NCBI GenBank assembly: GCA_965220745.1
Contig: CBDCQT010000006.1
Span: forward strand, 32,001-96,000
Origin: Alphaproteobacteria bacterium
GTDB lineage: Bacteria; Pseudomonadota; Alphaproteobacteria; UBA828
Direction: 5' to 3'
Length of the DNA stretch: 64,000 bases
Shown here: positions 1-64,000 of the stretch, piece by piece
Numbering within the stretch: position 1 is the stretch's first letter
Layout of the letters: the number at the start of each line of letters is the position of its first letter
Position numbers and translations under genes: made by a program
The notes under the pieces: generated by a model
Seen by the model: only the letters and a program-made list of their open reading frames with translations
Told to the model about the DNA's origin: nothing
Database searches by the model: none

Positions 1-1
1 C

Positions 2-1160
2 CTCGCCGGGCGGTCGGAGGATGCGGCGGAATCCGGGCGGGGCGAGTCTCGGCTGCGCGGGGATCGCAGCTATCTGATCACGGGAGGGCTCGGGGGGCTC
101 GGGCTGGAGGTGGCGCGCTGGCTGGCCGGGGCCGGCGCCGGGGCCATCGTGCTGAACGGTCGCCGCCCGCCCGACACGGAAGCCGAGGCGCTGATCGCGG
201 AGCTCCGGCAGGGCAGCGCCGAGGTGCGCGTCGAGATCGCCGACGTGACGGACGAGGAGGCTGTGGCGGGAATGCTCGCGCGGATCGACGCCGAGCTGCC
301 GCCGCTGGCGGGCGTGATCCACAGCGTGGGAGCGCTTGCAGACGGGGCATTGACGAACCAGGACTGGGAGCGCTTCGAGCGTGTGCTGGGGCCCAAGGCG
401 CTGGGGGCCTGGCGCCTGCACCGGGCGACGCTCGACCGGCAGCTCGACCTGTTCGTCCTCTTCTCCAGCCTGGCGGGCGTGGTCGGAAACCGCGGGCAGG
501 CCAACTACGCGGCGGCCAACGCCTTTTTAGACCAGCTGGCGCGGCACCGAAGGGCGCTGGGCCTGCCGGGCCAGGCCATTGCCTGGGGGACGTGGTCAGG
601 CATCGGCGAGGCCGAGGAGCAGCGCGAGCGCATCACGCCGCGACTGGCCGACTCGGCCGAGGAGTGGATGACTCCCGAGCAGGGCATCCGTGTCTTGGCA
701 CGGCTCGTGCGCGAGGATGTCGGGACCAGCGTGGCGGCGTTCGTCGACTGGTCGGCGCTTCCGTCGCGGGCGCCTTGGCTCGCAGATGTGGCAGGGCGCG
801 AGGAGCGCCGCGCCCTCGCCGCTCCGGACGATCTCCTGAAGCGGCTGGGGGGGCTCGCCCCCGGAGAGCGCCGCGAAGAACTGATCCGGCTCCTCGGGGA
901 ACAGCTGGTCGAGGTCCTGCGCCTGCGTTCCGCGCCGGCGCCCTCGGCCGGATTCTTCGAGCTGGGCATGGACTCGCTGATGGCGGTCGAGCTTCGCAAC
1001 CGCCTGAACCGGGCCTTCCGCGGCGCGTTCGTCGTCTCCAACACCGCGCTGTTCGACCATCCCGACATCGCCCGCCTGGCGGAACACCTCGCCGGCAAGC
1101 TAGCCGACGCTGTACCGGAGGCACCGAGGCTGAGAGCCTTTCCCGCCGTCCGCGGCCGCA
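2..1160 (+). other. PKS module 0 (partial): KR(Tyr)-ACP
   Basis: ITGGLGGLG; GQANYAAAN (Tyr codon 506-508); GMDSL at ~964. Confidence 0.93.
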
Positions 1161-4100
1161 GCGACGAACGCATCGCGATCGTGGGCATGGCCTGCCGCTT
1201 CCCCGGGGCGGAGGATGCCGAGGCGTTCTGGGCCCAGCTTCGCTCTGGCGCCGACCTAGTGACGAGGGGGCGTCCGGACGGGCTCTTCGTGGATGCCGAG
1301 ACGCAGGCGGCGCGGCCCTTCGGCGCCTATGTGGAAGGCCTCGACCGCTTTGACGCAGGCTTCTTCCGGATCGCCCCGGTAGAGGCGGAGCTGCTGGATC
1401 CCCAGCAGCGGATGCTGCTCGAGACCAGCTGGGCGGCGCTAGAGGACGCCGGCATCGCCCCGGACGGGCTGCGCGGCAGCCGGACCGGGGTGTACGGCGG
1501 GGTCGCGACGAGCGATTACCAAGAACTCACCGCTAGGAGTGTGGATGATCCGTCGACCAACCTCTACAGGGCCACCGGGGCCACGCCCTCGGCCGCGGTC
1601 GGCCGAGTAGCGTTCGCGCTCGGCCTAGAGGGTCCGGCCATCACGGTGGACACCGCGTGTTCCTCGTCGCTGGTGGCGCTGCACCAAGCGGCGGGGGCAC
1701 TCCGCGCAGGCGAGGTGGACCTTGCGCTGGCGGGAGGAGTGAACGCAATCCTTACGTCGACCGTTACCCAGATCTTTACCGACGCCGGCATGCTCGCCGC
1801 GGACGGACGCTGCAAGACCTTCGACTCGGCAGCCGACGGCTATGTACGAGGCGAGGGATGCGGGATGGTTGTGCTCAAGCGCCTTGCGGACGCGGAGGCA
1901 GCCGGAGACCGGATTCTCGCGCTTGTACGCGGATCGGCGGTGAACCAAGACGGCGCGAGCGCCGGCTTCACAGTTCCGAATGGTCCGGCCCAAGAGCGGG
2001 TGATCGAGGAGGCGCTTGCGCGGGCGGGCGTCGAGGCCTCCTCGGTGGACTACTTGGAGGCGCACGGCACGGGCACCGAACTGGGCGATCCGGTCGAAGT
2101 GGAGGCAGCGGCGGCGGTGTACGGCCGCGGCCGGAGCCCAGACCGCCCACTGCTGATGGGATCGGTGAAGACGAACGTGGGCCACCTAGAGGCGGCAGCG
2201 GGGGTAGCCGGGCTGATCAAGGCGGTGCTCGCGATCCGCTCCGGGGTGATTCCGCGCCACCTGCACTTCGCGCGGCCCAACCCGCGGACGGACTGGGAGA
2301 AGCTCCCCGTCCGGGTGACGTCGGAGGCGACCCCGTGGCCGGAGGCCGAGCGGCCGCGACGGGCCGCCGTCAGCTCCTTCGGATACTCGGGCACCAACGC
2401 CCATGTCGTGATCGAGGGCTACGCCGAGGATCGCGAACCTCCGCACTTTGAGATCCTCGCACCGCCGGAGTTGGGTCTGGATGACAGTGTCCCGCAGGCC
2501 GACGCTTCCCGCCAGCACCGCCTGCTCCCGATCTCGGCGAAGTCCTATGACGCCCTCCGGCAGCTGGCTGGCCAGTACCGGGCCGGACTCGCGGACGTTA
2601 CCTCGCTCGCCGACATGGCGTGGACGGCGAGCACGGGCCGGAGCCATTTCCGCTGCCGCTCTGCTCTCGTGTTTGGCGATCGCGCCTCGCTGCAGGAGCA
2701 GTTGGAAGGGTTGAGGCAAGGCGCAGGGGCGTCGCCAGCCGAAGGAAAGGTCGCCTTCCTCTACACCGGGCAGGGGAGCCAGTGGGCGGGCATGGGCCGG
2801 GAGCTCTATGAGGCCGAGCCGGTGTTCCGGGCAGTTCTGGACCGTTGCGAGGAAGTGTTCCGCGCAGAGCACGGCAAGGCGCTTCTCCCGGTGATCTTCG
2901 AGGGTTCCGAGCGGCTGGACCGGACCGAGTGGACGCAGCCAGCGCTCTACGCGCTGGAGAGCGGGCTGACCGCGCTGTGGGCCAGCGTGGGGGTGCGGCC
3001 CGACATCGTGTTCGGGCACAGCGTGGGAGAGATCGCGGCAGCGGCAGCGGCGGGAGCCCTCGATCTCGAAAGCGGGATGCGGTTCGCAACGCGCCGGGGC
3101 GCGCTGATGGGTTCGCTCTCGGCGGCAGGCGCGATGGCGGCGGTGTTCGCTTCGGCGGAGCGGGTCGCTGCCAGCCTTGACGGTACGGTCTGCCTGGCAG
3201 CCGATAACGGCACGCACCAGGTCGTGAGCGGGCCGGAGGCCGATATCGAGGCGCTCCTGCAGACATTCGAAGAGGACGGTCTGCGCGTGGAGCGCCTACG
3301 GACCAGCCAGGCCTTCCACAGCGCGCTGATGGATCCGGTGCTGGCGGAGCTGGAAGCGGCGGCTCCCAGGGCCTCGGCACCGTCGGTGCGACTGGTAAGC
3401 GACGTGAGCGGGCAGGTGCTGGAAGGGGCTCCCGACGGAGCGTATTGGCGGCGCCAGGCGCGCGAGCCGGTCCAGTTCGCGACAGCGCTGAGGACGCTGG
3501 CGGACCTGCAGGCGGGGCTGCTGCTGGAGATCGGGCCGCATGGCGTGCTGGGCCCGATGGCGGCGCTGGGCTGGCCGCGCAGCGAGGCACCCACGGTGAT
3601 CCCGAGCCAGCAGCGCGGCGGGAACGGGGACTTCGTCGGGGCGGTGGCGGGCGCGTACGAGGCGGGTCTGGAGATTGCCTTTGAGGGCCTGTTTGTCGGA
3701 GAGCGGCGGCGGCGGGTCTCGCTGCCGGCCTATCCCTTCCAGCGGGAGCGCTATTGGGTCTCTGCCTCTGCGCGACGCCGGTCAGATGAGGGGCACGTGC
3801 TGCTCGGCGTGCAGCGGGATTCCCCGGATGGCGAGCATTCCTTCGAGAGGCAGCTAGACAGTCGGGATCCGGCTTGGCTGGCCGACCACCGGGTGTTCGG
3901 CGAAGTCGTAGCGCCGGGTGCCCTCTACGCGGCGCAGGTGGTTGAAGCGCTCCGAGAGACACACCACGAACTTCCCGTCGTCCTTGAGGAGACCGCAATC
4001 ACGCGCCCGCTGGTGTTGTCGGGCGAGGAAGGCCGGCTGGTTCAAGTGGTGCTCGGCGAGGACAGCGCTTGGAAGGTCGTCAGCAAGGATGCGGGCGGGC

Positions 4101-7100
4101 AATGGGAGACACATGCCGCAGGCCGCTGGGCACCCCTCCCCACAACTGCATCCGACCGGGCAGATCTCCCTGAGCTGCAGGTCGGCCTTACCCAAGTGGA
4201 TGTGAAGGGCAAGTACCTCGAGCAAAAGCGGGATGGCACCGGTCTCGACTACGGGCCGGCCTTTCGCGGTCTGGCCCGGCTCTGGTCGGGCTCCGGCGAG
4301 GCACTGGGCGAGGTGCTGCTGCCGGCGGGAATGGAAAATCGGGTGCTGCTTGTCCATCCGGCACTGCTCGACGCCTGTTTCCAAGGGGTGGGTGGCATCG
4401 CCAAGCTGGCCGAAGCAGAGGGCACGTGGCTGCCGATCGGCTGGGACCGCTTCGTCTTGCACGGTGCGCTGCCGGATCGCGTCTTCTGCCGGGCACTCGA
4501 CCGCAGCGAGGGCGCGGGGACGCTCAGGGCCGATCTCTGGCTCTACACGGACACGGGCGAGGAACTGGCCCGCATCGAGGGCTTCGCGCTCAAACGCGTG
4601 AGCCAGAGCACCCTGCCGGGTGGGCGGGTCGAGGAGGCTCTCCACGAGGTGGTGTGGCGCGAAGGGGCGGCGGTGGGACTTTGGGAGGCAGACTTCCTCG
4701 CCGGGCCACGGGAGATCGAATCCGGCCTGGGAACGCTGGACGGATACCTTGAGGCGGAGGGCCGCGACGGGGCGTCGCTCGCAGCCCTGGGGCGGGAGCT
4801 GGAGCTTGAATCCCGTCGGGCGCTGCTGCGCGGATTCCGGGAGCTGGGGTGGGCGCCTAGCGCGGGGGACCGTTTCGAGACGGACCAGCTGCGCCGCCAG
4901 CTCAGGGTGACGGAGGATCACGGGCGGCTGTTCGGCCGCTTGCTGTCGGTACTGGAGGAGATGGGGCTCCTCGCCCGGGAGCCGGCTGGCGGCTGGCATG
5001 TTGCAACCGTGCCGGAAGCACCCCCAGAGCCCGAGGCGGCGCCGACCGACTCCGCAGCCGATTCCATCGAGCTGGGCCTGCTCCGCCGCTGCGGGGAGTC
5101 GCTCGCCGACGTGCTCCGCGGCCGCGCTGATGCGCTGGACCTGCTCTTCGGCGGAGAACCGGGAGCGGCGAGCCTGTACCGCGAGTCGGCCTCCGTGCGG
5201 GCGGTGAACCGCATGGCCGCCGACGGCTTGCGCGCGGCGGTCGCCGGGCTGCCCGAAGGCCGGCCGCTACGGGTGATCGAGGTCGGCGCGGGGACGGGCG
5301 CTACCACCGCCGCCCTCTTGGACGTCCTACCAACCGACCGGACCGAATACACCTTCACCGACATCTCGACCGGCTTCTTCGCGGACGCAAAGCGGGAATT
5401 CGGCGAGCGGGGCGCGGGCCTCCGATTGCGGGCGCTCGACATCGAACAGGATCCGGCGGATCAGGGGTTCGCTCCCCACGGCTACGACCTCGTGATCGCC
5501 GCGAACGTCTTGCACGCGACCCGAGACCTAGGTGAGACGCTCGCTCACTGCCGGCGCCTCCTGGCCCCGTCGGGCGTGCTGTTGGCCGTCGAGGAAACCA
5601 CTCGCAAGGAGTGGCTGGACCTAACCTTCGGACTGCTGCCCGGCTGGTGGCGCTTCCAAGACGCGTATCGCTCCGACTACACGCTGGTCGGGCCGCCCGT
5701 CTGGGAGCAGGCACTCGCGGACGCGGGATTTGCGGAAACGGCCCTGATCGAGGATCCAGCAGGAGCACTCCTGATCTTGGCGCGGGGGCCGTCGGAGGTG
5801 GAGACCGAAGGCGGGCTGTTCGTGCTGGCCGGAGAAGGCAAGCTGGGCACCGAGCTGGCGGCGGAGCTAGATCGCCGGGGCAGCCGAGCGATCCAGGGAC
5901 CTGCAGAGGCCGGCCGCAAGGCATGGCGCGGGTTCTTCGAGTCATTGCCCGGTGTACTTCCGCTGCGGGGAGTCGTTTATTTGGGCGGGGTGCGACGAGA
6001 CGGGCAGGGGCTGTCCGCGAGCGAGCTGCAGGCAGATCTGGAGGCGGCGGATGCGGGCGCGCTGGCGCTAGTCCAAGGGATGTCGGACGCTGGCGTGTCG
6101 CCGGTCAGCGGCACTTGGTTCGTGACCCGGGGCGGCCAAGTGATCGAGCGGGAGCGCTGCGGCGCACTCGTGGGGGCCTCGTTGTGGGGCTTCGCGAGCG
6201 TGGTGGACCTAGAGCACGGGGATCTGATGCCGCGCCTGCTGGACTTGGATCCCGAATCTCCTCCATCTGCTGGCACGGTTGCCGACGAAGTGCTCTTCCC
6301 TGACCGCGAAACACGCATCGCCCGCCGGGGCGGGCACCGCTTGGTGGCCCGGCTGACACGCCTCGCCGGGCGGGCGGGGGATTCGGCGGATCCCGGCCCG
6401 GGCGAGGCCCGGCTGCGCGGGGACCGCAGCTATCTGATCACGGGAGGGCTCGGGGGGCTCGGGCTGGAGGTGGCGCGCTGGCTCGCCGGGGCGGGAGCCG
6501 GGGCCATCGTGCTGAACGGACGCCGACCACCCGATGCGGAAGCCGAGGCGCTGATCGTCGAGCTCCGGGGGGGCAGCGCCGCGGTGCGCGTCGAGATCGC
6601 CGACGTGACCGACGGGGAGGCGCTGGCGGGTATGCTCGCACGGATCGACGCCGAGCTGCCGCCGCTGGCAGGCGTGATCCACAGCGTGGGCGCGCTCGCC
6701 GACGCGGCCTTGACGAACCAAGACTGGGAGCGCTTCGAGCAGGTGCTCGGGCCCAAGGCGCTGGGGGCCTGGCGGCTGCACCGGGCGACGCTCGACCGGC
6801 AGCTCGACCTGTTCGTTCTCTTCTCTAGCGTGGCGGGCGTTGTCGGGAGTCCGGGCCAGGCCAACCACGCGGCGGCCAACGCCTTCCTAGACCAGCTGGC
6901 GCGGCACCGGAGGGCGCTGGGCCTGCCGGGTCAGGCCATTGCATGGGGAGCGTGGTCGGGCATTGGCGAGGCCGAGGAGCAGCGCGAGCGCATCGCGTCA
7001 CGGCTCGCCAGATCGGGCGAGCGGTGGATGTCTCCCGAGCAGGGCATCGGTGCCTTGGCGCGGCTCGTGCGCGAGGACGTCGGAACCAGCGTGGCGGCGT

Positions 7101-10100
7101 TCGTCGACTGGTCGGCGCTCCCGGTCAGCGCACCTTGGCTGGCAGAGGTGCTGGAACGAGAGGAGGATCGCGCCATCGCCGATACAGAAGACTGGCAGCC
7201 GGGTCGGGCCGACGGCGAACTCTTGGGACACCTCCGCGGACTCGCCCATGGGAAGCGCCGGGAAGAACTGGTCCGGTTCCTCGGCGGACAGCTGGTCCAG
7301 ATCCTGCGCCTGCGCTCCGCGCCGCCGTCCGCGGCTGGATTCTTCGAGCTGGGCATGGACTCGCTGATGGCGGTCGAGCTTCGCAACCGCCTGAACCGGG
7401 CCTTCCGCGGTGCATTTGTCGTCTCCAACACCGCGGTCTTCGACCATCCCGATATCGCCCGCCTGGCGGAGCACCTTGCCGGCAAGATCGTTGGCGTGGC
7501 CCCAGAGGTGCCGCAGGTGCCAGGTTTGCCCGCTGTCCGGCGCTGGGACGACGACCGCATCGCGATCGTCGGCATGGCCTGCCGCTTCCCCGGAGCCGAG
7601 GATGCCGAGGCGTTCTGGGCGCAGCTTCGCTCCGGGGCCTATCTGGTGACGAGGGGGCGTCCGGACGGGCTCTTCGTGGATGCCGAGACAGAAGCGGCGC
7701 GCCCCTTCGGTGCGTATGTGGAAGGCCTCGACCGCTTCGACGCCGGCTTTTTCCGGATTGCCCCGGTCGAGGCCGAACTCCTCGACCCCCAGCAGCGGAT
7801 GCTGCTCGAGACAAGCTGGGCGGCCCTCGAGAACGCCGGGATCGCCCCGGACGAACTGCGCGGCAGCCGGTCCGGGGTGTACGGCGGGATATCGATGAAC
7901 GATTACCAGACGCTGGTCGCCAATCTGGGCGACGATCCGTCGAACGATATCTACAGGTCTACCGGCATCGCCGCCTCGACGGCGATCGGCCGGATCGCAT
8001 TCACGCTTGGCCTCGAGGGTCCAGCCATCAGCGTCGACACCGCATGTTCCTCGTCGCTGGTCGCGCTGCATCAAGCGGCAGCCGCGCTGCGCGCAGGCGA
8101 GGCGGATCTGGCGCTGGCAGGAGGCGTGAACGCGATCTTGACCTCAACCGCCACACGGATCTTCACCGACGCAGGCATGCTCGCCGCCGATGGACGCTGC
8201 AAGACCTTTGACGCGGCAGCAGACGGATTCGTACGGGGCGAGGGATGCGGGATGGTTGTGCTCAAGCGCCTTGCGGACGCGGAGGCGGCAGGGGACCGGA
8301 TCCTCGCGGTTGTGATCGGATCGGCCGTGAACCAAGACGGCGCCAGCGCCGGCCTGACCGTGCCGAACGGCCCGGCCCAAGAGCGCGTGATCGAAGAGGC
8401 GCTCGCACGGGCGGGCGTCGAGGCCTCGTCGGTCGACTACTTGGAGGCGCACGGCACGGGCACCGAGCTGGGCGATCCGGTCGAGGTGGAGGCGGCGGCT
8501 GCGGTGTACGGCCGCGGCCGGAGCGCGGACCGCCCGCTGCTGATCGGGTCGGTGAAGACGAACGTAGGCCACCTCGAGGCGGCGGCGGGCGTGGCCGGGC
8601 TGATCAAGGCGGTGCTCGCGATCCGTTCCGGGGTGATTCCGCGCCACCTGCACTTCGAACGTCCGAACCCGCGGATGGACTGGGAGCAGCTCCCCGTCCG
8701 GGTGACATTGGAGGCGACGCCTTGGCCGGAGGCGGAGCGGCCGCGGCGGGCCGCCGTCAGTTCCTTCGGGATCTCGGGCACCAACGCTCACGTCGTGATT
8801 GAGGGATACGCGGAGGAGCGCGAGCCGCCGCGCATCGAGCTGCCCGCACTGCCGGAGGCGGGTGCGGATGACCGCGTCCCGCAGGCCAACGCGCCCCGCC
8901 TGCACCGCTTGCTCCCGCTGTCGGCGAAGACCGAGGACGCGCTCCGACAGCTAGCCAGCCGGTACCGGGCCACGCTTTCGGACGACACACCGCTCGCTGA
9001 CATCGCATGGACGGCGAGCGCGGGCCGGAGCCATTTCCGCTTTCGCTCCGGTCTCGTGTTCAGCGATCGCGCCTCGCTGCAGGAGCAGTTGGAGGTAATA
9101 AGCCAAGGAGTCGTGGCGTCGCCGACGACAGGAACGGTCGCGTTCCTTTACACCGGGCAGGGGAGCCAGTGGGCGGGCATGGGCCGGGAGCTCTATGAGG
9201 CCGAGCCGGTCTTCCGGGCGGTCTTGGACCGGTGCGAGGAAGCGTTCCGCGCAGAGCGCGGCCGGGCGCTTCTCCCGGTGATCTTCGACGATGCCGGGCG
9301 GCTGGACCGGACCGAGTGGACCCAGCCGGCGCTGTACGCGCTGGAGAGCGGGCTGACCGCGCTGTGGGCAAGCGTGGGGGTGCGGCCCGACATCGTGTTC
9401 GGGCACAGCGTGGGAGAGATCGCGGCCGCCGCGGCCGCCGGCGCCTTTGATCTCGAGACCGGGATGCGGTTCGCCACGCGCCGGGGCGCGCTGATGGGTT
9501 CGCTCTCGGTGGCAGGCGCGATGGCGGCGGTGTTCGCTTCGGCGGAGCGGGTCGCTGCCAGCCTTGACGGTGCGGTGTGTCTGGCGGCCGATAACGGCAC
9601 GCACCAGGTCGTGAGCGGGCCGGCGGCCGATATCGAAACGCTGCTGAAGAGGTTCGAAGAGGACGGTCTGCGCGTGGAGCGCCTGCGGACCAGCCAGGCC
9701 TTCCACAGCGCGCTGATGGATCCGGTGCTGGCGGAGCTGGAAGCGGCGGCGCCCGCGGCCTCGGCACCGTCGGTGCGACTGGTGAGCGATGTGAGCGGGC
9801 AGGTGCTGGAAGGGGCTCCCGAGGGAGCGTACTGGCGGCGCCAGGCGCGCGAGCCGGTCCAGTTCGCGACGGCGCTGCGGACGCTGGCAGAGTTGCAGGC
9901 GGGGCTGCTGCTGGAAATCGGGCCGCATGGCGTGCTGGGCCCGATGGCGGCGCTGGGCTGGCCGCACGGGGAGGCGCCCACGGTGATCCCGAGCCAGCGG
10001 CGCGGGGGGAACGGGGACTTCGTCGAGGCGGTGGCGGGCGCGTACGAGGCGGGTCTGGAGATTGACTTCGAGGGCCTGTTTGCCGGAGAGCGGCGGCGGC

Positions 10101-13100
10101 GGGTCGCGCTGCCGGCCTATCCGTTCCAGCGCGAGCGCTACTGGATCTCCGCCTCTGACCGCCGTCGGGCAGAGGCGGGGCACGCGCTGCTCGGGGTGCG
10201 GCGGGATTCCCCGGATGGCGAGCATTCCTTCGAGCGGCAGCTGGACAGCCGGGATCCGGCTTGGCTGGCAGACCACCGGGTGTTCGGGAAGGTCGTGGCG
10301 CCGGGAGCGCTGTATGCGGCGCAGGTGGTTGAGGCGCTTCGCGAAACGCACCCTGGAGTCGGGGTCGTGCTCGAGGAGAGCGCGATCACGCGCCCGCTGG
10401 TGCTGGCGGGCGAGGAGGGCCGGCTGGTTCAGGTGGTGCTGGGCGAGCACGGGGGCTGGAAGGTCGTTAGCAGGGCTGCTGCCGGGCCATGGGAGACGCA
10501 TGCCGAAGGCCGCTGGGCACCGCTCGAAGCAGCCGCATCCGAGTCGGCAGACCTCGGCGCTATGAAATCTGGCCGTGCGCAGGCGGACATGGATGGGGGG
10601 GATCTTGAGCTGGGCCTAGGTGCCACCGGAATCGAATACGGGCCGGCGTTCGGCGGACTGGCCCGGCTGTGGTCGGGCTCGGGCGAGGTGCTGGGCGAGG
10701 TGCTGCTGCCGCCGGGAATGGAAAAGCAGGGGCTGCTCGTGCATCCGGCACTGCTCGACGCCTGTTTCCAAGTGCTGGGGGGGATCCCGGAACTGGACGG
10801 AGCCGGAGGCACATGGCTGCCGATCGGCTGGAGCCGTTTCGCCCTGCGCGAAGCCCTGCCGGATCGCGTCTTCTGCCGGGCAGTCGACCGGGGCGAGGTC
10901 AGCCAGACGCGCAAGGCCGATTTCTGGCTCTACACCGATAGGGGCGAGGAGCTGGCGCACATCGAGGGCTTCGCGCTCAGACGCGCGAGCCGGACGGCCC
11001 TGTCGGGCGGCCGGGTAGAGGAGGCGCTGCACGAGGTGGTGTGGCGCGAAGGGGCCTCAGTGGGACTGCGGCAGGCGGACTTCTTGGCAGCGCCGCAGCA
11101 GATCGAATCCGGCTTGGCAGCGCCGGACCGATACCTAGAGGCACAGGGCCGAGACAGGGCCTCACTGACCGAGCTGGGGCGCGAGCTGGAGCGCGAGGCA
11201 CGCCGGCTGCTGCTGCGCGGATTCCGGCACCTCGGATGGGAGCCCGTGCCGGGAGACCGTTTCGAGACGGACGAGTTGCGCCGACGCCTGAGGGTGACCG
11301 GGGATCACGGGCGGCTCTTCGTCCGGTTGCTGTCGGTGCTGGAGGATATGGATCTCCTCGATCGGGAGCCGGCTGGCGGCTGGCGCGTGGCAATCGCTCC
11401 GGAAGCGCTGGCGGAGCCCGAGGTGGGACCGGCCGGCCCCCAAGCCGAATCCCCCGAGCTGGACGTGCTCCGGCGCTGCGGGGATTCGCTCGCCGATGTG
11501 CTCCGCGGCCGCGCCGATGCCGTGGACCTGCTCTTCGGCGGCGAGCCGGGAGCGGCGAGCCTGTACCGCGAGTCGGTCCTAGCGCGGGCAGTGAACCAAA
11601 TGGTCGCCGATGCCGTGCGCACAGCGGTCGCCGGGCTGCCGGAAGACCGGCCGCTGCGGGTGATCGAGGTCGGCGCGGGGACCGGCGCGACCACCGCCGC
11701 CCTCTTGGACGTCCTGCCGGCCGACCGGACTGAATACACCTTCACCGATATCTCGACCGGATTCTTCCCCGATGCGGAGCGGGAGTTCGGCGAGCGGGGC
11801 GCCGACCTTCGCTTCCTGGCGCTCGACATCGAACGGGACCCGGCGGATCAGGGCTTCGCGCTCCACGGCTACGACCTCGTGATCGCCGCGAACGTCCTGC
11901 ACGCTACCCGCGACCTAGGTCAGACGCTCGCAAACTGCCGACGCCTCCTAGCCCCGTCGGGCGTGCTGGCGGCCGTCGAGGAGACTGCCCGCAAGGAGTG
12001 GCTGGACCTGACCTTCGGACTGCTATCCGGCTGGTGGCGCTTCCAAGACGCGTATCGGTCCGACTACGCGCTGGTCGGACCCTCCGTCTGGCGGCAGGCT
12101 CTCGCGGACGCCGGATTTGTCGGGCCCTCGTTGGTCGAGGATCCCTCCGGGGCGCTGCTGATCCTGGCGCGGGGGCCGTCGGAGGTGGGGGCCGAAGGCG
12201 GGCTGTTCGTGCTGGCCGGGGAGAGCGAGCTGGGTGCCGAGCTAGCGGCGGAGCTGGATCGCCGGGGCAGCCGGGCTGTCAAAGGCCCCGCGGGGGGCGA
12301 CCGGCAGCAGTGGCGCCGTTTCTTCGAGTCATTGCCGGGTGCGCTGCCCCTGCGCGGCGTGGCGTATCTGGGCGGGCTCCGGCCAGATGGTGCCGGGCTT
12401 TCGACCCAGGAGCTGGAAGTGGAGCTGGAGGCGGTGAATGCGGGCGCGCTGGCGCTGGTCCAAGGGATGTCGGACGCGGGCGTGTCGCCGATGAACGGCA
12501 CTTGGTTCGTGACCCGGGGCGGCCAGGTGATCGAGCGGGAGCGCTGCGGCGCGCTCGCGGGTGCCTCGCTGTGGGGCTTGGCCAGCGTGGTGGACTTGGA
12601 GTACGGGGATCTAACGCCGCGCCTGCTGGATCTGGATCCCGAGTCTCCGCCGTCCGCCGGCACGCTTGCGGAGGAGCTGCTCTTCCCCGACCGCGAGACG
12701 CGCGTCGCCCTGCGAGGCGGGGCGCGACTGGTCGCCCGGCTGACGCGCCTGGCCGACTGGCCGAAGGGTCCGGTGGAATCCGGCCCGGGCGAGGCGCGGC
12801 TGCGCGGGGACCGCAGCTATCTGATCACGGGAGGGCTCGGCGGGCTCGGGCTGGAGGTGGCGCGCTGGCTGGCCGGGGCGGGCGCCGGGGCCATCGTGCT
12901 GAACGGACGCCGCCCGCCCGACACGGAGACCGAGGCTCTGATCGCGGACCTCCGACAGGGCAGCGCCGAGGTGCGCGTCGAGATCGCCGACGTCACGGAC
13001 GAGGAGGCGGTGGCGGGGATGCTCGGGCGCATCGACGCCGAACTACCGCCGCTTGCAGGCGTGATCCACAGCGTGGGTACGCTCGCCGACGCGGCCCTGA

Positions 13101-16100
13101 CGAACCAGGACTGGGAGCAGTTCGAGCGGGTGCTCGGGCCCAAGGTGCTGGGTGCTTGGCGGCTGCACCGGGCAACGCTCGACCGGCAGCTCGACCTGTT
13201 CGTCCTCTTCTCCAGCCTGAAGGGCGTTGTCGGCAGTCCGGGCCAAGCCAACCACGCAGCAGCCAACGCCTTCCTCGACCAACTGGCGCGCCACCGGAGG
13301 GCGCTGGGCCTGCCGGGCCAGGCCATTGCCTGGGGGGCCTGGTCGGACATCGGCGAGGCCGAGGAGCAGCGCGAGCGCATCGCGTCCCGGCTGGCCACCT
13401 CGGGCGACGAGTGGATGGCGCCCGAGCAGGGCATCCGTGCTTTGGCGTGGCTCGTGCGCGAGGATGTCGGGACCAGCGTGGCGGCGTTCGTCGACTGGTC
13501 GACGCTTCCTTTGCGAGCACCTTGGATCGCGGAGGTGATGGGAATTGAGGAGGAGGTTTCCTCCGCAGGTCCGGAGCAGCATCTGGATGGGCAGTTTGCG
13601 GACAAACTCCTGGGCCGGCTACGGGAACTCGACTCCGAGGAACGCCGGGATGAATTGATCCAATTCCTCAAGGAACAGCTGGTCGAGATCCTGCGCCTGC
13701 GCTCCGCTCCGTCTCCCTCGGCGGGATTCTTCGAGCTGGGCATGGACTCGCTGATGGCGGTCGAGCTTCGCAACCGCCTGAACCAGGCCTTCCGCGGCGC
13801 GCTCGTCGTCTCCAACACCGCGGTGTTCGATCATCCCGACATCGCGCGCCTAGCCGAACACCTTACCAGCAAGATTGGCGGCGCGTCATCGGAGGTGCCG
13901 CGGGCGCGCGCCTTGCCCGCCGTCCGGGGCCTGGGCGACGAACGCATCGCGATCGTGGGCATGGCCTGCCGCTTCCCCGGGGCGGAGGACGCTGAGGCGT
14001 TCTGGGCGCAGCTTCGCTCCGGCACCGACCTGGTGACGAGGGGGCGCCCGGACGGGCTCTTCGTGGATGCGGAAACGGAGGCGGCGCGCCCCTTCGGCGC
14101 CTATGTGGAGGGCCTCGACCGCTTCGACGCGGGCTTTTTCCGAATCTCCCCGGTCGAGGCAGAGCTGCTGGATCCCCAGCAGCGGATGCTGCTCGAGACC
14201 AGCTGGGCGGCGCTGGAGGACGCCGGGATCGCCCCGGACGGGCTGCGTGGCAGCCGGACCGGGGTGTACGGAGGGGTCTGGATGATCGATTACCAGACCC
14301 TCCTCGCCGGGACGGATGGCGCTCCGGGGACGGACATTTACAGGGCCACTGGCGCCACGCCGTCGGCTGCGGTCGGACGGGTCGCCTTCGCGCTCGGCCT
14401 CGAGGGTCCGGCCATCACGGTGGACACGGCGTGTTCCTCGTCGCTGGTGGCGCTGCACCAAGCGGCAGCGGCGCTCCGTGCCGGCGAGGCGGACTTGGCG
14501 CTGGCGGGAGGCGCGAACGCGATCTTGAGGGCGGGGCCCACCAAGCTCATGACCGACGCCGGCATGCTCGCAGCGGATGGACGCTGCAAGACGTTCGACT
14601 CCGCGGCCGACGGCTTCGTACGGGGCGAGGGATGCGGGATGGTTGTGCTCAAGCGGCTTGCGGACGCGGAGGCGGCGGGAGACCGAATCTTGGCGGTTGT
14701 GCTCGGATCGGCGGTGAACCAAGACGGCGCGAGCGCCGGCTTCACCGTTCCGAACGGCCCGGCCCAGGAGCGGGTGATCGAAGAGGCGCTTGCGCGAACG
14801 GGCGTGGAGGCCGCCTCGGTGGACTACCTAGAGGCGCACGGCACGGGCACCGAGCTGGGCGATCCGGTCGAGGTGGCGGCGGCGGCGGCGGTGTACGGCC
14901 GGGGCCGGAGCCCGGACCGCCCGCTGCTGATCGGATCGGTGAAGACGAATGTGGGCCACTTGGAGGCGGCGGCGGGCGTGGCCGGGCTGATCAAGACGGT
15001 GCTCGCGATCCGTTCCGGGGTGATTCCGCGCCACCTGCACTTCGAGCGGCCCAACCCGCGGATGGACTGGGAGACCCTTCCGGTGCGGGTGACATCGGAG
15101 GAGACCCCTTGGCCCGAGGCGGACAGGCCGCGGCGGGCCGCCGTGAGCTCCTTCGGGGCTTCGGGCACGAACGCCCATGTCGTGATCGGGGGGTATACGG
15201 AAGAGCGCACGCTGTCGCACGTCGAGATCGCTACGCCGGCGTCCCTTGCTCCGAATGCCCCTGTGTTCCGTACCGTCGCCCCTCGACACCACCGCGTGCT
15301 CCCGCTCTCGGGGAAGTCCGAGGGCGCGCTCCGGCAGCTGGCCGGCCGGTACGAGGCCGCTCTCTCGGCGGGCACGGGGAATATCGAGCTCGCCGACATG
15401 GCTTGGACGGCGGGCATGGGCCGGAGCCACTTCCGGTATCGCTCCGGCCTAGTGTTCAGTGATCGCGCCTCCTTGGAGGAGCAGCTGGAAGTGGTGAGGC
15501 AGGGTGCCGTGGCACCGTCGCCCGCTGGCAAGATCGCCTTCCTCTACACCGGCCAAGGGAGCCAGTGGGCGGGCATGGGCCGGGACCTCTATGAGACCGA
15601 GCCGGTCTTCCGGGCAGTTCTGGACCGGTGCGAGGAGGTCTTCCGAGCAGAGCGCGGCAGATCGCTTCTAACAGTGATCTTCGAAGATGCCGGGCGGCTG
15701 GACTGCACCGAGTGGACGCAGCCTGCGCTCTACGCGCTGGAGACCGGGCTGACTGCGTTGTGGGCCAGCGTGGGGGTGCGGCCCGACATCGTTTTCGGGC
15801 ACAGCGTGGGAGAAGTCGCGGCGGCTTCGGCCGCCGGTGCCTTCGACCTCGAGACCGGGATGCGGTTCGCCACGCGCCGGGGCGCGCTGATGGGTTCGCT
15901 TCCCGATGGAGGTGCGATGGCGGCAGTGTTCGCCTCGCGCGACCGCGTCACAGCCGCGCTGGAAGGTGCGGTGTCGCTGGCAGCGGACAACGGCGCGCAC
16001 CAAGTCGTGAGCGGGCCGGCGGCCGATATCGAGGCGCTCCTGAAGCGCTTCGAAGAGGACGGACTGCGAGTGGAGCGTCTGCGGACCAGCCACGCCTTCC

Positions 16101-19100
16101 ACAGCGAACTGATGGAGCCGGTGCTGGCGGAACTGGAAGCAACGGCCCCCAGTGCCTCGGCACCGTCGGTGCGGTTAGTGAGCAATCTGAGCGGGAGGAC
16201 GCTGGAAGGCGTCCCCGACGGAGCCTACTGGCGGCGGCAGGCGCGCGAGCCGGTCCAGTTCGCGACGGCGGTGGGGACGCTGGCGGAACTGGAGGCAGGG
16301 CTTTTGCTGGAGATCGGGCCCCATGGCGTGCTGGGACCGATGGCGGCGCTCGCCTGGCCGCACGCCGAGGTGCCTGCCGTGATCCCGAGCCAGCGGCGCG
16401 ACGGGAAGGGGGACTTCGCCGGGGCGGTGGCGGGCGCGTACGAGGCGGGTCTCGACATTGCCTTCGAGGGCCTGTTTGTCGGGGAGCGGCGGCAGCGGGT
16501 TTCGCTGCCTGCCTATCCGTTCCAGCGGGAGCGCTACTGGATTTCTCCGTCCCCGCGTTTGCCGACGGAGGCGGGACATGCGCTTCTGGGTGTGCAGCGG
16601 GATTCGCCCGATGGCGAGCACTCCTTCGAAAGACAGCTGAGCAGTCGGGATCCGGCATGGCTCGCCGACCACCGTGTGCTCGGCGAGGTCATCGCACCCG
16701 GCGCGCTTTACGCGGCGCAGGTGGCCGAAGCGCTGCGCGAAACGCGCCGCGAACTTCCAGTCGTGCTCGAAGAGAGCACGATCACGCGCCCGCTCGTGCT
16801 GTCGGGCGATGAGGGGCGACTGGTCCAGGTGGTTCTCGCCAAGGATGGCGGCTGGAGGGTCTTCAGCAGGAAGGCGGGCGGGGGATGGGAGACGCACGCC
16901 GAAGGCCGCTGGGCGCCGTTCGCCGGAGCCGTGTCGGAGTCGGTTGACATCGGCGCGCTGAAGGGCGGCCTCGCCCAAGCAGACATCGAAGGGGGATACC
17001 TTGAGCTCGGTGCTGGCGGCCTCGATTACGGGCCTGCCTTCCGCGGCCTGGCCCGGCTCTGGTCGGGCTCCGGCGAGGCGTTGGGCGAAGTGCTGCTGCC
17101 GCCGGGCATGGAAAATCGGAGCCTGCTAGTGCACCCGGCACTGCTCGACGCCTGTTTCCATGCGCTGGGAGGAATGCCGGAGCTGGCAGGAGCGGGGGGC
17201 ACCTGGCTGCCGATCGGCTGGGACCGCTTCGTCCTGCGCGACGCGCTGCCGGGTCGCGTCTTCTGCCGGGCACTCGACCGCGGCGAAGGCGGCCATACGC
17301 GCCGAGTCGATCTCTGGCTCTACACCGAAGCAGGCGCGGAACTGGCGCATATAGAGGGCTTCGCGCTCCGACAAACGAGCCCGTCGGCGCTGGCGGGTGA
17401 CCGGGTCGAGAATGCGCTGCACGAGGTGGCGTGGCGCGAAGGGGCGGCCGTGGGACTCCGGAAGGCGGACTTCCTCGCCGAGCCCCAAGAGATCGAGTCC
17501 GGCCTAGCAGCGCCGGACGGATACCTCGAGGCGGAGGGCTGCGACAGCGCCTCCGTCGCCGAGTTGGGGCGGGAGTTGGAGCGTGAGTCCCGCCGGCTGC
17601 TGCTGCGTGCACTACACGAGCTGGGCTGGGAGCCCAGCCCCGGAGACCGTTTCGAGACCGACGAGTTGCGCCGCCGGCTGAGGGTGACCGAGGATCACGC
17701 GGGACTGTTCGGCCGGTTGCTGTCGGTGCTGGAGGAGATGGGGCTCCTCGACGGGAAACCTGGGAGCGGCTGGCACGTGGCAACCGCGCCGGAAGCGCCG
17801 GCGGAGCCCAAGTTGGGGTCGACCGACTTCGCAGCTGATTCCGTCGAGCTGGGCCTGCTCCGCCGCTGTGGGGAGTCGCTCGCCGATGTGCTCCGCGGCC
17901 GCGCCGATGCGCTGGACGTGCTATTCGGCGGAGAGCCGGGAGCGGCGAGCCTGTATCGCGAAGCGCCCGCCATACGGGCGTTGAACCGCAGAGTCGCGGA
18001 CGCCGTGCGCACCGCCGCCGCCCGGCTGCCGGAAGGTCGGCCGCTACGGGTGATCGAGATCGGCGCAGGGACGGGTGCAACCACCTCCGCCCTTCTAGAC
18101 GTCCTGCCGACCGACCGGACCGAGTTCACCTTCACCGACATCTCGACAGACTCGTTCCGGGATGCTGAGCGGGAGCTCGGCGAGCGGGGTGCGGGCATTC
18201 GCTTCCTAGCGCTCGACATCGAACGCGACCCGGCGGATCAGGGGTTCGCCCTCCACGGCTACGATCTCGTGGTCGCCGCGAATGTCCTACACGCGACCCG
18301 TGACTTGGCTGAGGCGCTCGCCCACTGTCGGCGCCTCCTAGCACCGTCGGGCTTGCTGGTGGCCGCCGAGGAAACCGCCCGCAAAGAGTGGCTGGACCTG
18401 ACCTTAGGCCTGCTGCCCGGCTGGTGGCGCTTCCAAGATGCGTATCGTTCCGACCACGCCCTAGCTGGGCCCACCGTCTGGCGCCAGGCCCTCGCGGACG
18501 CCGGATTTGGCGGGATCTCCCTAGTCGAGGATCCGTCCGGGGCGGTCCTGATCCTGGCGCGGGGGCCATCGGAGGCGGGGGCCGAAGACGGGCTGTTCGT
18601 GCTGGCCGGGGATGGCGAGCTGGGTGCCGAGCTGGCGGCGGAGCTGGATCGCCGGGGCAGTCAGGCGGTCGAAGGCCCCGCAGAGGGCGACCGGCAGGCG
18701 TGGCGCAGCTTCTTCGAGTCATTGCCCAGCGCATTCCCGCTACGGGGCGTGGCGTATCTCGGCGGGGTCCGGCGAGATGGCGCGGATCTTTCGACCCGGG
18801 AGCTCGAGGCAGACCTAGAGGCGGCGGGTGCTGGTGCGCTGGCGCTGGTCCAAGGGATGTCGGATGCGGGCGTGTCGGCCGTGAGCGGCACTTGGTTCGT
18901 GACTCGGGGCGGCCAGGTGATCGAGCGGGAGCGCCGCGGCGCGCTCGTGGGTGCCTCGTTGTGGGGCTTCGCGAGCGTGGTGGACCTAGAGCACGGGGAG
19001 CTGACGCCGCGCCTGCTGGACCTGGACCCAGAGTCTCCCGCGTCCGCCGACACGCTTGCCGACGAGCTGCTCTTTCCCGACCGGGAGACGCGCGTCGCCC

Positions 19101-22100
19101 GCAGGGGTAGATCCCGCTTTGTCGCTCGGCTGACGCGATTCACCGGTCGGGCCGAATTCGCATCGGCGCATGGGGAAGACGGTGCGGCGGGTACTGGCCA
19201 AGGCGAGGTCCGGTTGCGCGGGGACCGGAGCTATCTGATCACCGGGGGGCTCGGGGGGCTCGGGCTCGAAGTGGCGCGCTGGATGGCCGCGGCGGGAGCG
19301 GGTCCCATTGTCCTGAACGGATACGACCCGCCCGACGCGGCGGCCCAGGCGGCGGTTGCGGAACTCCGGGCGGGCGGTGCCGAGGTGCGCATTGAGATCG
19401 CCGACGTAACGGACGGGGAGGCGATGGCGGGATTGCTCCAGCGCATGGACGCCGAGCTCCCGCCACTGGCGGGCGTGATCCACAGTGTGGGAGCGCTCGC
19501 CGACGCGGCGTTGACGAACCAAGACTGGGAGCGGTTCGAGCGCGTCCTCGGGCCCAAGGTACTGGGAGCTTGGCGACTCCATCGGGCCACGCTCGAGCGG
19601 GAGCTCGATCTGTTCGTCGTTTTCTCCAGCGGGTCGGGAGTCCTCGGGAATCCGGGGCAGGCGAATTACGCGGCGGCGAACGCTTTCCTTGACCAGCTGG
19701 CGCGGCACCGGCGGTCGCTCGGCCTGCCGGGTCAGGCCATTGCTTGGGGGCCGTGGTCGGGCATCGGGGTCGCCGAGGAGCAGCGCGAACGCCTAGAGGT
19801 GGGGGCTGCTTGGTCCGTCGAAGAGTGGATCACTCCCGAGCAAGGCATCCGTGTCTTGGCTCGGCTCATCCGCGAGGATGTCGCAGCCAGCGTTGTGGGG
19901 TCCTTCGATTGGTCGGTGCTTCCGTTGCGGGCAGCGTGGCTCGAAGAAGTGATAGAGCGCGAAGAGGCCCTCTCGCCCGCTGCTCCGGTCGATCTCCTCG
20001 GGCGGCTCCGGGGACTCGCCCCCGGGGAACGCCGGGATGAACTGATCCGGTTCCTCGGGGAACAGCTGGTCGAGATCCTGCGCCTGCGCTCCGCTCCGTC
20101 GCCCTCGGCGGGATTCTTCGAGCTGGGCATGGATTCGCTGATGGCGGTCGAGCTTCGCAACCGCTTGAACCGGGCCTTCCGCGGCGCGTTCGTCGTGTCC
20201 AACACCGCGGTGTTCGATCATCCCGACATCGCGCGTCTGGCGGAACACCTCGCAGAAATGCTAGCCGGCGTGGAGCCGGAGGTGCCGCAGGTGCGAGCCT
20301 TGCCCGCCGCCCGGCAGCGCGGCGACGAGCGTATTGCGATCGTCGGCATGGCCTGCCGCTTCCCCGGGGCAGAGGATGCCGAGGAATTCTGGGCGCAGCT
20401 TTGTTCCGGGGCCGATCTGGTAACTAGGGGGCGTCCGGACGGCCTCTTCGTGGATGCCGAGACGCAGGCGGCGCGCCCCTTCGGCGCCTATGTGGAGGGC
20501 GTCGACCGCTTTGATGCGGGCTTTTTCCGGATCGCCCCGGTAGAGGCGGAGCTGCTGGATCCCCAGCAGCGGATGCTGCTCGAAACCAGCTGGGCGGCGC
20601 TGGAGGACGCCGGGATCGCCCCGGACGGGCTGCGCGGCAGCCGGACCGGGGTGTACGGCGGGTTCATGGCGAGCGATTACCAAGCTGTCCTGGCCGGGTC
20701 CGCGGAGGATCCATCGACCAACATCTACAGATCCACCGGTATCTCCGGATCTACAGCGATTGGCCGGATCGCCTTCGCGCTTGGTCTCGAGGGTCCGGCC
20801 ATGACGGTGGACACGGCGTGTTCCTCGTCGCTGGTCGCGCTGCACCAGGCGTCGGCGGCGCTCCGCGCAGGCGAAGCGGACCTAGCGCTGGCGGGAGGAG
20901 TGAACGCGATCTTGAGGTCGGAGCCGACCCGAATCTTCACTGACGCCGGCATGCTCGCGGCAGATGGACGCTGCAAGACATTCGACGAGGCGGCCGACGG
21001 CTACGTACGGGGCGAGGGATGCGGGATGGTTGTGCTCAAGCGCCTGGCCGACGCGGAGGCAGCCGGAGACCGGATCCTCGCGGTTGTACTCGGATCGGCG
21101 GTGAACCAAGACGGCGCAAGCGCCGGCCTGACGGTGCCGAACGGCCCGGCCCAAGAGCGCGTGATCGAAGAGGCGCTCGCGCGGGCGGGCGTCGAGGCCT
21201 CCTCGGTCGACTACTTGGAGGCGCACGGCACGGGCACCGAACTGGGCGATCCGGTCGAGGTAGCAGCGGCGGCTTCGGTGTACGGCCGGGGCCGGAGCCC
21301 GGATCGCCCGCTGCTGATCGGATCCGTAAAGACGAACGTGGGCCACTTGGAGGCGGCGGCGGGCGTGGCCGGGCTGATCAAGGCGGTGCTCGCGATCCGT
21401 TCCGGGGTGATTCCGCGCCACCTGCACTTCGAGCGGCCCAACCCGCGGATGGACTGGGAGAAGCTTCCCATCCGGGTGACGTCGGAGGCAACCTCATGGC
21501 CGGAATCGGAGCGGCCGCGGCGGGCCGCCGTCAGCTCCTTCGGATACTCGGGCACCAATGCCCATGTCGTGATCGAGAGCTATGCGGAGGAGCGCGACCC
21601 ACCGCTCGTAGAGGCTGGGACACCGCCGGAAGCGGAGGCAGATGAGCGCACCCCGCAGGCGGACGCGCCCCGCCGGAGCCGTCTGCTACCGATCTCGGCG
21701 AAATCCGCAGATGCGCTCCGTCAGATGGCCGGCCGCTACCGGGCCGCCCTCTCGGAGGACATTCCGCTCGCCGACATGGCGTGGACGGCGGGGGTGGGGC
21801 GGAGCCATTTCCGCTACCGCTCGGGCCTCGTATTTCAAGACCGGGCCTCGCTGGCGGAGCAGCTGGAGGTGGTCGGACAGGGAGGCGTGGCGGCCACGCA
21901 ACGAACGGTAGCGTTCCTTTACACCGGGCAGGGGAGCCAGTGGGCGGGCATGGGCCGGGAACTCTATGAGGCCGAGCCGGTCTTCCGGGCAGTTCTGGAC
22001 CGCTGCGAGGAAGTGTTCCGCGCAGAGCGCGGCAGGGCGCTTCTTCCGGTGATCTTCGAGGATGCCGAGCGGCTGGAGCGGACCGAATGGACGCAGCCGG

Positions 22101-25100
22101 CGCTTTACGCGCTGGAGAGCGGGCTGACCGCGCTGTGGGCCAGCGTGGGGGTGCGGCCCGACATCGTGTTCGGGCACAGCGTGGGAGAGATCGCGGCAGC
22201 GGCTGCGGCGGGAGCCTTTGATCTCGAGAGCGGGATGCGGTTCGCCACGCGCCGGGGCGCGCTGATGGGTTCGCTGCCCGACGGGGGAGCGATGGCGGCG
22301 GTATTCACAACCCGCGACCGCGTCGCCCCCGTATTCGGGGGTGAGGTGTCCCTGGCCGCCGACAACGGCGCGCACCAAGTGGTGAGCGGTCCGCAGGACG
22401 CGATCGCCGCCTTGGCCGAGGACCTCTCCAAGGAAGGGATTCGGGTGCAACCCCTCCAGACCAGCCACGCCTTCCACAGCGCACTGATGGATCCGGTGCT
22501 GGAGGAACTGGAAGCGGCGGCTCCTAGGTCCTCGGTACTGGCGGCAACGCTGGTGAGCGATGTCAGCGGGCGTGTCCTCGAAGGAGTCCCGGACGGAGCG
22601 TACTGGCGACGCCAGGCGCGCGAGCCGGTCCAATTCGCCGCCGCGGTGCGGACGCTGGCAGACTTGGAGGCGGGGCTTCTGCTGGAGATCGGGCCCCATG
22701 GCGTGCTGGGCCCGATGGCGGCGCTGGGCTGGCCGCAAAGCGAGGCGCCAACGGTGATTTCGAGCCAGCGGCGCGGCTCGAACGGGGACTTTGTCGGCGC
22801 AGTGGCGAGTGCGTACGAGGCGGGTCTGGACATTGCCTTCGAGGGCCTGTTTGTCGGGGAACGGCGGCGGCGGGTCTCGTTGCCCGCCTACGCGTTCCAG
22901 CGGCAGCGTTACTGGACCTCCGCTTCCCCGCGCCGGCAGTCGGAGGCGGGACACGCGCTGCTCGGGGTGCGTCGGGATTCCCCGGATGGCGAGCATTCCT
23001 TCGAGCGGCAGCTGCACAGCCGGGATCCGGCCTGGCTGGCAGACCACCGGGTGTACGGAAACGTTGTAGCGCCGGGTGCGCTCTACGCGGCGCAGGTGGC
23101 CGAAGCGCTTCGCGAAACGCACCACGGAGTCCAAGCCGTGCTCGAAGAGAGCGTGATCACGCGCCCGCTCAGGTTGTCGGACGATGAGGGCCGGCTGGTC
23201 CAGGTCGTGCTTGATGAGGACGGCGCTTGGAGGGTTGTCAGCAAGGATGCGGGCGGGCGATGGGAGACGCACGCCGCAGGCCGCTGGGCACCGCACGCCG
23301 CAGTCCCGTCCGAGCCGGCAGATCCCGCCGTGCTGCAGGAGGGCCTCGCCGAGGCGGACGTTGCAGGCGTGTACTTGGAGTTGGGCGCCTCTGGACTCGA
23401 CTATGGTCCCGCCTTCCGCGGCCTGGTCCGGCTCTGGTCGGGGCCTGGCGAAGCCTTGGGCGAGCTGCTGCTGCCGGAGGGATTGGAGAACCGGAACCTT
23501 CTCGTGCACCCGGCACTGCTCGACGCATGTTTCCGGGTGCTGGGGGGCGTTCCGGAAATGGCGCGACCAGGGGGGACGTGGCTGCCGGTCGGCTGGGACC
23601 GCTTTGTCCTGCACGAGGCGCTGCCGGAGCGGGTCTTCTGCCGGGCACTGGATCGCGGCGAGGACGGGCAGAAGCGCACAGCAGACTTCTGGATTTATAC
23701 GGAGACGGGCGAGGAGCTGGCGCGCATCGAGGGCTTCGCGCTCAGACAGGCGAGCCGGTCGGCGCTGTCAGGTGACCGGGCAGAGGAGATGCTGCACGAA
23801 GTGGTGTGGCGCGAGGGGGCAGCGGCGGGACTCCGGGAGGCGGAATTCCTCGCCGGGCCGGAAGCGATCGCTTCGGGCCTGGGAGGGCTGGACGGATATC
23901 TCGACGCGGAGTCCCGCAACGGGGCGTCCCTCTCCGCCCTCGGGAGCGAGCTGGAGCGTGAGGCTCGCCGGCTGCTGCTGCGCGGATTCCGGGAGTTGGG
24001 ATGGGACCCCAAGACGGGAGACCGTTTCGAGACGGACGAGTTGCGCCATCGGCTGAGGGTGACAGAGGATCACGGGCGGCTGTTCGGCCGGTTGTTGTCG
24101 GTGCTGGAGGAGATGGGACTTCTCGACCGGGAATCGGCGGGCGGCTGGCGCGTGGCAGCCGCGCCCGAAGCGCCTGGGGAGCTGGAGGCGGGGCCGGCTG
24201 ACTCCCAAGCCGAGTCCGTCGAGCTGGGCCTGCTCCGCCGCTGCGGGGAGTCGCTCGCCGACGTGCTCCGCGGCCGCGCCGATGCGCTGGACCTGCTCTT
24301 CGGCGGCGAGCCGGGAGCGGCGAGCCTGTACCGCGAGTCCCCCGCCGTGCGGGCGTTGAACCGCATGGTCGCCGACGCCGTGCGCGCAGCGGGGGCCGGC
24401 TTGCCGGAAAGCCGGCCGCTGCGGGTGATCGAGGTCGGCGCAGGGACGGGCGCGACCGCCGCCGCCCTCTTGGGCGTGCTGCCGGCCGACCGGAGCGAAT
24501 ACACCTTCACCGACATCTCGACGGACTCGTTCCCGGACGCGGAGCGGGAGTTCGGCGAGCGGGGCGCGGGCCTTCGCTTCCTAGCGCTCGACATCGAACG
24601 AGATCCGACGGATCAGGGGTTCGCTCCCCACGGCTACGACCTCGTGATTGCCGCGAACGTCTTGCATGCAACCCGAGACCTAGGTGAGACGCTCGCTCAC
24701 TGCCGGCGCCTGCTGGCCCCGTCGGGCGTGCTGGTGGCCGTCGAGGAGACCGCCCGCAAGGAGTGGCTGGACCTGACCTTCGGACTGCTGCCCGGCTGGT
24801 GGCGCTTCCAAGATGCGTATCGCTCCGACCACGCGCTGGTCGGGCCCCCCGTCTGGCGCCAAGCCCTCGCGGACGCCGGATTCGCGGAGACCTCCCTGCT
24901 GGAGGATCCGTCTGGGGCGCTTCTGATCCTGGCCCGGGGGCCGTCGGAGGCGGGGGCCGAAGGCGGGCTGTTCGTGCTGGCCGGGGAGAGCGAGCTGGGC
25001 GCCGAGTTGGCGGCGGAGCTGGAGCGCCGGGGCAGCCGGGCGGTCGAAGGCCCCACGGAGGCCGACCGGCAGGCGTGGCGCGGGTTCTTCGAGTCCTTGC

Positions 25101-28100
25101 CGGGCGCGCTTCCGCTGCGCGGCGTGGCGTATCTGGGCGGGCTCCGGCCAGACGGTGCCGAGCTCTCGACTCGGGATCTGGCAGCGGAGCTGCAGGCAGT
25201 CGATGCGGGAGCGCTGGCGCTGGTCCAGGGGATGTCGGACGCGGGCGTGTCGCCGGTGAGCGGCACTTGGTTCGTGACCCGGGGCGGCCAGGTGATCGAG
25301 CGGGAGCGCGGCGGCGCGCTCGCGGGTGCCTCGCTGTGGGGCTTCGCCAGCGTGGTGGAGTTGGAGCACGGGGATATGACGCCGCGCCTGCTGGACTTGG
25401 ATCCCGAGTCTCCCCTGTCCACCGGCGCGCTCGCCGACGAGTTGCTCTTCCCCGACCGCGAGACGCGCGTCGCCCGCCGGGGCGGGGACCGCTTGGTGGC
25501 CCGGCTGACGCGCCTCGCCGGGCGGGCTGAGGACTCGGCGGAAGCCGGGCCGGGCGAGGCCCGGCTGCGCGGGGACCGCAGCTATCTGATCACGGGCGGG
25601 CTCGGGGGGCTCGGGCTGGAGGTGGCGCGCTGGCTGGCCGGGGCGGGCGCCGGGGCCATCGTGCTGAACGGACGTCGCGCGCCCGACACGGACACCGAGG
25701 CGCTGATCGCGGAGCTCCGGCAGGGCAGCGCCGAAGTGCGCGTGGAGATTGCCGACGTCACGGACGAGGATGCGGTGGCGGGGATGCTCGGGCGGATCGA
25801 TGCCGAGCTGCCGCCGCTGGCGGGCGTGATCCACAGCGTCGGCGCGCTTGCCGACGGGGCATTGACAAACCAAGACTGGGAGCGCTTCGAGCGGGTGCTG
25901 GGGCCCAAGATCCTAGGGGCTTGGCGGCTGCACCGGGCTACGCTCGACCGGCAGCTGGACCTGTTCGTCCTCTTCTCCAGCCTGGCGGGCGTGGTCGGAA
26001 ACCCGGGACAGGCCAACTACGCGGCGGCCAACGCCTTCCTCGACCAGCTGGCAAGGCACCGGAGGGCGCTGGGCCTGCCGGGTCAGGCCGTTGCGTGGGG
26101 ACCGTGGTCGGGCATCGGCGAGGCCGAGGAGCAGCGTGAGCGTATCGGGATGCAGCCCGCCGACTCGGGCGAGGAATGGATCGCTCCCGAACAGGGCATC
26201 CGTGCGTTGGCGCGGCTCGTGCGCGAGGACATCGGAACCAGTGTGGCGGCATTCGTCGACTGGGCTGCGCTTTCGGTGCGGGCACCCTGGCTAGCGGAAG
26301 TGGCGGGGCGCGAAGAGGACCGCGCTTCCGCCGCTCCGGGCGATCTGCTCAAGCGGCTCGGGGGCCTCGCCGTCGGGGAGCGCCGCGAAGAACTGATCCG
26401 GTTCCTCGAGGAACAGGTGGTCCAAGTTTTGCGGCTGCGATCCGCACCGTCGTCCACGGCAGGATTCTTCGAGCTGGGCATGGACTCGCTGATGGCGGTC
26501 GAGCTTCGCAACCGCCTGAACCGGGCCTTCCGGGGCGCGTTCGTGGTCTCGAACACTGCAGTGTTCGATTATCCCGACATCGCCCGCCTGGCAGAACACC
26601 TTGCGGGCAAGCTTGCGGGAATGGCTCTGGAAGCACCGCATGCGCGTGCTGCCCTGCCCCCCGTCCGGCACCGGGCGGACGAACGCATCGCGATCGTCGG
26701 CATGGCCTGCCGCTTCCCCGGGGCACCGGATGTCGAGGAATTTTGGGCACAGCTTCACTCCGGGGCCGATATGGTGACGAGGGGCCGCCCGGACGGGCTG
26801 TTCGTGGATGCCGAGACGGAGGCTGCGCGCCCCTTCGGCGCTTATGTGGAGGGCCTCGACCACTTCGACGCGGGCTTCTTCCGGATCGCCCCGGTCGAGG
26901 CAGAACTCCTCGACCCCCAGCAGCGGATGCTGCTCGAGACCAGCTGGGCGGCGCTTGAAGACGCCGGCATCGCTCCGAACGGGCTGCGGGGCACCCGAAC
27001 CGGGGTGTATGGCGGGGTCTCAATGAGCGATTACCACGCCCTTATCGCAGAGGCCGCGGACAACCCGTCGGCCAACCTTTACCGCTCTACAGGCGCCACC
27101 CCCTCGATCGCGGTGGGCCGAGTAGCCTTCGCCCTAGGCCTCGAGGGTCCGGCGATCACGATTGACACCGCGTGTTCCTCGTCCTTGGTCGCGCTTCACC
27201 AAGCGGCAGCGGCGCTGCGCGCGGGCGAGGCGGACCTGGCGCTGGCGGGAGGAGTGAACGCGATCCTGCGGTCAGAGCCCACCAGTCTCCTGACCGACGC
27301 CGGCATGCTCGCCGCAGATGGGCGTTGCAAGACTTTCGACGCGGCGGCCGATGGTTACGTACGGGGCGAGGGATGCGGGATGGTGGTGCTCAAACGCCTC
27401 GCGGACGCGGAGGCGGCAGGGGACCGGATCCTCGCGGTTGTGCTCGGGTCGGCCGTGAACCAAGACGGCGCGAGCGCCGGCCTGACCGTGCCGAACGGCC
27501 CGGCCCAAGAGCGGGTGATCGAGGAGGCGCTCGCGCGGGCGGGCGTCGAGGCCTCCTCGGTCGACTACTTGGAGGCACACGGCACGGGCACCGAACTGGG
27601 CGATCCGGTAGAAGTGGAGGCGGCTGCTGGGGTGTACGGCCGCGGCCGGAGCGCGGACCGCCCGCTGCTGATCGGCTCGGTGAAGACGAACGTGGGCCAC
27701 CTCGAGGCGGCGGCGGGCGTGGCCGGGCTGATCAAGGCGGTGCTGGCGATCCGTTCCGGGGTGATTCCGCGCCACCTGCACTTCGAGCGGCCCAACCCGC
27801 GGATGGACTGGGAGAAGCTCCCCGTCCGGGTGACGTCGGAAGCGACGCCCTGGCCGGACGAGGAGCGGCCGCGGCGAGCCGCCGTCAGCTCCTTCGGATA
27901 CTCCGGAACCAATGCCCACGCCGTGGTCGAGGGATATGCAGAAGAGCCCGAACCGCCGCCCATTGAAGTGCCCGCACTTCCGGCGTCGGGTGCGGATGAC
28001 CGCGTCTCGCAGGCTGACGCGCCCCGCGTGCACCGCCTACTCCCGCTCTCGGCGAAGTCCCAAGACGCTCTCCGGCGGCTGGCTGATCGATACCAAGCCA

Positions 28101-31100
28101 TGCTCTCGGACGATACCCCGCTTGCCGACATGGCTTGGACGGCGAGCACCGGCCGGAGTCATTTCCACTGCCGTTCCGGCCTTGTGTTCAGCGATCGCGC
28201 CTCGCTGCAGGAGCAGCTGGAGGTGGTGAGGCAGGGAGTTGTGGCGGCGTCCACGCAAGGAACGGTCGCGTTCCTCTACACCGGGCAGGGGAGCCAGTGG
28301 GCGGGCATGGGCCGGGAGCTCTATGAGGCCGAGCCGGTCTTCCGGGCGGTTCTGGACCGCTGCGAGGAAGTGTTCCGCGCGGAGCGCGGCAGGGCGCTTC
28401 TCCCGGTGATCTTCGACGATGCCGGGCGGCTGGACCGGACCGAGTGGACGCAGCCGGCGCTGTACGCGCTGGAGAGCGGGCTGACCGCGCTGTGGGCCAG
28501 CGTGGGGGTGCGGCCCGACATCGTGTTCGGGCACAGCGTGGGAGAGATCGCGGCAGCGGCTGCCGCGGGAGCCTTCGATCTCGAGAGCGGGATGCGCTTC
28601 GCCACGCGCCGGGGCGCGCTGATGGGTTCACTCTCCGAGGGCGGTGCGATGGCGGCGGTGTTCGCTTCGGCGGAGCGGGTCGCTGCCAGCCTTGACGGTG
28701 CGGTGTGCCTGGCGGCCGATAACGGCACGCACCAAGTCGTGAGCGGGCCGGAGGCCGACATCGAGGCGCTGCTGAAGAGGTTCGAAGAGGACGGTCTGCG
28801 CGTGGAGCGCCTGCGGACCAGCCAGGCCTTCCACAGCGCGCTGATGGATCCGCTGCTGGCGGAGCTGGAAGCGGCGGCGCCCGCGGCCTCGGCACCGTCG
28901 GTGCGACTGGTGAGCGATGTGAGCGGGCAGGTGCTGGAAGGGGCTCCCGACGGAGCGTACTGGCGGCGCCAGGCGCGCGAGCCGGTCCAGTTCGCGACCG
29001 CGCTGCGGACGCTGGCGGACTTGCAGGCAGGGCTTTTGCTGGAGATCGGGCCGCATGGCGTGCTGGGCCCGATGGCGGCGCTGGGCTGGCCGCGCGGCGA
29101 GGCGCCCACGGTGATCCCGAGCCAGCAGCGCGGCGGGAACGGGGACTTCGTCGGGGCGGTGGCGGGCGCGTACGAGTCGGGTCTGGAGATTGCCTTCGAA
29201 GGCCTGTTTGCCGGGGAGCGGCGGCAGCGGGTCTCGCTGCCGGCCTATCCGTTCCAGCGGGAGCGCTATTGGATCTCCGCCTCTCCGCGGCGGCGGTCAG
29301 AAGCGGGGCACGCGCTGCTCGGGGTGCGGCGGGATTCCCCGGATGGCGAGCATTCCTTCGAGCGGCAGCTAGACAGCCGGGACCCGGCTTGGCTGGCAGA
29401 CCACCGGGTGTTCGGGAAGGTCGTGGCGCCGGGGGCGCTGTACGCGGCGCAGGTGGTAGAAGCGCTTCGCGAAACGCACCCTGGAGTCCGGGTCGTGCTC
29501 GAGGAGAGTGCGATCACGCGCCCGCTTGTGCTGGCGGGCGAGGAGGGCCGGCTGGTTCAGGTGGTGCTGGGCGAGGACGGGGGCTGGAAAGTCGTCAGCA
29601 GGGCTGCTGGCGAGTCATGGGAGACACACGCCGAAGGACGCTGGGCTCCGCTGGCAGCAGCTGCGTCCGAGGCAACGGACCTCGGGGCGCTACAGGGCAG
29701 CCTCGTCGAAGCGGCCGTGGAAGAGGGATACCTGGAGCTGCGTGCTGCCGGTCTCGATTACGGTCCGGCCTTCCGCGGACTGGCCCGGCTGTGGTCGGGC
29801 CCCGGCGAGGCGCTGGGCGAGGTGCTGCTGCCGGCGGGAATGGAACATCAGGCGCTGCTCGCGCATCCGGCACTGCTCGACGCCTGTTTCCGGGTCCTGG
29901 GCGGCGTCGCGGAACCGGATGGAGCCAGAGGCACATGGCTGCCGATCGGCTGGGACCGTTTCGTCCTGCGCGAGGCGCTGCCAGAGCGCGTTTTCTGCCG
30001 GGCACTGGACCGCGGCGAAGGTGGGCAGACCCGCAAGGCAGATCTCAGCCTCTATACGGAGACGGGCGAGGAGCTGGCGCGCATCGAGGGCTTCTCGCTC
30101 AGACGGGCGAGCAGAACCGCGCTTTCGGGCCTCCGGGTGGACCAGGCGCTGCACCAGGTGGCGTGGCGCGAGGGGGCGGCGGTGGGCCTCCGGGATGCGG
30201 ACTTCCTCGCCGAGCCGCAGGAGATCGAGTCCGGCCTGAGAGCGTTGGACGGATACCTAGAGGCGGATGATCGTGACGGGGCGTCGCTCGCCGCACTGGG
30301 GCGCGAGCTCGAATGTGAGGCACGCCGGCAGCTGCTCGGCGCATTCCGGGGGCTGGGATGGGAGCCCAAGCCGGGAGACCGTTTCGAGACGGACGAGTTG
30401 CGACGCCGGCTGAGGGTGACCGAGGATCACGGGCGGCTGTTCGGCCGGTTGCTGTTGGTGCTGGAGGAGATGGATCTCCTCGAGCGGGAGCCGACTCGCG
30501 GCTGGCGCGTGGCAGCCGCGCCGGAAGTGCCTACGGAGCCCGAGGCGGGACCGGCCGATTCCCAAGCCGATTCCATCGAGCTGAGCCTGCTCCGCCGCTG
30601 CGGGGATTCGCTTGCTGACGTGCTCCGCGGCCGCGCCGATGCGCTGGACGTGCTCTTCGGCGGTGAGCCGGGAGCGGCGAGCCTTTACCGCGAGGCGCCC
30701 GCAATGCGGGCGCTGAACCGCATGGTTGCCGACGCGGTGCGGGCGGCGGTCGCCGGGCTGCCGGATGGCCGGCCGCTGCGTGTGATCGAGGTCGGCGCGG
30801 GGACCGGCGCGACCACCGCCGCCCTCTTGGACGTCCTGCCGGCCGACCGGACCGAATACACCTTCACCGACATCTCGCCCGGCTTCTTCCCGGACGCCGA
30901 GCGGGAGTTCGGCGAGCGGGGCGCCGACCTTCGCTTCCTGGCGCTCGACATCGAACGGGACCCGGCAGAGCAGGGCTTGGCGCTCCACGGCTATGACCTC
31001 GTGATCGCCGCGAACGTCCTGCACGCGACCCGCGACCTAGGCCAGACGCTCGCCCACTGCCGACGCCTGCTGGCCCCGTCGGGCGTGCTGGCGGCCGTCG

Positions 31101-34100
31101 AGGAAGCCGTTGCCAAGGAATGGCTGGACCTGACCTTCGGACTGCTGCCCGGCTGGTGGCGCTTCCAAGACGCGTATCGCTCCGACTACGCGCTGGTCGG
31201 GCCTCCCGTCTGGCGGCAGGCTCTCGCGGATGCGGGATTTGGCGGGACCTCCCTGATCGAGGATCCGTCCGGGGCGCTGCTGATCCTGGCGCGGGGGCCG
31301 TCGGAGGCGGGGTCCGAAGGCGGGCTGTTCGTGCTGGCCGGCGAGAGCGAGCTGGGCACCGAGCTGGCGGCGGAGCTGGAGCGCCGAGGCAGCCGGGCCG
31401 TCCAAGGCCCCGCGAAGGCTGATCGCGAGGCGTGGCGCGGGTTCTTCGAGTCCTTGCCGGGGGCGCTTCCGCTGCGCGGCGTGGCGTACCTAGGCGGGCT
31501 CCGGCCAGACGGTGCCGAGCTTTCGACCCGGGAGCTGGAAGCGGAGCTGCAGGCAGTCGATGCGGGCGCGCTGGCGCTGGTCCAAGGGATGTCGGACGCG
31601 GGCGTGTCGCCGGTCAGCGGCACTTGGTTCGTGACCCGGGGCGGCCAGGTGATCGAGCGGGAGCGCTGCGGCGCGCTCGCGGGTGCCTCGCTGTGGGGCT
31701 TCGCCAGCGTGGTGGAGCTGGAGCACGGGGATCTGACGCCGCGCCTGCTGGACCTGGATCCGGAGTCTCCCCCGTCCGCCGGCGCGCTCGCCGACGAGCT
31801 GCTCTTCCCCGACCGCGAGACGCGCGTCGCCCGCCGGGGCGGGGACCGCTTGGTGGCCCGGCTGACGCGCCTCGCCGGGCGGGCGGAGGATTCGGCGGAA
31901 TCCGGGCCGGGCGAGGCGCGGCTGCGCGGGGACCGCAGCTATCTGATCACGGGAGGGCTCGGAGGGCTCGGGCTGGAGGTGGCGCGCTGGCTGGCCGGGG
32001 CGGGCGCCGGGGCCATCGTGCTGAACGGACGCCGCCCGCCCGACACGGAAACCGAGGCGCTGATCGCGGAGCTCCGGCAGGGCAGCGCCGAGGTGCGCGT
32101 CGAGATCGCCGACGTCACGGACGAGGAGGCGGTGGCGGGGATGCTCGCGCGGATCGACGCCGAGCTGCCGCCGCTGGCGGGCGTGATCCACAGCGTGGGC
32201 GCGCTCGCCGACGGGGCATTGACGAACCAAGACTGGGAGCGCTTCGAGCGGGTGCTGGGACCCAAGGCGCTGGGGGCCTGGCGGCTGCACCGGGCGACGC
32301 TCGACCGGCAGCTCGACCTGTTCGTCCTCTTCTCCAGCCTGGCGGGCGTGGTCGGAAACCGCGGGCAGGCCAACCACGCGGCGGCCAACGCCTTCCTAGA
32401 CCAACTGGCGCGGCACCGCAGGGCGCTGGGCCTGCCGGGCCAGGCCATTGCCTGGGGCGCGTGGTCAGGCATCGGCGAGGCCGAGGAGCAGCGCGAGCGC
32501 ATCGCGCCGCGGCTGGCCGACTCGGCCGAGGAGTGGATGTCTCCCGAGCAGGGCATCGGCGCCTTGGCGCGGCTCGTGCGCGAGGATGTCGGGACCAGCG
32601 TGGCGGCGTTTGTCGACTGGGCGGCGCTTCCGTCGCGGGCACCCTGGTTCGCAGAAGTGGCGGGGCGCGAAGAGGGCCGCTCTTCCGCCGTGCCGGACGA
32701 TCTCCTCAAGCGGCTCGCGGGGCTCGCCCCCGGGCAGCGCCGGGAAGAACTGATGCGGTTCCTCGGGGAACAGCTGGTCGAGATTCTGCGACTGCGCTCC
32801 GTGCCTCTGCCCTCGGCGGGATTCTTCGAGCTGGGCATGGACTCGCTGATGGCGGTGGAGCTTCGCAACCGCCTGAACCGGGCCTTCCGCGGCGCGTTCG
32901 TCGTCTCCAACACCGCGGTGTTCGACCATCCCGACATCGCCCGCCTGGCGGAACACCTTGCCGGCAAGCTAGCCGGCGCGGTGCCGGAGGTGCCGCGGCT
33001 GCAAGCCTTGCCCGCCGTCCGGACCCGCGGCGACGAACGCATCGCGATCGTGGGCATGGCCTGCCGCTTCCCCGGGGCGGAAGATGCCGAGGCGTTCTGG
33101 GCGCAGCTTCGCTCCGGCGCCGACTTGGTAACGAGGGGGCGTCCGGACGGGCTCTTCGTGGATGCGGAGACGGAGGCAGCGCGGCCCTTCGGCGCCTACG
33201 TGGAAGGCCTCGACCGCTTCGACGCGGGCTTTTTCCGGATCGCCCCGGTCGAGGCGGAGCTGCTGGATCCCCAGCAGCGGATGCTGCTAGAGACCAGCTG
33301 GGCGGCGCTAGAGGACGCCGGGATCGCCCCGGACGGGCTGCGCGGCAGCCGGACCGGGGTGTACGGCGGGGTCTCGATGATCGACTACCAGACCCTCGTC
33401 GCCGGACGGCGGGGCGATCCGGGGACGGACATTTTCAGGGCCACCGGCGCTACCCCGTCGGCTGCGGTCGGCCGGGTCGCCTTCGCGCTCGGCCTCGAGG
33501 GTCCGGCCATCACGGTGGACACCGCGTGTTCGTCGTCGCTGGTCGCTCTGCACCAAGCCGCAGCGGCGCTACGCGCGGGTGAAGCAGACCTAGCGCTGGC
33601 GGGAGGCGTGAACGCGATCTTGAGAGCAGAGCCCACCAAGCTCATGACCGACGCCGGCATGCTCGCAGCGGATGGACGCTGCAAGACCTTCGACTCTGCG
33701 GCCGACGGCTTCGTAAGGGGCGAGGGATGCGGGATCGTTGTGCTCAAGCGCCTTGCGGACGCAGAGGCGGCAGGAGACCGAATCTTGGCGATTGTGCTCG
33801 GATCGGCGGTGAACCAAGACGGCGCGAGCGCCGGCTTCACAGTTCCAAACGGCCCGGCCCAGGAGCGGGTGATCGAAGAGGCGCTCGCGCGGACGGGTGT
33901 GGAGGCCGCCTCGGTCGACTACCTAGAGGCGCACGGCACGGGCACCGAGCTGGGTGATCCCGTCGAAGTGGCGGCGGCGGCAGCGGTGTACGGCCGCGGC
34001 CGGAGCGCGGACCGCCCGCTGCTGGTTGGGTCGGTGAAGACAAACGTGGGCCACCTCGAGGCGGCGGCGGGCGTGGCCGGGCTGATCAAGACGGTGCTCG

Positions 34101-37100
34101 CGATCCGTTCCGGGGTGATTCCGCGCCACCTGCACTTCAAGCGGCCCAACCCGCGGACGGACTGGGAGAACCTTCCGGTCCGAGTGACATCGGAGCCGAC
34201 TCCTTGGCCGGAGGCGGAGCGGCCGCGGCGAGCCGCCGTCAGTTCGTTCGGATACTCGGGCACCAACGCCCACGTCGTGATCGAGGGATACGCCGAGGAG
34301 CGCGAACCGCCGCGCATCGAGCTGCCCGCGCCGCCGGAGTCGGGTGCGGATGACCGCGTCCCGCAGGCCGAGGCTCCCCGCCAGCATCGCCTGCTCCCGC
34401 TGTCCGCCAAATCCGAGGGAGCGCTTCGTCAGCTGGCCGGCCGCTACCAAGCCGCCCTCTCGGAAGACATGCCGCTCGCCGACATGGCGTGGACGGCGGG
34501 GGTGGGGCGGAGCCATTTCCGCTACCGCGCCGGCCTCGTGTTCCAAGACCGGGCCTCGCTGGCGGAGCAGCTGGAGGTGGTGAGGCAGGGTGCCGCGGTG
34601 TCGCCTCCCGCTGGAAAGATCGCCTTCCTTTACACCGGCCAGGGCAGCCAGTGGGCGGGCATGGGTCGGGACCTCTATGAGACCGAGCCGGTCTTCCGGG
34701 CAGTTCTGGAGCGGTGCGAGGAGGTCTTCCGAGCAGAGCGCGGCAGATCGCTTCTAACAGTGATCTTCGAGGATGCCGGGCGGCTGGACTGCACCGAGTG
34801 GACGCAGCCTGCGCTCTACGCGCTGGAGAGCGGGCTGACGGCGTTGTGGGCCAGCGTGGGAGTGCGGCCCGATGTCGTGTTCGGGCACAGCGTGGGAGAG
34901 ATCGCGGCCGCCGCGGCCGCCGGTGCCTTTGATCTCGAGAGCGGGATGCGGTTCGCCACGCGCCGGGGGGCGCTGATGGGTTCGCTTCCCGATGGAGGTG
35001 CGATGGCGGCAGTGTTCGCCTCGCGCGACCGCGTCACAGCCGCGCTGGAAGGTGCGGTGTCGCTGGCAGCGGACAACGGCGCGCACCAAGTCGTGAGCGG
35101 GCCGGAGGCCGACATCGAGGCGCTCCTGAAGCGCTTCGAAGAGGACGGACTGCGAGTGGAGCGTCTGCGGACCAGCCACGCCTTCCACAGCGAACTGATG
35201 GAGCCGGTGCTGGCGGAACTGGAAGCAACGGCCCCCAGTGCCTCGGCACCGTCGGTGCGGTTAGTGAGCAATCTGAGCGGGAGGACGCTGGAAGGCGTCC
35301 CCGACGGAGCCTACTGGCGGCGGCAGGCGCGCGAGCCAGTACAGTTCGCGACGGCGGTGGGGACGCTGGCGGAACTGGAGACAGCGCTTCTGCTGGAGAT
35401 CGGGCCGCATGGCGTGCTGGGGCCGATGGCGGCGCTCGCTTGGCCACAGGCCAAGGTACCCTCCATGGTTCCGAGCCAACGGCGCGACGGGAATGGGGAC
35501 TTTGCCCGCGCGGTGGCAGCTGCATACGAGGCGGGTCTCGACATTGCCTTCGATGGCCTGTTTGTCGGGGAGCGGCGGCGGCGGGTCTCGCTGCCCGCCT
35601 ATCCCTTCCAGCGGGAGCGTTACTGGACCTCGGCTTCCCCGCAGCGGCAGTTGGAGGCGGGGCATGCGCTGCTCGGCGTGCAGCGAGATTTCCCGGATGG
35701 CGAGCACTCCTTCGAGCGGCAGCTGCACAGCCGGGATCCGGCTTGGCTGGCAGACCACCGGGTGTTCGGAAACGTTGTAGCGCCGAGTGCGCTTTACGTC
35801 GCGCAGGTGGCCGAGGCGCTTCGCGAAACGCACCACGAACTTCCGATCGTCCTCGAGGAGACCACGCTCACGCGACCGCTGGTGCTGTCGGGCGAGGAGG
35901 GCCGACTGACTCAGGTGATGCTCGGCGGGGACGGCGCTTGGAAGGTCGTCAGCAGGGATGCGGGCGGGCGATGGGAAAAGCACGCCGAAGGCCGCTGGGC
36001 ACCGCTCACCGCAGCCGCGTCCGCGGCAACGGACCTCGGCGCGCTACGGGACGGCCTCGCCCAGGCGGATGTGGAAGAGGGATACCTCAAGCTGGGTGCT
36101 GCCGGCCTCGAATACGGTCCGGCCTTCCGCGGTCTGACCCGGCTCTGGTCGGGCTCCGGCGAGGTGCTGGGCGAGGTGCTGCTGCCAGCGGGAATGGAAA
36201 TTCAGGACCTGCTCGCGCATCCGGCTCTGCTCGACGCCTGTTTCCGGGTGCTGGGTACCACGACCACGGAACTGCACGGAGCCGGGGACACATGGCTGCC
36301 GATCGGCTGGGAGCGCTTCGTCCTGCGCGACGCGCTGCCGGAGCGCGTCTTCTGCCGGGCACTCGACCGCGGCAAGGGCGAGCAGCCACGCACACGCAAG
36401 GCAGACCTCTGGCTTTATGCCGAGACCGGCGAGGAGCTGGCGCGTATCGAGGGCTTCGCGCTCAGACAGGCGAGCCAGTCGGCGCTGTCGGGTGACCCGG
36501 TAGAGGAGGTGCTGCACGAGGTGGTGTGGCGCGAGGGGGCAGAGGCCGGACTTCGGGAGGCGGAATTCCTCGCCGGACCGGAAGAGATCGCTTCCGGTCT
36601 GGGAGGGTTGGACAGATACCTCGACGCGGAAGGTCGCAACGGTGCGTCTCTCTTCTCCCTAGGACACGAGCTGGAGCGTGCGTCGCAGTGGCAGCTGCTG
36701 AGCGGATTCCGGGAGCTGGGATGGGAGCCTAAGCCGGGAGACCGTTTCGAGACCGACGAGTTGCGCCGCCAGCTGAGGGTGACGGAGGATCACGCGCGGC
36801 TGTTCGTCCGGTTGCTATCGGTGCTGGAGGAGATGGGGCTCCTCGACCGGGAGCCGACTGGCGGCTGGCGCGTGGCAGCGGCACCGGACACGCCTTCCGA
36901 GCCCGAGGCGGGACTGGCCGATTCCATCGAGCTGGGCTTGCTCCGCCGCTGCGGGGAATCGCTCGCCGACGTGCTCCGCGGGCGCGCCGATGCGCTGGAC
37001 TTGCTCTTCGGCGGCGAGCCCGGAGCGGCGAGCCTGTACCGCGACTCGCCCGCCATGCGGGCGCTGAACCGCATGGCCGCCGACGCCGTGCGCGCGGCGG

Positions 37101-40100
37101 TCGCCGCGCTGCCGGAAGGCCGGTCGCTGCGGGTGATCGAGGTCGGTGCAGGGACGGGCGCGACCACCTCCGCCGTCCTAGACATCCTGCCGTCCGACCG
37201 AACCGAATACACCTTCACGGACATCTCGACCGGCTTCTTCCCGGACGCGGAGCGGAAGTTCGGCGAGCGGGGCGTGGACCTTCGCCTCCTAGCGCTTGAC
37301 ATCGAACGGGATCCGGCGGATCAGGGGTTCGCGCACCACGGCTACGACCTCGTAATTGCCGCGAACGTCCTGCACGCGACCCGCGACTTAGCTGAAACGC
37401 TCACCCACTGTCGGCGGCTCTTGGCCCCGTCGGGCGTACTGGTGGCCGTCGAGGAAACCGTCCGGAAGCAATGGCTGGACCTGACCTTCGGACTGCTGCC
37501 CGGCTGGTGGCGCTTCCGGGACGAGTATCGCTCCGACTACGCACTGGTCCCAGCCCCTGTCTGGCACCAAGCCCTCGCCGACACCGGATTCGTCGGGATG
37601 TCTCACGTCGAGCTTCCGTCAGGGGCGCTCCTGCTCTTGGCGCGGGGGCCGTCGGAGGTGCAGGCTAGACCGGGTCGTTTTGTGCTGGCTGGAGCGGGAG
37701 CATTCCCCGAAGCACTCGAGAGAGAACTCCGCGAGCGGGGACAGGATGTGGTGCCGGGCCCGGCGGATGGGCGACGGACGTCATGGCGATCGTTCTTCAG
37801 GACGCTGGACGGCGAGGTGCCGCTGTGGGGCGTGGTGCATTTGGAAGGCATGCGGCGAGATGCGGCGAAGCTTTCGACCGCAGATCTGGCAGGGGACGCG
37901 GAGGAGATCGGGGCGAGCGCTCTGGCGCTGGTCCAAGGCATGTCGGACGCCGGCGCGGCACCCGTGAACGGCACTTGGTTCGTGACCCGAGGTGGTCAGG
38001 TGATCGACCGGGAGCGCTCCGGCGCCCTCCCCGGAGCCATGCTCTGGGGCTTCGCGAGCGTGGTGGACTTGGAGCATGGGGATCTGACCCCCCGCCTGCT
38101 GGACCTGGACCCCGAGGCCCCCCCGTCCGCCAGCGCGCTGGCCGACGAGTTGCTCTTCCCGGACCGGGAGACGCGCGTCGCCCGACGGGGCGGAGCCCGA
38201 CTGGTCGCTCGGCTCACGCGCGTCGCCCGACGGGGCGAACTCCCGGAGGACAATGCGTGGCGCTGGGCGGCCGATCCGGATGGAGTACTCGACGCGGTGC
38301 GAATGGAGGATGCCTCGGAGGAGCCTGGTCCAGGCGAGGTTCGGGTGCGGCTCGAGGCGGCCGGGGTGAACTTCCACGACGTAATGGTGGGGATGCAGGT
38401 CGTGGACGCCGATCAGCGGCTTGGCAGCGAGTTGTGTGGCCGGGTGGTGGAGGCAGGTGAAGGTGTGCGCGAATTCCAAGCAGGGGACCGGGTGGTGGGA
38501 TTCGCCGGCGGAGCGTTCGGGCCCGAGGTGATCACCCGCGCCGAACACGTGGTGCCGTCACCGCCAAGGCATTCGGCGGCGGAGTTGGCAACCATCCCGG
38601 TGGCATTCGTGACCGCAGCACTTGCCTTCGAGCATTCGGGTCTCGGAACGGGCGCACGGATTCTGATCCATGCGGGAACGGGAGGCGTGGGTCACGCGGC
38701 GATCCGGCTGGCACGAGCTGCGGGACTCGAGGTGTACGCGACTGCCAGCGCACCGAAGCAGGAGTACCTGCGCTCGCTCGGTGTGCAGGCGGTGTTCGAC
38801 AGCCGCTCCACCGCCTTCGGCAAGCAGATCTTGGAAGCGACCGGAGGAGCCGGAGTGGCGATGGTGCTGAACAGCCTCTCCGGGGAGGGTTTCATTGAGG
38901 CCAGCCTGTCGTGTCTCGCGCCAGGCGGATGCTTCGTCGAACTCGGGAAGCGCAACATCCGCAGCGCAGGCGAGATGGCGGCCGACCGCCCGGACGTCCG
39001 TTACCTCGTCGTGGCGCTGGACCGGCTCCTGCGGGAGGAACCGGAGCGGCTCGGGACAGTTCTGAAGGGCGTGATGGAGCGCGTCGCGTCGGGGGAGATC
39101 GAACCGCTGCCAGTCACCCGCTGGCCGCTCGCGGAGGCGGGCAGCGCGCTCACCGAGTTGCAGGCGGCTCGCCATATCGGGAAGGTCGTGCTCGTGCCCT
39201 CGGCGCTGGCTGCGGGCCGGCTGCGCGGGGACCGGAGCTATCTGATCACGGGGGGGCTCGGAGGGCTCGGGCTGGAGGTGGCGCGCTGGCTTGCCGCAGC
39301 CGGAGCGGGGAGCATTGTCCTGAACGGACGCCGTCCGCCGGACACGGCAGCCGCAGGTGCCGTTGCGAAGCTGCGTGAGGGCGGTGCCGAGGTGCGCGTG
39401 GAGATCGCCGACGTGACGGACGAGGAGGCGGTGGCGGAGATGCTCGCGCGGATCGACGCCGAGCTGCCGCCGCTGGCGGGCGTGATCCACAGCGTGGGAG
39501 CGCTCGCCGACGCGGCCTTGACGAACCAAGACTGGGAGCGCTTCGAACGCGTGCTCGGGCCCAAAGCACTGGGGGCTTGGCGACTGCACCGCGCGACGCT
39601 CGACCGGGAGCTCGATCTGTTCGTCCTCTTCTCCAGCCTGGCGGGCGTGGTCGGGAGCCCGGGCCAAGCCAATCACGCGGCAGCCAACGCCTTCCTCGAC
39701 CAGCTGGCGCGGCACCGAAGGGCGCTGGGCCTGCCGGGTCAGGCCGTTGCGTGGGGACCGTGGTCGGGCATCGGCGAGGCCGAGGAGCAGCGCGAACGGA
39801 TCGCGGCGGGGCTCCCCCTCCACGGCGAGGAGTGGATCGCTCCCGAGCAGGGCATCCTCGCTTTGGCACGGCTCGTGCGCGAGGACGTCGGAACCAGTGT
39901 GGTGGCGTCCGTCGATTGGCCCACGCTCTCGGCGCGAGCACCTTGGCTCGCAGAAGTGCAGGGATCCTCGGAGATCCGCTCCTCCGGAGATCCGGAGGAC
40001 CTGATACGCCAGCTCCGGGGACTCGCGCCCGGGGAACGCCGGGAAGAACTGATCCGGTTCCTGCAAGAACAACTGGTCCAGATCCTGCGCCTGCGCTCGG

Positions 40101-43100
40101 CCCCGTCGCCCTCGGCGGGATTCTTCGAGCTGGGCATGGACTCGCTGATGGCGGTCGAGCTTCGCAACCGCCTGAACCGGGCCTTCCGCGGCGCGTTCGT
40201 CGTCTCCAACACCGCGGTCTTCGATCATCCCGACATCGCCCGTCTGGCCGAACACCTTGCAGGCAAGCTTCCCGGTGCGTCACCGGAGCCAGCGCGGGTG
40301 CGGGCCTTGCCCGCCGTCCGCCACCAACACGACAAACGTATCGCGATCATCGGCATGGCCTGCCGCTTCCCCGGGGCACCGGATGCCGAGGCGTTCTGGA
40401 AGCAGCTTCGCGCCGGAGCTGATTTGGTGACGAGGGGGCGTCCAGACGGGCTTTTCGTGGATGCCGAGACAGAAGCGGCCCGCCACTTCGGCGCGTATGT
40501 GGAGGGTCTCGACCGCTTCGACGCGGGGTTTTTCCGGATCGCCCCGGTCGAGGTGGAACTGCTAGACCCCCAGCAGCGGATGCTGCTCGAGACAAGCTGG
40601 ACGGCACTTGAGGACGCCGGGATCGCGCCGGACGGTCTGCGCGGCAGCCGAACGGGGGTCTACGGCGGGATCTCGACAAACGATTTTCACGCGCTCGTCA
40701 GCCAGACGGTTGGTGATCCGTCGACGATCCTCTACAGGTCCACCGGTGTCTCCTTCTCGACCGCGATCGGCCGGATCGCCTTCGCGCTCGGCCTCGAGGG
40801 TCCTGCCATCACGGTGGACACCGCGTGCTCGTCGTCGCTGGTCGCGCTGCATCAGGCGGCGGCGGCGCTCCGCGCAGGCGAGGCGGATCTCGCGCTGGCA
40901 GGCGGAGTGAACGCGATCCTGACGTCGAGCGCCACCAGGATCTTCACTGAGGCCGGCATGCTCGCCGCGGATGGACGTTGCAAGACCTTCGACGCGGCGG
41001 CCGACGGCTTTGTGCGCGGCGAGGGATGCGGCATGGTTGTGCTGAAGCGCCTTGCAGACGCGGAGGCGGCGGGAGACCGGATCCTCGCGGTTGTGCTCGG
41101 ATCGGCTGTGAACCAAGACGGCGCGAGTGCCGGCCTGACCGTGCCGAACGGCCCGGCCCAGGAGCGGGTGATCGAGGAGGCGCTTGTGCGGGCGGGCATC
41201 GAGGCCTCCTCGGTGGACTATCTGGAGGCGCACGGCACGGGCACCGAACTGGGCGATCCGATCGAGGTGGAGGCGGCGGCTGCCGTGTACGGCCGCGACC
41301 GGGATCTGAACCGCCCCCTGCTGATCGGGTCCGTGAAGACGAACGTGGGCCACTTGGAGGCTGCGTCCGGCGTGGCCGGGCTGATCAAGACGGTGCTCGC
41401 GATCCGCTCTGGCCTGATTCCGCGACACCTACACTTCGAGCGGCCCAACCCCCAGATGGACTGGGAGCAACTTCCTGTCCGGGTGACGTCGGAACCGACC
41501 CCCTGGCCGGAGGCCGAGCGGCTGCGGCGGGCCGCCGTCAGCTCCTTCGGGTACTCGGGCACCAACGCCCATGTCGTGATCGAGGGATACGCCGAAGAGC
41601 GCGAGCCGCCCCGCATCGAGCTGCCCGCGCTGCCGGAGTCGGGTGCAGATGACCGCGTCCCGCAGGCCGACGCGCCCCGCCAGCATCGGCTGCTCCCGCT
41701 CTCGGCGAAGTCCGAGGGCGCGCTTCGTCAGCTGGCCGGCCGCTATCGAGCCGCCCTCTCGGAAGACATGCCGCTCGCCGACATGGCCTGGACAGCGGGG
41801 GTGGGGCGGAGCCATTTCCGCTACCGCTCCGGCCTCGTATTCCAAGACCGGGCCTCGCTGGCAGAGCAGCTGGAAGTGGTGAGCCAGGGGGCCGCGGCGT
41901 CGCCCAGCGCGGGAAGGGTCGCCTTCCTTTACACCGGCCAGGGCAGCCAGTGGGCGGGCATGGGCCGGGAGCTTTATGCGACCGAGCCGGTCTTCCGAGC
42001 GGTTCTAGACCGGTGCGAAGAGGTCTTCCGAGCAGAGCGCGGCAGATCTCTTCTCACCGTGATCTTCGAGGATTCCGAGCGGCTGGAGCGGACCGAATGG
42101 ACGCAGCCGGCACTCTACGCGCTGGAGAGCGGGCTTACGGCTTTGTGGGCCAGCGTCGGGGTGCAGCCCGATGTCGTGTTCGGGCACAGCGTGGGAGAGA
42201 TCGCGGCGGCCGCGGCCGCCGGTGCCTTTGACCTCGAGACCGGGATGCGGTTCGCCACGCGCCGGAGCGCGCTGATGGGTTCGCTTCCCGATGGAGGTGC
42301 GATGGCGGCGGTGTTCGCCACGCGCGACCGCGTCACAGCCGCGCTGGAAGGTGCGGTGTCGCTGGCAGCGGACAACGGCGCGCACCAAGTCGTGAGCGGG
42401 CCGGCGGCCGACATCGAGGCGCTCCTGAAGCGCTTCGAAAAGGACGGTCTGCGAGTGGAGCGACTGCGGACCAGCCACGCCTTCCACAGCGCGCTGATGG
42501 AGCCAGTGCTGGCGGATCTGGAAGCGGCGACCCCCAAGGCCTCGGCCCCATCGGTGCGGTTGGTGAGCGATGTGAGCGGGCGCGTGCTGGAAGGCGCACC
42601 CGACGGAGCGTACTGGCGGCGTCAGGCGCGCGAGCCGGTCGCCTTCGCCGCCTCGACCGCAACGCTGGCGGAACTCGGAGCCCGGATCTTGGTTGAGATC
42701 GGCCCCGACGCCGTGCTTGGGCCGATGGCGGCGATGACGTGGCCCGAGGGCGAATCCCCAACGGTGGTGCGGAGCCTGCGACGGGATGGCAGCGGGGACT
42801 TCACTGCCGCGGCGGGCGCGATGTTTGAGGCCGGAGTCGACCTTTCCTTCGAGGGACTGTTCGCCGGAGAACGCCGCCGCCGAGTGGCACTCCCAACCTA
42901 TCCCTTCCAGCGCAGGCGCTACTGGTTGACAACGCCGTCCCGCCGCCGGATCGACGACGGTCATCCGCTGTTGGGTGTGCGCCGGGATTCGCGAAGCGGC
43001 GAGGTCTCCTTCGAGACCCAGATGTCCGCCGGGAACCCCGCCTGGCTGGCGGACTACGTAGTCGTGGGCGAAGTGATCGCGCCGGCAGCCCTGTTCGCTG

Positions 43101-46100
43101 GGCAGGTGATCGAAGCACTCGGAGAGACCGGGAATGACTCGGCGGTCTTCCTGGAACAGGTTCAGATCCATCATCCCCTGGTGCTGGAGCCGGGCGACGG
43201 GCGCGGCGTCCAGGTCTTCATCGGGCCGGACGGCCGCTGGGAAGTGGCCAGCCGGGAACCTCGAGGCGGGACTTGGCAGCTTCACGCTGACGGGAGCCTA
43301 GGGAGGAGCACGGTTGAAGAGGACCGCCTAGACCTCCAGACCGTGGAGCGGCGGCTATCCGCCTCGAGCGCGGCCGACTTCCGCAACGGGATGGCACAGC
43401 AGGGCATCGTCCTGGGACCGGCCTTCGGGGGACTCTCCGCCTTCGCGGCGGACGACAAGAGCGCTTGGGGCCGGGTTACGCGCCCCGCGCAACTGGCCGG
43501 AGACCGCCTGCGGGCCCATCCGGCGCAGCTGGACGCCTGTTTTCAGGTCGTGGCGGGACTCTTGGCCGGGCGGGTCGGCAACCGCCACTATCTCCCAATC
43601 GGGTGGAGCCGCCTCTGGCTCGCCGCACCGCTGCCCGAGCAGATCTTCTGCTACGCAAGGCTCGAAGAGGTCGGGGAGGAGACGGCCACGGCGGATCTCG
43701 CCCTTTACACTCCCGATGGCGTGCGCTGCGGTCACGTGGCCGGCTTCGCGCTCAAGCGCGCCACCCGGGCAGCGATGCTGGGCGGTCGGGTGGATCACCT
43801 GCTGCACAGCGTCGTTTGGCGGCGAAGCCCCAGCCTCCCAGGCCCCCGGGAAGCGTCGACCGCGGCCGATCCAGATGCGCCCGCGACGGGTGCGCGCCCG
43901 ATGGTGCCGGCGGAGGCAGAACCGCACCGCGGCGTGTTCGTCGTGTCCGGAAACGGGGCCGTCACGGAGGAGCTCGTGCGCGAGCTTGCGGACCGGCGGC
44001 AGACCGTCGTACCCGGCCCCTCCGAAAGCGGGAATCGGCAGGCTTGGCGCGCACTCTTCGAGGCGCTTCCATCTTCAGCTCCGCTCCGCGGCGTGGCTTA
44101 CCTCGCGGGGCTCAGGGGCGACGGACAGTACCTCGGAACCGAGGAACTCCGGCAGGAGCTTGAGGCCGCCGCGTCTGGAGCTCTGGCCTTGGCGCAGGGG
44201 ATGTGGGACGCAGGAGCGCGGGCGGTGAACGGGGTCACGTTGGCAACCCGTGGAGGCCAGGTCCTAGGGGGAGAGCGCACCGGCTCCCTAGCGGGTGCCG
44301 CGCTCTGGGGCCTGGGCGGTGTGGTCGGAGTCGAGAATGCGGACCTTCGTCCTCGCTTAGTGGACTTCGATCCGGACGCGTCGATCCCGGCCGCGATCCT
44401 GGCAGACGAACTGATGTTCCCGGACCGGGAGAACCGGATTGCGTGGCGAAACGGGGTGCGCCAAGTGGCCCGTCTGGTTCGGACCGACGGACCGGGAGAC
44501 AAGGCCCAGAGTGCCCGCGGGGCGCCCCAGCCGCCGGCAAGTCGCCTGAGGCCGGACCGGAGTTACCTCGTGACTGGAGGTCACGGGGGCATCGGCCTGC
44601 AAGTGGCTGGCTGGCTGGCGGATGCAGGAGTCGGCGAGATCGTTCTAAACGGACGGCGGGAGCCGACGCGGCGGGCCCGAACGGTGATAGGGGAGTTGCG
44701 TCGGCGCGGCGTGACGGTCCGTGTGGAGGTCGCAGACCTCACCGACACGAATGCGGTTGACGCCATGCTCGCACGGGTTGACGCCGAGATGCCCCCGCTC
44801 GGCGGCATTTTCCACTGCGCGGGCGTGCTCGCCGAGGCGGCGCTCAGCGACCAAGACTGGGCACGTTTTGAGACCGCGCTAGGTCCGAAGGCTCTGTCAG
44901 CGTGGCATCTTCACCGAGCGACGCTGGATCGCGAACTTGAGCTCTTCGTGCTCTTCTCGAGCCTCTCCGGGGTGGTCGGCAGCCTCGGCCTAGCGAATTA
45001 CGCCGCGGCGAACGCGTTCCTGGACCAGCTGGCGAATCATCGCCGTGCCCTTGGGCTTGCAGGACAGGCGATCGCTTGGGGTCGTTGGTCTGAGGTCGGC
45101 ATGGCGGAGAAGCAGCGCGGCCAGAGCGAAGCGCGGCTGAACGCACTCGGAGGCAGCTGGATCGCGCCCGAACAGGGTCTCCGGATCCTCGACCGCGTGG
45201 TTCGGGACGACTTGGGGGCACGGGTCGTCGCCGACATGGGCCGATCGACGCTGCCCCGCCTTCCGCTTTTTCCGCTGCTTGACGAGATCCGTGCGTCTGA
45301 ACGGTCCCTAGTGGACACTGTGCCTGCAAAGTCTGCCGCCGCCCTCGGGCGCCTTGAGAAAGCGGCACCCGCGCAACGCGAGAAGCTCGTGGCCGATTTT
45401 CTGGGGAATGAGGTGCGGTCCCTGCTGGGACTTGATGCGCCGCCGGACCATGACGTTGCCTTCTCGGAACTCGGCATGGACTCTCTGATGGCCGTAAATC
45501 TCCGCCAACGCCTGAATGCGGCGCTGCCGCGCGAAGTGGTCTCGCCCACCGCCCTTTTCGAGCATCCCGATGTCGGCCGACTGACGGGCCACCTGATCTC
45601 CGAACTCTTCCCGGCCGGTGATTCACCGTCACCGACCCCGACCGTCTCGGAGCGACCGGATTCCGCGCATGTGTCGAGTTCCCTCCCGCGCACGCCAGGC
45701 TTAGCCCTTGCGCACGAAGGTGGTGACCGAGTCGCGAGCCCCCCACGTGCGTCGAGACCCAATATCGACGACGACCGCGTTGCAGTCGTAGGCATGGCCT
45801 GCCGACTTCCCGGCGGCACCGACCTCGCGGAATTCTGGCGCACGCTCCGCGAGGGCCGGAGCGCCGTGACCGACGGTCGGCCCGAGAAGCTCGGCGGCAC
45901 CGGCGACACCCGTCACGCTGGAGCCTACGTTCCGGAGATCGACACGCTGGACGCCGAATTCTTCGGTGTCGCTGCCGCCGAAGCCCGCTGCATGGACCCG
46001 CAGCAGCGGATGCTGCTCGAGGTTAGCTGGACGGCTCTGGAACATGCGGGGATCGATCCGCGCTCGCTGAAGGGCAGCCGCAGCGGCGTTTTTGCGGGAG

Positions 46101-48169: not shown

Positions 48170-48651
48170 GCGGAGTGCCTGCACAAGAAAGACCCCGGGG
48201 ATTCGAGCGCTTCGCACGCGCCAACCCGCCTCCGTCACCATCCGCGGGGACGCCATCGAGATCCGGCTCGGCTACCGAGTTCACGATTTCCTCCTCCGCG
48301 CCGACGGGTTCGACCGCAAGCAGTCCCGCACCCCGGCTCGGAACCCGCAAGCTCCGTTTGGTCGTCCGATACCACGCCCGCTGGCAGTCTCCGTCAGCCA
48401 CCTCCGCGCCCCGGACTCCGCCTGTCGACTCCACCCGCTCCCTGGCGCTAGAATGTCACTTCACGAACTCACCGTGGGTGTTCAGGCTGGACTCCAGCGT
48501 CTCCATTCGGAACGCGTGGACGCCCTGCCGGCGGCTCGCGCTGCTTGCATGTCAGGCAGCTGTGCGGCACACTGCCCGTCGAGCGCAGGGTGGGACCAAC
48601 GACCAGCGGTCGCCCCGCTGCACCCACCGAGATCCGGGGACGAGCCCAACG

Positions 48652-49674
48652 ATGAGTTCCAAGCGTGCCGGACCACCGCCAGCCTCGAACTCGGTCGAGG
48701 CATCCAGTGAGCAGAAGACGGGACTCGCAGCAGTGGGGCAGACGATAGATGCGCGCGGCCACCAGTCTTCCGACCTAGACGTTCCCCGACCCGCATCCGT
48801 CGTCCGTGCCAAGCTCGAGGACGGCGTGTCCGTGCCGGTTCGGCGTTACGGAAATCCAGAAGGTCCGCGCCTTCTGATGAGCCACGGAAACGGGCTCGCG
48901 ATCGACCTCTACTATCCGTACTGGTCACTCCTGCTAGAGCAGTTCGACCTGCTGCTCTTCGATCTGCGCGGTCACGGCCGCAATCCTCCGGGACCGATGG
49001 CCGGGCACACCATACCGGCATTCTCGAGAGACTTGGAGACGATCGGCCAGACGGTGGACCGCTGCTTCGGTGTAAGGCCGAGGGCCGGTGTATTCCATTC
49101 CGTGTCGTGTCTGGCGGCCGCACTGTCACCTTCCCTGGGGGCCTCCTATTCGGCACTCGTGCTGTTCGACCCGCCGCTCTACCCGGCGGGGATGGGGATC
49201 GCTCACCGGATTCTCGAATCCAGCTGCAGCCGCGCTGCGGCCAGAACCCGGATCCGAGTTCACCGGTTTCGCAGCGAGCGGGACTTCGTCGATCTGATGA
49301 AGGTGCAGCCGGCGATGGCGCGGCTCCTTCCAGGCGTGCCCGAGCTCATGGCCCGCACGACACTTCGAGCGGATGGGCAAGGGAGCTATGTATTGCGGTG
49401 TCAGCCCGAGTTCGAAGCGAGAATTCTCGATTCGGTACCGAGGTTCTCGCGCTTGGTGGATCCCGATTTGCTGCCGCTGCCGGTGAAAGTGATCGCAGCG
49501 GACCCGCATCTCCAGCACCATTTCTTCCCCCCGTGCAACTTGGAGGGCACCAAGCTCGTTGACTTCGATTCGCTTTCGGACACGACTCATCTCGCACAGC
49601 TCGAGAGGCCGGAAGAGTGTGCGCGGCTCACGATCGACTTCCTCGGGCGAATCGGCCTCTGCAAGACCGCCTGA
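48652..49674 (+). CDS. Alpha/beta-fold hydrolase; candidate discrete chain-release enzyme or acyltransferase for the PKS
   Basis: MSHGNG oxyanion region, FDLRGHG, nucleophile elbow GVFHSVS, C-terminal THLAQLERPEE. The start is uncertain: ATG 48652 chosen, and the track's 48175 extension looks non-coding. Confidence 0.85.
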   Translation: MSSKRAGPPPASNSVEASSEQKTGLAAVGQTIDARGHQSSDLDVPRPASVVRAKLEDGVSVPVRRYGNPEGPRLLMSHGNGLAIDLYYPYWSLLLEQFDLLLFDLRGHGRNPPGPMAGHTIPAFSRDLETIGQTVDRCFGVRPRAGVFHSVSCLAAALSPSLGASYSALVLFDPPLYPAGMGIAHRILESSCSRAAARTRIRVHRFRSERDFVDLMKVQPAMARLLPGVPELMARTTLRADGQGSYVLRCQPEFEARILDSVPRFSRLVDPDLLPLPVKVIAADPHLQHHFFPPCNLEGTKLVDFDSLSDTTHLAQLERPEECARLTIDFLGRIGLCKTA

Positions 49675-49828
49675 GACTCTACCCCGATTGCGTCACTCGC
49701 AACGGTGATTTCGACCGAAGTCTGGCTCTCCCGGCGAGTCTGATGCTGTAATTACTTGCAAGGTCCCTCTCCATCTGCAGTCCCAATCGCACGCCCGAGC
49801 GCTTGCTGAACAGCGTGCGCCCCCCGCA

Positions 49829-50315
49829 GGCGGCCTTGGACGGCCTGTCTGTGATCCGCACCAGCCAAGGTGATCTGTCGGCGGAAGATGTTGTGCGCAG
49901 CTACAAGCAGCTGACCCGGGTCGAGAGCACCTTCCGCCACCTCAAGACTGTCGACTTGCAGGTGCGCCCGATCCGCCACCACAGCGAGCGCGTGCGGGCA
50001 CACCTGCTGCTGTGCCTGCTGGCGTGCTACGTGGAATGGCGCCTGCGCCAAGCTTTGGCTGAGCTGCTGTTTGAAGACGAAGACTTAGCGGGCTGGCGGG
50101 CGCGGTAAGCAGTGCAAGCAAAGAAGCACCGCCGTCGCACGGCGGAGGGCCTGGAACTGCACAGCTTCCCGAAATTGCTGCAGATGCTGGGCACGCGCTG
50201 TCGCCATCAATGCCGCCCGCAGGGCGACGCCAACGGCGTCACGATGGAGCGGCTGACGGAGGCGAGCGCCTTGCAGGAGCGTGTGCTAGCGCGTCAGGAT
50301 TCGGTTAGAGATTGA
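49829..50315 (+). pseudogene. IS1634-like DDE transposase, C-terminal remnant
   Basis: AALDGLSVIRTS...YKQLTRVESTFRHLKTVDLQVRPIRH..RVRAHLLLCLLACYVEW, an internal stop at 50108, then RRTAEGLELHSF. The N-terminus is missing. Confidence 0.8.
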
Positions 50316-50325
50316 GCATCTGTTG

Positions 50326-50391
50326 ATTTAAACGGTAAGACGCATTCCCCGCACGGATGAATTGCCGGTTCGACTCCGGCCCGTGGCTCCA
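50326..50391 (+). tRNA. tRNA-like remnant lacking the 5' acceptor strand (Thr-like 3' end)
   Basis: T-arm GCCGG-TTCGACT-CCGGC (50364-50380), 3' acceptor strand CCGTGGC-T-CCA, anticodon-like arm CATTC-CCCGCAC-GGATG (50343-50359), D-loop-like AAACGGTA. No GCCACGG 5' strand upstream. Confidence 0.65.
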
Positions 50392-50410
50392 AAGTCATTC
50401 AGGCCAACGC

Positions 50411-50650
50411 CTAATCCTCCCGCTCCACGAACACGTTCACCAGCGTGTCCACCCGACCCTCCAAACGGGCCATGCGCTCGCGGAGGTCGGCAATGTCGGA
50501 GCGAATCTCCCCGATGTCTTTCCAGTTGGTTTCGATGGAAGCGGCCAGCTGGTCCTGACCGCTCAGGATCATACCGCCGAGCGCGGCGGTAAGGGAGCCT
50601 AGGCCGACTCCCACGCCGACAATCGCGATTATCGTTCCCCGGCCGTTCAT
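50411..50650 (-). CDS. Small N-terminal TM plus coiled-coil protein (79 aa)
   Basis: MNGRGTIIAIVGVGVGLG...DIADLRERMARLEG; a clear paralogue at 63285-63503 supports this ATG rather than the longer track ORF. Confidence 0.8.
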   Translation of the reverse strand: MNGRGTIIAIVGVGVGLGSLTAALGGMILSGQDQLAASIETNWKDIGEIRSDIADLRERMARLEGRVDTLVNVFVERED

Positions 50651-50703
50651 CGTTTGGGAATTATGTACCAAAATCAGCAGGCCCGGCGCTAGAGGGGCGG
50701 CAA

Positions 50704-50952
50704 CTACCCCCGCTTGAACACCTTCCCGCGCTTGGGGCATCGCGAGAGCTTGGAGCCCGCCAGCGTTCCGACGACGCCTCCGATGATCGCGCCGGGGATC
50801 GTTCCGGCCGCGGCTCCAAGCGGGCCGGCCACTATTCCGATTTTCGCCCCGATCAGAGCGCCCGCGGCCGCAAGGCTTCCGCACCCCACGACCGCGCCGG
50901 CCGCCGTGGGCTTGAAAGACTCGCCGCACTGCGGGCACACGACCTCGCTCAT
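50704..50952 (-). CDS. Small Zn-knuckle / glycine-zipper membrane protein (82 aa)
   Basis: CPQCG...GxxxG-rich hydrophobic core...CPKRG; RBS-like GGAGGA just upstream. Confidence 0.75.
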   Translation of the reverse strand: MSEVVCPQCGESFKPTAAGAVVGCGSLAAAGALIGAKIGIVAGPLGAAAGTIPGAIIGGVVGTLAGSKLSRCPKRGKVFKRG

Positions 50953-50967
50953 GGTTCGATTCCTCCG

Positions 50968-51339
50968 CTAGAGTGGGTCGGCGGGCTGTTCGGGCGTCGG
51001 CGCAGGCCGCTCAGCGGCGGGAGGAGCCGAGGCGGGGCGGCCGCGTTCCAATACGCCGCAGTCGTGGAGCATTAGCAGCGCAACGCCTACGAGAATCCCG
51101 ACACCCACGTTCCGCACCACCCGCGAGCGCTCTTCAAGGCGGGCTATGTCGGGCCGTACGTCGGGCATCGAATCGATCTTCTTTTCGAGGCTCTCCTGTT
51201 TCGCCTCGACCCTGCCCAGCGACTTCATGATCGTGAGCAGGGCGCCGAACACATCCCGCCCGTTCCCGCCTCCGGGAGGGGCGGGCGGCTCTGGCGGCCG
51301 GGTTATAGGCTCCTGATCGTGGCCGTTCGTCCTATCCAT
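50968..51339 (-). CDS. Hypothetical coiled-coil protein with a C-terminal TM helix (123 aa)
   Basis: LGRVEAKQESLEKKIDSM..DIARLEER coiled coil, then VGVGILVGVALLML; start overlaps the stop of the upstream gene. Confidence 0.7.
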   Translation of the reverse strand: MDRTNGHDQEPITRPPEPPAPPGGGNGRDVFGALLTIMKSLGRVEAKQESLEKKIDSMPDVRPDIARLEERSRVVRNVGVGILVGVALLMLHDCGVLERGRPASAPPAAERPAPTPEQPADPL

Positions 51340-51607
51340 CTTGCGCGTCCTTGACTTCGAGCCATTGCCACACCGATGCGTTGGCGCGGCCGTAGTACCC
51401 CGCCATCGGAACTATGATGATCTGAGGCCGAAGGAGCGGGTCAGGTTGGGTCAGGGCCTTCCAAACCTCAAAGCTCGACCGGAGTCCCGATCGGCTGACC
51501 ACCCAAGTACTACTGTTGACCTCGAAACTCTCATCGGGCTCGAATGCGGAACTGACGAGTTCTGTTAGGTCGTCCCCCGCAGCAGCCACCACTAGGAATG
51601 CAGTCAT
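51332..51607 (-). CDS. Small hypothetical protein, possibly a Cas2-like ferredoxin fold (91 aa)
   Basis: Pattern FLVV...SSTWVV...IIIV...GYYG...VWQWL resembles small stand-alone Cas2-like phage/island proteins (by eye only). Confidence 0.6.
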   Translation of the reverse strand: MTAFLVVAAAGDDLTELVSSAFEPDESFEVNSSTWVVSRSGLRSSFEVWKALTQPDPLLRPQIIIVPMAGYYGRANASVWQWLEVKDAQDG

Positions 51608-51855
51608 CTTCTTAGCCAGCTCTCAGCGTAGCATCGCGGCAGTGTACCACCTTCCGGCCGCTTATTACAGAAAATCGGTAACTGCCCAGGTCCGGGGTTT
51701 GGCATTTGCTGACGAGTTGGGCTGTCCGTTTGCCAGAAAGAATGCGGAATTGGGCGGTGAAAATAGAGAATCGGCTTGCTCCGGTGCTGTGAGAATTGCT
51801 CCGCCCGCCTGCCCAGCCCCGGAAATCCCCGGCTGCGCAGCTCACGCCGTCGCGT

Positions 51856-52394
51856 TCAGTACCGCAGCGCGGCCAGCGCTGCCTCCGGCCCGCGCAGCAA
51901 CGTCTCGAAGCGGTTCCAGCCCTGCTTGCCGGCCGTGGACAGCACGCTGCGCAGCGTGGCGAAGTCGCGCGCCCACTGCTCGGACCGGAAACAGCCCGAG
52001 ATCTTCATGCGCAATTTCATCATGCGCAGATCTTGCTCTGCCAAATTTCGTGAACGGCACGTCGGGCTCGTGCAGGAAGCGCAGCACCGACTCCCGGCGC
52101 TTCTCCAGCCGCAACGCCAGGTTGTGTCCCGGCCGCCGCTTCTTGCGCCCCCGCCGCCCACGCTGCGGTGCCCGCAGCGCAGGCTGGGACTCGTGATAAT
52201 CCAGCGCCTTGCGCAGCAACTTGTCATAGCGCGCCTCGATGCTCGCCACCAGCCACGGCGGCAACGGCAGGTCCCGACCCCGGGCTCGCCGCACCACCCG
52301 ATGCGCCAGCCGCAGCAACTGTTGCAGCTGCCCGGCCCAGACTTCCTTGTCGATCTCCACCAGCGCCTGTAACTCGCGCAAATGATGCGCGTTG
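51856..52394 (-). pseudogene. IS66-family transposase, C-terminal remnant with frameshift
   Basis: NAHHLRELQAL...HNLALRL...VLRFLHEPDVPFT / NLAEQDLRMMKLRMKISGCFRS; frameshift at ~52045-52050; truncated at ~52394. Confidence 0.88.
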
Positions 52395-52395
52395 T

Positions 52396-52461
52396 TCTTA
52401 TAATTCCCTATTTTGATACAGTACTATTCACTTGCGACAATAAATGTTATATAGTATCATT
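52396..52461 (+). promoter_or_regulatory. AT-rich sigma70-like promoter region / mobile-element end
   Basis: Abrupt AT-rich tract; TTGCGA(52432)-N17-TATCAT(52455) and an alternative extended -10 TGtTATATA (52445-52453). Confidence 0.45.
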
Positions 52462-53187
52462 ATGCCTCGGCGCTCCCCCGCTTTGCTCGTCCCGCTGCTC
52501 GCTGCCAGTTCCCCCGTCACGCTCGAACAACTCCAGAGAGCCCTCGGCCATGCCTCCCGCGCCACCACCTTCCGCTACCTCCGCCAAGTCCGCCATATGC
52601 GTAGCTATAACCACAACGGCCGCTTCTACACCGACCCCGCTCGCCAGCGCTTCGACCGCTTCGGCCTGTTCTCCCTCGGCGGCGTCCACTTCTCCCGGGA
52701 CGGTTCCCTCAGCGCCACCGTGCTGCGCTTGCTGGGCGAATCCGACGACGGCTACACCGACCGCGAACTCGGCGACCTGCTGCACGTCGCCGTTTACCCC
52801 TGCCTGCGCGCCGCCGTCCGCCAGCAGCGTGCCCACCGCGAGCGCCTCGGTGGCGTCTATGTCTACTTCTCGGCCGATCCGCCGACCGCCGAGCAGCAGC
52901 GGCGCGCCCGCCAGACGCGCCTCCACGCCCGCCCGGCCGACACGCTGGAGCCGGCCGTCATCATCGCGGTGCTGCTGGCGCTGATCCGCCATCCCGGCTC
53001 CCCGCCCGGACAGCTGGCGCGCCACCTGCAGGGGCACTCCCCGCCGATCCCGCTGGTGCAGGTCCAGGCCGTGTTCGAGCGCTTCGAGCTGCACGGGATC
53101 GGCGAAAAAGGGGGGCTACCGCCTGCTGACGCTGCTGAGCGTGTGCTTGAACTGGGCCGAACGCTCCCAGCGCAGGACAAGTCCTAA
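52462..53187 (+). CDS. Putative transposon-associated multi-HTH protein (orphan first ORF of an IS-like element)
   Basis: N-terminal HTH-like TLEQLQRALGHASRATTFRYL, SYNHNGRFYT, FSRDGSL, GYTDREL. It begins exactly where the IS66 copy is cut. Family assignment is from memory. Confidence 0.55.
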   Translation: MPRRSPALLVPLLAASSPVTLEQLQRALGHASRATTFRYLRQVRHMRSYNHNGRFYTDPARQRFDRFGLFSLGGVHFSRDGSLSATVLRLLGESDDGYTDRELGDLLHVAVYPCLRAAVRQQRAHRERLGGVYVYFSADPPTAEQQRRARQTRLHARPADTLEPAVIIAVLLALIRHPGSPPGQLARHLQGHSPPIPLVQVQAVFERFELHGIGEKGGLPPADAAERVLELGRTLPAQDKS

Positions 53188-53445
53188 TCCATCTAAGCCA
53201 ATTCATTACAAGGACTTTCCCTCGATTCTGGCCCGCAACGTCGGTCTACATCACAGGCCGCAAGCCTGCTGACCTTGCTGGATCGGTCTATGGTGGAGCT
53301 TGCGGTTCGGGACGCCACACGCGGGCAATCCCGGGCATTCATTCTGGATTCTCGTCGTTTCGGCCCGTCCTGCTTGCGAGGGGGTAGCGGCTCGACCCAG
53401 TCGCCGGTGTCGGCTAGCTATAGTGGTCATCGTCAAGTCGGGGGA

Positions 53446-53601
53446 ATGATGGACGCTTTTCGGGAGTGGCTGCAATCCAGCCTAGGGCTCGGGCCTGTGA
53501 TCCAGGATGTGCTCCTTTTTCCCTTCCTTGCCGTCTTTCTCGTATGGGCGATCGGTAGCGCCGTCCTCGCGATTCTCTTCTTGAAGGTCAAGGCAGCGGA
53601 G
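53446..53601 (+). CDS. MscS-family mechanosensitive channel, 5' exon (52 aa)
   Basis: GGGGA RBS-like sequence, then MMDAFREWL...TM...LKVKAAE, ending on a codon boundary immediately before GTGCG. Confidence 0.8.
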
Positions 53602-55518
53602 GTGCGCCAGGCAAACTGGCCAATGTTAGGAGGTGAAAGTCCTCTGCGGTAAAGGATGAGCTGATCCATACTGCTCCCCGAGCCGTGCGGTCGCTCCCGT
53701 GAGGGAGCGGGCGAAGCGTCGGCAGGGGCGCATGCGGGCAGGGCTATCGAGCGTCGAAATCCTTGACATCTGGAGAGCCGAGGCTGTCTTTGCGGTCGAA
53801 GGCAATACCTCACGGTGCGCTATAGCTAGTGCCGGGAGGGCTCCACGGCGTCGAAGAACCCAGGCACGTATGTACGACAGAGGTTGGGACCTGGGAGGCC
53901 TTCGGGTCGTCCCGGCGGGTCGTCGCCGGGACCGTGAAGGGAAGGACAGGAGTCCAGACTGGAGATGCACGACCTGAAGGAGTCAGACTCGGCCATAGTA
54001 GCGACGAGTCCCGGGAACAAGGCGGCGGGAGCCGTGGCGGACTGGGAGGAGCGAAGGGCCGGGACCAACGAGAATCCGGGAGGCCGAAGCACGGTCCGCA
54101 CGCAGGGGCGGGCAGCCGTGTCACAGGGGGCCGAGCGGATACGGCAATGCATGACGAGGAATCCAAAGGAGAAGCTCACTGCGCTGCTGCACCACGTGAC
54201 GCCGGAGACGCTGCGAGCCGCCTATGACGCGCTGAAGCGCGAGGCGGCACCGGGCGTGGATGGCATGACGTGGGACAGGTACGGGGAAGGGTTGGACGAG
54301 CGGCTGCTCGAACTGCACGACCGCGTGCATGCAGGAACGTACCGAGCGACGCCGTCACGGCGGGTGAACATTCCGAAGCCGGACGGCGGCACGCGACCGC
54401 TGGGGGTGGCCGCACTGGAAGACAAGATCGTCCAGAAGGCCGTTGTGGACAATATCCTGACGCCGATTTACGAGGCGCAATTCCTCGGGTTCAGCTACGG
54501 GTTCCGGCCCGGGCGGGGCGCGCACGACGCGCTAGACGCCTTGGCATACGGGATCGAGAAGCGCAAGGTCAACTGGATACTGGATGCCGACATCGCCAAG
54601 TTCTTCGACCGCATCGACAGGGACTGGATGCTCCGGTTTTTGGGCGCGCGGATCGGAGACCAGCGGCTGATCAGGCTGATAGGAAAGTGGCTGCGCATGG
54701 GTGCCATGGAAGACGGCCAACTGGTCGACACGGGCAAGGGGACGCCGCAGGGGTCGGTGATTTCACCGGTCCTCGCCAACATCTACCTGCATTACGTACT
54801 CGATCAGTGGGTCGGGCGGAAGTGGCGACCGCGGGAAGCACGCGGCGAAATGATCTTCGTGCGGTATGCCGACGATTACGTGGCGGGCTTCCAGCATCGG
54901 AAGGACGCGGAACGGTTCCTGAGGGACCTGAAGGAGAGGCTCGGCCAGTTCGGACTGGAACTGCACCCGGACAAGACCCGCCTGATCGAGTTCGGACGGT
55001 TCGCGATGGCGGACCGGAAGAAGCGCGGGCAGGGACGCCCGGAAACGTTCGATTTCCTCGGCATGACGCACTATTGCCGACAGACGAGGAAGGGACATTT
55101 CGGGCTGGGGCGCAAGCCGGTGGCGAAACGCATGAGCCGGACCCTGAATGCCATCCGGGCCAAATTGCGACGTCGCATGCATGCGGACACGCTGGAGACC
55201 GGGAGATGGCTGGGACAGGTGCTGCGAGGCTGGTACAACTACTTCGCGGTGCCGACCAGCTACCCGTACCTGGCCAGATTCGAGCAGCGCGTAAAGCGGG
55301 AATGGCTAACCATTCTGCGGAAACGGTCGCAAAAGGACCGGTACCCGAGGGAGCGACAGGACCGGCTGTGCCAAGCCCTGTGGCCGCCCGTACAAGTGCT
55401 TCACCCGTGGCCAGACCAGAGATTTGCCGTCAAGCATCGGAGGTAGGAGCCGAGTGCGTTAACGCGCCTGCTCGGATCTGTGCGGGGGGAGCTGGGTAAC
55501 CGGCTTCCCTACCGCGAT
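53602..55518 (+). mobile_element. Group II intron (IIB-like, possibly bacterial class E)
   Basis: 5' end GTGCG at 53602; domain V GAGCCGAGTGCG-TTAA-CGCGCCTGCTCGGATC at ~55447; domain VI ending ...CCCTACCGCGAT at 55518; EBS2 CCTTGAC (53761-53767) and EBS1 CTTTGC (53788-53793) complement the 5' exon. Confidence 0.93.
53965..55446 (+). CDS. ltrA: Group II intron reverse transcriptase/maturase (no endonuclease domain)
   Basis: APGVDG, IPKPDGGTRPLG, SYGFRPGRGAHDAL, DADIAKFFD, GTPQGSVISPVLANIYLH, RYADD, FDFLG, GWYNYF; ends after domain X. Confidence 0.96.
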   Translation: MHDLKESDSAIVATSPGNKAAGAVADWEERRAGTNENPGGRSTVRTQGRAAVSQGAERIRQCMTRNPKEKLTALLHHVTPETLRAAYDALKREAAPGVDGMTWDRYGEGLDERLLELHDRVHAGTYRATPSRRVNIPKPDGGTRPLGVAALEDKIVQKAVVDNILTPIYEAQFLGFSYGFRPGRGAHDALDALAYGIEKRKVNWILDADIAKFFDRIDRDWMLRFLGARIGDQRLIRLIGKWLRMGAMEDGQLVDTGKGTPQGSVISPVLANIYLHYVLDQWVGRKWRPREARGEMIFVRYADDYVAGFQHRKDAERFLRDLKERLGQFGLELHPDKTRLIEFGRFAMADRKKRGQGRPETFDFLGMTHYCRQTRKGHFGLGRKPVAKRMSRTLNAIRAKLRRRMHADTLETGRWLGQVLRGWYNYFAVPTSYPYLARFEQRVKREWLTILRKRSQKDRYPRERQDRLCQALWPPVQVLHPWPDQRFAVKHRR

Positions 55519-56895
55519 CGCAGGGCCCGCTTGCGCACCGTGTCGATCTATGTGGCGGTCATGCTGGGCGCAGCGCTCTTCAGCAGCGTTTGGCTAGCCA
55601 GCATTCGCCAGATGGCAGGGCTGTTCGGCGATCGAACCCCCGACGAGATCGAGCGCATTCAGGCCCACATTAACGGTCTCTTCTATGCGATTGTCGCCAC
55701 CGCTGCCTTGGTCCTGCTGCTGCGATTTCTTCGCAAGCTGCTGGAAGTCTTCGTCGAGCGCGCGAAGAGCTGGGCCCACGGGGGCCAACCCGTCCGCTTT
55801 CGCGGGCTGGACTTGATCAGCCGTGACCGCATCCGCGACTCGGTCTTGCTAGTCGCCCGAGCAGCGAGAGTCCTCTTGGCGCTCTTGCTGCTCTACATCT
55901 ACGTGCCGCTCGTCTTGAGTTTTTTCCCCGTCACGGCGCCATTCGGCGACCAACTGTTGCACTACGTCTTGCGGCCGGCCACCGAAATCGCTAGGGCCGC
56001 AATCGGCTACCTGCCCAAGCTGTTCTACCTCGTTGTATTGGTGCTTGTCGCACGGTATTCCCTCAAAGCGTTGCGGTTCCTGCTGAACGCAGTCGGCAGG
56101 GGCGATCTAGTGGTCGGCGGCTTCGACCAGGAATGGGCCGATCCAACCTACAAGCTGATCCGGATCCTGATGGTAGTGTTCACCCTGATGATCGGATACC
56201 CCTACCTTCCGGGTGCGGAATCCGAGTTCTTCAAGGGATTCTCGCTGTTTGTCGGCGCTCTCGTCACACTCGGCTCCACGGCTGCAATCGGAAACATGGT
56301 TTCCGGGGTGATTCTCACCTATACGCGGGCCTTTCGCATCGGGGACCGGGTGCGCATCGGGGACGCCGAAGGTGACGTCTTGGCGAAGTCGCTCTTCGTG
56401 ACCCGGCTGCGAACCATCAAGAACGAGGAAATCACCGTTCCGAACGGCTTGGTTCTGGGCGGAATGGTGGTCAACTACAGCAATGCTGCGAAACGAAGCG
56501 AACTCGTCCTCACGACCGAGGTAGGCATTGGCTACGGTGTCCATTGGCGCCAAGTCGAGGAATTGCTCAAGGCGGCTGCAGCGAAGACTCCCGGAATCCT
56601 CTCCGATCCCGAACCCTTCGTCTGGCCAAACGCCCTCGGGGATTTCGCGGTGACGTATGAACTCCACGCGTACACTGATCGTGCCGAGCAGATGGGCGGC
56701 ACCTACGCCGCGCTGCGCCGCAACACGCTTGATGCGCTGCATGACGCCGGCGTGGAGATCATGACGCCCGACGTCCAGGCGCTTCGGGACGCGAGCCGAT
56801 CCGCGGTTCCCACCGAAAACACTCCCGGCGGCATTGATGCCGGTCGCAGCATTCGAGTCGATGTCTCGGGCCGAACGCGTTCCGAAGACAACTGA
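55519..56895 (+). CDS. MscS-family mechanosensitive channel, 3' exon (458 aa)
   Basis: Several TM helices, then GSTAAIGNMVSGVILTYTRAFRIGDRVRIG, ITVPNG, VGIGY, LDALHDAGVEIMTP. Confidence 0.92.
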   Translation, partial: RRARLRTVSIYVAVMLGAALFSSVWLASIRQMAGLFGDRTPDEIERIQAHINGLFYAIVATAALVLLLRFLRKLLEVFVERAKSWAHGGQPVRFRGLDLISRDRIRDSVLLVARAARVLLALLLLYIYVPLVLSFFPVTAPFGDQLLHYVLRPATEIARAAIGYLPKLFYLVVLVLVARYSLKALRFLLNAVGRGDLVVGGFDQEWADPTYKLIRILMVVFTLMIGYPYLPGAESEFFKGFSLFVGALVTLGSTAAIGNMVSGVILTYTRAFRIGDRVRIGDAEGDVLAKSLFVTRLRTIKNEEITVPNGLVLGGMVVNYSNAAKRSELVLTTEVGIGYGVHWRQVEELLKAAAAKTPGILSDPEPFVWPNALGDFAVTYELHAYTDRAEQMGGTYAALRRNTLDALHDAGVEIMTPDVQALRDASRSAVPTENTPGGIDAGRSIRVDVSGRTRSEDN

Positions 56896-57477
56896 GCGGT
56901 AGTCAGCGTTCCCGATCGGCCGCCGGACCACCGGGCATCAAGCCACGGTTGATTGGTTTGGGGTTATCCAGAAAGCTTGTCAAAACCACGGCAACCGCCT
57001 GTTTCCTCGGCCCGCGATTCGGTATGCTCTCGCTGGCCGCTTCCTCCCGAAGAACACTCGTTGTTCCTCGGCAGTCAGACGGGTGAACCGCCGCCTAAGC
57101 CGGAGGCTGCTTCGGTCGCCTGTCACTTCCCGTTTCGCGGCAATTGCGCCAGACCGCCGGTCGGGAAGTGACAGGCGGCAGGCGCGTCGAGCCGCCCCCG
57201 AGCCCTCGCCGGCGCAACCACGCCCGCGGCGCCGGCAGCGGCGTTCGCGGGGGGTCTGCGCGGGCAACAAGGAGGCACACCCCTCCGTGCCATCGGCAGT
57301 TGGTGAGGCGGGCGCGACGGTGCGCACTCGCAACTCGGTCCAGACCGCGCTAAGCCGAAATCTCCGTGGGCACATACGCGGGCGTATTTCGCGCTTGCCC
57401 TCGGCGCTCGCGATAATGGGCTCGGTCGCTGCGGCCCAATCCGGTCGTGGTTTCTGGCGGACAGATCAAGATCATCG

Positions 57478-60400
57478 ATGGCAATCCAGCGCTGGCGTGA
57501 TGGGGAGGGTGTAGGGAAGCGTCTGGCGGCGCATGGCCTTCCCGGCCTTCTGTCAATTGACGTCGAGGGCACAGAGAACATCGGCGCGGTCGGAGCGATA
57601 CGCACGGACCGCTCGACCGTCTTCACCTGGCGCGGCCGCAACGGCCGATTGCGCACGGCCCTCGCAGCCCTCGATGAATTCGCCGCAGGTGCCTCGTATC
57701 TGGTCGGCCACAACATCATCGAGCATGACCTCGAACTCCTCGCCCGCCACGCGCCGAATCTGAAGCTGCTCGACCTGCCCGCCATCGACACGCTGTACCT
57801 GAGCCCGCTGGCGTTTCCGGAAAACCCCTACCATCGCCTCGTCAAGCAGTATCAGGAACCGGCGCTCGCGAGAGTGCAGGTCAACGATCCTCTGCTGGAC
57901 TCGGAGCTGACGCTCGAGCTCCTCGCCGATGTCGCCGATGCACTGCGATCAAAGGACGCGGACCTGCTGCTGGCTTGGCACGCGCTGCTCGCCACGGGCG
58001 TCAAGGGGCACGCCTTCGACCATCTCTTTCGCACGATCCGGGGCACCGAATTGACGCCGCTTGTCGAGGACTCGATTCCCGCGATCGCGAAGCGCCTCGG
58101 GGCGCGCGGGTGTCCGAACCAAGCGGCCCGCCTCGCCCGCGACGCGCTCTCTCACCCCCTCGCGCTCGCCTATGTGCTGGCGTGGCTGCCGGCGGCCGGA
58201 GGCAATTCCATCATCCCTCCCTACGTCGAGCACCGGTTCGCACCCGGGGCGCTCGCAACGAAGCTCCGCGACGCCCATTGCAGCAACCGCAACTGCTCAT
58301 GGTGCTCGGAGCATCTCGACGCTGAAACAGCACTCAAGCACTGGTTCGGTTTCTCGGGCTTCCGGGAGCAGCCCCGCAGTCAGGACGGCAAGAGCCTTCA
58401 GCGCTCAATCGTCGAGAAACACCTTGCCCGCGAGCACGTCCTCGGGATCCTTCCCACCGGGACCGGCAAGTCCCTGTGCTATCAGCTCCCGGCGTTGATG
58501 CGCTACGAGGCGACAGCGGCGATCACCGTCGTCATTTCGCCGTTGGTTGCGCTGATGGCCGATCAGGTCGCGGCCATGCGGCGCCAGCGCATCACTTGCG
58601 CCACCACCATCAACGGCCTCATCTCGATGCCGGAACGGGCCGAAGCGCTTGCCCACATCCGACTCGGCGACGCAGGGATCGTGCTGGTCGCTCCCGAGCA
58701 GCTCCGCAACCGTTCGTTCCGAAGGGCGATCGCGGGACGCCGGATCGGCGCCTGGGTCGTGGACGAGGCGCACTGCCTTTCGAAGTGGGGCCACGACTTC
58801 CGTCCCGACTACCGCTACGTCGCGCGCTACATCGCCGAGCATCACGGGGCGGACTCCGCGCCGATCCTGTGCCTCACCGCGACCGCAAAGCACGATGTCA
58901 TCGAAGACATCCGCCAGCACTTCGAGCAGACCCTTCAGGCGCAGCTCGAGGTCATCGACGGCGGGGCGGAACGCCGGAACCTGGAGTTCGTCGTCATGCC
59001 GACTTCGGCATCGCAGCGGATCGAGCACATCCATGGTGCGGTCGAGGACGCGCTCGGGCGCGCGGGCTCGGGCGGGGCCATCGTCTACTGCACGACCAAG
59101 CGAAGCACCGAGGAGACCGCCCAGGCGCTCGCCGACCGGGGGCTCTCCGCCCAGCACTTTCACTCCGGCCTATCGCCGGAGCGTAAACGCGAGATACAGC
59201 GTGGCTTCCACGACGGCGAGATTGACGTTGTGGTCGCCACGAACGCGTTCGGGATGGGCATCGACAAGTCCGACGTTCGCGGGGTCGTGCATTCCGAGAT
59301 TCCGGGCTCTCTGGAGAGCTATCTTCAGGAAGCCGGGCGGGCGGGGAGAGACGGAGCCCCCGCGCATTGCCTGCTGCTGTTCGAGCCCGGAGACGCCGAG
59401 CAGCAATTCTCGCTCACCGCGCGTTCGCGCCTTGAGCGGCGCGACATCCAAGCGGTGCTGCGTGCGATTCGCCGCCTGGACTCGCGCCGCCGGCGCCACC
59501 ACGCCGACAGCGGGGATTCCGTCATCGCGACCGCGGGAGAGATTCTTCTCGAAGACGATGACGGTGAGTTCGCGCGCGACAGCGCGACCGACGACGACCG
59601 GGTGCGCACCGCGATCGCGTGGCTGGAGGAATCGAAGCTCGCGCGGCGCGACGAAAACCACACGTCCGTCTTCCCCTCGTCGCTGCGCGTCTCGAATTTG
59701 GCCGCCGCACGAGAACGCATCGAGAGGGAGGGCCGCAGACGGAACATTCGAAGCGCCACGCGCACGCAGATGCTGCGCGTCGTGCAAACCCTGACGCATG
59801 CGGAACCGGACATCGGTGTCTCCACCGACGAGCTGATGAACGAGTGCGGTTGCTCGATGGGACAGCTCCGAAGGGTGTTCAGCACGCTACAGGAGATCGG
59901 GGTTGCGTCGAACGACATGCGCATCACCGTCTATGTCCACGCCGGCGTCGAGAACGCCTCGCCCCGGCGCCTGACGTTGGCCCGTGAGCTGGAGCAGGCC
60001 CTCATCGCGGAGCTACGCGAGGAGGCGCCCGACCAAGACATCGACACCTGGACGCGCCTTGCGCTTCGCCCTCTCGCCCAGCGCCTTCGCGAGAAGGACA
60101 TCGAGAACCCGCTGCCCGAACGGCTGGTACGGCTCCTTCGCAGCATTTCCGGGGACGGCCGCGACGAGCCCGATGCCAAGCGCAGCATCGAGATCCGCGC
60201 CCGCGACATGGAGACCATCGGAGTGCGGCTGCGCCGGAACTGGGCCTCCATCGATCGCATCGCGCGGCTTCGCCGCGACGGCGCGGCCCGGCTGCTCGAA
60301 CATCTCCTCGGCAAGGTGCCTGACGGTGTCCGCGGGGTCGATTTGCTGGTGGAAACGACCTACGGGGCGCTGGAGCGGGCCATCAAGGACGACCTGGTAC

Positions 60401-62739
60401 TGAAGTCGGAGTTGAAGGACCAGGCGACCCAGCCGCTCGTCGACCGTGCGCTGCTCTGGATGCACGAGCAGGAGGTCGTCACTCTCAACCGCGGCCTCAC
60501 CGTGTTTCGTCCGGCGATGACGTTGAAGGTCACGCGAGACGGAAAGACCTTCACGGTCGCGGACTTCAAGCCGCTGAAAGAGCACTACGCCGAGCAGACC
60601 GCACAGATCCACGTCGTCGCCGAGTACGCGAAGCTTGGCGTGGACGACATCCAGCTGGCGCTGCGCCTCGCGGCGGACTACTTCAAGCTCGAAAGCCAAG
60701 AGTTCGTCCACAAGTGGTTCAAGGGCAAGGAGACGACGCTCGGGCGCGACACCCTCCCCGAGCACTATGAGGCGATTGTCAGGAAGCTCGGCAACCGGAC
60801 CCAGGAGCGAATCGTCGCCGACGACCGGGAGCGCACCAACGTGCTGGTGCTCGCGGGCCCGGGCTCAGGCAAGACACGGGTCCTGGTACACCGCATCGCC
60901 TACCTCATCCGCGTGCGGCGCGAGAACCCGGGAAGCATCCTGGCGCTCACCTACAACCGCCACGCGGCGGTCGAGGCGCGGCGGCGTCTCGACGAGTTGG
61001 TCGGGAAGGACGCGCGCGGCCTAAACGTGATGACCTGCCATGCGCTCGCGATGCGGATTCTCGGGATCTCTTTCGCGCAGGCCGCCGCGAATCCGAGCGA
61101 CGAAACGTTCAACCTCATTCTTCGCGACGCCGCCCGGCTCCTGAAGAAGAGCGACGAGGCGAACGCCTTCGTCACCCGGGAGCAGATGCTCGGGCGCCTC
61201 AACTGGATTCTGGTCGACGAGTATCAGGACATCGGCGAGCCCGAGTACGAGCTGATCGCCGCGCTCGCCGGGAAGACCCTCGCCGAGGACGACGCGAGGC
61301 TGAACCTGTTCGCGGTGGGAGACGACGACCAGAACATCTACGCGTGGAAGGGCGCGTCAGTGCGCTTCATCCGCCGCTTCGCCCGCGAATACCACGCGAA
61401 GGAGGAGTATCTCGTCGAGAACTACCGCTCGAGCCGCTGCATTATCGACGCGGCGAGCCAGTGCATCGATGGCGCGGCCGGGCGTCTCAAGCGTGACCAC
61501 AGGCTGCGAATCGACGGCCACCGGCACGCCGAACCGCCGGGAGGGGCCTGGACCGCCCGCGACGAGGTCGCGCGAGGCAAGGTCCAGATTCTGCGCCTCG
61601 AGGGCGGCCAACTCTCGCAGGCCGTGGCCGCGGTCGAGGAACTCAAACGTCTCGCCGCACTCGACCCGGACTGGCAGTGGCGGCGGTGCGCCATCGTAGC
61701 CAGGAACTGGGCCGACCTCGATCCGGCAAGAAGCGCCTGCATGGTCCACGGCATACCGGTGCAGAGCGCGCGCGAGGAGCTTTCCTCGTTCTGGCGCGCT
61801 CGTGAGACGCAGCGGCTTCTACGCACTCTCGACTCGCGCGATTCGACGGCCATCGAAACACAGGAGCTCCGGCGCCATCGCGCGGATGTCGGCGAAGGTC
61901 CGTGGGCCGACCTGCTCGCTCAGGCGCTCGACGAGCTGCTCCTCGAGGAAGGCGAGGCGGCGGTGCTGCCGATCGCATTCGTGCGGAACTGGCTTGGCGA
62001 GTGGAGCAAGGAGATACGGCGCAGGCAGCAGGGGCTGCTCCTGACCAGCGCCCACCGGGCAAAGGGCCTTGAGTTCGATCACGTCGTCATCCTCGACGGA
62101 CGATGGAACGCTACGAGCGATTCGGACGACCCCGATACCGCACGCCGTCTGTACTACGTGTCGATGACCCGCGCCCGCGAGACCCTGGCACTGGTGCGGC
62201 TCGACGATGCCGGGCGCCCGGATGTCCGGGACACGCCGCTTCGGGCAAAGCCGCAGGAACGCGCCTCGTCACTGCTTCAGCCGCTCGGGAACGACCCCTC
62301 GGTGCTGGAGCGCGAGGTTCCGCGTCCGGACATCTCCGACGCACGGTTGGACATCCGGATCGCCGAATGCACCATGAAGGACGTCGTACTGTCTTTCGCT
62401 GGTTGGAGGGCGGCGCATAGCAGGACGCACCGCGCCATCGCCGCACTTGCGCCAGGGGACCCGTTGTCCATGTCGCATGAGCAGGGCCAGTGGAAGATCC
62501 TCGACCGCGAGGGACGCCAAGTCGGCCGCATGGCGAAGAGTTGGACCCTTCCGCACGGCATGGCCATTGTCCGCGCGTCGGTGCAGGGAATCTTCACCCG
62601 CTGGGCCGACGACGGGGAAGACGAAGAACGCAAAGGGACTCTACGCTCGGAGACTTGGGAGGTGGTCGTGCCTCAATTCTTGCTGTCGCGCGAGCTATCT
62701 CCGACGATGGACAAACCCCGCAGCGGCCCTGCCGGTTGA
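57478..62739 (+). CDS. Exonuclease-like / RecQ (SF2) / UvrD (SF1) fusion helicase
   Basis: N-terminal SIDVE..VGHNIIEHD..IDTL; RecQ motifs PTGTGKSLCYQLPA, DEAHC, WGHDFRPDY, ATNAFGMGIDK, QEAGRAGRDG; UvrD motifs AGPGSGKT, VDEYQD, VGDDDQNIY, ENYRS, HRAKGLEFD, YYVSMTRAR. Confidence 0.93.
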   Translation: MAIQRWRDGEGVGKRLAAHGLPGLLSIDVEGTENIGAVGAIRTDRSTVFTWRGRNGRLRTALAALDEFAAGASYLVGHNIIEHDLELLARHAPNLKLLDLPAIDTLYLSPLAFPENPYHRLVKQYQEPALARVQVNDPLLDSELTLELLADVADALRSKDADLLLAWHALLATGVKGHAFDHLFRTIRGTELTPLVEDSIPAIAKRLGARGCPNQAARLARDALSHPLALAYVLAWLPAAGGNSIIPPYVEHRFAPGALATKLRDAHCSNRNCSWCSEHLDAETALKHWFGFSGFREQPRSQDGKSLQRSIVEKHLAREHVLGILPTGTGKSLCYQLPALMRYEATAAITVVISPLVALMADQVAAMRRQRITCATTINGLISMPERAEALAHIRLGDAGIVLVAPEQLRNRSFRRAIAGRRIGAWVVDEAHCLSKWGHDFRPDYRYVARYIAEHHGADSAPILCLTATAKHDVIEDIRQHFEQTLQAQLEVIDGGAERRNLEFVVMPTSASQRIEHIHGAVEDALGRAGSGGAIVYCTTKRSTEETAQALADRGLSAQHFHSGLSPERKREIQRGFHDGEIDVVVATNAFGMGIDKSDVRGVVHSEIPGSLESYLQEAGRAGRDGAPAHCLLLFEPGDAEQQFSLTARSRLERRDIQAVLRAIRRLDSRRRRHHADSGDSVIATAGEILLEDDDGEFARDSATDDDRVRTAIAWLEESKLARRDENHTSVFPSSLRVSNLAAARERIEREGRRRNIRSATRTQMLRVVQTLTHAEPDIGVSTDELMNECGCSMGQLRRVFSTLQEIGVASNDMRITVYVHAGVENASPRRLTLARELEQALIAELREEAPDQDIDTWTRLALRPLAQRLREKDIENPLPERLVRLLRSISGDGRDEPDAKRSIEIRARDMETIGVRLRRNWASIDRIARLRRDGAARLLEHLLGKVPDGVRGVDLLVETTYGALERAIKDDLVLKSELKDQATQPLVDRALLWMHEQEVVTLNRGLTVFRPAMTLKVTRDGKTFTVADFKPLKEHYAEQTAQIHVVAEYAKLGVDDIQLALRLAADYFKLESQEFVHKWFKGKETTLGRDTLPEHYEAIVRKLGNRTQERIVADDRERTNVLVLAGPGSGKTRVLVHRIAYLIRVRRENPGSILALTYNRHAAVEARRRLDELVGKDARGLNVMTCHALAMRILGISFAQAAANPSDETFNLILRDAARLLKKSDEANAFVTREQMLGRLNWILVDEYQDIGEPEYELIAALAGKTLAEDDARLNLFAVGDDDQNIYAWKGASVRFIRRFAREYHAKEEYLVENYRSSRCIIDAASQCIDGAAGRLKRDHRLRIDGHRHAEPPGGAWTARDEVARGKVQILRLEGGQLSQAVAAVEELKRLAALDPDWQWRRCAIVARNWADLDPARSACMVHGIPVQSAREELSSFWRARETQRLLRTLDSRDSTAIETQELRRHRADVGEGPWADLLAQALDELLLEEGEAAVLPIAFVRNWLGEWSKEIRRRQQGLLLTSAHRAKGLEFDHVVILDGRWNATSDSDDPDTARRLYYVSMTRARETLALVRLDDAGRPDVRDTPLRAKPQERASSLLQPLGNDPSVLEREVPRPDISDARLDIRIAECTMKDVVLSFAGWRAAHSRTHRAIAALAPGDPLSMSHEQGQWKILDREGRQVGRMAKSWTLPHGMAIVRASVQGIFTRWADDGEDEERKGTLRSETWEVVVPQFLLSRELSPTMDKPRSGPAG

Positions 62740-63200
62740 GCGCGTCTGTCTGTGCGGGATTTCCGCAAGCCGAGCCCACCCGGCTCTCCCCGCCGTGCCG
62801 CCTACCGGCCAGCCCGCCGCCCGTGCCCCGCCTTCCGTGCAGAACCAGCGCTCGCCCCCTATCATCTGGCGAGGCCACAAAACGACCTCCGCCGCCGGCG
62901 TATGCGCACTGGCGTACAGGACCGCCGCCAGCAGGATCAGAACTTGTCGCATGAGTGCCTCCGTGCGTCACGGTACCGGCCCCGTGGAGCCGGGCCGTGG
63001 ATACGCCACGCGAGTTTCTCTGTGTGATGTCCTGCCTGTTCGCCGCGGCCCCGGTAGCTACTCCGTTGCCGAACGCGGCTCTTGTATTCAGCAAGCGACC
63101 CGACACGGGCACTCGCTGGCGTGTCCGCAAGCACAGCAGCACACTTGATCGTGTATGATCAGGACTGGGCGCAACGGGCGAAACACCGAATCGACCGACA

Positions 63201-63223
63201 TTCCCCATCCTATGGATGGGGAA
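63201..63223. repeat. Perfect 10-bp inverted repeat
   Basis: TTCCCCATCC-TAT-GGATGGGGAA. Confidence 0.7.
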
Positions 63224-63284
63224 ATTTCGGGCGTCCGAAGGCGTGAAGAAAGATGCCGGACAGCGCAAAGGGAAGGCGAAAGCG

Positions 63285-63503
63285 ATGAACGGCAAGGGAA
63301 CGATAATCACGATTATCAGCGTAGGTATCGCCCTGAGCGGCCTGATTCTGAACGGACAGCGCACGACCAACAGGGCGATCGAGAACTTGCGCTCTCAGGT
63401 CAATCGGGACTTCGCCGAGGTCCGCACCAATATCACGGACCTCCGCGAGCGTATGGCCCGGCTGGAGGGCCTGTTCGAAGGCCACTTGGAAAGGGACGAC
63501 TGA
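63285..63503 (+). CDS. Small N-terminal TM plus coiled-coil protein (72 aa), paralogue of 50411-50650
   Basis: MNGKGTIITIISVGIALSG...ITDLRERMARLEG. Confidence 0.8.
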   Translation: MNGKGTIITIISVGIALSGLILNGQRTTNRAIENLRSQVNRDFAEVRTNITDLRERMARLEGLFEGHLERDD

Positions 63504-63847
63504 AGGTGCGACCGATGCTAGACCCTGAGAGGGACCTCAAGGGCGCTACGCCTGAGAAGCTGGCCCGCACGCTGTATTGTGGTTGCTAGAGTCGTGATTC
63601 TCGGCTCGCCTACTGTCCGCAGCGCACTGCGAACGAAGCCCTGCGAGTCCGGTTTCTCCGGCTTGCCTCCCACGATCGAACGGTAAGGGGTCGTTTCAAT
63701 GGCCGCCGCCTGCTGAACCAGCCTGTTGCGGGCAGCGGAAACCCTCCGGTCAGCGTTGCTGCGCCAAGTATTTTCGGCAGGCTTGCTCGCTGGCGAACCG
63801 GGTCTCGAATTCCAGCTGATTTCGCGGGTAATCCTCCACCGCCTCAA

Positions 63848-63863
63848 ACACTACATGTAGTAG
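63848..63863. promoter_or_regulatory. Palindromic operator resembling an NrdR box
   Basis: ACACTACATGTAGTAG, with a perfect 12-bp palindrome ACTACATGTAGT. Confidence 0.35.
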
Positions 63864-64000
63864 CTGCCTGACTCAAGTGCATACCCGCATGAGCCCAAGT
63901 CTTGGCGGCAACCGGCACTTTTGGTCGAGCACACCACGAATCGCACCGGCTTGCGTCCGGCTCAGGCGTTATGATGGCGTTGCCTTGCGGGCAGGGAGGG

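Follow-up and report, generated by a model that had tools for sequence, protein, structure and literature searches.

Organization of the giant PKS gene

The window, i.e. the whole stretch of DNA analysed (64,000 nucleotides, positions 32001-96000 of contig C6), begins inside a giant polyketide synthase (PKS) reading frame. This frame occupies 2..48169 of the forward strand, encodes 16,055 amino acids and is open at its 5' end. The features of the locus, in window coordinates, are the following:

2..1156, + strand: KR-ACP tail of module M05 (Pfam KR 23-199, PP-binding 300-363); KR with Tyr (TAC 506-508)
1157..7543, + strand: module M06, KS-AT-DH-cMT-KR-ACP, 2,129 aa; AT motif QAFH; KR with His (CAC 6866-6868)
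7544..13930, + strand: module M07, KS-AT-DH-cMT-KR-ACP; KR with His (CAC 13253-13255)
13931..20317, + strand: module M08, KS-AT-DH-cMT-KR-ACP; KR with Tyr
20318..26671, + strand: module M09, KS-AT-DH-cMT-KR-ACP; KR with Tyr
26672..33025, + strand: module M10, KS-AT-DH-cMT-KR-ACP; KR with His (CAC 32375-32377)
33026..40324, + strand: module M11, KS-AT-DH-cMT-ER-KR-ACP, 2,433 aa; KR with His (CAC 39674-39676)
~38303-39205, + strand: ER of M11, motif LIHAGTGGVG
40325..45751, + strand: module M12, KS-AT-DH0-KR-ACP, 1,809 aa, without MT; KR with Tyr
45752..48169, + strand: terminal KS0-AT0 didomain, 805 aa plus stop codon (Pfam, 45752-48166: KS and partial AT)
48652..49674, + strand: alpha/beta hydrolase, 340 aa (Abhydrolase_6; HGNG, nucleophile elbow FHSVS, C-terminal THL)

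Upstream of the window the frame continues without a stop codon to the first base of C6. In full it comprises 26,722 aa with 13 KS, 11 MT and 2 ER domains, which the Pfam assignments for the individual modules resolve into 12 complete modules and the dead terminal KS-AT, and it is truncated at its 5' end by the start of the contig. The window holds the 3' 48 kb of one gene of at least 80 kb, the larger part of a ~30,000-aa gene; judged by the complete orthologues, ~3,300 aa would be missing from C6. With a GC content of 70%, stops in a random frame are expected about once per 52 codons, and the log10 probability of a stop-free frame across 16,055 codons is approximately -135. The original prediction of a single ORF of more than 16,000 aa with at least seven complete cis-AT modules, six MTs and one ER in the window was confirmed by Pfam, module by module, but it understated the scale of the gene. 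Recovery of the upstream sequence, proposed with that prediction as a check, yielded M01-M04 and the remainder of M05 on the same contig, still open at the 5' end.

The modules follow each other in series and each has its own AT, as is typical of cis-AT modular type I PKSs. All 12 ATs are of the malonyl type with the motif xAFH (seven HAFH, four QAFH, one HGFH). A cMT is present in 11 of the 12 modules, and all 11 keep motif I, the His of LHAT and the EE that follows. The catalytic His of the DH is kept in ten modules and absent from M04 and M12; in M12 Tyr stands in its place (TAC at 43055), an identical swap being found in the orthologous genes of genomes G001 and G002. An ER is found in M01 and M11 only, thus in one of the seven complete modules of the window.

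The terminal KS-AT is degenerate, as had been predicted. Its KS keeps the Cys (46253) and has lost both His residues, the first being Ser (46655) and the second Asn (46775); in the AT, which lacks roughly half of its length, GKGAG replaces GHSVG (Ser to Gly, 47627). Judged by these residues, the didomain is unable to condense or to load. Its C-terminus is the post-AT linker YPFQRERHWIS. Measured against G001, the KS part has a dN/dS of 0.235 and the remainder one of 0.217. Where a canonical thioesterase or reductase would be expected the protein ends in this KS0-AT0: the families listed for its C-terminal 3,055 aa include no TE or R release domain, and those listed for the module pieces include no thioesterase family, in agreement with the predicted lack of a TE.

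The adjacent alpha/beta hydrolase noted earlier is real (Abhydrolase_6), but the 499-aa ORF assigned to it (48175..49674) is probably longer than the gene. Homology to a Rhodothermales orthologue begins at aa 148 of this ORF, the Bryobacterales orthologue is a 340-aa ORF with an ATG start, and closely related DNA contigs have one extra nucleotide behind 48330. For these reasons the gene is likely to be 48652..49674. In G001, G002 and G003 as well the hydrolase is the neighbour of the giant gene, conserved at 75-99%, and stays near it even where IS elements have inserted between the two. It is the probable chain-release enzyme of the PKS.

Orthologues and selection

Complete collinear orthologues were found in two chromosome-scale MAGs. 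That of G001 encodes 29,674 aa and contains 15 KSs; G002 has 14 KSs and carries two copies of the gene, of 27,735 and 27,729 aa. These proteins are 81-91% identical to the giant PKS and have 13 extension modules, G002 having one module fewer. Polypeptides of 27.7-29.7 thousand aa rank among the longest of bacteria. The earlier description of the enzyme as a "rebuilt" PKS was misleading, since the giant gene represents a conserved family with members of this size.

In a FastTree tree of KS domains nine of the 13 KSs of the present gene paired directly with the G001 counterpart two places further on, six of these nine pairs with support of at least 95. Between the two proteins motif positions are shifted by 3,272-3,284 aa, an almost constant distance, as far as the KS of M11. 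The orthologues start with an extra N-terminal KS(Ser)-AT0-ACP. We infer that the missing 5' end encodes a loading module, KS(Cys>Ser)-AT(Ser>Gly)-ACP, plus one KS-AT-DH-cMT-ER-KR module, and the complete enzyme, by collinearity with its orthologues, would be ~30,000 aa long with 13 extension modules. Since the 5' end is known only from orthologues, the starter and the chain length given below are conditional on this reconstruction.

ER placement differs among the orthologues. The first two extension modules of G001 and G002 have ERs with an intact NADPH motif, as does one late module each in the present gene and in G002; in G001 the counterpart of M11 has no ER. The dN/dS values were 0.19-0.28 in all 13 module pairs. 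Every module of the giant PKS is under purifying selection.

Ketoreductases with His in place of the catalytic Tyr

In six of the 12 modules (M03, M04, M06, M07, M10 and M11) the catalytic Tyr of the KR is replaced by His. Four of the eight KRs within the window lack the Tyr, a feature that the original prediction overlooked and that, taken alone, would count against a polyene product. An ordinary PKS KR becomes inactive when this Tyr is lost, and we know of no assay of a PKS KR with His at this site. Among 109 one-module relatives of the giant PKS, however, 101 have His at this position and none has Tyr, and dN/dS of the His-type KRs (0.153, six pairs) is not above that of the Tyr-type (0.183, five pairs). 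Because of this distribution and the purifying selection, the His-type KRs are probably active. Whether His can stand for Tyr is a simple enzymological question, which decides how all such clusters are read.

Predicted product and alternative readings

By the collinearity rule each module would add a C2 unit from malonyl-CoA. The beta-keto intermediate would be methylated by the cMT at its alpha carbon, and a B-type KR together with the DH would generate an E-2-methyl-enoyl unit. On the premise that the His-type KRs work, a chain of C40 is predicted, with 12 methyl branches on a C28 backbone: starting near the omega end it would contain a saturated part, a methylated diene, a hydroxyl, a conjugated methylated hexaene, a saturated unit and a 3-hydroxyl. 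This corresponds to 3,19-dihydroxy-dodecamethyl-octacosa-6,8,10,12,14,16,20,22-octaenoic acid, C40H64O4. Methyl groups had previously been predicted at C4, 6, 12 and 14 only; since all six cMTs of the window have intact motifs, the collinear reading places them at C4, 6, 8, 10, 12 and 14 instead. The finished chain may be handed on to the terminal KS0, at its Cys, or be taken straight from the last ACP, whereupon the hydrolase would release or transfer it. The polyene is a reasonable prediction from the collinear reading; collinearity is often broken by skipping, stuttering and trans-acting enzymes. With moderate confidence we regard the giant protein as a non-iterative cis-AT type I PKS of a FAS-like, sponge-symbiont "sup"-related lineage in an acidobacterial host, with a largely unsaturated, methyl-branched product.

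The long ORF might have arisen by mis-assembly of nearly identical repeats, or might be a gene in decay that has no product. The modules are 70-90% identical to one another, short-read contigs break and mis-join within such repeats, and C6 terminates inside the gene. The same module order, however, is found in the independent chromosome-scale assembly of G001, G002 carries the gene in two copies, there is not one stop in the 26,722 codons, and the low dN/dS extends to all 13 module pairs, which makes artefact or decay very improbable. If the gene is intact but the His-type KRs are dead, six modules would leave alpha-methyl-beta-keto groups and yield a polyketone that is reduced only in part and may cyclise. 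The replaced residue is indeed the catalytic Tyr of the SDR fold, as confirmed by alignment with the KR of mycocerosic acid synthase (MAS), and its loss kills ordinary PKS KRs. We consider this outcome improbable: the great majority of the one-module relatives have a His-type KR as their only KR, and the ER whose motif is present in 35 of the 40 relatives inspected (out of 109) would then be useless. In the giant proteins, too, modules containing an ER have a His-type KR in four of seven cases. The His-type domains moreover retain the NADPH motif, Lys, Ser and Asn, and in 11 of the 12 KR pairs formed with G001 both members have the same residue, His or Tyr.

The ER of the one-module relatives also bears on a further reading, in which the same enzyme makes a saturated multimethyl-branched fatty acid, the enoyl groups being reduced by an ER acting in trans. 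Such an ER could be a free-standing enzyme encoded elsewhere, the ER domains of M01 and M11, or the ER of a partner subunit. A multimethyl-branched fatty acid has reportedly also been predicted for a Discodermia PKS, and the bin contains many MDR-type reductase genes, though these are from another organism. In PMC4245539 saturated mid-chain-branched fatty acids are proposed as products of the one-module relatives. Against this, no ER gene was found within 10 kb on either side of the G001 gene, within 10 kb upstream of the G002 gene or in the five downstream ORFs scanned there, or in the 15.8 kb downstream of the PKS in the window. Furthermore, the ER has been cleanly lost from ten of 12 modules and the intact ERs stand at conserved places, a pattern that fits position-specific reduction. 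A saturated product therefore appears rather unlikely to us, and the largely unsaturated chain is the reading that we prefer. To our knowledge no polyene that would match it has been described from sponges.

The boldest form of the preferred reading can be put forward as a tentative possibility, itself somewhat doubtful: sponge-associated Acidobacteria, and a Rhodothermales lineage with an acquired copy of the gene, would use a single ~30,000-aa polypeptide to assemble, by polyketide steps throughout, a conjugated polyene lipid of C40 that is per-methylated and of carotenoid size, and the whole sup lineage would run on KRs in which His takes the place of the universal catalytic Tyr of SDRs.

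Host and habitat

Contig C6 looks mis-binned, its source resembling a Bryobacterales-like acidobacterium and not the alphaproteobacterial bin; for users of the data this means that the contig carrying the giant gene appears to have been placed in the wrong genome bin. The giant PKS stretch was contained in 15 runs of four studies, and eight of these runs (six DNA, two RNA; two studies) are labelled sponge metagenome. Two of the sponge-metagenome DNA runs, both from one study, have contigs of 4.9 and 3.5 kb that bridge 45632-49687 with an identity of ~97.5%. The giant PKS is thus present in sponge microbiomes, as are sup genes. Small contigs from RNA libraries of one study map to 45348-47568 and 49340-49517; these give a weak hint of expression, and may be DNA carry-over.

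Relationship to known systems

The enzyme type of the giant PKS has been seen before. A sup PKS family is described in PMC3908369 and PMC4245539. KS trees included the 13 giant KSs, 18 or 10 one-module proteins, 16 KSs of ordinary modular PKSs and two root rows. All 13 giant KSs shared a clade with ~3,400-aa one-module proteins of the layout KS-AT-DH-MT-ER-KR-ACP-KS-AT, split from the ordinary PKS KSs and the root with SH-aLRT 99.2 (55 versus 18 rows, in the tree with 10 one-module proteins). SupA is reportedly a one-module "sponge symbiont ubiquitous" PKS of this same layout (Fieseler et al. 2007), and the layout of the one-module relatives is presumably that of SupA. Membership of the giant PKS in a SupA clade, in line with its predicted SupA-like character, is accordingly presumptive and is judged by this architecture.

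The SupA-type one-module PKSs and the giant PKS have in common malonyl ATs and integrated cMTs, the His at the Tyr site of the KR, an extra terminal KS-AT with a Ser-less AT, a neighbouring homologous alpha/beta hydrolase (44% identical) and their occurrence in sponge metagenome runs. They differ in size: SupA has one module, followed by KS-AT, and is unusually small, whereas the giant has at least 12 modules (13 expected) and presumably does not work iteratively. The full reductive loop (DH, ER, KR) of the sup type, which would yield saturated chains, is confined in the giant to modules with an ER, which ten of the 12 lack. In its terminal KS both His are lost, while Cys-His-His is kept in 17 of 18 KS2 domains of the one-module proteins, and the N-terminal KS(Ser)-AT0-ACP of the giant orthologues is a further difference from SupA. 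Few biosynthetic genes of sponge microbiomes are as abundant as those of sup-type PKSs, none of which is known to have a proven product; the giant family offers a collinear, readable version of sup chemistry, whose predicted product can be tested by mass and UV.

A very large PKS of 14 modules with sponge-specific KSs has reportedly been found in a symbiont of Discodermia dissoluta (Schirmer et al. 2005, AEM 71:4840), its predicted product being said to be a saturated multimethyl-branched fatty acid. With 14 and 15 KSs, respectively, G002 and G001 would agree with the reported module number; the saturated prediction contrasts with the mostly unsaturated collinear reading of the giant. PKSs of the aureothin/spectinabilin type make (CH=C(CH3))n polyenes of two to four units with a pyrone end, using methylmalonyl-CoA and iterated modules. 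They resemble the giant in the alternating methylated polyene motif that its 2-methyl-enoyl repeats are predicted to form. The best NCBIfam matches of the giant KS-AT were Pks13, Pks2 and PKS_plus_SDR, all under the cut-off, and among proteins of solved structure the best match to the KR domain was MAS (9d2y, E 8.6e-44; 5bp4). FAS-like PKSs of the MAS and Pks12 type make methyl-branched lipids, as is predicted for the giant. MAS itself is a single iterative module that uses methylmalonyl-CoA and has a Tyr-type KR, whereas in the giant PKS the methyl groups would come from cMTs acting in serial modules.

Extent and architecture of the giant gene

Positions 2 to 48169 (+) of the window form a single ORF of 16,055 aa whose 5' end is open (ORF listing). 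By computation, one stop is expected per ~52 codons at the base composition of the giant, and chance does not account for an open frame of 16,055 codons. The GC content is 70-72% across the giant and 64-65% in the window downstream of it. Pfam scans, run on pieces of the ORF divided at module borders, gave the following order:

2-1156, +, KR-ACP tail of one module (M05)
1157-33025, +, five KS-AT-DH-MT-KR-ACP modules (M06-M10) of 2,118-2,129 aa each
33026-40324, +, one KS-AT-DH-MT-ER-KR-ACP module (M11) of 2,433 aa
40325-45751, +, one KS-AT-DH-KR-ACP module (M12) of 1,809 aa
45752-48166, +, terminal KS and partial AT, 805 aa

The scans of the window agree with the original prediction of a single giant PKS ORF with seven complete modules, six MTs and one ER. 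The absence of a TE was also borne out, as the thioesterase family did not occur among the listed Pfam matches of the ORF. No stop interrupts the frame upstream as far as base 1 of the contig (C6); the resulting 26,722 aa, which remain 5'-truncated, hold 13 KS active-site motifs, 12 GHSVG ATs, 13 ACP serines, 11 MTs (10 found by regular expression, that of M01 added by Pfam) and two ERs. The missing start was absent from all other contigs of the source assembly (G000). Modules M01-M12 share 70-90% identity with each other and 53-54% with the terminal didomain.

Complete orthologues and selection

When species-representative genomes were scanned with the terminal didomain, relatives were detected in three Bryobacterales-labelled MAGs (95, 87 and 81% identity) and at two loci of one Rhodothermales MAG (75%). 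The same query returned mostly multi-KS proteins of up to ~7,900 aa from a representative library, the one informative match being a 1,952-aa fragment with 84% identity. A KS family search revealed open frames of 29,674 aa (15 KS) in the Bryobacterales-labelled MAG G001, and of 27,735 and 27,729 aa (14 KS each) in the Rhodothermales MAG G002. The giant pieces found by this search in G003 and G004 were limited by contig ends. The G001 ORF and one G002 ORF were translated for module reading. From N- to C-terminus the G001 giant consists of:

one KS(Cys>Ser)-AT(Ser>Gly)-ACP module
two KS-AT-DH-cMT-ER-KR-ACP modules
ten KS-AT-DH-cMT-KR-ACP modules
one KS-AT-DH0-KR-ACP module
KS0-AT0

Up to the KS of M11, motif positions in the G000 and G001 giants differ by a near-constant offset of 3,272-3,284 aa. 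In the FastTree phylogeny the direct partner of nine of the 13 KSs of G000 is the G001 KS located two positions further along (six pairs with support of at least 95, the other four pairings being unresolved), and orthologous modules are 81-91% identical. Judged by these sequence comparisons, the G000 giant is collinear with the G001 ORF. This collinearity indicates that ~3,300 aa are missing in G000, comprising the loading module and the greater part of an ER-containing module; at full length the protein should have close to 30,000 aa. The giants differ in module content: the ER of M11 is absent in G001, and G002 has one module fewer. The dN/dS ratio between G000 and G001 was 0.19-0.28 for each of the 13 module pairs, also for the dead terminal didomain; the giant is therefore under selective maintenance rather than an artefact of assembly.

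Both complete orthologues (G001, L052:301-3324; G002 giant, aa 1-995) start with a KS in which the active-site Cys is changed to Ser and both His are kept, followed by an AT with Gly for Ser and an ACP with GLESL. This N-terminal KS(Ser)-AT(Gly)-ACP looks like an odd loading module.

Host of the contig and probable gene transfer

The RpoB of the bin is alphaproteobacterial: it is 92% identical to that of a same-genus genome, 72-77% to Rhodospirillales- or Alphaproteobacteria-labelled proteins, and 55-60% to those of G001-G004 across the longest matched segments (44-70% over all). In the bin's order, with 49 genomes searched, the giant was found on C6 of G000 only; within the bin's genus the one-module PKS type (~3,400 aa) is present in 13 of 20 other genomes. 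An RpoB identity of 55-60% set against a PKS identity of 81-95% could be read as transfer of the giant across phyla into an alphaproteobacterium. This was rejected for the window on the evidence of the rest of the contig. Positions 48170-64000 of the window are 95-99% identical to contigs of G003, one of the Bryobacterales-labelled MAGs. In the 116-136 kb region of C6, segments of 11.8 and 5.1 kb share 96% identity with G003, and identity to G001 and G004 is 73-88%. Against 20 same-genus genomes the latter region gave short matches of at most 74%, with fragments of less than 100 bases reaching 90%. Outside the PKS, C6 thus resembles G003 at 95-99% and the bin's genus at paralogue level, which points to mis-binning; the bin is rated 5.18% contaminated. 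C6 (143.7 kb) is most likely a Bryobacterales-like contig in the wrong bin.

A one-module PKS locus is present on another contig of the assembly (C5:214284-226641). It encodes a 3,455-aa PKS with SupA layout, a His-type KR and the first His of KS2 kept, next to a convergent alpha/beta hydrolase gene (224694-225593) and an Sfp-type PPTase gene (226345-226641). That this is a paralogue in the organism of the giant was also rejected, since non-PKS C6 sequence matches G003 and not the bin's genus. With C6 most likely mis-binned, the C5 cluster and its PPTase belong to another organism.

The window also contains the following elements downstream of the giant:

51776-53187, two ORFs of 198 and 247 aa with no Pfam or NCBIfam match
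53636-55446, group II intron: Rfam group-II-D1D4-6 at 53636-53860 (166.8 bits), then an RT/maturase ORF at 53965-55446
55480-56895, MscS-type mechanosensitive channel gene directly behind the intron, ordinary in appearance
57478-62739, 1,753-aa fusion of a DEAD/Helicase_C module and a UvrD-type helicase

The stretch 51776-53187 recurs at no fewer than seven places in G001 (76-77% identity) and is probably an unannotated insertion element. Relatives of the group II intron are scattered in G001. Copies of the helicase fusion are 87-88% identical in G043, one genome of the alphaproteobacterial genus, and 97% identical in G003, a pattern that suggests either sharing of a mobile or defence gene or more binning problems.

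G002 carries two inverted giant copies on its chromosome-scale contig (L004, C1:1979663-2062870; L007, about 3102100-3185700) with 98.5% identity over 12.6 kb. The giant has 65.6% GC against 53-55% in its flanks, and transposase genes of the IS66, IS605 and DDE types surround the copies. The GC contrast and the surrounding transposase genes make horizontal acquisition by G002 likely.

The 3' 6 kb was found in 15 runs of four studies, labelled marine metagenome, coded organism or sponge metagenome. Two sponge-metagenome DNA runs of one study contained contigs of 4.9 and 3.5 kb over 45632-49687 at ~97.5%. Two RNA libraries of the same samples gave small contigs on the unique 3' end and the hydrolase gene; many parts of the giant were uncovered, which is uninformative either way. 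This is a weak hint, with DNA carry-over uncontrolled, that the 3' end and the hydrolase gene are transcribed.

Catalytic residues and predicted product

The KSs of M01-M12 have the Cys-His-His triad. All 12 ATs have GHSVG and an xAFH motif (seven HAFH, four QAFH, one HGFH), which is a malonyl-CoA signature by the rule given in PMC3908369. With all 12 ATs malonyl-type, the methyl branches must derive from the cMT domains, and all 11 of these retain motif I, the LHAT His and the acidic pair after motif III. The catalytic His of the DH is kept in ten of 12 modules. Of the other two, M04, which lies upstream of the window, has Phe and M12 has Tyr; the M12 change is also present in both complete orthologues. 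The NADPH motif, Lys, Ser and Asn are retained in all 12 KRs. Their LxD motif reads LAD (LAE in M12); by the Keatinge-Clay rule LxD marks B-type KRs, which precede E-double bonds.

The product was read collinearly, with a G001-like 5' end assumed. An acetate starter would be followed by two saturated 2-methyl units, two 2-methyl-enoyl units (M02 and M03), a 3-hydroxy-2-methyl unit (M04, dead DH), six 2-methyl-enoyl units (M05-M10), one saturated 2-methyl unit (M11) and one 3-hydroxy unit (M12). The predicted product has a C28 backbone with 12 methyls, C40H64O4, and carries a conjugated hexaene and a diene. For the modules of the window a 3-hydroxy-4,6,8,10,12,14-hexamethyl-6,8,10,12,14-pentaenoyl end is predicted. 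The 3-hydroxy-4,6,12,14-tetramethyl terminus proposed earlier thus keeps its pentaene and 3-hydroxyl; methyls at C8 and C10, missing from that proposal, are expected because the cMTs of M08 and M09 retain their motifs.

No ER gene was detected around the G001 giant (10 kb on each side) or the G002 giant (10 kb upstream and the five downstream ORFs scanned), nor in the 15.8 kb that follow the giant in the window. The scanned flanks contained transposase genes, a recombinase gene and a nitrilase-family gene, and a PPTase gene in G002. A polyene is a fair but unproven reading.

A His-type ketoreductase

Six of the 12 KRs (M03, M04, M06, M07, M10, M11; four of the eight within the window) have His in place of the catalytic Tyr. 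In an alignment to solved KRs this His falls on the catalytic Tyr of mycocerosic acid synthase (GQANHAAAN vs GQGAYAAAN). Among the matches listed, 101 of the 109 relatives of 3,300-3,500 aa have His at the site, none has Tyr and eight fall outside the pattern; the C5 protein also has His. These one-module relatives have a single KR, and an ER motif was present in 35 of the 40 rows inspected of the 109. The His form must therefore work there, otherwise the ER would be useless.

His-type KRs number 6/12 in G000, 8/13 in G001 and 5/12 in G002, and occur in four of seven ER-containing modules of the giants. The His/Tyr state is identical in 11 of 12 orthologous KR pairs, and dN/dS is 0.153 for the His form and 0.183 for the Tyr form. 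We infer that His is the ancestral and functional state in this lineage.

Terminal KS-AT and adjacent hydrolase

The terminal KS retains Cys, with its two His replaced by Ser and Asn. In the terminal AT, GHSVG is replaced by GKGAG and the specificity region is missing; its end coincides exactly with the post-AT linker. In the terminal KSs of the giants Cys is present and both His are absent in all three genomes, vs 18 Cys, 17 His1 and 18 His2 in the second KSs of 18 one-module proteins. A KS0 is unable to decarboxylate malonyl-ACP. From these residues, the terminal KS of the giants is predicted to be incapable of this reaction; its Cys could be acylated.

A gene for a 340-aa alpha/beta hydrolase lies 0.5 kb downstream of the giant in the window, 2.8 kb in G001 and 5 kb in G002, with transposase genes inserted between the two in G001 and G002. 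Among four genomes the hydrolase is 75-99% identical, and the one-module gene on C5 adjoins a 44% identical paralogue. The hydrolase next to the second G002 giant copy is fragmentary. The protein has HGNG, FHSVS and a C-terminal His motif. Sequence comparison with the PDB gave weak alpha/beta-hydrolase matches (best E 6e-4), no NCBIfam match exceeded the cut-off, and an Atlas search returned generic alpha/beta hydrolase clusters; a model from a four-row alignment (mean pLDDT 29.4) was unusable. By sequence it is no more than a generic member of the fold. The conserved linkage and the absence of a TE suggest that it may release or transfer the chain.

Relation to SupA and the one-module proteins

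Among the matches listed in the protein search with the terminal didomain, 109 of 120 were 3,300-3,500 aa long, with KS, AT, DH, MT, ER, KR and ACP in precomputed Pfam annotation; by hmmsearch, each of the 18 one-module proteins examined contained two KS domains. These relatives come from MAGs labelled Bryobacterales, Nitrospira, Chloroflexi, Dehalococcoidia, Gemmatimonadetes, Delta- and Gammaproteobacteria. Their layout, KS-AT-DH-MT-ER-KR-ACP-KS-AT, is reportedly that of SupA, a sponge-symbiont PKS, as Fieseler and co-workers are said to have described in 2007.

In both trees a single KS clade united the giants with the one-module proteins and a small number of further close proteins with multiple KSs. 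The FastTree tree, reduced from 169 to 126 rows with only KS2 and KS3 retained from 14 ordinary large PKSs, had a clade of 96 rows with support 96. A quick IQ-TREE run on 73 rows picked from the 126 gave a split of 55 vs 18 rows with SH-aLRT 99.2. The internal KSs of the giants formed their own subclade, sister to other multi-KS proteins and not nested within the one-module KSs. Matches to the giant in the protein searches were named 'SDR family oxidoreductase' or 'polyketide synthase', and the name SupA or sponge amplicon did not occur among the terminal-didomain matches listed, the cluster member names of ten relatives or the amplicon-sized KS relatives. Membership of the giant in the PCR-defined sup clade is therefore graded as likely, and the family assignment is probably right.

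Non-exhaustive literature searches, one of which targeted the His-type KR, found no paper on such a KR or on a giant PKS of Bryobacterales. Three features were not found described in the papers searched: the His-type KR, the KS-AT caps that are dead at both ends, and a size near 30,000 aa. A 14-module relative was reportedly published in 2005, and orthologues are present in public MAGs.

What the first reader, a model, noticed from the sequence alone, without database searches (positions are those of the whole stretch)
506..45001. KR catalytic residue toggles Tyr/His in lock-step with the cMT state of the same module
Seen: the KR motif is ANHAAAN in modules 1, 2, 5 and 6 (6866, 13253, 32375, 39674) and ANYAAAN in modules 0, 3, 4 and 7 (506, 19667, 26018, 44999). 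Every His-KR module has a cMT with canonical TDIS(T/P)GFF. The Tyr-KR modules have either the altered TDISTDSF cMT (3, 4) or no cMT (7), so all 7 complete modules fit. Known: this Tyr is the SDR general acid, and cMT and KR compete for the beta-ketoacyl intermediate in fungal HR-PKSs. Inference: the His-KR is an attenuated or methyl-selective reductase that lets methylation happen first, a one-nucleotide (TAC/CAC) programming switch. Module 6 keeps intact-looking DH and ER with a His-KR, which argues the His-KR is not dead.
Basis: partly seen in the sequence, partly recalled or inferred. Interest (0 to 1): 0.9.

Follow-up and report, generated by a model that had tools for sequence, protein, structure and literature searches.

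The report
Histidine ketoreductases paired with active C-methyltransferases
In a giant bacterial polyketide synthase, modules whose methyl-adding domain looks active carry histidine instead of the usual catalytic tyrosine in the neighbouring ketoreductase. The pairing recurs in related genes and in the well-studied yersiniabactin enzyme, so these reductases probably work and are wrongly read as dead.

Summary
The sequence observation is correct. All eight KR codons (TAC/CAC) and all six cMT motifs lie where stated, and 7 of 7 complete modules in the window fit. "Lock-step" is overstated. The gene continues upstream on the contig (at least 26,722 aa). There, module 0 has a canonical TDISTGFF cMT with a Tyr-KR, and a further module has SAFF+ER+Tyr.

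Across five orthologous or paralogous giant genes, 50 of 56 cMT-bearing modules fit the rule. The association holds in a test on phylogenetically independent pairs (about 13 same way, 0.2 opposite, 4.8 unchanged of 18; median p 2e-4).

His-KRs are not dead:
- They keep Lys, Ser, Asn and the NADPH motif.
- They evolve under the same constraint as Tyr-KRs.
- They sit beside an ER and an intact DH in 88 SupA-like modules.
- The same His is present in intact E. coli HMWP1, the yersiniabactin cMT-KR module.

The DS-type cMTs replace a Phe that is kept in 5 of 5 solved cMTs.

That the His-KR works by kinetic or methyl-selective gating remains an inference. No paper in the searchable library links KR His to cMT.

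The parts
2..48169 (+). 3' 16,055 codons of a giant cis-AT type I PKS gene. The 5' end lies outside the window; the contig frame is at least 26,722 aa. Modules in the window: M0 (KR-ACP only), M1-M5 KS-AT-DH-cMT-KR-ACP, M6 with ER, M7 KS-AT-DH-KR-ACP, M8 KS plus a degenerate AT.
506..508 (+). M0 KR catalytic position, TAC (Tyr). Its cMT lies upstream of the window and reads TDISTGFF, so this module is an exception.
6866..6868 (+). M1 KR catalytic position, CAC (His)
13253..13255 (+). M2 KR catalytic position, CAC (His)
19667..19669 (+). M3 KR catalytic position, TAC (Tyr)
26018..26020 (+). M4 KR catalytic position, TAC (Tyr)
32375..32377 (+). M5 KR catalytic position, CAC (His)
39674..39676 (+). 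M6 KR catalytic position, CAC (His), in a module with DH His and ER
44999..45001 (+). M7 KR catalytic position, TAC (Tyr); the module has no cMT
5357..5380 (+). M1 cMT loop after strand beta-2, TDISTGFF (Phe kept)
11744..11767 (+). M2 cMT loop, TDISTGFF
18134..18157 (+). M3 cMT loop, TDISTDSF (Gly to Asp, conserved Phe to Ser)
24509..24532 (+). M4 cMT loop, TDISTDSF
30866..30889 (+). M5 cMT loop, TDISPGFF
37217..37240 (+). M6 cMT loop, TDISTGFF
38669..38692 (+). M6 ER nucleotide-binding motif, HAGTGGVG
43055..43057 (+). M7 DH: the catalytic His position reads Tyr (WLADY). M1-M6 read WLADH at 3875, 10262, 16658, 23033, 29390 and 35744.
47621..47635 (+). Terminal AT-like domain with GKGAG in place of GHSxG (no active-site Ser). 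The gene ends at 48169 with no ACP after it.
48175..49674 (+). Alpha/beta-hydrolase gene directly after the PKS; a possible release enzyme

Best explanation
The window holds the 3' two thirds of a giant collinear cis-AT polyketide synthase whose near-identical modules are programmed by point changes.

There are two main module states:
(a) Methylating. The cMT keeps the conserved Phe of the loop after the SAM-ribose-binding Asp (TDISx[G/A]FF). The KR carries His in place of the SDR catalytic Tyr.
(b) Non-methylating. The cMT carries Asp-Ser in that loop and is probably unable to act. The KR carries Tyr.

Shown:
- The His-type KR is the usual partner of an intact cMT in this family, in SupA-like single-module synthases and in HMWP1 of yersiniabactin synthetase.
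- It is under purifying selection.
- It co-occurs with intact DH and ER.
- A change of cMT state on the tree is usually accompanied by the matching KR change.

Inferred: the His-KR is a working reductase. Its weaker or differently placed general acid makes it slow on, or selective against, the unmethylated beta-ketoacyl-ACP, so the cMT acts first. In HMWP1 the cMT must act twice before reduction. When methylation is not wanted, Tyr restores fast reduction, and the cMT is then bypassed or disabled.

The coupling is a strong tendency, not an obligate lock.
For: - Motifs and codons in the window.
- His at the catalytic Tyr column of solved KRs.
- In five giant genes, 50 of 56 cMT-bearing modules fit, and all 4 cMT-less modules have Tyr.
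- Non-giant set of about 447 KRs from 258 proteins: no cMT gives Tyr 181 and His 9; xF cMT gives His 156 and Tyr 27; D-type cMT gives Tyr 8 and His 0.
- Other cMT lesions (catalytic His to Tyr or Glu, degenerate motifs) also pair with Tyr.
- Independent-pairs test on a KR tree with the focal residue masked (250 KRs): 18 pairs; KR changes the same way in about 13, the other way in 0.2, not at all in 4.8; median p 2.4e-4.
- The same test on non-giant KRs below 80% identity (389 KRs): 17 pairs; 9.1 same way, 0.2 other way, 7.7 unchanged; median p 0.004.
- One sister pair with near-identical cMT DNA differs in both sites: G003a_m09 is TDSF/Tyr, G003b_m09 is PAFF/His (support 99).
- KR competence: Lys, Ser, Asn and TGGLGGxG are kept in all His-KRs of the giants. 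dN/dS is 0.12-0.23 for His-KRs and 0.14-0.38 for Tyr-KRs. The DH catalytic His is kept in 88 of 88 detected DHs of non-giant His-KR+cMT+ER modules.
- Intact HMWP1 (3,163 aa) of E. coli Nissle 1917 reads ...GQSAHALAC... at this column, with a cMT reading FTDISALFT.
- The same stretch is present in 2,266 of 5,426 complete E. coli genomes.
- The DS lesion removes a Phe that is kept in 5 of 5 solved cMT sequences aligned (CurJ, PsoF, DisA, 7dmb, LovB). That Phe is kept in 188 of 197 His-paired cMTs.
- cMT/KR competition as a programming mechanism in fungal HR-PKS: PMC6839510 (abstract and passages).
Against: - Six of 56 giant-gene modules break the rule. Four have an intact-looking cMT with Tyr, among them M0 of this gene. 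Two have a DS cMT with His.
- In the wider set, 24-27 intact-looking cMTs sit with Tyr-KRs, and 9-12 His-KRs have no or a defective cMT.
- For KRs below 60% identity the independent-pairs test has no power and shows nothing (8 pairs, 1.9 same way, 5.9 unchanged, p 0.5). At long range the association is between clades.
- DS-type cMTs are not clearly under relaxed selection: dN/dS is 0.21-0.33, against 0.20-0.28 for xF types. So 'dead cMT' rests only on the lost Phe and on extra changes at conserved columns.
- Those conserved columns were chosen on the His-paired set, which biases the comparison.
- Gene conversion among modules means that tree 'events' may be retained states rather than new mutations.
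- No rate, selectivity or product data exist for any of these KRs.
- That the HMWP1 KR reduces only after double methylation is recalled, not read here.
Confidence: 0.6

Rival explanations
1. The coupling is real, but it is steric or substrate fit rather than kinetic gating. The shorter His side chain accommodates or positions a C2-methylated or gem-dimethylated beta-keto substrate made by a cMT, or avoids KR-catalysed enolisation or epimerisation of it. Tyr suits the unbranched substrate. The order of events is set elsewhere.
For: The covariation evidence is the same as for the main explanation. HMWP1, whose substrate is gem-dimethylated, has His. The two DS+His modules both also have a dead DH (Cys or Tyr at the catalytic His). 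That is what one would expect if a His-KR cannot process an unmethylated substrate and the module stops at the ketone.
Against: KRs of methylmalonyl-using modules reduce 2-methyl substrates with Tyr (recalled; for example the EryKR1 and MAS hits have Tyr). Intact cMT with Tyr-KR modules exist. No structural model was made here.
Confidence: 0.2
2. There is no functional coupling. Two ancestral cassette types (xF-cMT with His-KR, DS-cMT with Tyr-KR) were multiplied by module duplication and carried along together. The association would then be hitch-hiking of two sites 1.5 kb apart.
For: The modules are 79-86% identical paralogues with a mosaic history. The H/Y pattern along the assembly line is largely collinear between genomes. 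In KRs below 60% identity the association is by clade only.
Against: KR and cMT trees with the focal sites masked do not separate the two types. DS versus xF needs at least 4 changes on well-supported branches and 7 by parsimony. The M4 (Tyr) KR is 95-96% identical to the M5 (His) KR. Independent pairs go the same way about 13 to 0.2. Unrelated cMT lesions and cMT absence also go with Tyr. The M0 KR region is 98% identical in DNA to a His module yet keeps TAC.
Confidence: 0.1
3. His-KRs are reductase-dead (C-type) domains. Methylating modules would then deliver 2-methyl-3-keto units, and the DH and ER behind them would be idle relics.
For: The catalytic Tyr is missing, which by the usual motif rules means inactive. 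DH catalytic His is replaced (Cys/Phe/Tyr) in 8 of 33 His-KR modules of the giants, against 1 of 19 DS/Tyr modules.
Against: The NADPH motif, Lys, Ser and Asn are all kept. Purifying selection equals that on Tyr-KRs. 88 non-giant His-KR modules with ER keep the DH His. G000 M6 has DH His plus ER, whereas its orthologue without ER has DH Cys; this is coherent programming behind a His-KR. HMWP1 has His and its product carries the reduced hydroxyl (the chemistry is recalled). A review passage says the KR Tyr is 'sometimes replaced by histidine' (PMC7327777, passage read).
Confidence: 0.05

Closest known systems
PKS module of HMWP1 (Irp1), yersiniabactin synthetase (KS-AT-cMT-KR-ACP)
   Same: It is a cis-AT module with a cMT directly before the KR. 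The cMT keeps the loop Phe (FTDISALFT). The KR has His at the catalytic Tyr column and keeps Lys, Ser and a Gly-rich NADPH motif. The product is both C-methylated and reduced (C-14 bismethylation: PMC9396620, passage read; the hydroxyl is recalled).
   Different: It is a single module in an NRPS-PKS hybrid with no DH (no DH hit). It makes a gem-dimethyl group. The Asn of YAAAN is Cys. Identity to the query KR is low (71 bits against the KR profile).
SupA-like single-module synthases (KS-AT-DH-cMT-ER-KR-ACP, about 3,400 aa)
   Same: Closest relatives of the module type, at 45-65% identity over cMT-KR. 97 of the KRs parsed have xF cMT + ER + His. One copy lies in the same genome at C5:214272-224651.
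   Different: They are single, fully reducing modules. The window gene is a collinear synthase of 13 or more modules, with mostly no ER and with state toggles. The name SupA and its proposed product (methyl-branched fatty acids) come from the literature (PMC4245539, passages read), not from a test here.
CurJ-type cis-AT modules with embedded cMT (curacin)
   Same: Best solved relative of the cMT (5thy, E 1.6e-62). The cMT is likewise placed between the DH and the KR.
   Different: The CurJ loop reads TDIGALFT. The KR residue of CurJ itself was not seen here: only the cMT is in the PDB hit and the paper was not held.
cMT versus KR kinetic competition in fungal highly reducing iterative PKSs (TENS/DMBS, LovB)
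   Same: It is the same chemical logic: both domains act on one beta-ketoacyl-ACP, and their relative rates set the methylation pattern (PMC6839510, abstract and passages). The LovB cMT loop is exactly TDISTGFF.
   Different: In fungi the outcome varies from cycle to cycle within one iterative enzyme. No Tyr/His toggle is described there. Here the state would be hard-wired in each module by one codon.
C-type (reductase-incompetent) KRs of modular PKSs
   Same: The canonical catalytic Tyr is absent.
   Different: C-type KRs are described as lacking the active-site Asn, or Ser and Tyr (PMC7327777, passage). Here Asn, Ser, Lys and the NADPH motif are all kept, and the context argues for activity.

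Membership tests
Type I modular cis-AT polyketide synthase | Repeated KS (active-site Cys), in-line AT (GHSxG) and ACP (DSL Ser) in one polypeptide | tested here: met
   8 KS DTACSS, 7 AT GHSVG and 8 ACP GMDSL motifs in the window frame. Pfam ketoacyl-synt, Acyl_transf_1 and PP-binding all match.
PKS ketoreductase (complex SDR) with the canonical active site | Catalytic Tyr in the YxxxN motif, together with Lys and Ser | tested here: not met
   Modules 1, 2, 5 and 6 read HAAAN. Lys, Ser and Asn are present. Modules 0, 3, 4 and 7 meet the feature.
PKS ketoreductase (complex SDR) with the canonical active site | Gly-rich NADPH-binding motif and Pfam KR domain | tested here: met
   TGGLGGLG in all; PF08659 E 4e-60 to 9e-59.
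B-type KR | LxD (LDD) motif about 57 residues before the catalytic position | tested here: met
   LAD (LAE in M7) at the expected column in all KRs of the gene. The motif definition comes from bioRxiv 10.1101/2021.06.30.450545 (passage read).
C-type (inactive) KR | Loss of the active-site Asn, or of Ser plus Tyr, and no reduction in the product | tested here: inconclusive
   Only Tyr is replaced; Asn and Ser are kept. The product is unknown. Context (ER/DH, HMWP1) argues against membership.
PKS C-methyltransferase (class I SAM MT, CurJ/LovB type) | GxGxG motif I, acidic residue at the end of beta-2 (TD), conserved Phe in the following loop, and catalytic His (NVLHAT) | tested here: met
   Met in M1, M2, M5, M6 and upstream M0. 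PDB best hit CurJ cMT at E 1.6e-62.
PKS C-methyltransferase (class I SAM MT, CurJ/LovB type) | The same features in modules 3 and 4 | tested here: not met
   The loop Phe is Ser and the preceding Gly is Asp (TDISTDSF). GxGxG and the His are kept.
SupA-like synthase | A single module KS-AT-DH-cMT-ER-KR-ACP in a protein of about 3,400 aa | tested here: not met
   The window gene has at least 13 modules, and ER in only 1 of 8 window modules. The C5 gene of the same genome does meet it.

The most novel reading that the evidence does not exclude
The KR codon is the primary methylation switch. A Tyr-KR outruns the cMT, so a module skips methylation even when its cMT is intact, as in M0. The cMT-KR region of M0 has been overwritten by a His-type paralogue but keeps TAC. 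On this reading the Asp-Ser and other cMT lesions are secondary. A single T/C transition would then rewrite the methyl-branch pattern of a polyketide. 'His at the KR Tyr position' would be a general sequence predictor that a bacterial cis-AT cMT is used, from HMWP1 to these giants.
Probability: 0.25. Interest if true: 0.8.

Novelty: new variant of a known kind. Interest (0 to 1): 0.65.

Why it matters
Motif-based annotation treats a KR without the catalytic Tyr as inactive (this is recalled practice of PKS annotation tools). Here that rule would mispredict four window modules and most SupA-like synthases as non-reducing.

A KR subtype defined by one residue and tied to cMT use would help in two ways:
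- It would improve structure prediction from sequence for cMT-containing bacterial PKSs.
- It would give engineers a one-codon handle on methyl branching.

It also makes the long-discussed cMT/KR competition model testable in a hard-wired modular system. Natural near-isogenic His and Tyr modules are available side by side in one gene.

Tried and rejected
- Dead-KR reading: rejected for the reasons given under rivals.
- Relaxed selection on DS-type cMTs: looked for and not found. dN/dS is 0.21-0.33 against 0.20-0.28. So the claim that they are inactive rests on the lost Phe and on scattered extra changes at conserved columns. That comparison is biased, because the columns were chosen on the His-paired set.
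- First, stricter regex for the DH motif: it missed many DHs. It was replaced by a profile built from the giants' DHs.
- Xenorhabdus megaplasmid hit H22: fetched in the hope that it was the cMT-less HMWP1 homologue PxbG. It is an unrelated stand-alone PKS and was dropped.
- Plasmid tblastn: 337 records, only 7 covering 80% or more of cMT-KR, and none with a named product. Not followed further.
- Literature: searches found no paper linking a KR His to cMT. The only relevant text is one clause in PMC7327777 ('tyrosine (sometimes replaced by histidine)'), which cites Keatinge-Clay 2012. That review is not held, so I cannot say what it states.
- The CurJ cMT paper (PMC5224524) and the gephyronic acid paper (PMC4948183) are not held. 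Supplements were not consulted.
- No structure prediction, complex prediction, read mapping or RNA search was run.
- The KR residues of CurJ, LovB and other characterised cMT modules were not seen.


Full report
**What is in the window.**
One frame is open from window base 2 to 48169 (16,055 codons, no start inside the window). G+C is about 70% across it and about 65% downstream. Pfam and motif scans give this architecture:
- M0: KR-ACP only.
- M1-M5: five KS-AT-DH-cMT-KR-ACP modules.
- M6: one module with an added ER.
- M7: one KS-AT-DH-KR-ACP module.
- M8: a last KS followed by an AT-like domain with GKGAG instead of GHSxG, and no ACP.

An alpha/beta-hydrolase gene follows at 48175-49674. 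The window is G000:C6:32001-96000. On the contig the same frame is open from base 1 to 80169, giving 26,722 aa, 13 KS, 12 KR and 11 cMT, and it is still cut at the contig start.

**The observation.**
The focal codons are TAC or CAC. In a phmmer alignment to solved KRs, the His of M1 aligns with the catalytic Tyr of mycocerosic acid synthase (GQGAYAAAN).

Among the eight KRs of the window, the Y/H column is the only motif column that separates the two classes. One other variable column also does so. Among the eleven cMTs of the contig gene, only the Gly/Asp(Ala) column separates the classes. GAGTG, AANVLHAT and the rest are kept. So both toggles are point changes in otherwise conserved domains.

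**Where 'lock-step' fails.**
The cMT of M0 lies just upstream of the window and reads TDISTGFF, yet its KR is Tyr. The first complete module on the contig reads TDISSAFF + ER + Tyr. Within this gene, 9 of 11 cMT-bearing modules fit the rule.

From the cMT focal window onward, the cMT-KR DNA of M0 is closest to His-type paralogues. It is 95-98% identical to M5 over the KR region. Its positional orthologue in G001 is about 90% identical. M0 still keeps TAC. That orthologue reads RDSF/Tyr. So the cMT of M0 was probably overwritten by gene conversion while the KR Tyr was retained.

**Relatives.**
- A back-translated pattern scan found 50 loci in MAG records titled Bryobacterales, Acidobacteriota, Terriglobia, Rhodothermales, Binatia, Latescibacterota and Rhodospirillales.
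- Whole-genome searches showed giant frames of 29,674 aa (G001), 27,735 and 27,729 aa (two in G003), and a broken set of frames in G002.
- Two protein searches added 258 proteins.

I built KR, cMT and DH profiles from the window gene's own domains and read the residue at the focal profile columns in every hit.

**Counts in the five giant genes (61 KRs).**

| cMT loop | KR His | KR Tyr |
|---|---|---|
| [G/A]F | 31 | 4 |
| D[S/L] | 2 | 19 |
| no cMT | 0 | 4 |
| cut by a frame end | 0 | 1 |

Every KR keeps Lys and Ser, TGGLGGxG (or a near variant) and LxD (LAE in M7). All keep the Asn of YAAAN except two G001 His-KRs, which read ANHAAAD. Every cMT keeps the motif I glycines (GxGxG, written E/G-x-G-x-G-x-G in the scan) and the His of NVLHAT. 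The H/Y order along the assembly line is the same in G000 and G001 for 11 of 12 positions. The last eight modules of G003b follow the same order.

**Counts outside the giants.**

| cMT state | KR His | KR Tyr | other |
|---|---|---|---|
| no cMT | 9 | 181 | 4 |
| xF | 156 (97 with ER) | 27 | 6 |
| D-type | 0 | 8 | 0 |

- Several Tyr-paired cMTs with an intact loop have other lesions. The catalytic His is Tyr in P0015, P0023 and P0024, and Glu in P0003 and P0032. Others have degenerate motifs.
- His-KRs with an intact cMT extend down to 40-57% KR identity, in ordinary multi-module synthases with LDD motifs.
- A second synthase in the same genome (C5:214272-224651; KS-AT-DH-cMT(TDISAGFF)-ER-KR-ACP) also has His.

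**Phylogenetic control.**
I built a FastTree of 250 KRs at 50% or more identity, with the focal residue masked. On it, 18 pairs on supported branches differ in cMT state. The KR residue differs in the same direction in about 13 of them, in the opposite direction in 0.2, and not at all in 4.8 (median sign-test p 2.4e-4).

For non-giant KRs below 80% identity (389 KRs) there are 17 pairs: 9.1 same way, 0.2 opposite, 7.7 unchanged (p 0.004). For KRs below 60% identity (240 KRs) there are only 8 pairs, with 1.9 going the same way (p 0.5). At long range the association is therefore one of clades.

On a cMT DNA tree with the four loop codons masked, DS and xF types are intermixed within both the Bryobacterales and the Rhodothermales groups. 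This needs 7 changes by parsimony and at least 4 on starred branches. One sister pair differs in both sites: G003a_m09 is TDSF/Tyr (+ER) and G003b_m09 is PAFF/His. Another differs in the cMT only: G003a_m10 is TDSF/His and G003b_m10 is PAFF/His.

Because modules exchange tracts, these 'events' may be states held by selection against homogenisation rather than fresh mutations. Either way they argue for selection on the combination.

**Is the His-KR alive?**
1. All other catalytic and cofactor motifs are kept.
2. Between orthologous modules of G000 and G001 (dS 0.2-0.5), KR dN/dS is 0.12-0.23 in six His modules and 0.14-0.38 in five Tyr modules. DH dN/dS is 0.23-0.38 against 0.25-0.35.
3. In non-giant modules with His-KR, intact cMT and ER, the DH catalytic His is present in 88 of 88 DHs detected; 10 modules gave no DH hit.
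4. G000 M6 has DH His + ER + His-KR. Its orthologue G001_m11 has no ER and has Cys at the DH His. This is coherent programming downstream of a His-KR.
5. The annotated, intact irp1 product of E. coli Nissle 1917 (HMWP1, 3,163 aa) has cMT FTDISALFT and a KR reading ...YSSAAATLGAPGQSAHALAC.... The His is at the Tyr column, and Lys, Ser and TGAFGGLG are kept.
6. The CFT073 copy, annotated as frameshifted, shows the same His when read frame by frame. The stretch occurs in 2,266 of 5,426 complete E. coli genomes.

Yersiniabactin is bismethylated at C-14 by this cMT (PMC9396620, passage read). That the adjacent hydroxyl comes from this KR, and that methylation must come first, I state from recall (Walsh laboratory work), not from a paper read here. 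A review says in passing that the KR Tyr is 'sometimes replaced by histidine' (PMC7327777).

**Is the DS-type cMT dead?**
The Phe replaced by Ser is kept in all five solved cMT sequences aligned: CurJ ALFT, PsoF PGFF, DisA HAFT, 7dmb PLFF and LovB TGFF. It is kept in 188 of 197 His-paired cMTs. Asp at the preceding position occurs in 27 of 75 Tyr-paired cMTs and is not among the seven commonest residues at that column in the His-paired cMTs. The only His-paired DS loops are the two giant-gene exceptions.

Tyr-paired cMTs more often deviate at columns that are invariant in the His-paired set. Examples are the Asn and His of NVLHAT. Those columns were picked on the His-paired set, so the contrast is inflated.

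Against decay, dN/dS of DS-type cMTs (0.21-0.33) is hardly above that of xF types (0.20-0.28). I read them as probably catalytically silent but structurally required. This is an inference.

**A third toggle.**
The DH catalytic His is Phe in G000_m04 and Tyr in M7. It is Cys in G001_m11, G003a_m02, G003a_m10, G003b_m03 and G003b_m10. Both DS+His exceptions have a dead DH. These modules would then leave either a ketone or a hydroxyl.

**Mechanism.**
- Shown: the covariation, and the likely competence of the His-KR.
- Inferred: the His-KR is slow on or selective against the unmethylated intermediate, so the cMT acts first. Tyr restores fast reduction where no methyl is wanted.
- The analogy is the competition between C-MeT and KR that explains methylation programming in fungal iterative synthases (PMC6839510).
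- HMWP1, where two methyl transfers precede reduction, fits this reading.
- A steric-fit reading cannot be separated from it with these data.

**Comparison and novelty.**
The gene is an ordinary type I cis-AT PKS by every feature tested. It is not a SupA-type single-module enzyme, although its modules are related to them. The His-KRs fail the canonical Tyr criterion and do not fit the described C-type either.

Six full-text searches found no statement that links a KR His to cMT presence or activity. Key subscription papers were not held, so prior notice cannot be excluded. I rate it a new variant of a known kind: a KR subtype tied to cMT use, with natural near-isogenic on/off modules in one gene.

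Noticed in passing
window 43055-43057; contig modules upstream of the window; G001/G003 loci L051-L065: The DH catalytic His is also toggled by point changes. It is Tyr in M7, Phe in one upstream G000 module, and Cys in five modules of the orthologous giants. The G000 M6 / G001_m11 pair differs in ER presence together with DH His/Cys.
   Followed up: partly
window 46244-48169: The gene ends with a KS (Cys present) and an AT-like domain whose active-site Ser motif reads GKGAG. No ACP follows. The SupA-like gene on contig C5 ends with a similar AT-like domain reading GQGAG. This may be a non-loading docking or release module.
   Followed up: no
window 48175-49674: A 499-aa alpha/beta-hydrolase gene starts 6 bases after the PKS stop codon. 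It is a candidate chain-release enzyme.
   Followed up: no
window 53965-55446: ORF with reverse transcriptase (RVT_1, E 6e-38) and a weak group II intron maturase domain. It is probably a group II intron or retron-type RT downstream of the cluster.
   Followed up: no
window 57478-62739: A 1,753-aa ORF fuses DEAD/Helicase_C and UvrD-type helicase domains. An MscS-type channel gene lies at 55480-56895.
   Followed up: no
G003 (L056-L065): A MAG titled Rhodothermales carries two paralogous giant genes (27,735 and 27,729 aa), about 75% identical to the Bryobacterales gene. They differ from each other in module state at a few positions. This suggests transfer between phyla and recent reprogramming.
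   Followed up: partly
G001 (L051), first two KRs of the 29,674-aa frame: These two ER-containing modules read ANHAAAD: the Asn of the YAAAN motif is Asp. The orthologous G000 module reads ANYAAAN.
   Followed up: no
P0053, P0073: Two SupA-like proteins of about 3,350-3,400 aa have no methyltransferase domain yet keep a His-KR with ER. They are exceptions in the opposite direction.
   Followed up: no

Follow-up and report, generated by a model that had tools for sequence, protein, structure and literature searches.

The match between three KS residues and the type of module upstream, seen in one stretch of a giant PKS gene, reflects shared descent at each module position, and a three-site code is unsupported. 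The initial annotation had proposed that these residues tell alpha-methylated from unmethylated chains and so report the activity of the upstream cMT. As the match does not hold over the remainder of that gene or in related ones, we ascribe it to shared descent and find no methylation-reading code in it. We put at about two in three the probability that a position-specific KS core, inherited with upstream features, explains the match overall.

In this preferred reading, the PKS would have arisen by tandem amplification of KS-AT-DH-cMT-(ER)-KR-ACP modules, with intragenic gene conversion keeping the bulk of each one paralogue-like, and a KS variable core (approximately KS residues 100-230) would resist that homogenisation. 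The core would comprise the dimer-interface loop p1-4 and the next loop, the helix preceding the active-site Cys, the NAIL...TD loop that follows, and the post-ADG residue; the three flagged sites are members of it. Each module position retains its own core version, the same version occupying the same position in the collinear PKS of another MAG, and at least five KS-core classes would map many-to-many onto the two module types. The match would then arise because the KS core and the upstream KR/cMT state are both position-specific and co-inherited, which amounts to the known co-migration of KSs with upstream processing domains, viewed in a small sample. The core probably lines the acyl tunnel and may adapt each KS to the chain that it receives (length, alpha-to-delta pattern), not to alpha-methylation alone.

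The PKS gene

The window, that is, the whole 64,000-nucleotide stretch of alphaproteobacterial DNA analysed (GCA_965220745.1, CBDCQT010000006.1:32001-96000), holds the final 48 kb of one PKS ORF that exceeds 80 kb in total, reaches the contig start upstream of the window and encodes at least 26,722 aa.

2..48169, + strand: 3' part of the giant cis-AT modular PKS ORF, which continues past the 5' end of the window

Contig-wide, the ORF comprises 12 full KS-AT-DH-cMT-(ER)-KR-ACP modules and a terminal KS with a truncated AT; Pfam gave the order KS-AT-DH-MT-(ER)-KR-ACP in the scanned modules. This is the layout of a cis-AT modular type I PKS, with KS, AT and ACP in each module and processing domains between AT and ACP. 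The KS Cys (DTACSS), AT GHSxG and ACP DSL motifs are present in 12/12 modules. Module 6 contains an ER with an intact GGVGHAA motif, and module 7 is without a cMT, its DH having Tyr in place of the catalytic His. All ATs carry the motif xAFH, from which we take it that methyl branches come only from the cMTs, a point in favour of a methylation code.

The split within the window

The KR catalytic position was read in the motif GQAN-Y/H-AAAN, and the codons are as follows.

506..508, + strand: KR0, Tyr (TAC)
6866..6868, + strand: KR1, His (CAC)
13253..13255, + strand: KR2, His
19667..19669, + strand: KR3, Tyr
26018..26020, + strand: KR4, Tyr
32375..32377, + strand: KR5, His
39674..39676, + strand: KR6, His
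44999..45001, + strand: KR7, Tyr

The corresponding cMT motifs are these.

5369..5380, + strand: cMT1, TDIS-TGFF
11756..11767, + strand: cMT2, TDIS-TGFF
18146..18157, + strand: cMT3, TDIS-TDSF (variant)
24521..24532, + strand: cMT4, TDIS-TDSF (variant)
30878..30889, + strand: cMT5, TDIS-PGFF
37229..37240, + strand: cMT6, TDIS-TGFF

In the KSs, site 1 is the residue preceding D-Y, site 2 the residue preceding [LI][YF]R, and site 3 the Y/F of ADG[Y/F]VRG.

1172..2416, + strand: KS1, after module 0 (Tyr-KR, TGFF cMT); loop p1-4 VATS at 1502-1513; site codons 1511 (S), 1559 (N), 1841 (Y)
7559..8803, + strand: KS2, after module 1 (His-KR, TGFF); loop ISMN; site codons 7898 (N), 7946 (D), 8228 (F)
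13946..15190, + strand: KS3, after module 2 (His-KR, TGFF); loop VWMI; site codons 14285 (I), 14333 (D), 14615 (F)
20333..21577, + strand: KS4, after module 3 (Tyr-KR, TDSF); loop FMAS; site codons 20672 (S), 20720 (N), 21002 (Y)
26687..27931, + strand: KS5, after module 4 (Tyr-KR, TDSF); loop VSMS; site codons 27026 (S), 27074 (N), 27356 (Y)
33041..34285, + strand: KS6, after module 5 (His-KR, PGFF); loop VSMI; site codons 33380 (I), 33428 (D), 33710 (F)
40340..41584, + strand: KS7, after module 6 (His-KR, TGFF, with ER); loop ISTN; site codons 40679 (N), 40727 (I), 41009 (F)

All seven Y/F codons lie exactly where the initial annotation had placed them (Y at 1841, 21002 and 27356; F at 8228, 14615, 33710 and 41009), and the split by upstream KR type holds for 7/7 KSs within the window, a point in favour of the proposed code. 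KS1, 4 and 5, after Tyr-KR modules, read S/N/Y; KS2, 3, 6 and 7, after His-KR modules, read (N/I)/(D/I)/F, with N/I/I/N at site 1 and D/D/D/I at site 2.

It is important to ask how much such a match weighs. The KS domains had been described as otherwise almost identical, which is not so: pairwise identity among KS1-7 is 85-95% (mean 89%), and 102 of 415 KS columns vary. Five of these 102 separate {1,4,5} from {2,3,6,7}; {2,4,7} is separated by 8, and {1,2,7} and {1,3,6} by 5 each. At least 3 separating columns are reached by 8 of the 35 3|4 splits that KS1-7 allow, and with so much variation the observed split is within chance expectation and unexceptional. The same count speaks for neutral coincidence, in which the three sites vary freely, without selective meaning, and the 7/7 match is a chance result given how many columns vary; on the further evidence given below, we consider this distinctly improbable.

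KR0 (Tyr) and KR5 (His) differ at 3 of 190 aligned residues, the Y/H position among them. The KSs downstream of them, KS1 and KS6, differ at all three sites in the direction that the code predicts, an observation that runs counter to the preferred explanation. The His-KRs retain every other catalytic motif, are present in ER-bearing modules and are conserved in a PKS common to the genus. In cMT3, Ser replaces a Phe that is common to the CurJ, DisA and PsoF cMTs; the solved active cMTs have only the first Phe of the motif in common, which tells against reading methylation from this motif.

Upstream modules of the same gene

The code carried a prediction: the cMT of module 0 should be variant or absent, and a canonical motif there was to count against the whole proposal. 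The motif found is the canonical TGFF. At the four new upstream junctions, the KR rule for ADG-Y/F is violated at three, after modules -4, -2 and -1. Modules -2 and -1 (His-KR, GFF), with canonical cMTs, are followed by KSs that have N and Y, and module -4 (Tyr-KR) by a KS that has F. Across the 11 junctions of the ORF, none of the 125 KS columns that vary splits by upstream KR or cMT type, and ADG-Y/F agrees with KR type at 8/11 (Fisher p = 0.24). We consider a code in which three residues report upstream methylation hardly credible.

Family-wide survey of KS junctions

The foreign family sample was retrieved via two KR peptide patterns and covers the best 80 of 100 hits; incomplete junctions, 14 of the 91 parsed, were left out. 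Within the best 80 of 100 hits, the full three-site rule is obeyed at 30/72 PKS-family junctions. In the same sample, ADG-Y is found 20 times after a canonical cMT and 20 times after a D-variant one, which counts against the methylation code, as does the confounding of cMT type with KR type across the family: the two are concordant in 56 of the 64 junctions with both called. Moreover, one MAG contains 100% identical KS variable cores downstream of a TDSF/Tyr module and of a PAFF/His module.

The broader idea that KSs track the type of module upstream fares better, for the variable core though not as a three-residue code. In a 72-tip KS tree (best 80 of 100 hits), there are only 10 changes in the upstream KR label, and 12-13 in the KS's own sites. 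Clusters of KS cores in this sample have a near-uniform upstream KR (VSM[IL], His 12/13; VS[ML]S, Tyr 8/8; FMAS, Tyr 7/8). By both tree and cluster composition, then, KS relatedness tracks upstream module type.

Single sites show associations too (best 80 of 100 hits). A Ser at p4, found at 29/72 junctions, follows Tyr-KR 21 times, His-KR 7 times and Cys once, and non-Ser residues follow His-KR in 36/43 (Ser/non-Ser against KR, Fisher p = 2e-6, with kinship ignored). Both p4 I/L and site 2 D/E follow His-KR in 14 of 15 cases, and ADG-Y/F is associated with KR type across the 72 junctions at p = 0.007, again with kinship ignored. These p4 and ADG-Y/F associations run counter to the preferred explanation, and there may be functional coupling for some KS classes.

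Such counts would suit a looser coupling, in which some KS-core classes gatekeep the upstream beta-processing outcome and others are tuned to the distal chain, the many-to-many relation not being accidental. The KR0/KR5 pair with KS1/KS6 conforms to it, as does published work on gatekeeping loops (see below). We nevertheless judge it unlikely, and its more specific pairings (the Ser class with Tyr-KR; the I/L + D/E + F class with His-KR) unlikely in the same degree. The counts are dominated by counterpart or paralogous copies of a few assembly lines. Nineteen pairs of KSs, one of them 100% identical, have cores at least 88% identical and yet different upstream KR residues, and in pairs with differing upstream KR type the KS residues are mostly unchanged (both in the best 80 of 100 hits). 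Among 6 independent pairs differing in KR type (10 over all branches), ADG-Y/F moved the predicted way in 1.7, the opposite way in 1.0 and was unchanged in 3.3, so no signal appears there; please note that this test has low power (6-10 pairs) and that its tree still included the trait columns. The otherwise intact motifs of the His-KRs, their occurrence in ER modules and their conservation in a genus-shared PKS also weigh against this coupling.

Mosaic structure and a collinear PKS

Along the length of a module, the nearest paralogue switches. When junction -1 is compared with junction 6, nucleotide identity is 93% in the cMT, 96% in the psiKR, 97% in the KR, 94% in the ACP and 98% in the linker; within the KS it is 97% at the N-terminus, 78% in the variable core and 89% at the C-terminus, and one 30-codon window at the KS loop drops to 57%. 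Tracts of near-identity extend from KR-ACP through the initial ~100 residues of the KS, ending just before the three sites. It had been suggested that KR-ACP-KS might simply have been copied as one block. The three sites lie beyond those tracts, and simple block copy is not a full account either.

The collinear PKS of OZ224030.1 offers a second view. The KS core is nearer to its OZ224030.1 counterpart than to any own paralogue in 7/8 units, whereas linker, KS N-terminus, psiKR, KR and ACP are often nearer to the own paralogue. For KS-2, -1, 0, 1, 2, 4 and 5, the best foreign core has 88-95% aa identity (best 80 of 100 hits) and the best own paralogue 81-88%. Along the KS, non-synonymous divergence (pN) peaks (0.33, 0.14, 0.17) at columns 180-220 and 260-280 and is at most 0.07 in all other windows of columns 80-480; the edge windows overlapping the flanking linkers give 0.11 (60-80) and 0.14 (480-500).

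Neutral coincidence draws some support from site 3, which toggles between collinear counterparts (KS4 has Y here and F in OZ224030.1, with upstream unchanged) and within the xxxH class (7 F, 6 Y; best 80 of 100 hits). Against it, loop p1-4 is identical to the OZ224030.1 counterpart at 7/8 compared positions while its flanks have been homogenised among paralogues, and pN is sharply localised. For these reasons, the pattern needs selection on the whole KS core, although variation at the Y/F site may be close to neutral.

The two collinear lines differ in the module 0 cMT motif and in the module -4 KR residue. The cMT upstream of the VATS-class KS (KS1) is TGFF here and the variant RDSF in OZ224030.1. 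The latter is what the methylation code predicts; the constancy of the KS class between the two counterparts is not.

Site placement and published KS gatekeeping

By alignment, site 1 falls at position 4 of the dimer-interface gatekeeping loop described for KSs, a placement based in part on our assumption that VMYH and TNGQ directly precede D-Y. Site 1 also aligns with DEBS KS3 F156 by index arithmetic, and site 2 with DEBS KS5 L166, in a gap-containing loop. Site 3 aligns with DEBS KS5 F260 and thence, by index arithmetic, with DEBS KS3 F263, an active-site residue. Distance from the tunnel had been named as a possible objection to the code; sites 1 and 3, placed by alignment and index arithmetic at known tunnel or active-site positions, are therefore probably not far from it, and that two of the three sites map to such positions is a point in the code's favour.

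Both KS gatekeeping loops and the co-migration of KSs with upstream domains are already published. KS tunnel residues correlate with upstream alpha/beta chemistry, with dimer-interface loop p1-4 weighing most (Hirsch, Fitzgerald and Keatinge-Clay 2021, via PMC11321453), and gatekeeping can extend past the beta-position (PMC11294587). In actinomycetes, loop p1-4 of the KS selects for beta-chemistry (Ray et al. 2024, PMC11321453). From 739 actinomycete KSs, VMYH is given as the motif after DH modules and TNGQ as that after modules leaving a D-beta-hydroxyl (via PMC11321453, PMC11294587). The 12 KS loops of this PKS read VYSH, VCSH, ISTN, VCGH, ISTG, VATS, ISMN, VWMI, FMAS, VSMS, VSMI and ISTN, with VMYH or TNGQ in 0/12. 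Site 1 is position 4 of the same loop as in those cis-AT systems, but the modules here have in-line cMTs, which were largely omitted there and in the GNN study, and the loop classes are not one-to-one with upstream type.

Co-migration has been described as the "updated module boundary" (Zhang et al. 2017; Keatinge-Clay 2017, as cited). KS relatedness here likewise tracks upstream module type; however, the co-migrating unit is no contiguous DNA block. Homogenisation among paralogues extends over the KR, the ACP and the first ~100 residues of the KS, and position-specificity is confined to the KS variable core and to single sites, for example the KR Tyr/His codon.

Tandem, very similar modules in one synthase also occur in the mycolactone and rapamycin synthases, where an aromatic residue at loop position 2 has been linked to relaxed gatekeeping; position 2 is aromatic here too in KS3 (Trp) and KS-4 (Tyr). 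The mycolactone KSs are reported to be >97% identical despite different substrates, whereas those here are 85-97% identical, with differences concentrated in few loops. Finally, DEBS KS3 active-site mutagenesis covered A154, F156, F263 and F265 (bioRxiv 10.1101/2023.02.16.528826; PMC7327777); there, F263 bounds the active-site entrance, F156 lies near the polyketide chain, and F263T and A154W were reported to broaden the substrate range. In that work, changes to small residues were engineered, whereas the change at site 3 here is a natural one, only between Tyr and Phe.

Architecture of the polyketide synthase

The following features of the window are needed for the discussion, together with one related locus elsewhere in the genome.

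Window 2-48169 (+): single open reading frame with an open 5' end, the giant polyketide synthase (PKS)
Window 48175-49671: alpha/beta-hydrolase open reading frame
Window 53965-55443: reverse-transcriptase open reading frame (RVT_1)
Window 55480-56892: MscS-type channel
Window 57478-62736: protein of 1,753 aa that combines DEAD-box and UvrD helicase domains
G000:C5:214272-224651 (another contig of this genome): two-KS PKS of 3,459 aa, with KR motif GQANH (His at the catalytic position)

GC content falls from ~70% in the PKS to ~64-65% in the region downstream of it.

Pfam and motif scans resolve the giant frame into a repeated KS-AT-DH-cMT-KR-ACP plan of ~2,120-2,130 residues per module, with an additional ER in module 6, no cMT in module 7, and a protein C-terminal end consisting of KS8 and a truncated AT. 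Modules 1-6 are 79-86% identical to one another as proteins. The window corresponds to G000:C6:32001-96000, and the frame remains open back to the first base of the contig (G000:C6:1-80169, of which window 2-48169 is the 3' part). It thus spans 26,722 residues or more, with 12 complete modules; we number these -4 to 0 upstream and 1 to 7 in the window. A search of the genome's 12 other contigs returned no match to the remainder of the frame, own-genome matches being to this contig, to the 3,459-aa PKS, and to some weaker loci. Since the frame is cut by the contig start and its remainder was not found, the beginning of the assembly line is missing.

An xAFH motif was recorded in all ATs. By the usual motif rule this would denote malonyl units, in which case any methyl branches would derive from the cMTs. 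The motif reads HAFH in modules -4, -1, 0, 3, 4, 6, and 7, QAFH in modules -2, 1, 2, and 5 (every one of the His-KR, canonical-cMT type), and HGFH in module -3 (column 784 of the aligned module units).

Three KS sites within the window

The initial annotation proposed that three KS residues follow the KR and cMT type of the preceding module and discriminate alpha-methylated from unmethylated intermediates. What it described in the window is accurate. The Tyr codons of ADGY lie at 1841, 21002, and 27356 (KS1, 4, and 5) and the Phe codons of ADGF at 8228, 14615, 33710, and 41009 (KS2, 3, 6, and 7); the residue preceding D-Y, loop position 4, is Ser in the first group and N, I, I, and N in the second; and the residue preceding [LI][YF]R is Asn in the first and D, D, D, and I in the second. 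The KR catalytic position is Tyr in KR0, 3, 4, and 7 and His in KR1, 2, 5, and 6 (window codons 506-44999), and the cMT domains carry the motif T/P-GFF (1, 2, 5, and 6) or TDSF (3 and 4; window 5369-37240).

The domains are, however, less uniform than the "almost identical" of that description: KS1-7 are 85-95% identical, with 102 of 415 columns variable. Five columns of this alignment separate {1,4,5} from {2,3,6,7}, and other divisions of three against four are separated by eight columns ({2,4,7}) or by five ({1,2,7} and {1,3,6}); three or more separating columns occur in 8 of the 35 possible splits. Three concordant sites in the window alone are thus within what the KS mosaic yields.

Junctions upstream of the window

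The code carried a prediction, that the module-0 cMT would be variant or absent. We found a canonical TDIS-TGFF motif together with a Tyr-KR, the very outcome that the initial annotation had named as its refutation. Four further junctions can be read on the contig.

Upstream modules and the three sites (loop position 4, second site, ADG-Y/F) of the KS that follows
Module -4: SAFF, ER, Tyr-KR; next KS H/N/F
Module -3: TDSV, Tyr-KR; next KS N/T/Y
Module -2: PGFF, His-KR; next KS H/N/Y
Module -1: TGFF, His-KR, DH His replaced by Phe; next KS G/N/Y

These states break the ADG-Y/F rule at three of the four new junctions, where the three sites are uncoupled even among themselves. When all 11 junctions of the frame are taken together, 125 KS columns vary, and not one of them sorts the KSs by the KR or cMT type upstream; the Y/F residue matches KR type at 8 of 11 junctions (Fisher p = 0.24), and for cMT type the p-value is 0.18. 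Two variants of the rule were also considered against the 12-module table. A KS class set by the two preceding modules gave no consistent mapping on checking by hand, and sites following the KS's own module rather than the upstream one gave no pattern.

Gene conversion around a divergent KS core

Along the length of any module the nearest paralogue switches many times, a hallmark of recurrent gene conversion. It shows best when module -2 with KS-1 is compared with module 5 with KS6.

Nucleotide identity by segment, module -2/KS-1 versus module 5/KS6
cMT: 93%
psiKR: 96%
KR: 97%
KR-ACP: 94%
ACP-linker: 98%
First 100 KS residues: 97%
KS variable core: 78%
KS C-terminal part: 89%

In a single 30-codon window at the loop, KS-1 and KS6 share just 57% of nucleotides. 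Both modules are of the His-KR/GFF type, so near-identical modules precede KSs that share no residue at the three sites (H/N/Y in one, I/D/F in the other). The KR label itself can change on a near-constant background, KR0 (Tyr) and KR5 (His) differing at 3 of 190 aligned residues, the catalytic position included.

Could the pattern simply reflect KR-ACP-KS copied as one block, as the initial annotation had allowed? Copying is evident at 97-98% nucleotide identity over KR, ACP-linker, and KS N-terminus (junctions -1 versus 6), but as a full answer it fails: the near-identity tracts stop before the three sites, where identity falls as tabulated. KS pN peaks in columns 180-220 and 260-280 (0.33, 0.14, and 0.17) and is 0.07 or lower in all remaining windows of columns 80-480, with values of 0.11 and 0.14 in the edge windows, which extend into the linkers on either side; synonymous divergence is likewise maximal at the loop (0.58 versus ~0.25-0.4). 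With divergence confined to those columns, the three sites lie in an island escaping homogenisation rather than in a copied block.

A collinear assembly line

A PKS in another metagenome-assembled genome (MAG), OZ224030.1, has the same ACP-site spacing as this contig from module -4 through module 5. The other lines counted as collinear are on OZ242276.1, OY760427.1 (two clusters), and the JAPPMB/JAPPMG contigs. Eight units were compared, modules -3, 1, and 2 being left out because of two coverage gaps. In seven of the eight the KS core is nearer to its OZ224030.1 counterpart (90-94% of nucleotides) than to any paralogue of its own (81-91%). For the linker, KS N-terminus, psiKR, KR, and ACP, the closer sequence is often a paralogue from the same line. 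Loop positions 1-4 are the same at seven of eight positions (ISTN, VCGH, ISTG, VWMI, FMAS, VSMS, and VSMI), and the variable helices and loops flanking them also agree.

The markers of the proposed code behave differently: they toggle between the two lines, and the KS cores are unmoved. The module-0 cMT is TGFF here and RDSF in OZ224030.1, with a VATS-class KS following in both; the module -4 KR is Tyr here and His there; and KS4 has ADG-Y here and ADG-F there, in both cases after a TDSF/TDLF, Tyr-KR module type. Near the module-0 cMT motif, identity is 79% to the OZ224030.1 counterpart versus 89% to our own module -1, which fits overwriting of the motif by conversion. Such overwriting may explain the failure of the module-0 prediction in this genome, a prediction that the other MAG would have borne out.

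Relatives and family-wide counts

Searches of 20 genomes from the same genus turned up no orthologue of the giant PKS; what came nearest is a conserved two-KS frame of ~3,460 residues, 61-64% identical (KS-AT-DH-cMT-KR-ACP-KS-AT); the KR reads GQANH in six of nine related loci examined, and the KR motif pattern had no match in the other three. In this genome's own copy, the second KS has no DTACSS match and the second AT reads GQGAGE instead of GHSxGE.

A scan of species-representative genomes (the best 80 of 100 matches) gave at least 55 loci of the repetitive PKS family, L011-L065, 60-91% identical in amino acids over KR-ACP-KS. Their MAG record titles name Bryobacterales, Acidobacteriota/Acidobacteria, Terriglobia, Vicinamibacteria, Rhodothermales, Longimicrobiales, and Gemmatimonadetes, and one Rhodothermales record contains two clusters. 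That titles span phyla, yet the gene is absent from the same-genus genomes searched, suggests that a very large gene has spread horizontally. A literature search by the order names in these titles found nothing on this family.

From the foreign loci we parsed 91 KR-ACP-KS junctions, dropped 14 as incomplete, and reduced the remaining 77 to 62 unique ones; with the 11 of this contig these make 73, or 72 once a Cys-KR is omitted from Tyr/His counts. The KR upstream of ADG-Y is Tyr in 23 cases and His in 20, and that upstream of ADG-F is Tyr in 6 and His in 23 (Fisher p = 0.007, kinship ignored). Ser at loop position 4 comes after a Tyr-KR in 21 of 29 cases, and non-Ser after a His-KR in 36 of 43 (p = 2e-6, again ignoring kinship); for Asn versus non-Asn at the second site against KR type, p = 0.14 on the same footing (72 junctions). 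The complete three-site rule is obeyed at 30 of 72 junctions overall and 23 of the 61 foreign ones.

These p-values take no account of relatedness, which is heavy in this sample: the upstream KR label changes only 10 times on the 72-row KS tree, where ADG-Y/F shows 13 changes and position 4 shows 12. A difference in upstream KR type is present in only six independent pairs if branches must be well supported, and in 10 if all branches are used. Among the six, ADG-Y/F scores 1.7 in the predicted direction, 1.0 opposite, and 3.3 unchanged, and position 4 scores 0.7, 1.0, and 4.2, in a test of low power whose KS tree still included the trait columns.

KS variable-core classes (clustered at 88% identity) and upstream KR
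VSM[IL]: 13 members; His 12, Tyr 1; ADG-F 12
xxxH: 13 members; His 10, Tyr 3; ADG-F 7, ADG-Y 6
FMAS: 8 members; Tyr 7, His 1
VS[ML]S: 8 members; Tyr 8
VATS/VSTS: 3 members; Tyr 3
ISTG (two clusters): 5 members; His 5

The KS-core class tracks the upstream module type, but each type has several classes. Nineteen pairs have cores at least 88% identical and unlike upstream KR residues; in one pair, from the same MAG, 100% identical cores follow a TDIA-TDSF/Tyr module and a TDMS-PAFF/His module.

What the window pattern means

The seven-of-seven observation is real but local to the window. As a rule by which three residues tell alpha-methylated from unmethylated chains it breaks at the upstream junctions, in the family, and in the collinear line; had it been true it would have been handy for product prediction and engineering. 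The best-supported reading is that the giant PKS evolves concertedly, while each module position retains its own KS variable core under selection. KS core and upstream KR/cMT markers are then all position-specific, and their correlation reflects shared descent, as in the co-migration of KSs with upstream processing domains that is already published; the general principle behind the proposed code is thus not new. For some KS classes there may still be a looser tie in function to the beta-processing state set upstream.

KR and cMT states

KR residue and cMT motif agree at 56 of the 64 family junctions where both were called, 35 combining His-KR with canonical xGFF/xAFF and 21 Tyr-KR with D-variant xDSF. 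The exceptions are five Tyr with canonical, two His with D-variant, and one His with no cMT motif found. This pairing of His at the KR catalytic position with the canonical cMT motif is a separate lead on the programming of methylation and reduction.

It might be supposed that His marks a freshly knocked-out KR. This seems the less likely reading: GQANH is kept in the six genus loci and in the 3,459-aa copy, the His-KR of module 6 sits with an ER and an intact GGVGHAA, and the OZ224030.1 counterpart of module -4 combines a His-KR with an ER (judged by unit length). A review mentions in passing that the KR Tyr is "sometimes replaced by histidine." On the other side, two His-KR modules, module -1 and OZ224030.1 unit B6, no longer have the catalytic His in their DH. 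The replacements read LADF in module -1, LADY in module 7 (Tyr-KR, without cMT), and Cys in unit B6, the module 6 of the collinear PKS.

Taken jointly, these data admit a broader reading, to which we give roughly one chance in four: the family would be a natural experiment isolating KS specificity determinants. The MAGs that carry its giant collinear lines have record titles from several phyla; conversion would wipe out neutral differences between modules, and the position-specific remainder (KS variable core, KR Tyr/His codon, and cMT GFF/DSF motif) would be held by selection. Modules would come in two programmed types, one pairing a canonical cMT with a His-KR and the other a D-variant cMT with a Tyr-KR; the KR His would be a functional, selected state tied to in-line C-methylation and no dead domain; and the KS cores would form a residue-level map of chain recognition.

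Location of the sites in the KS

By alignment, the three sites fall on V152, L166, and F260 of DEBS KS5 (2HG4), whose active Cys is 199. In DEBS KS3 the first and third would be F156 and F263 by index arithmetic, assuming that the short stretches are gap-free. A preprint (10.1101/2023.02.16.528826) places F156 near the polyketide chain and F263 at the border of the active-site entrance, and reports a wider substrate range for F263T and for A154W. These descriptions make the first and third sites plausible specificity positions. Ray et al. 2024 (PMC11321453) recount a survey that covered 739 KSs from actinomycetes and 32 positions of the tunnel, and state that mutation of such positions alters selectivity; they place DEBS KS3 A154 at position 2.

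Flank homogenisation in a long, repetitive PKS with collinear relatives makes position-specific KS residues conspicuous. The yield is a short, testable set of sites that may govern specificity in cis-AT modules with a cMT, a class which published KS surveys have largely omitted. Loop position 2 is aromatic in two KSs of this line, Trp in KS3 (window 14276-14287) and Tyr in KS-4 (on the contig); an aromatic residue there has been associated with relaxed gatekeeping in published work.
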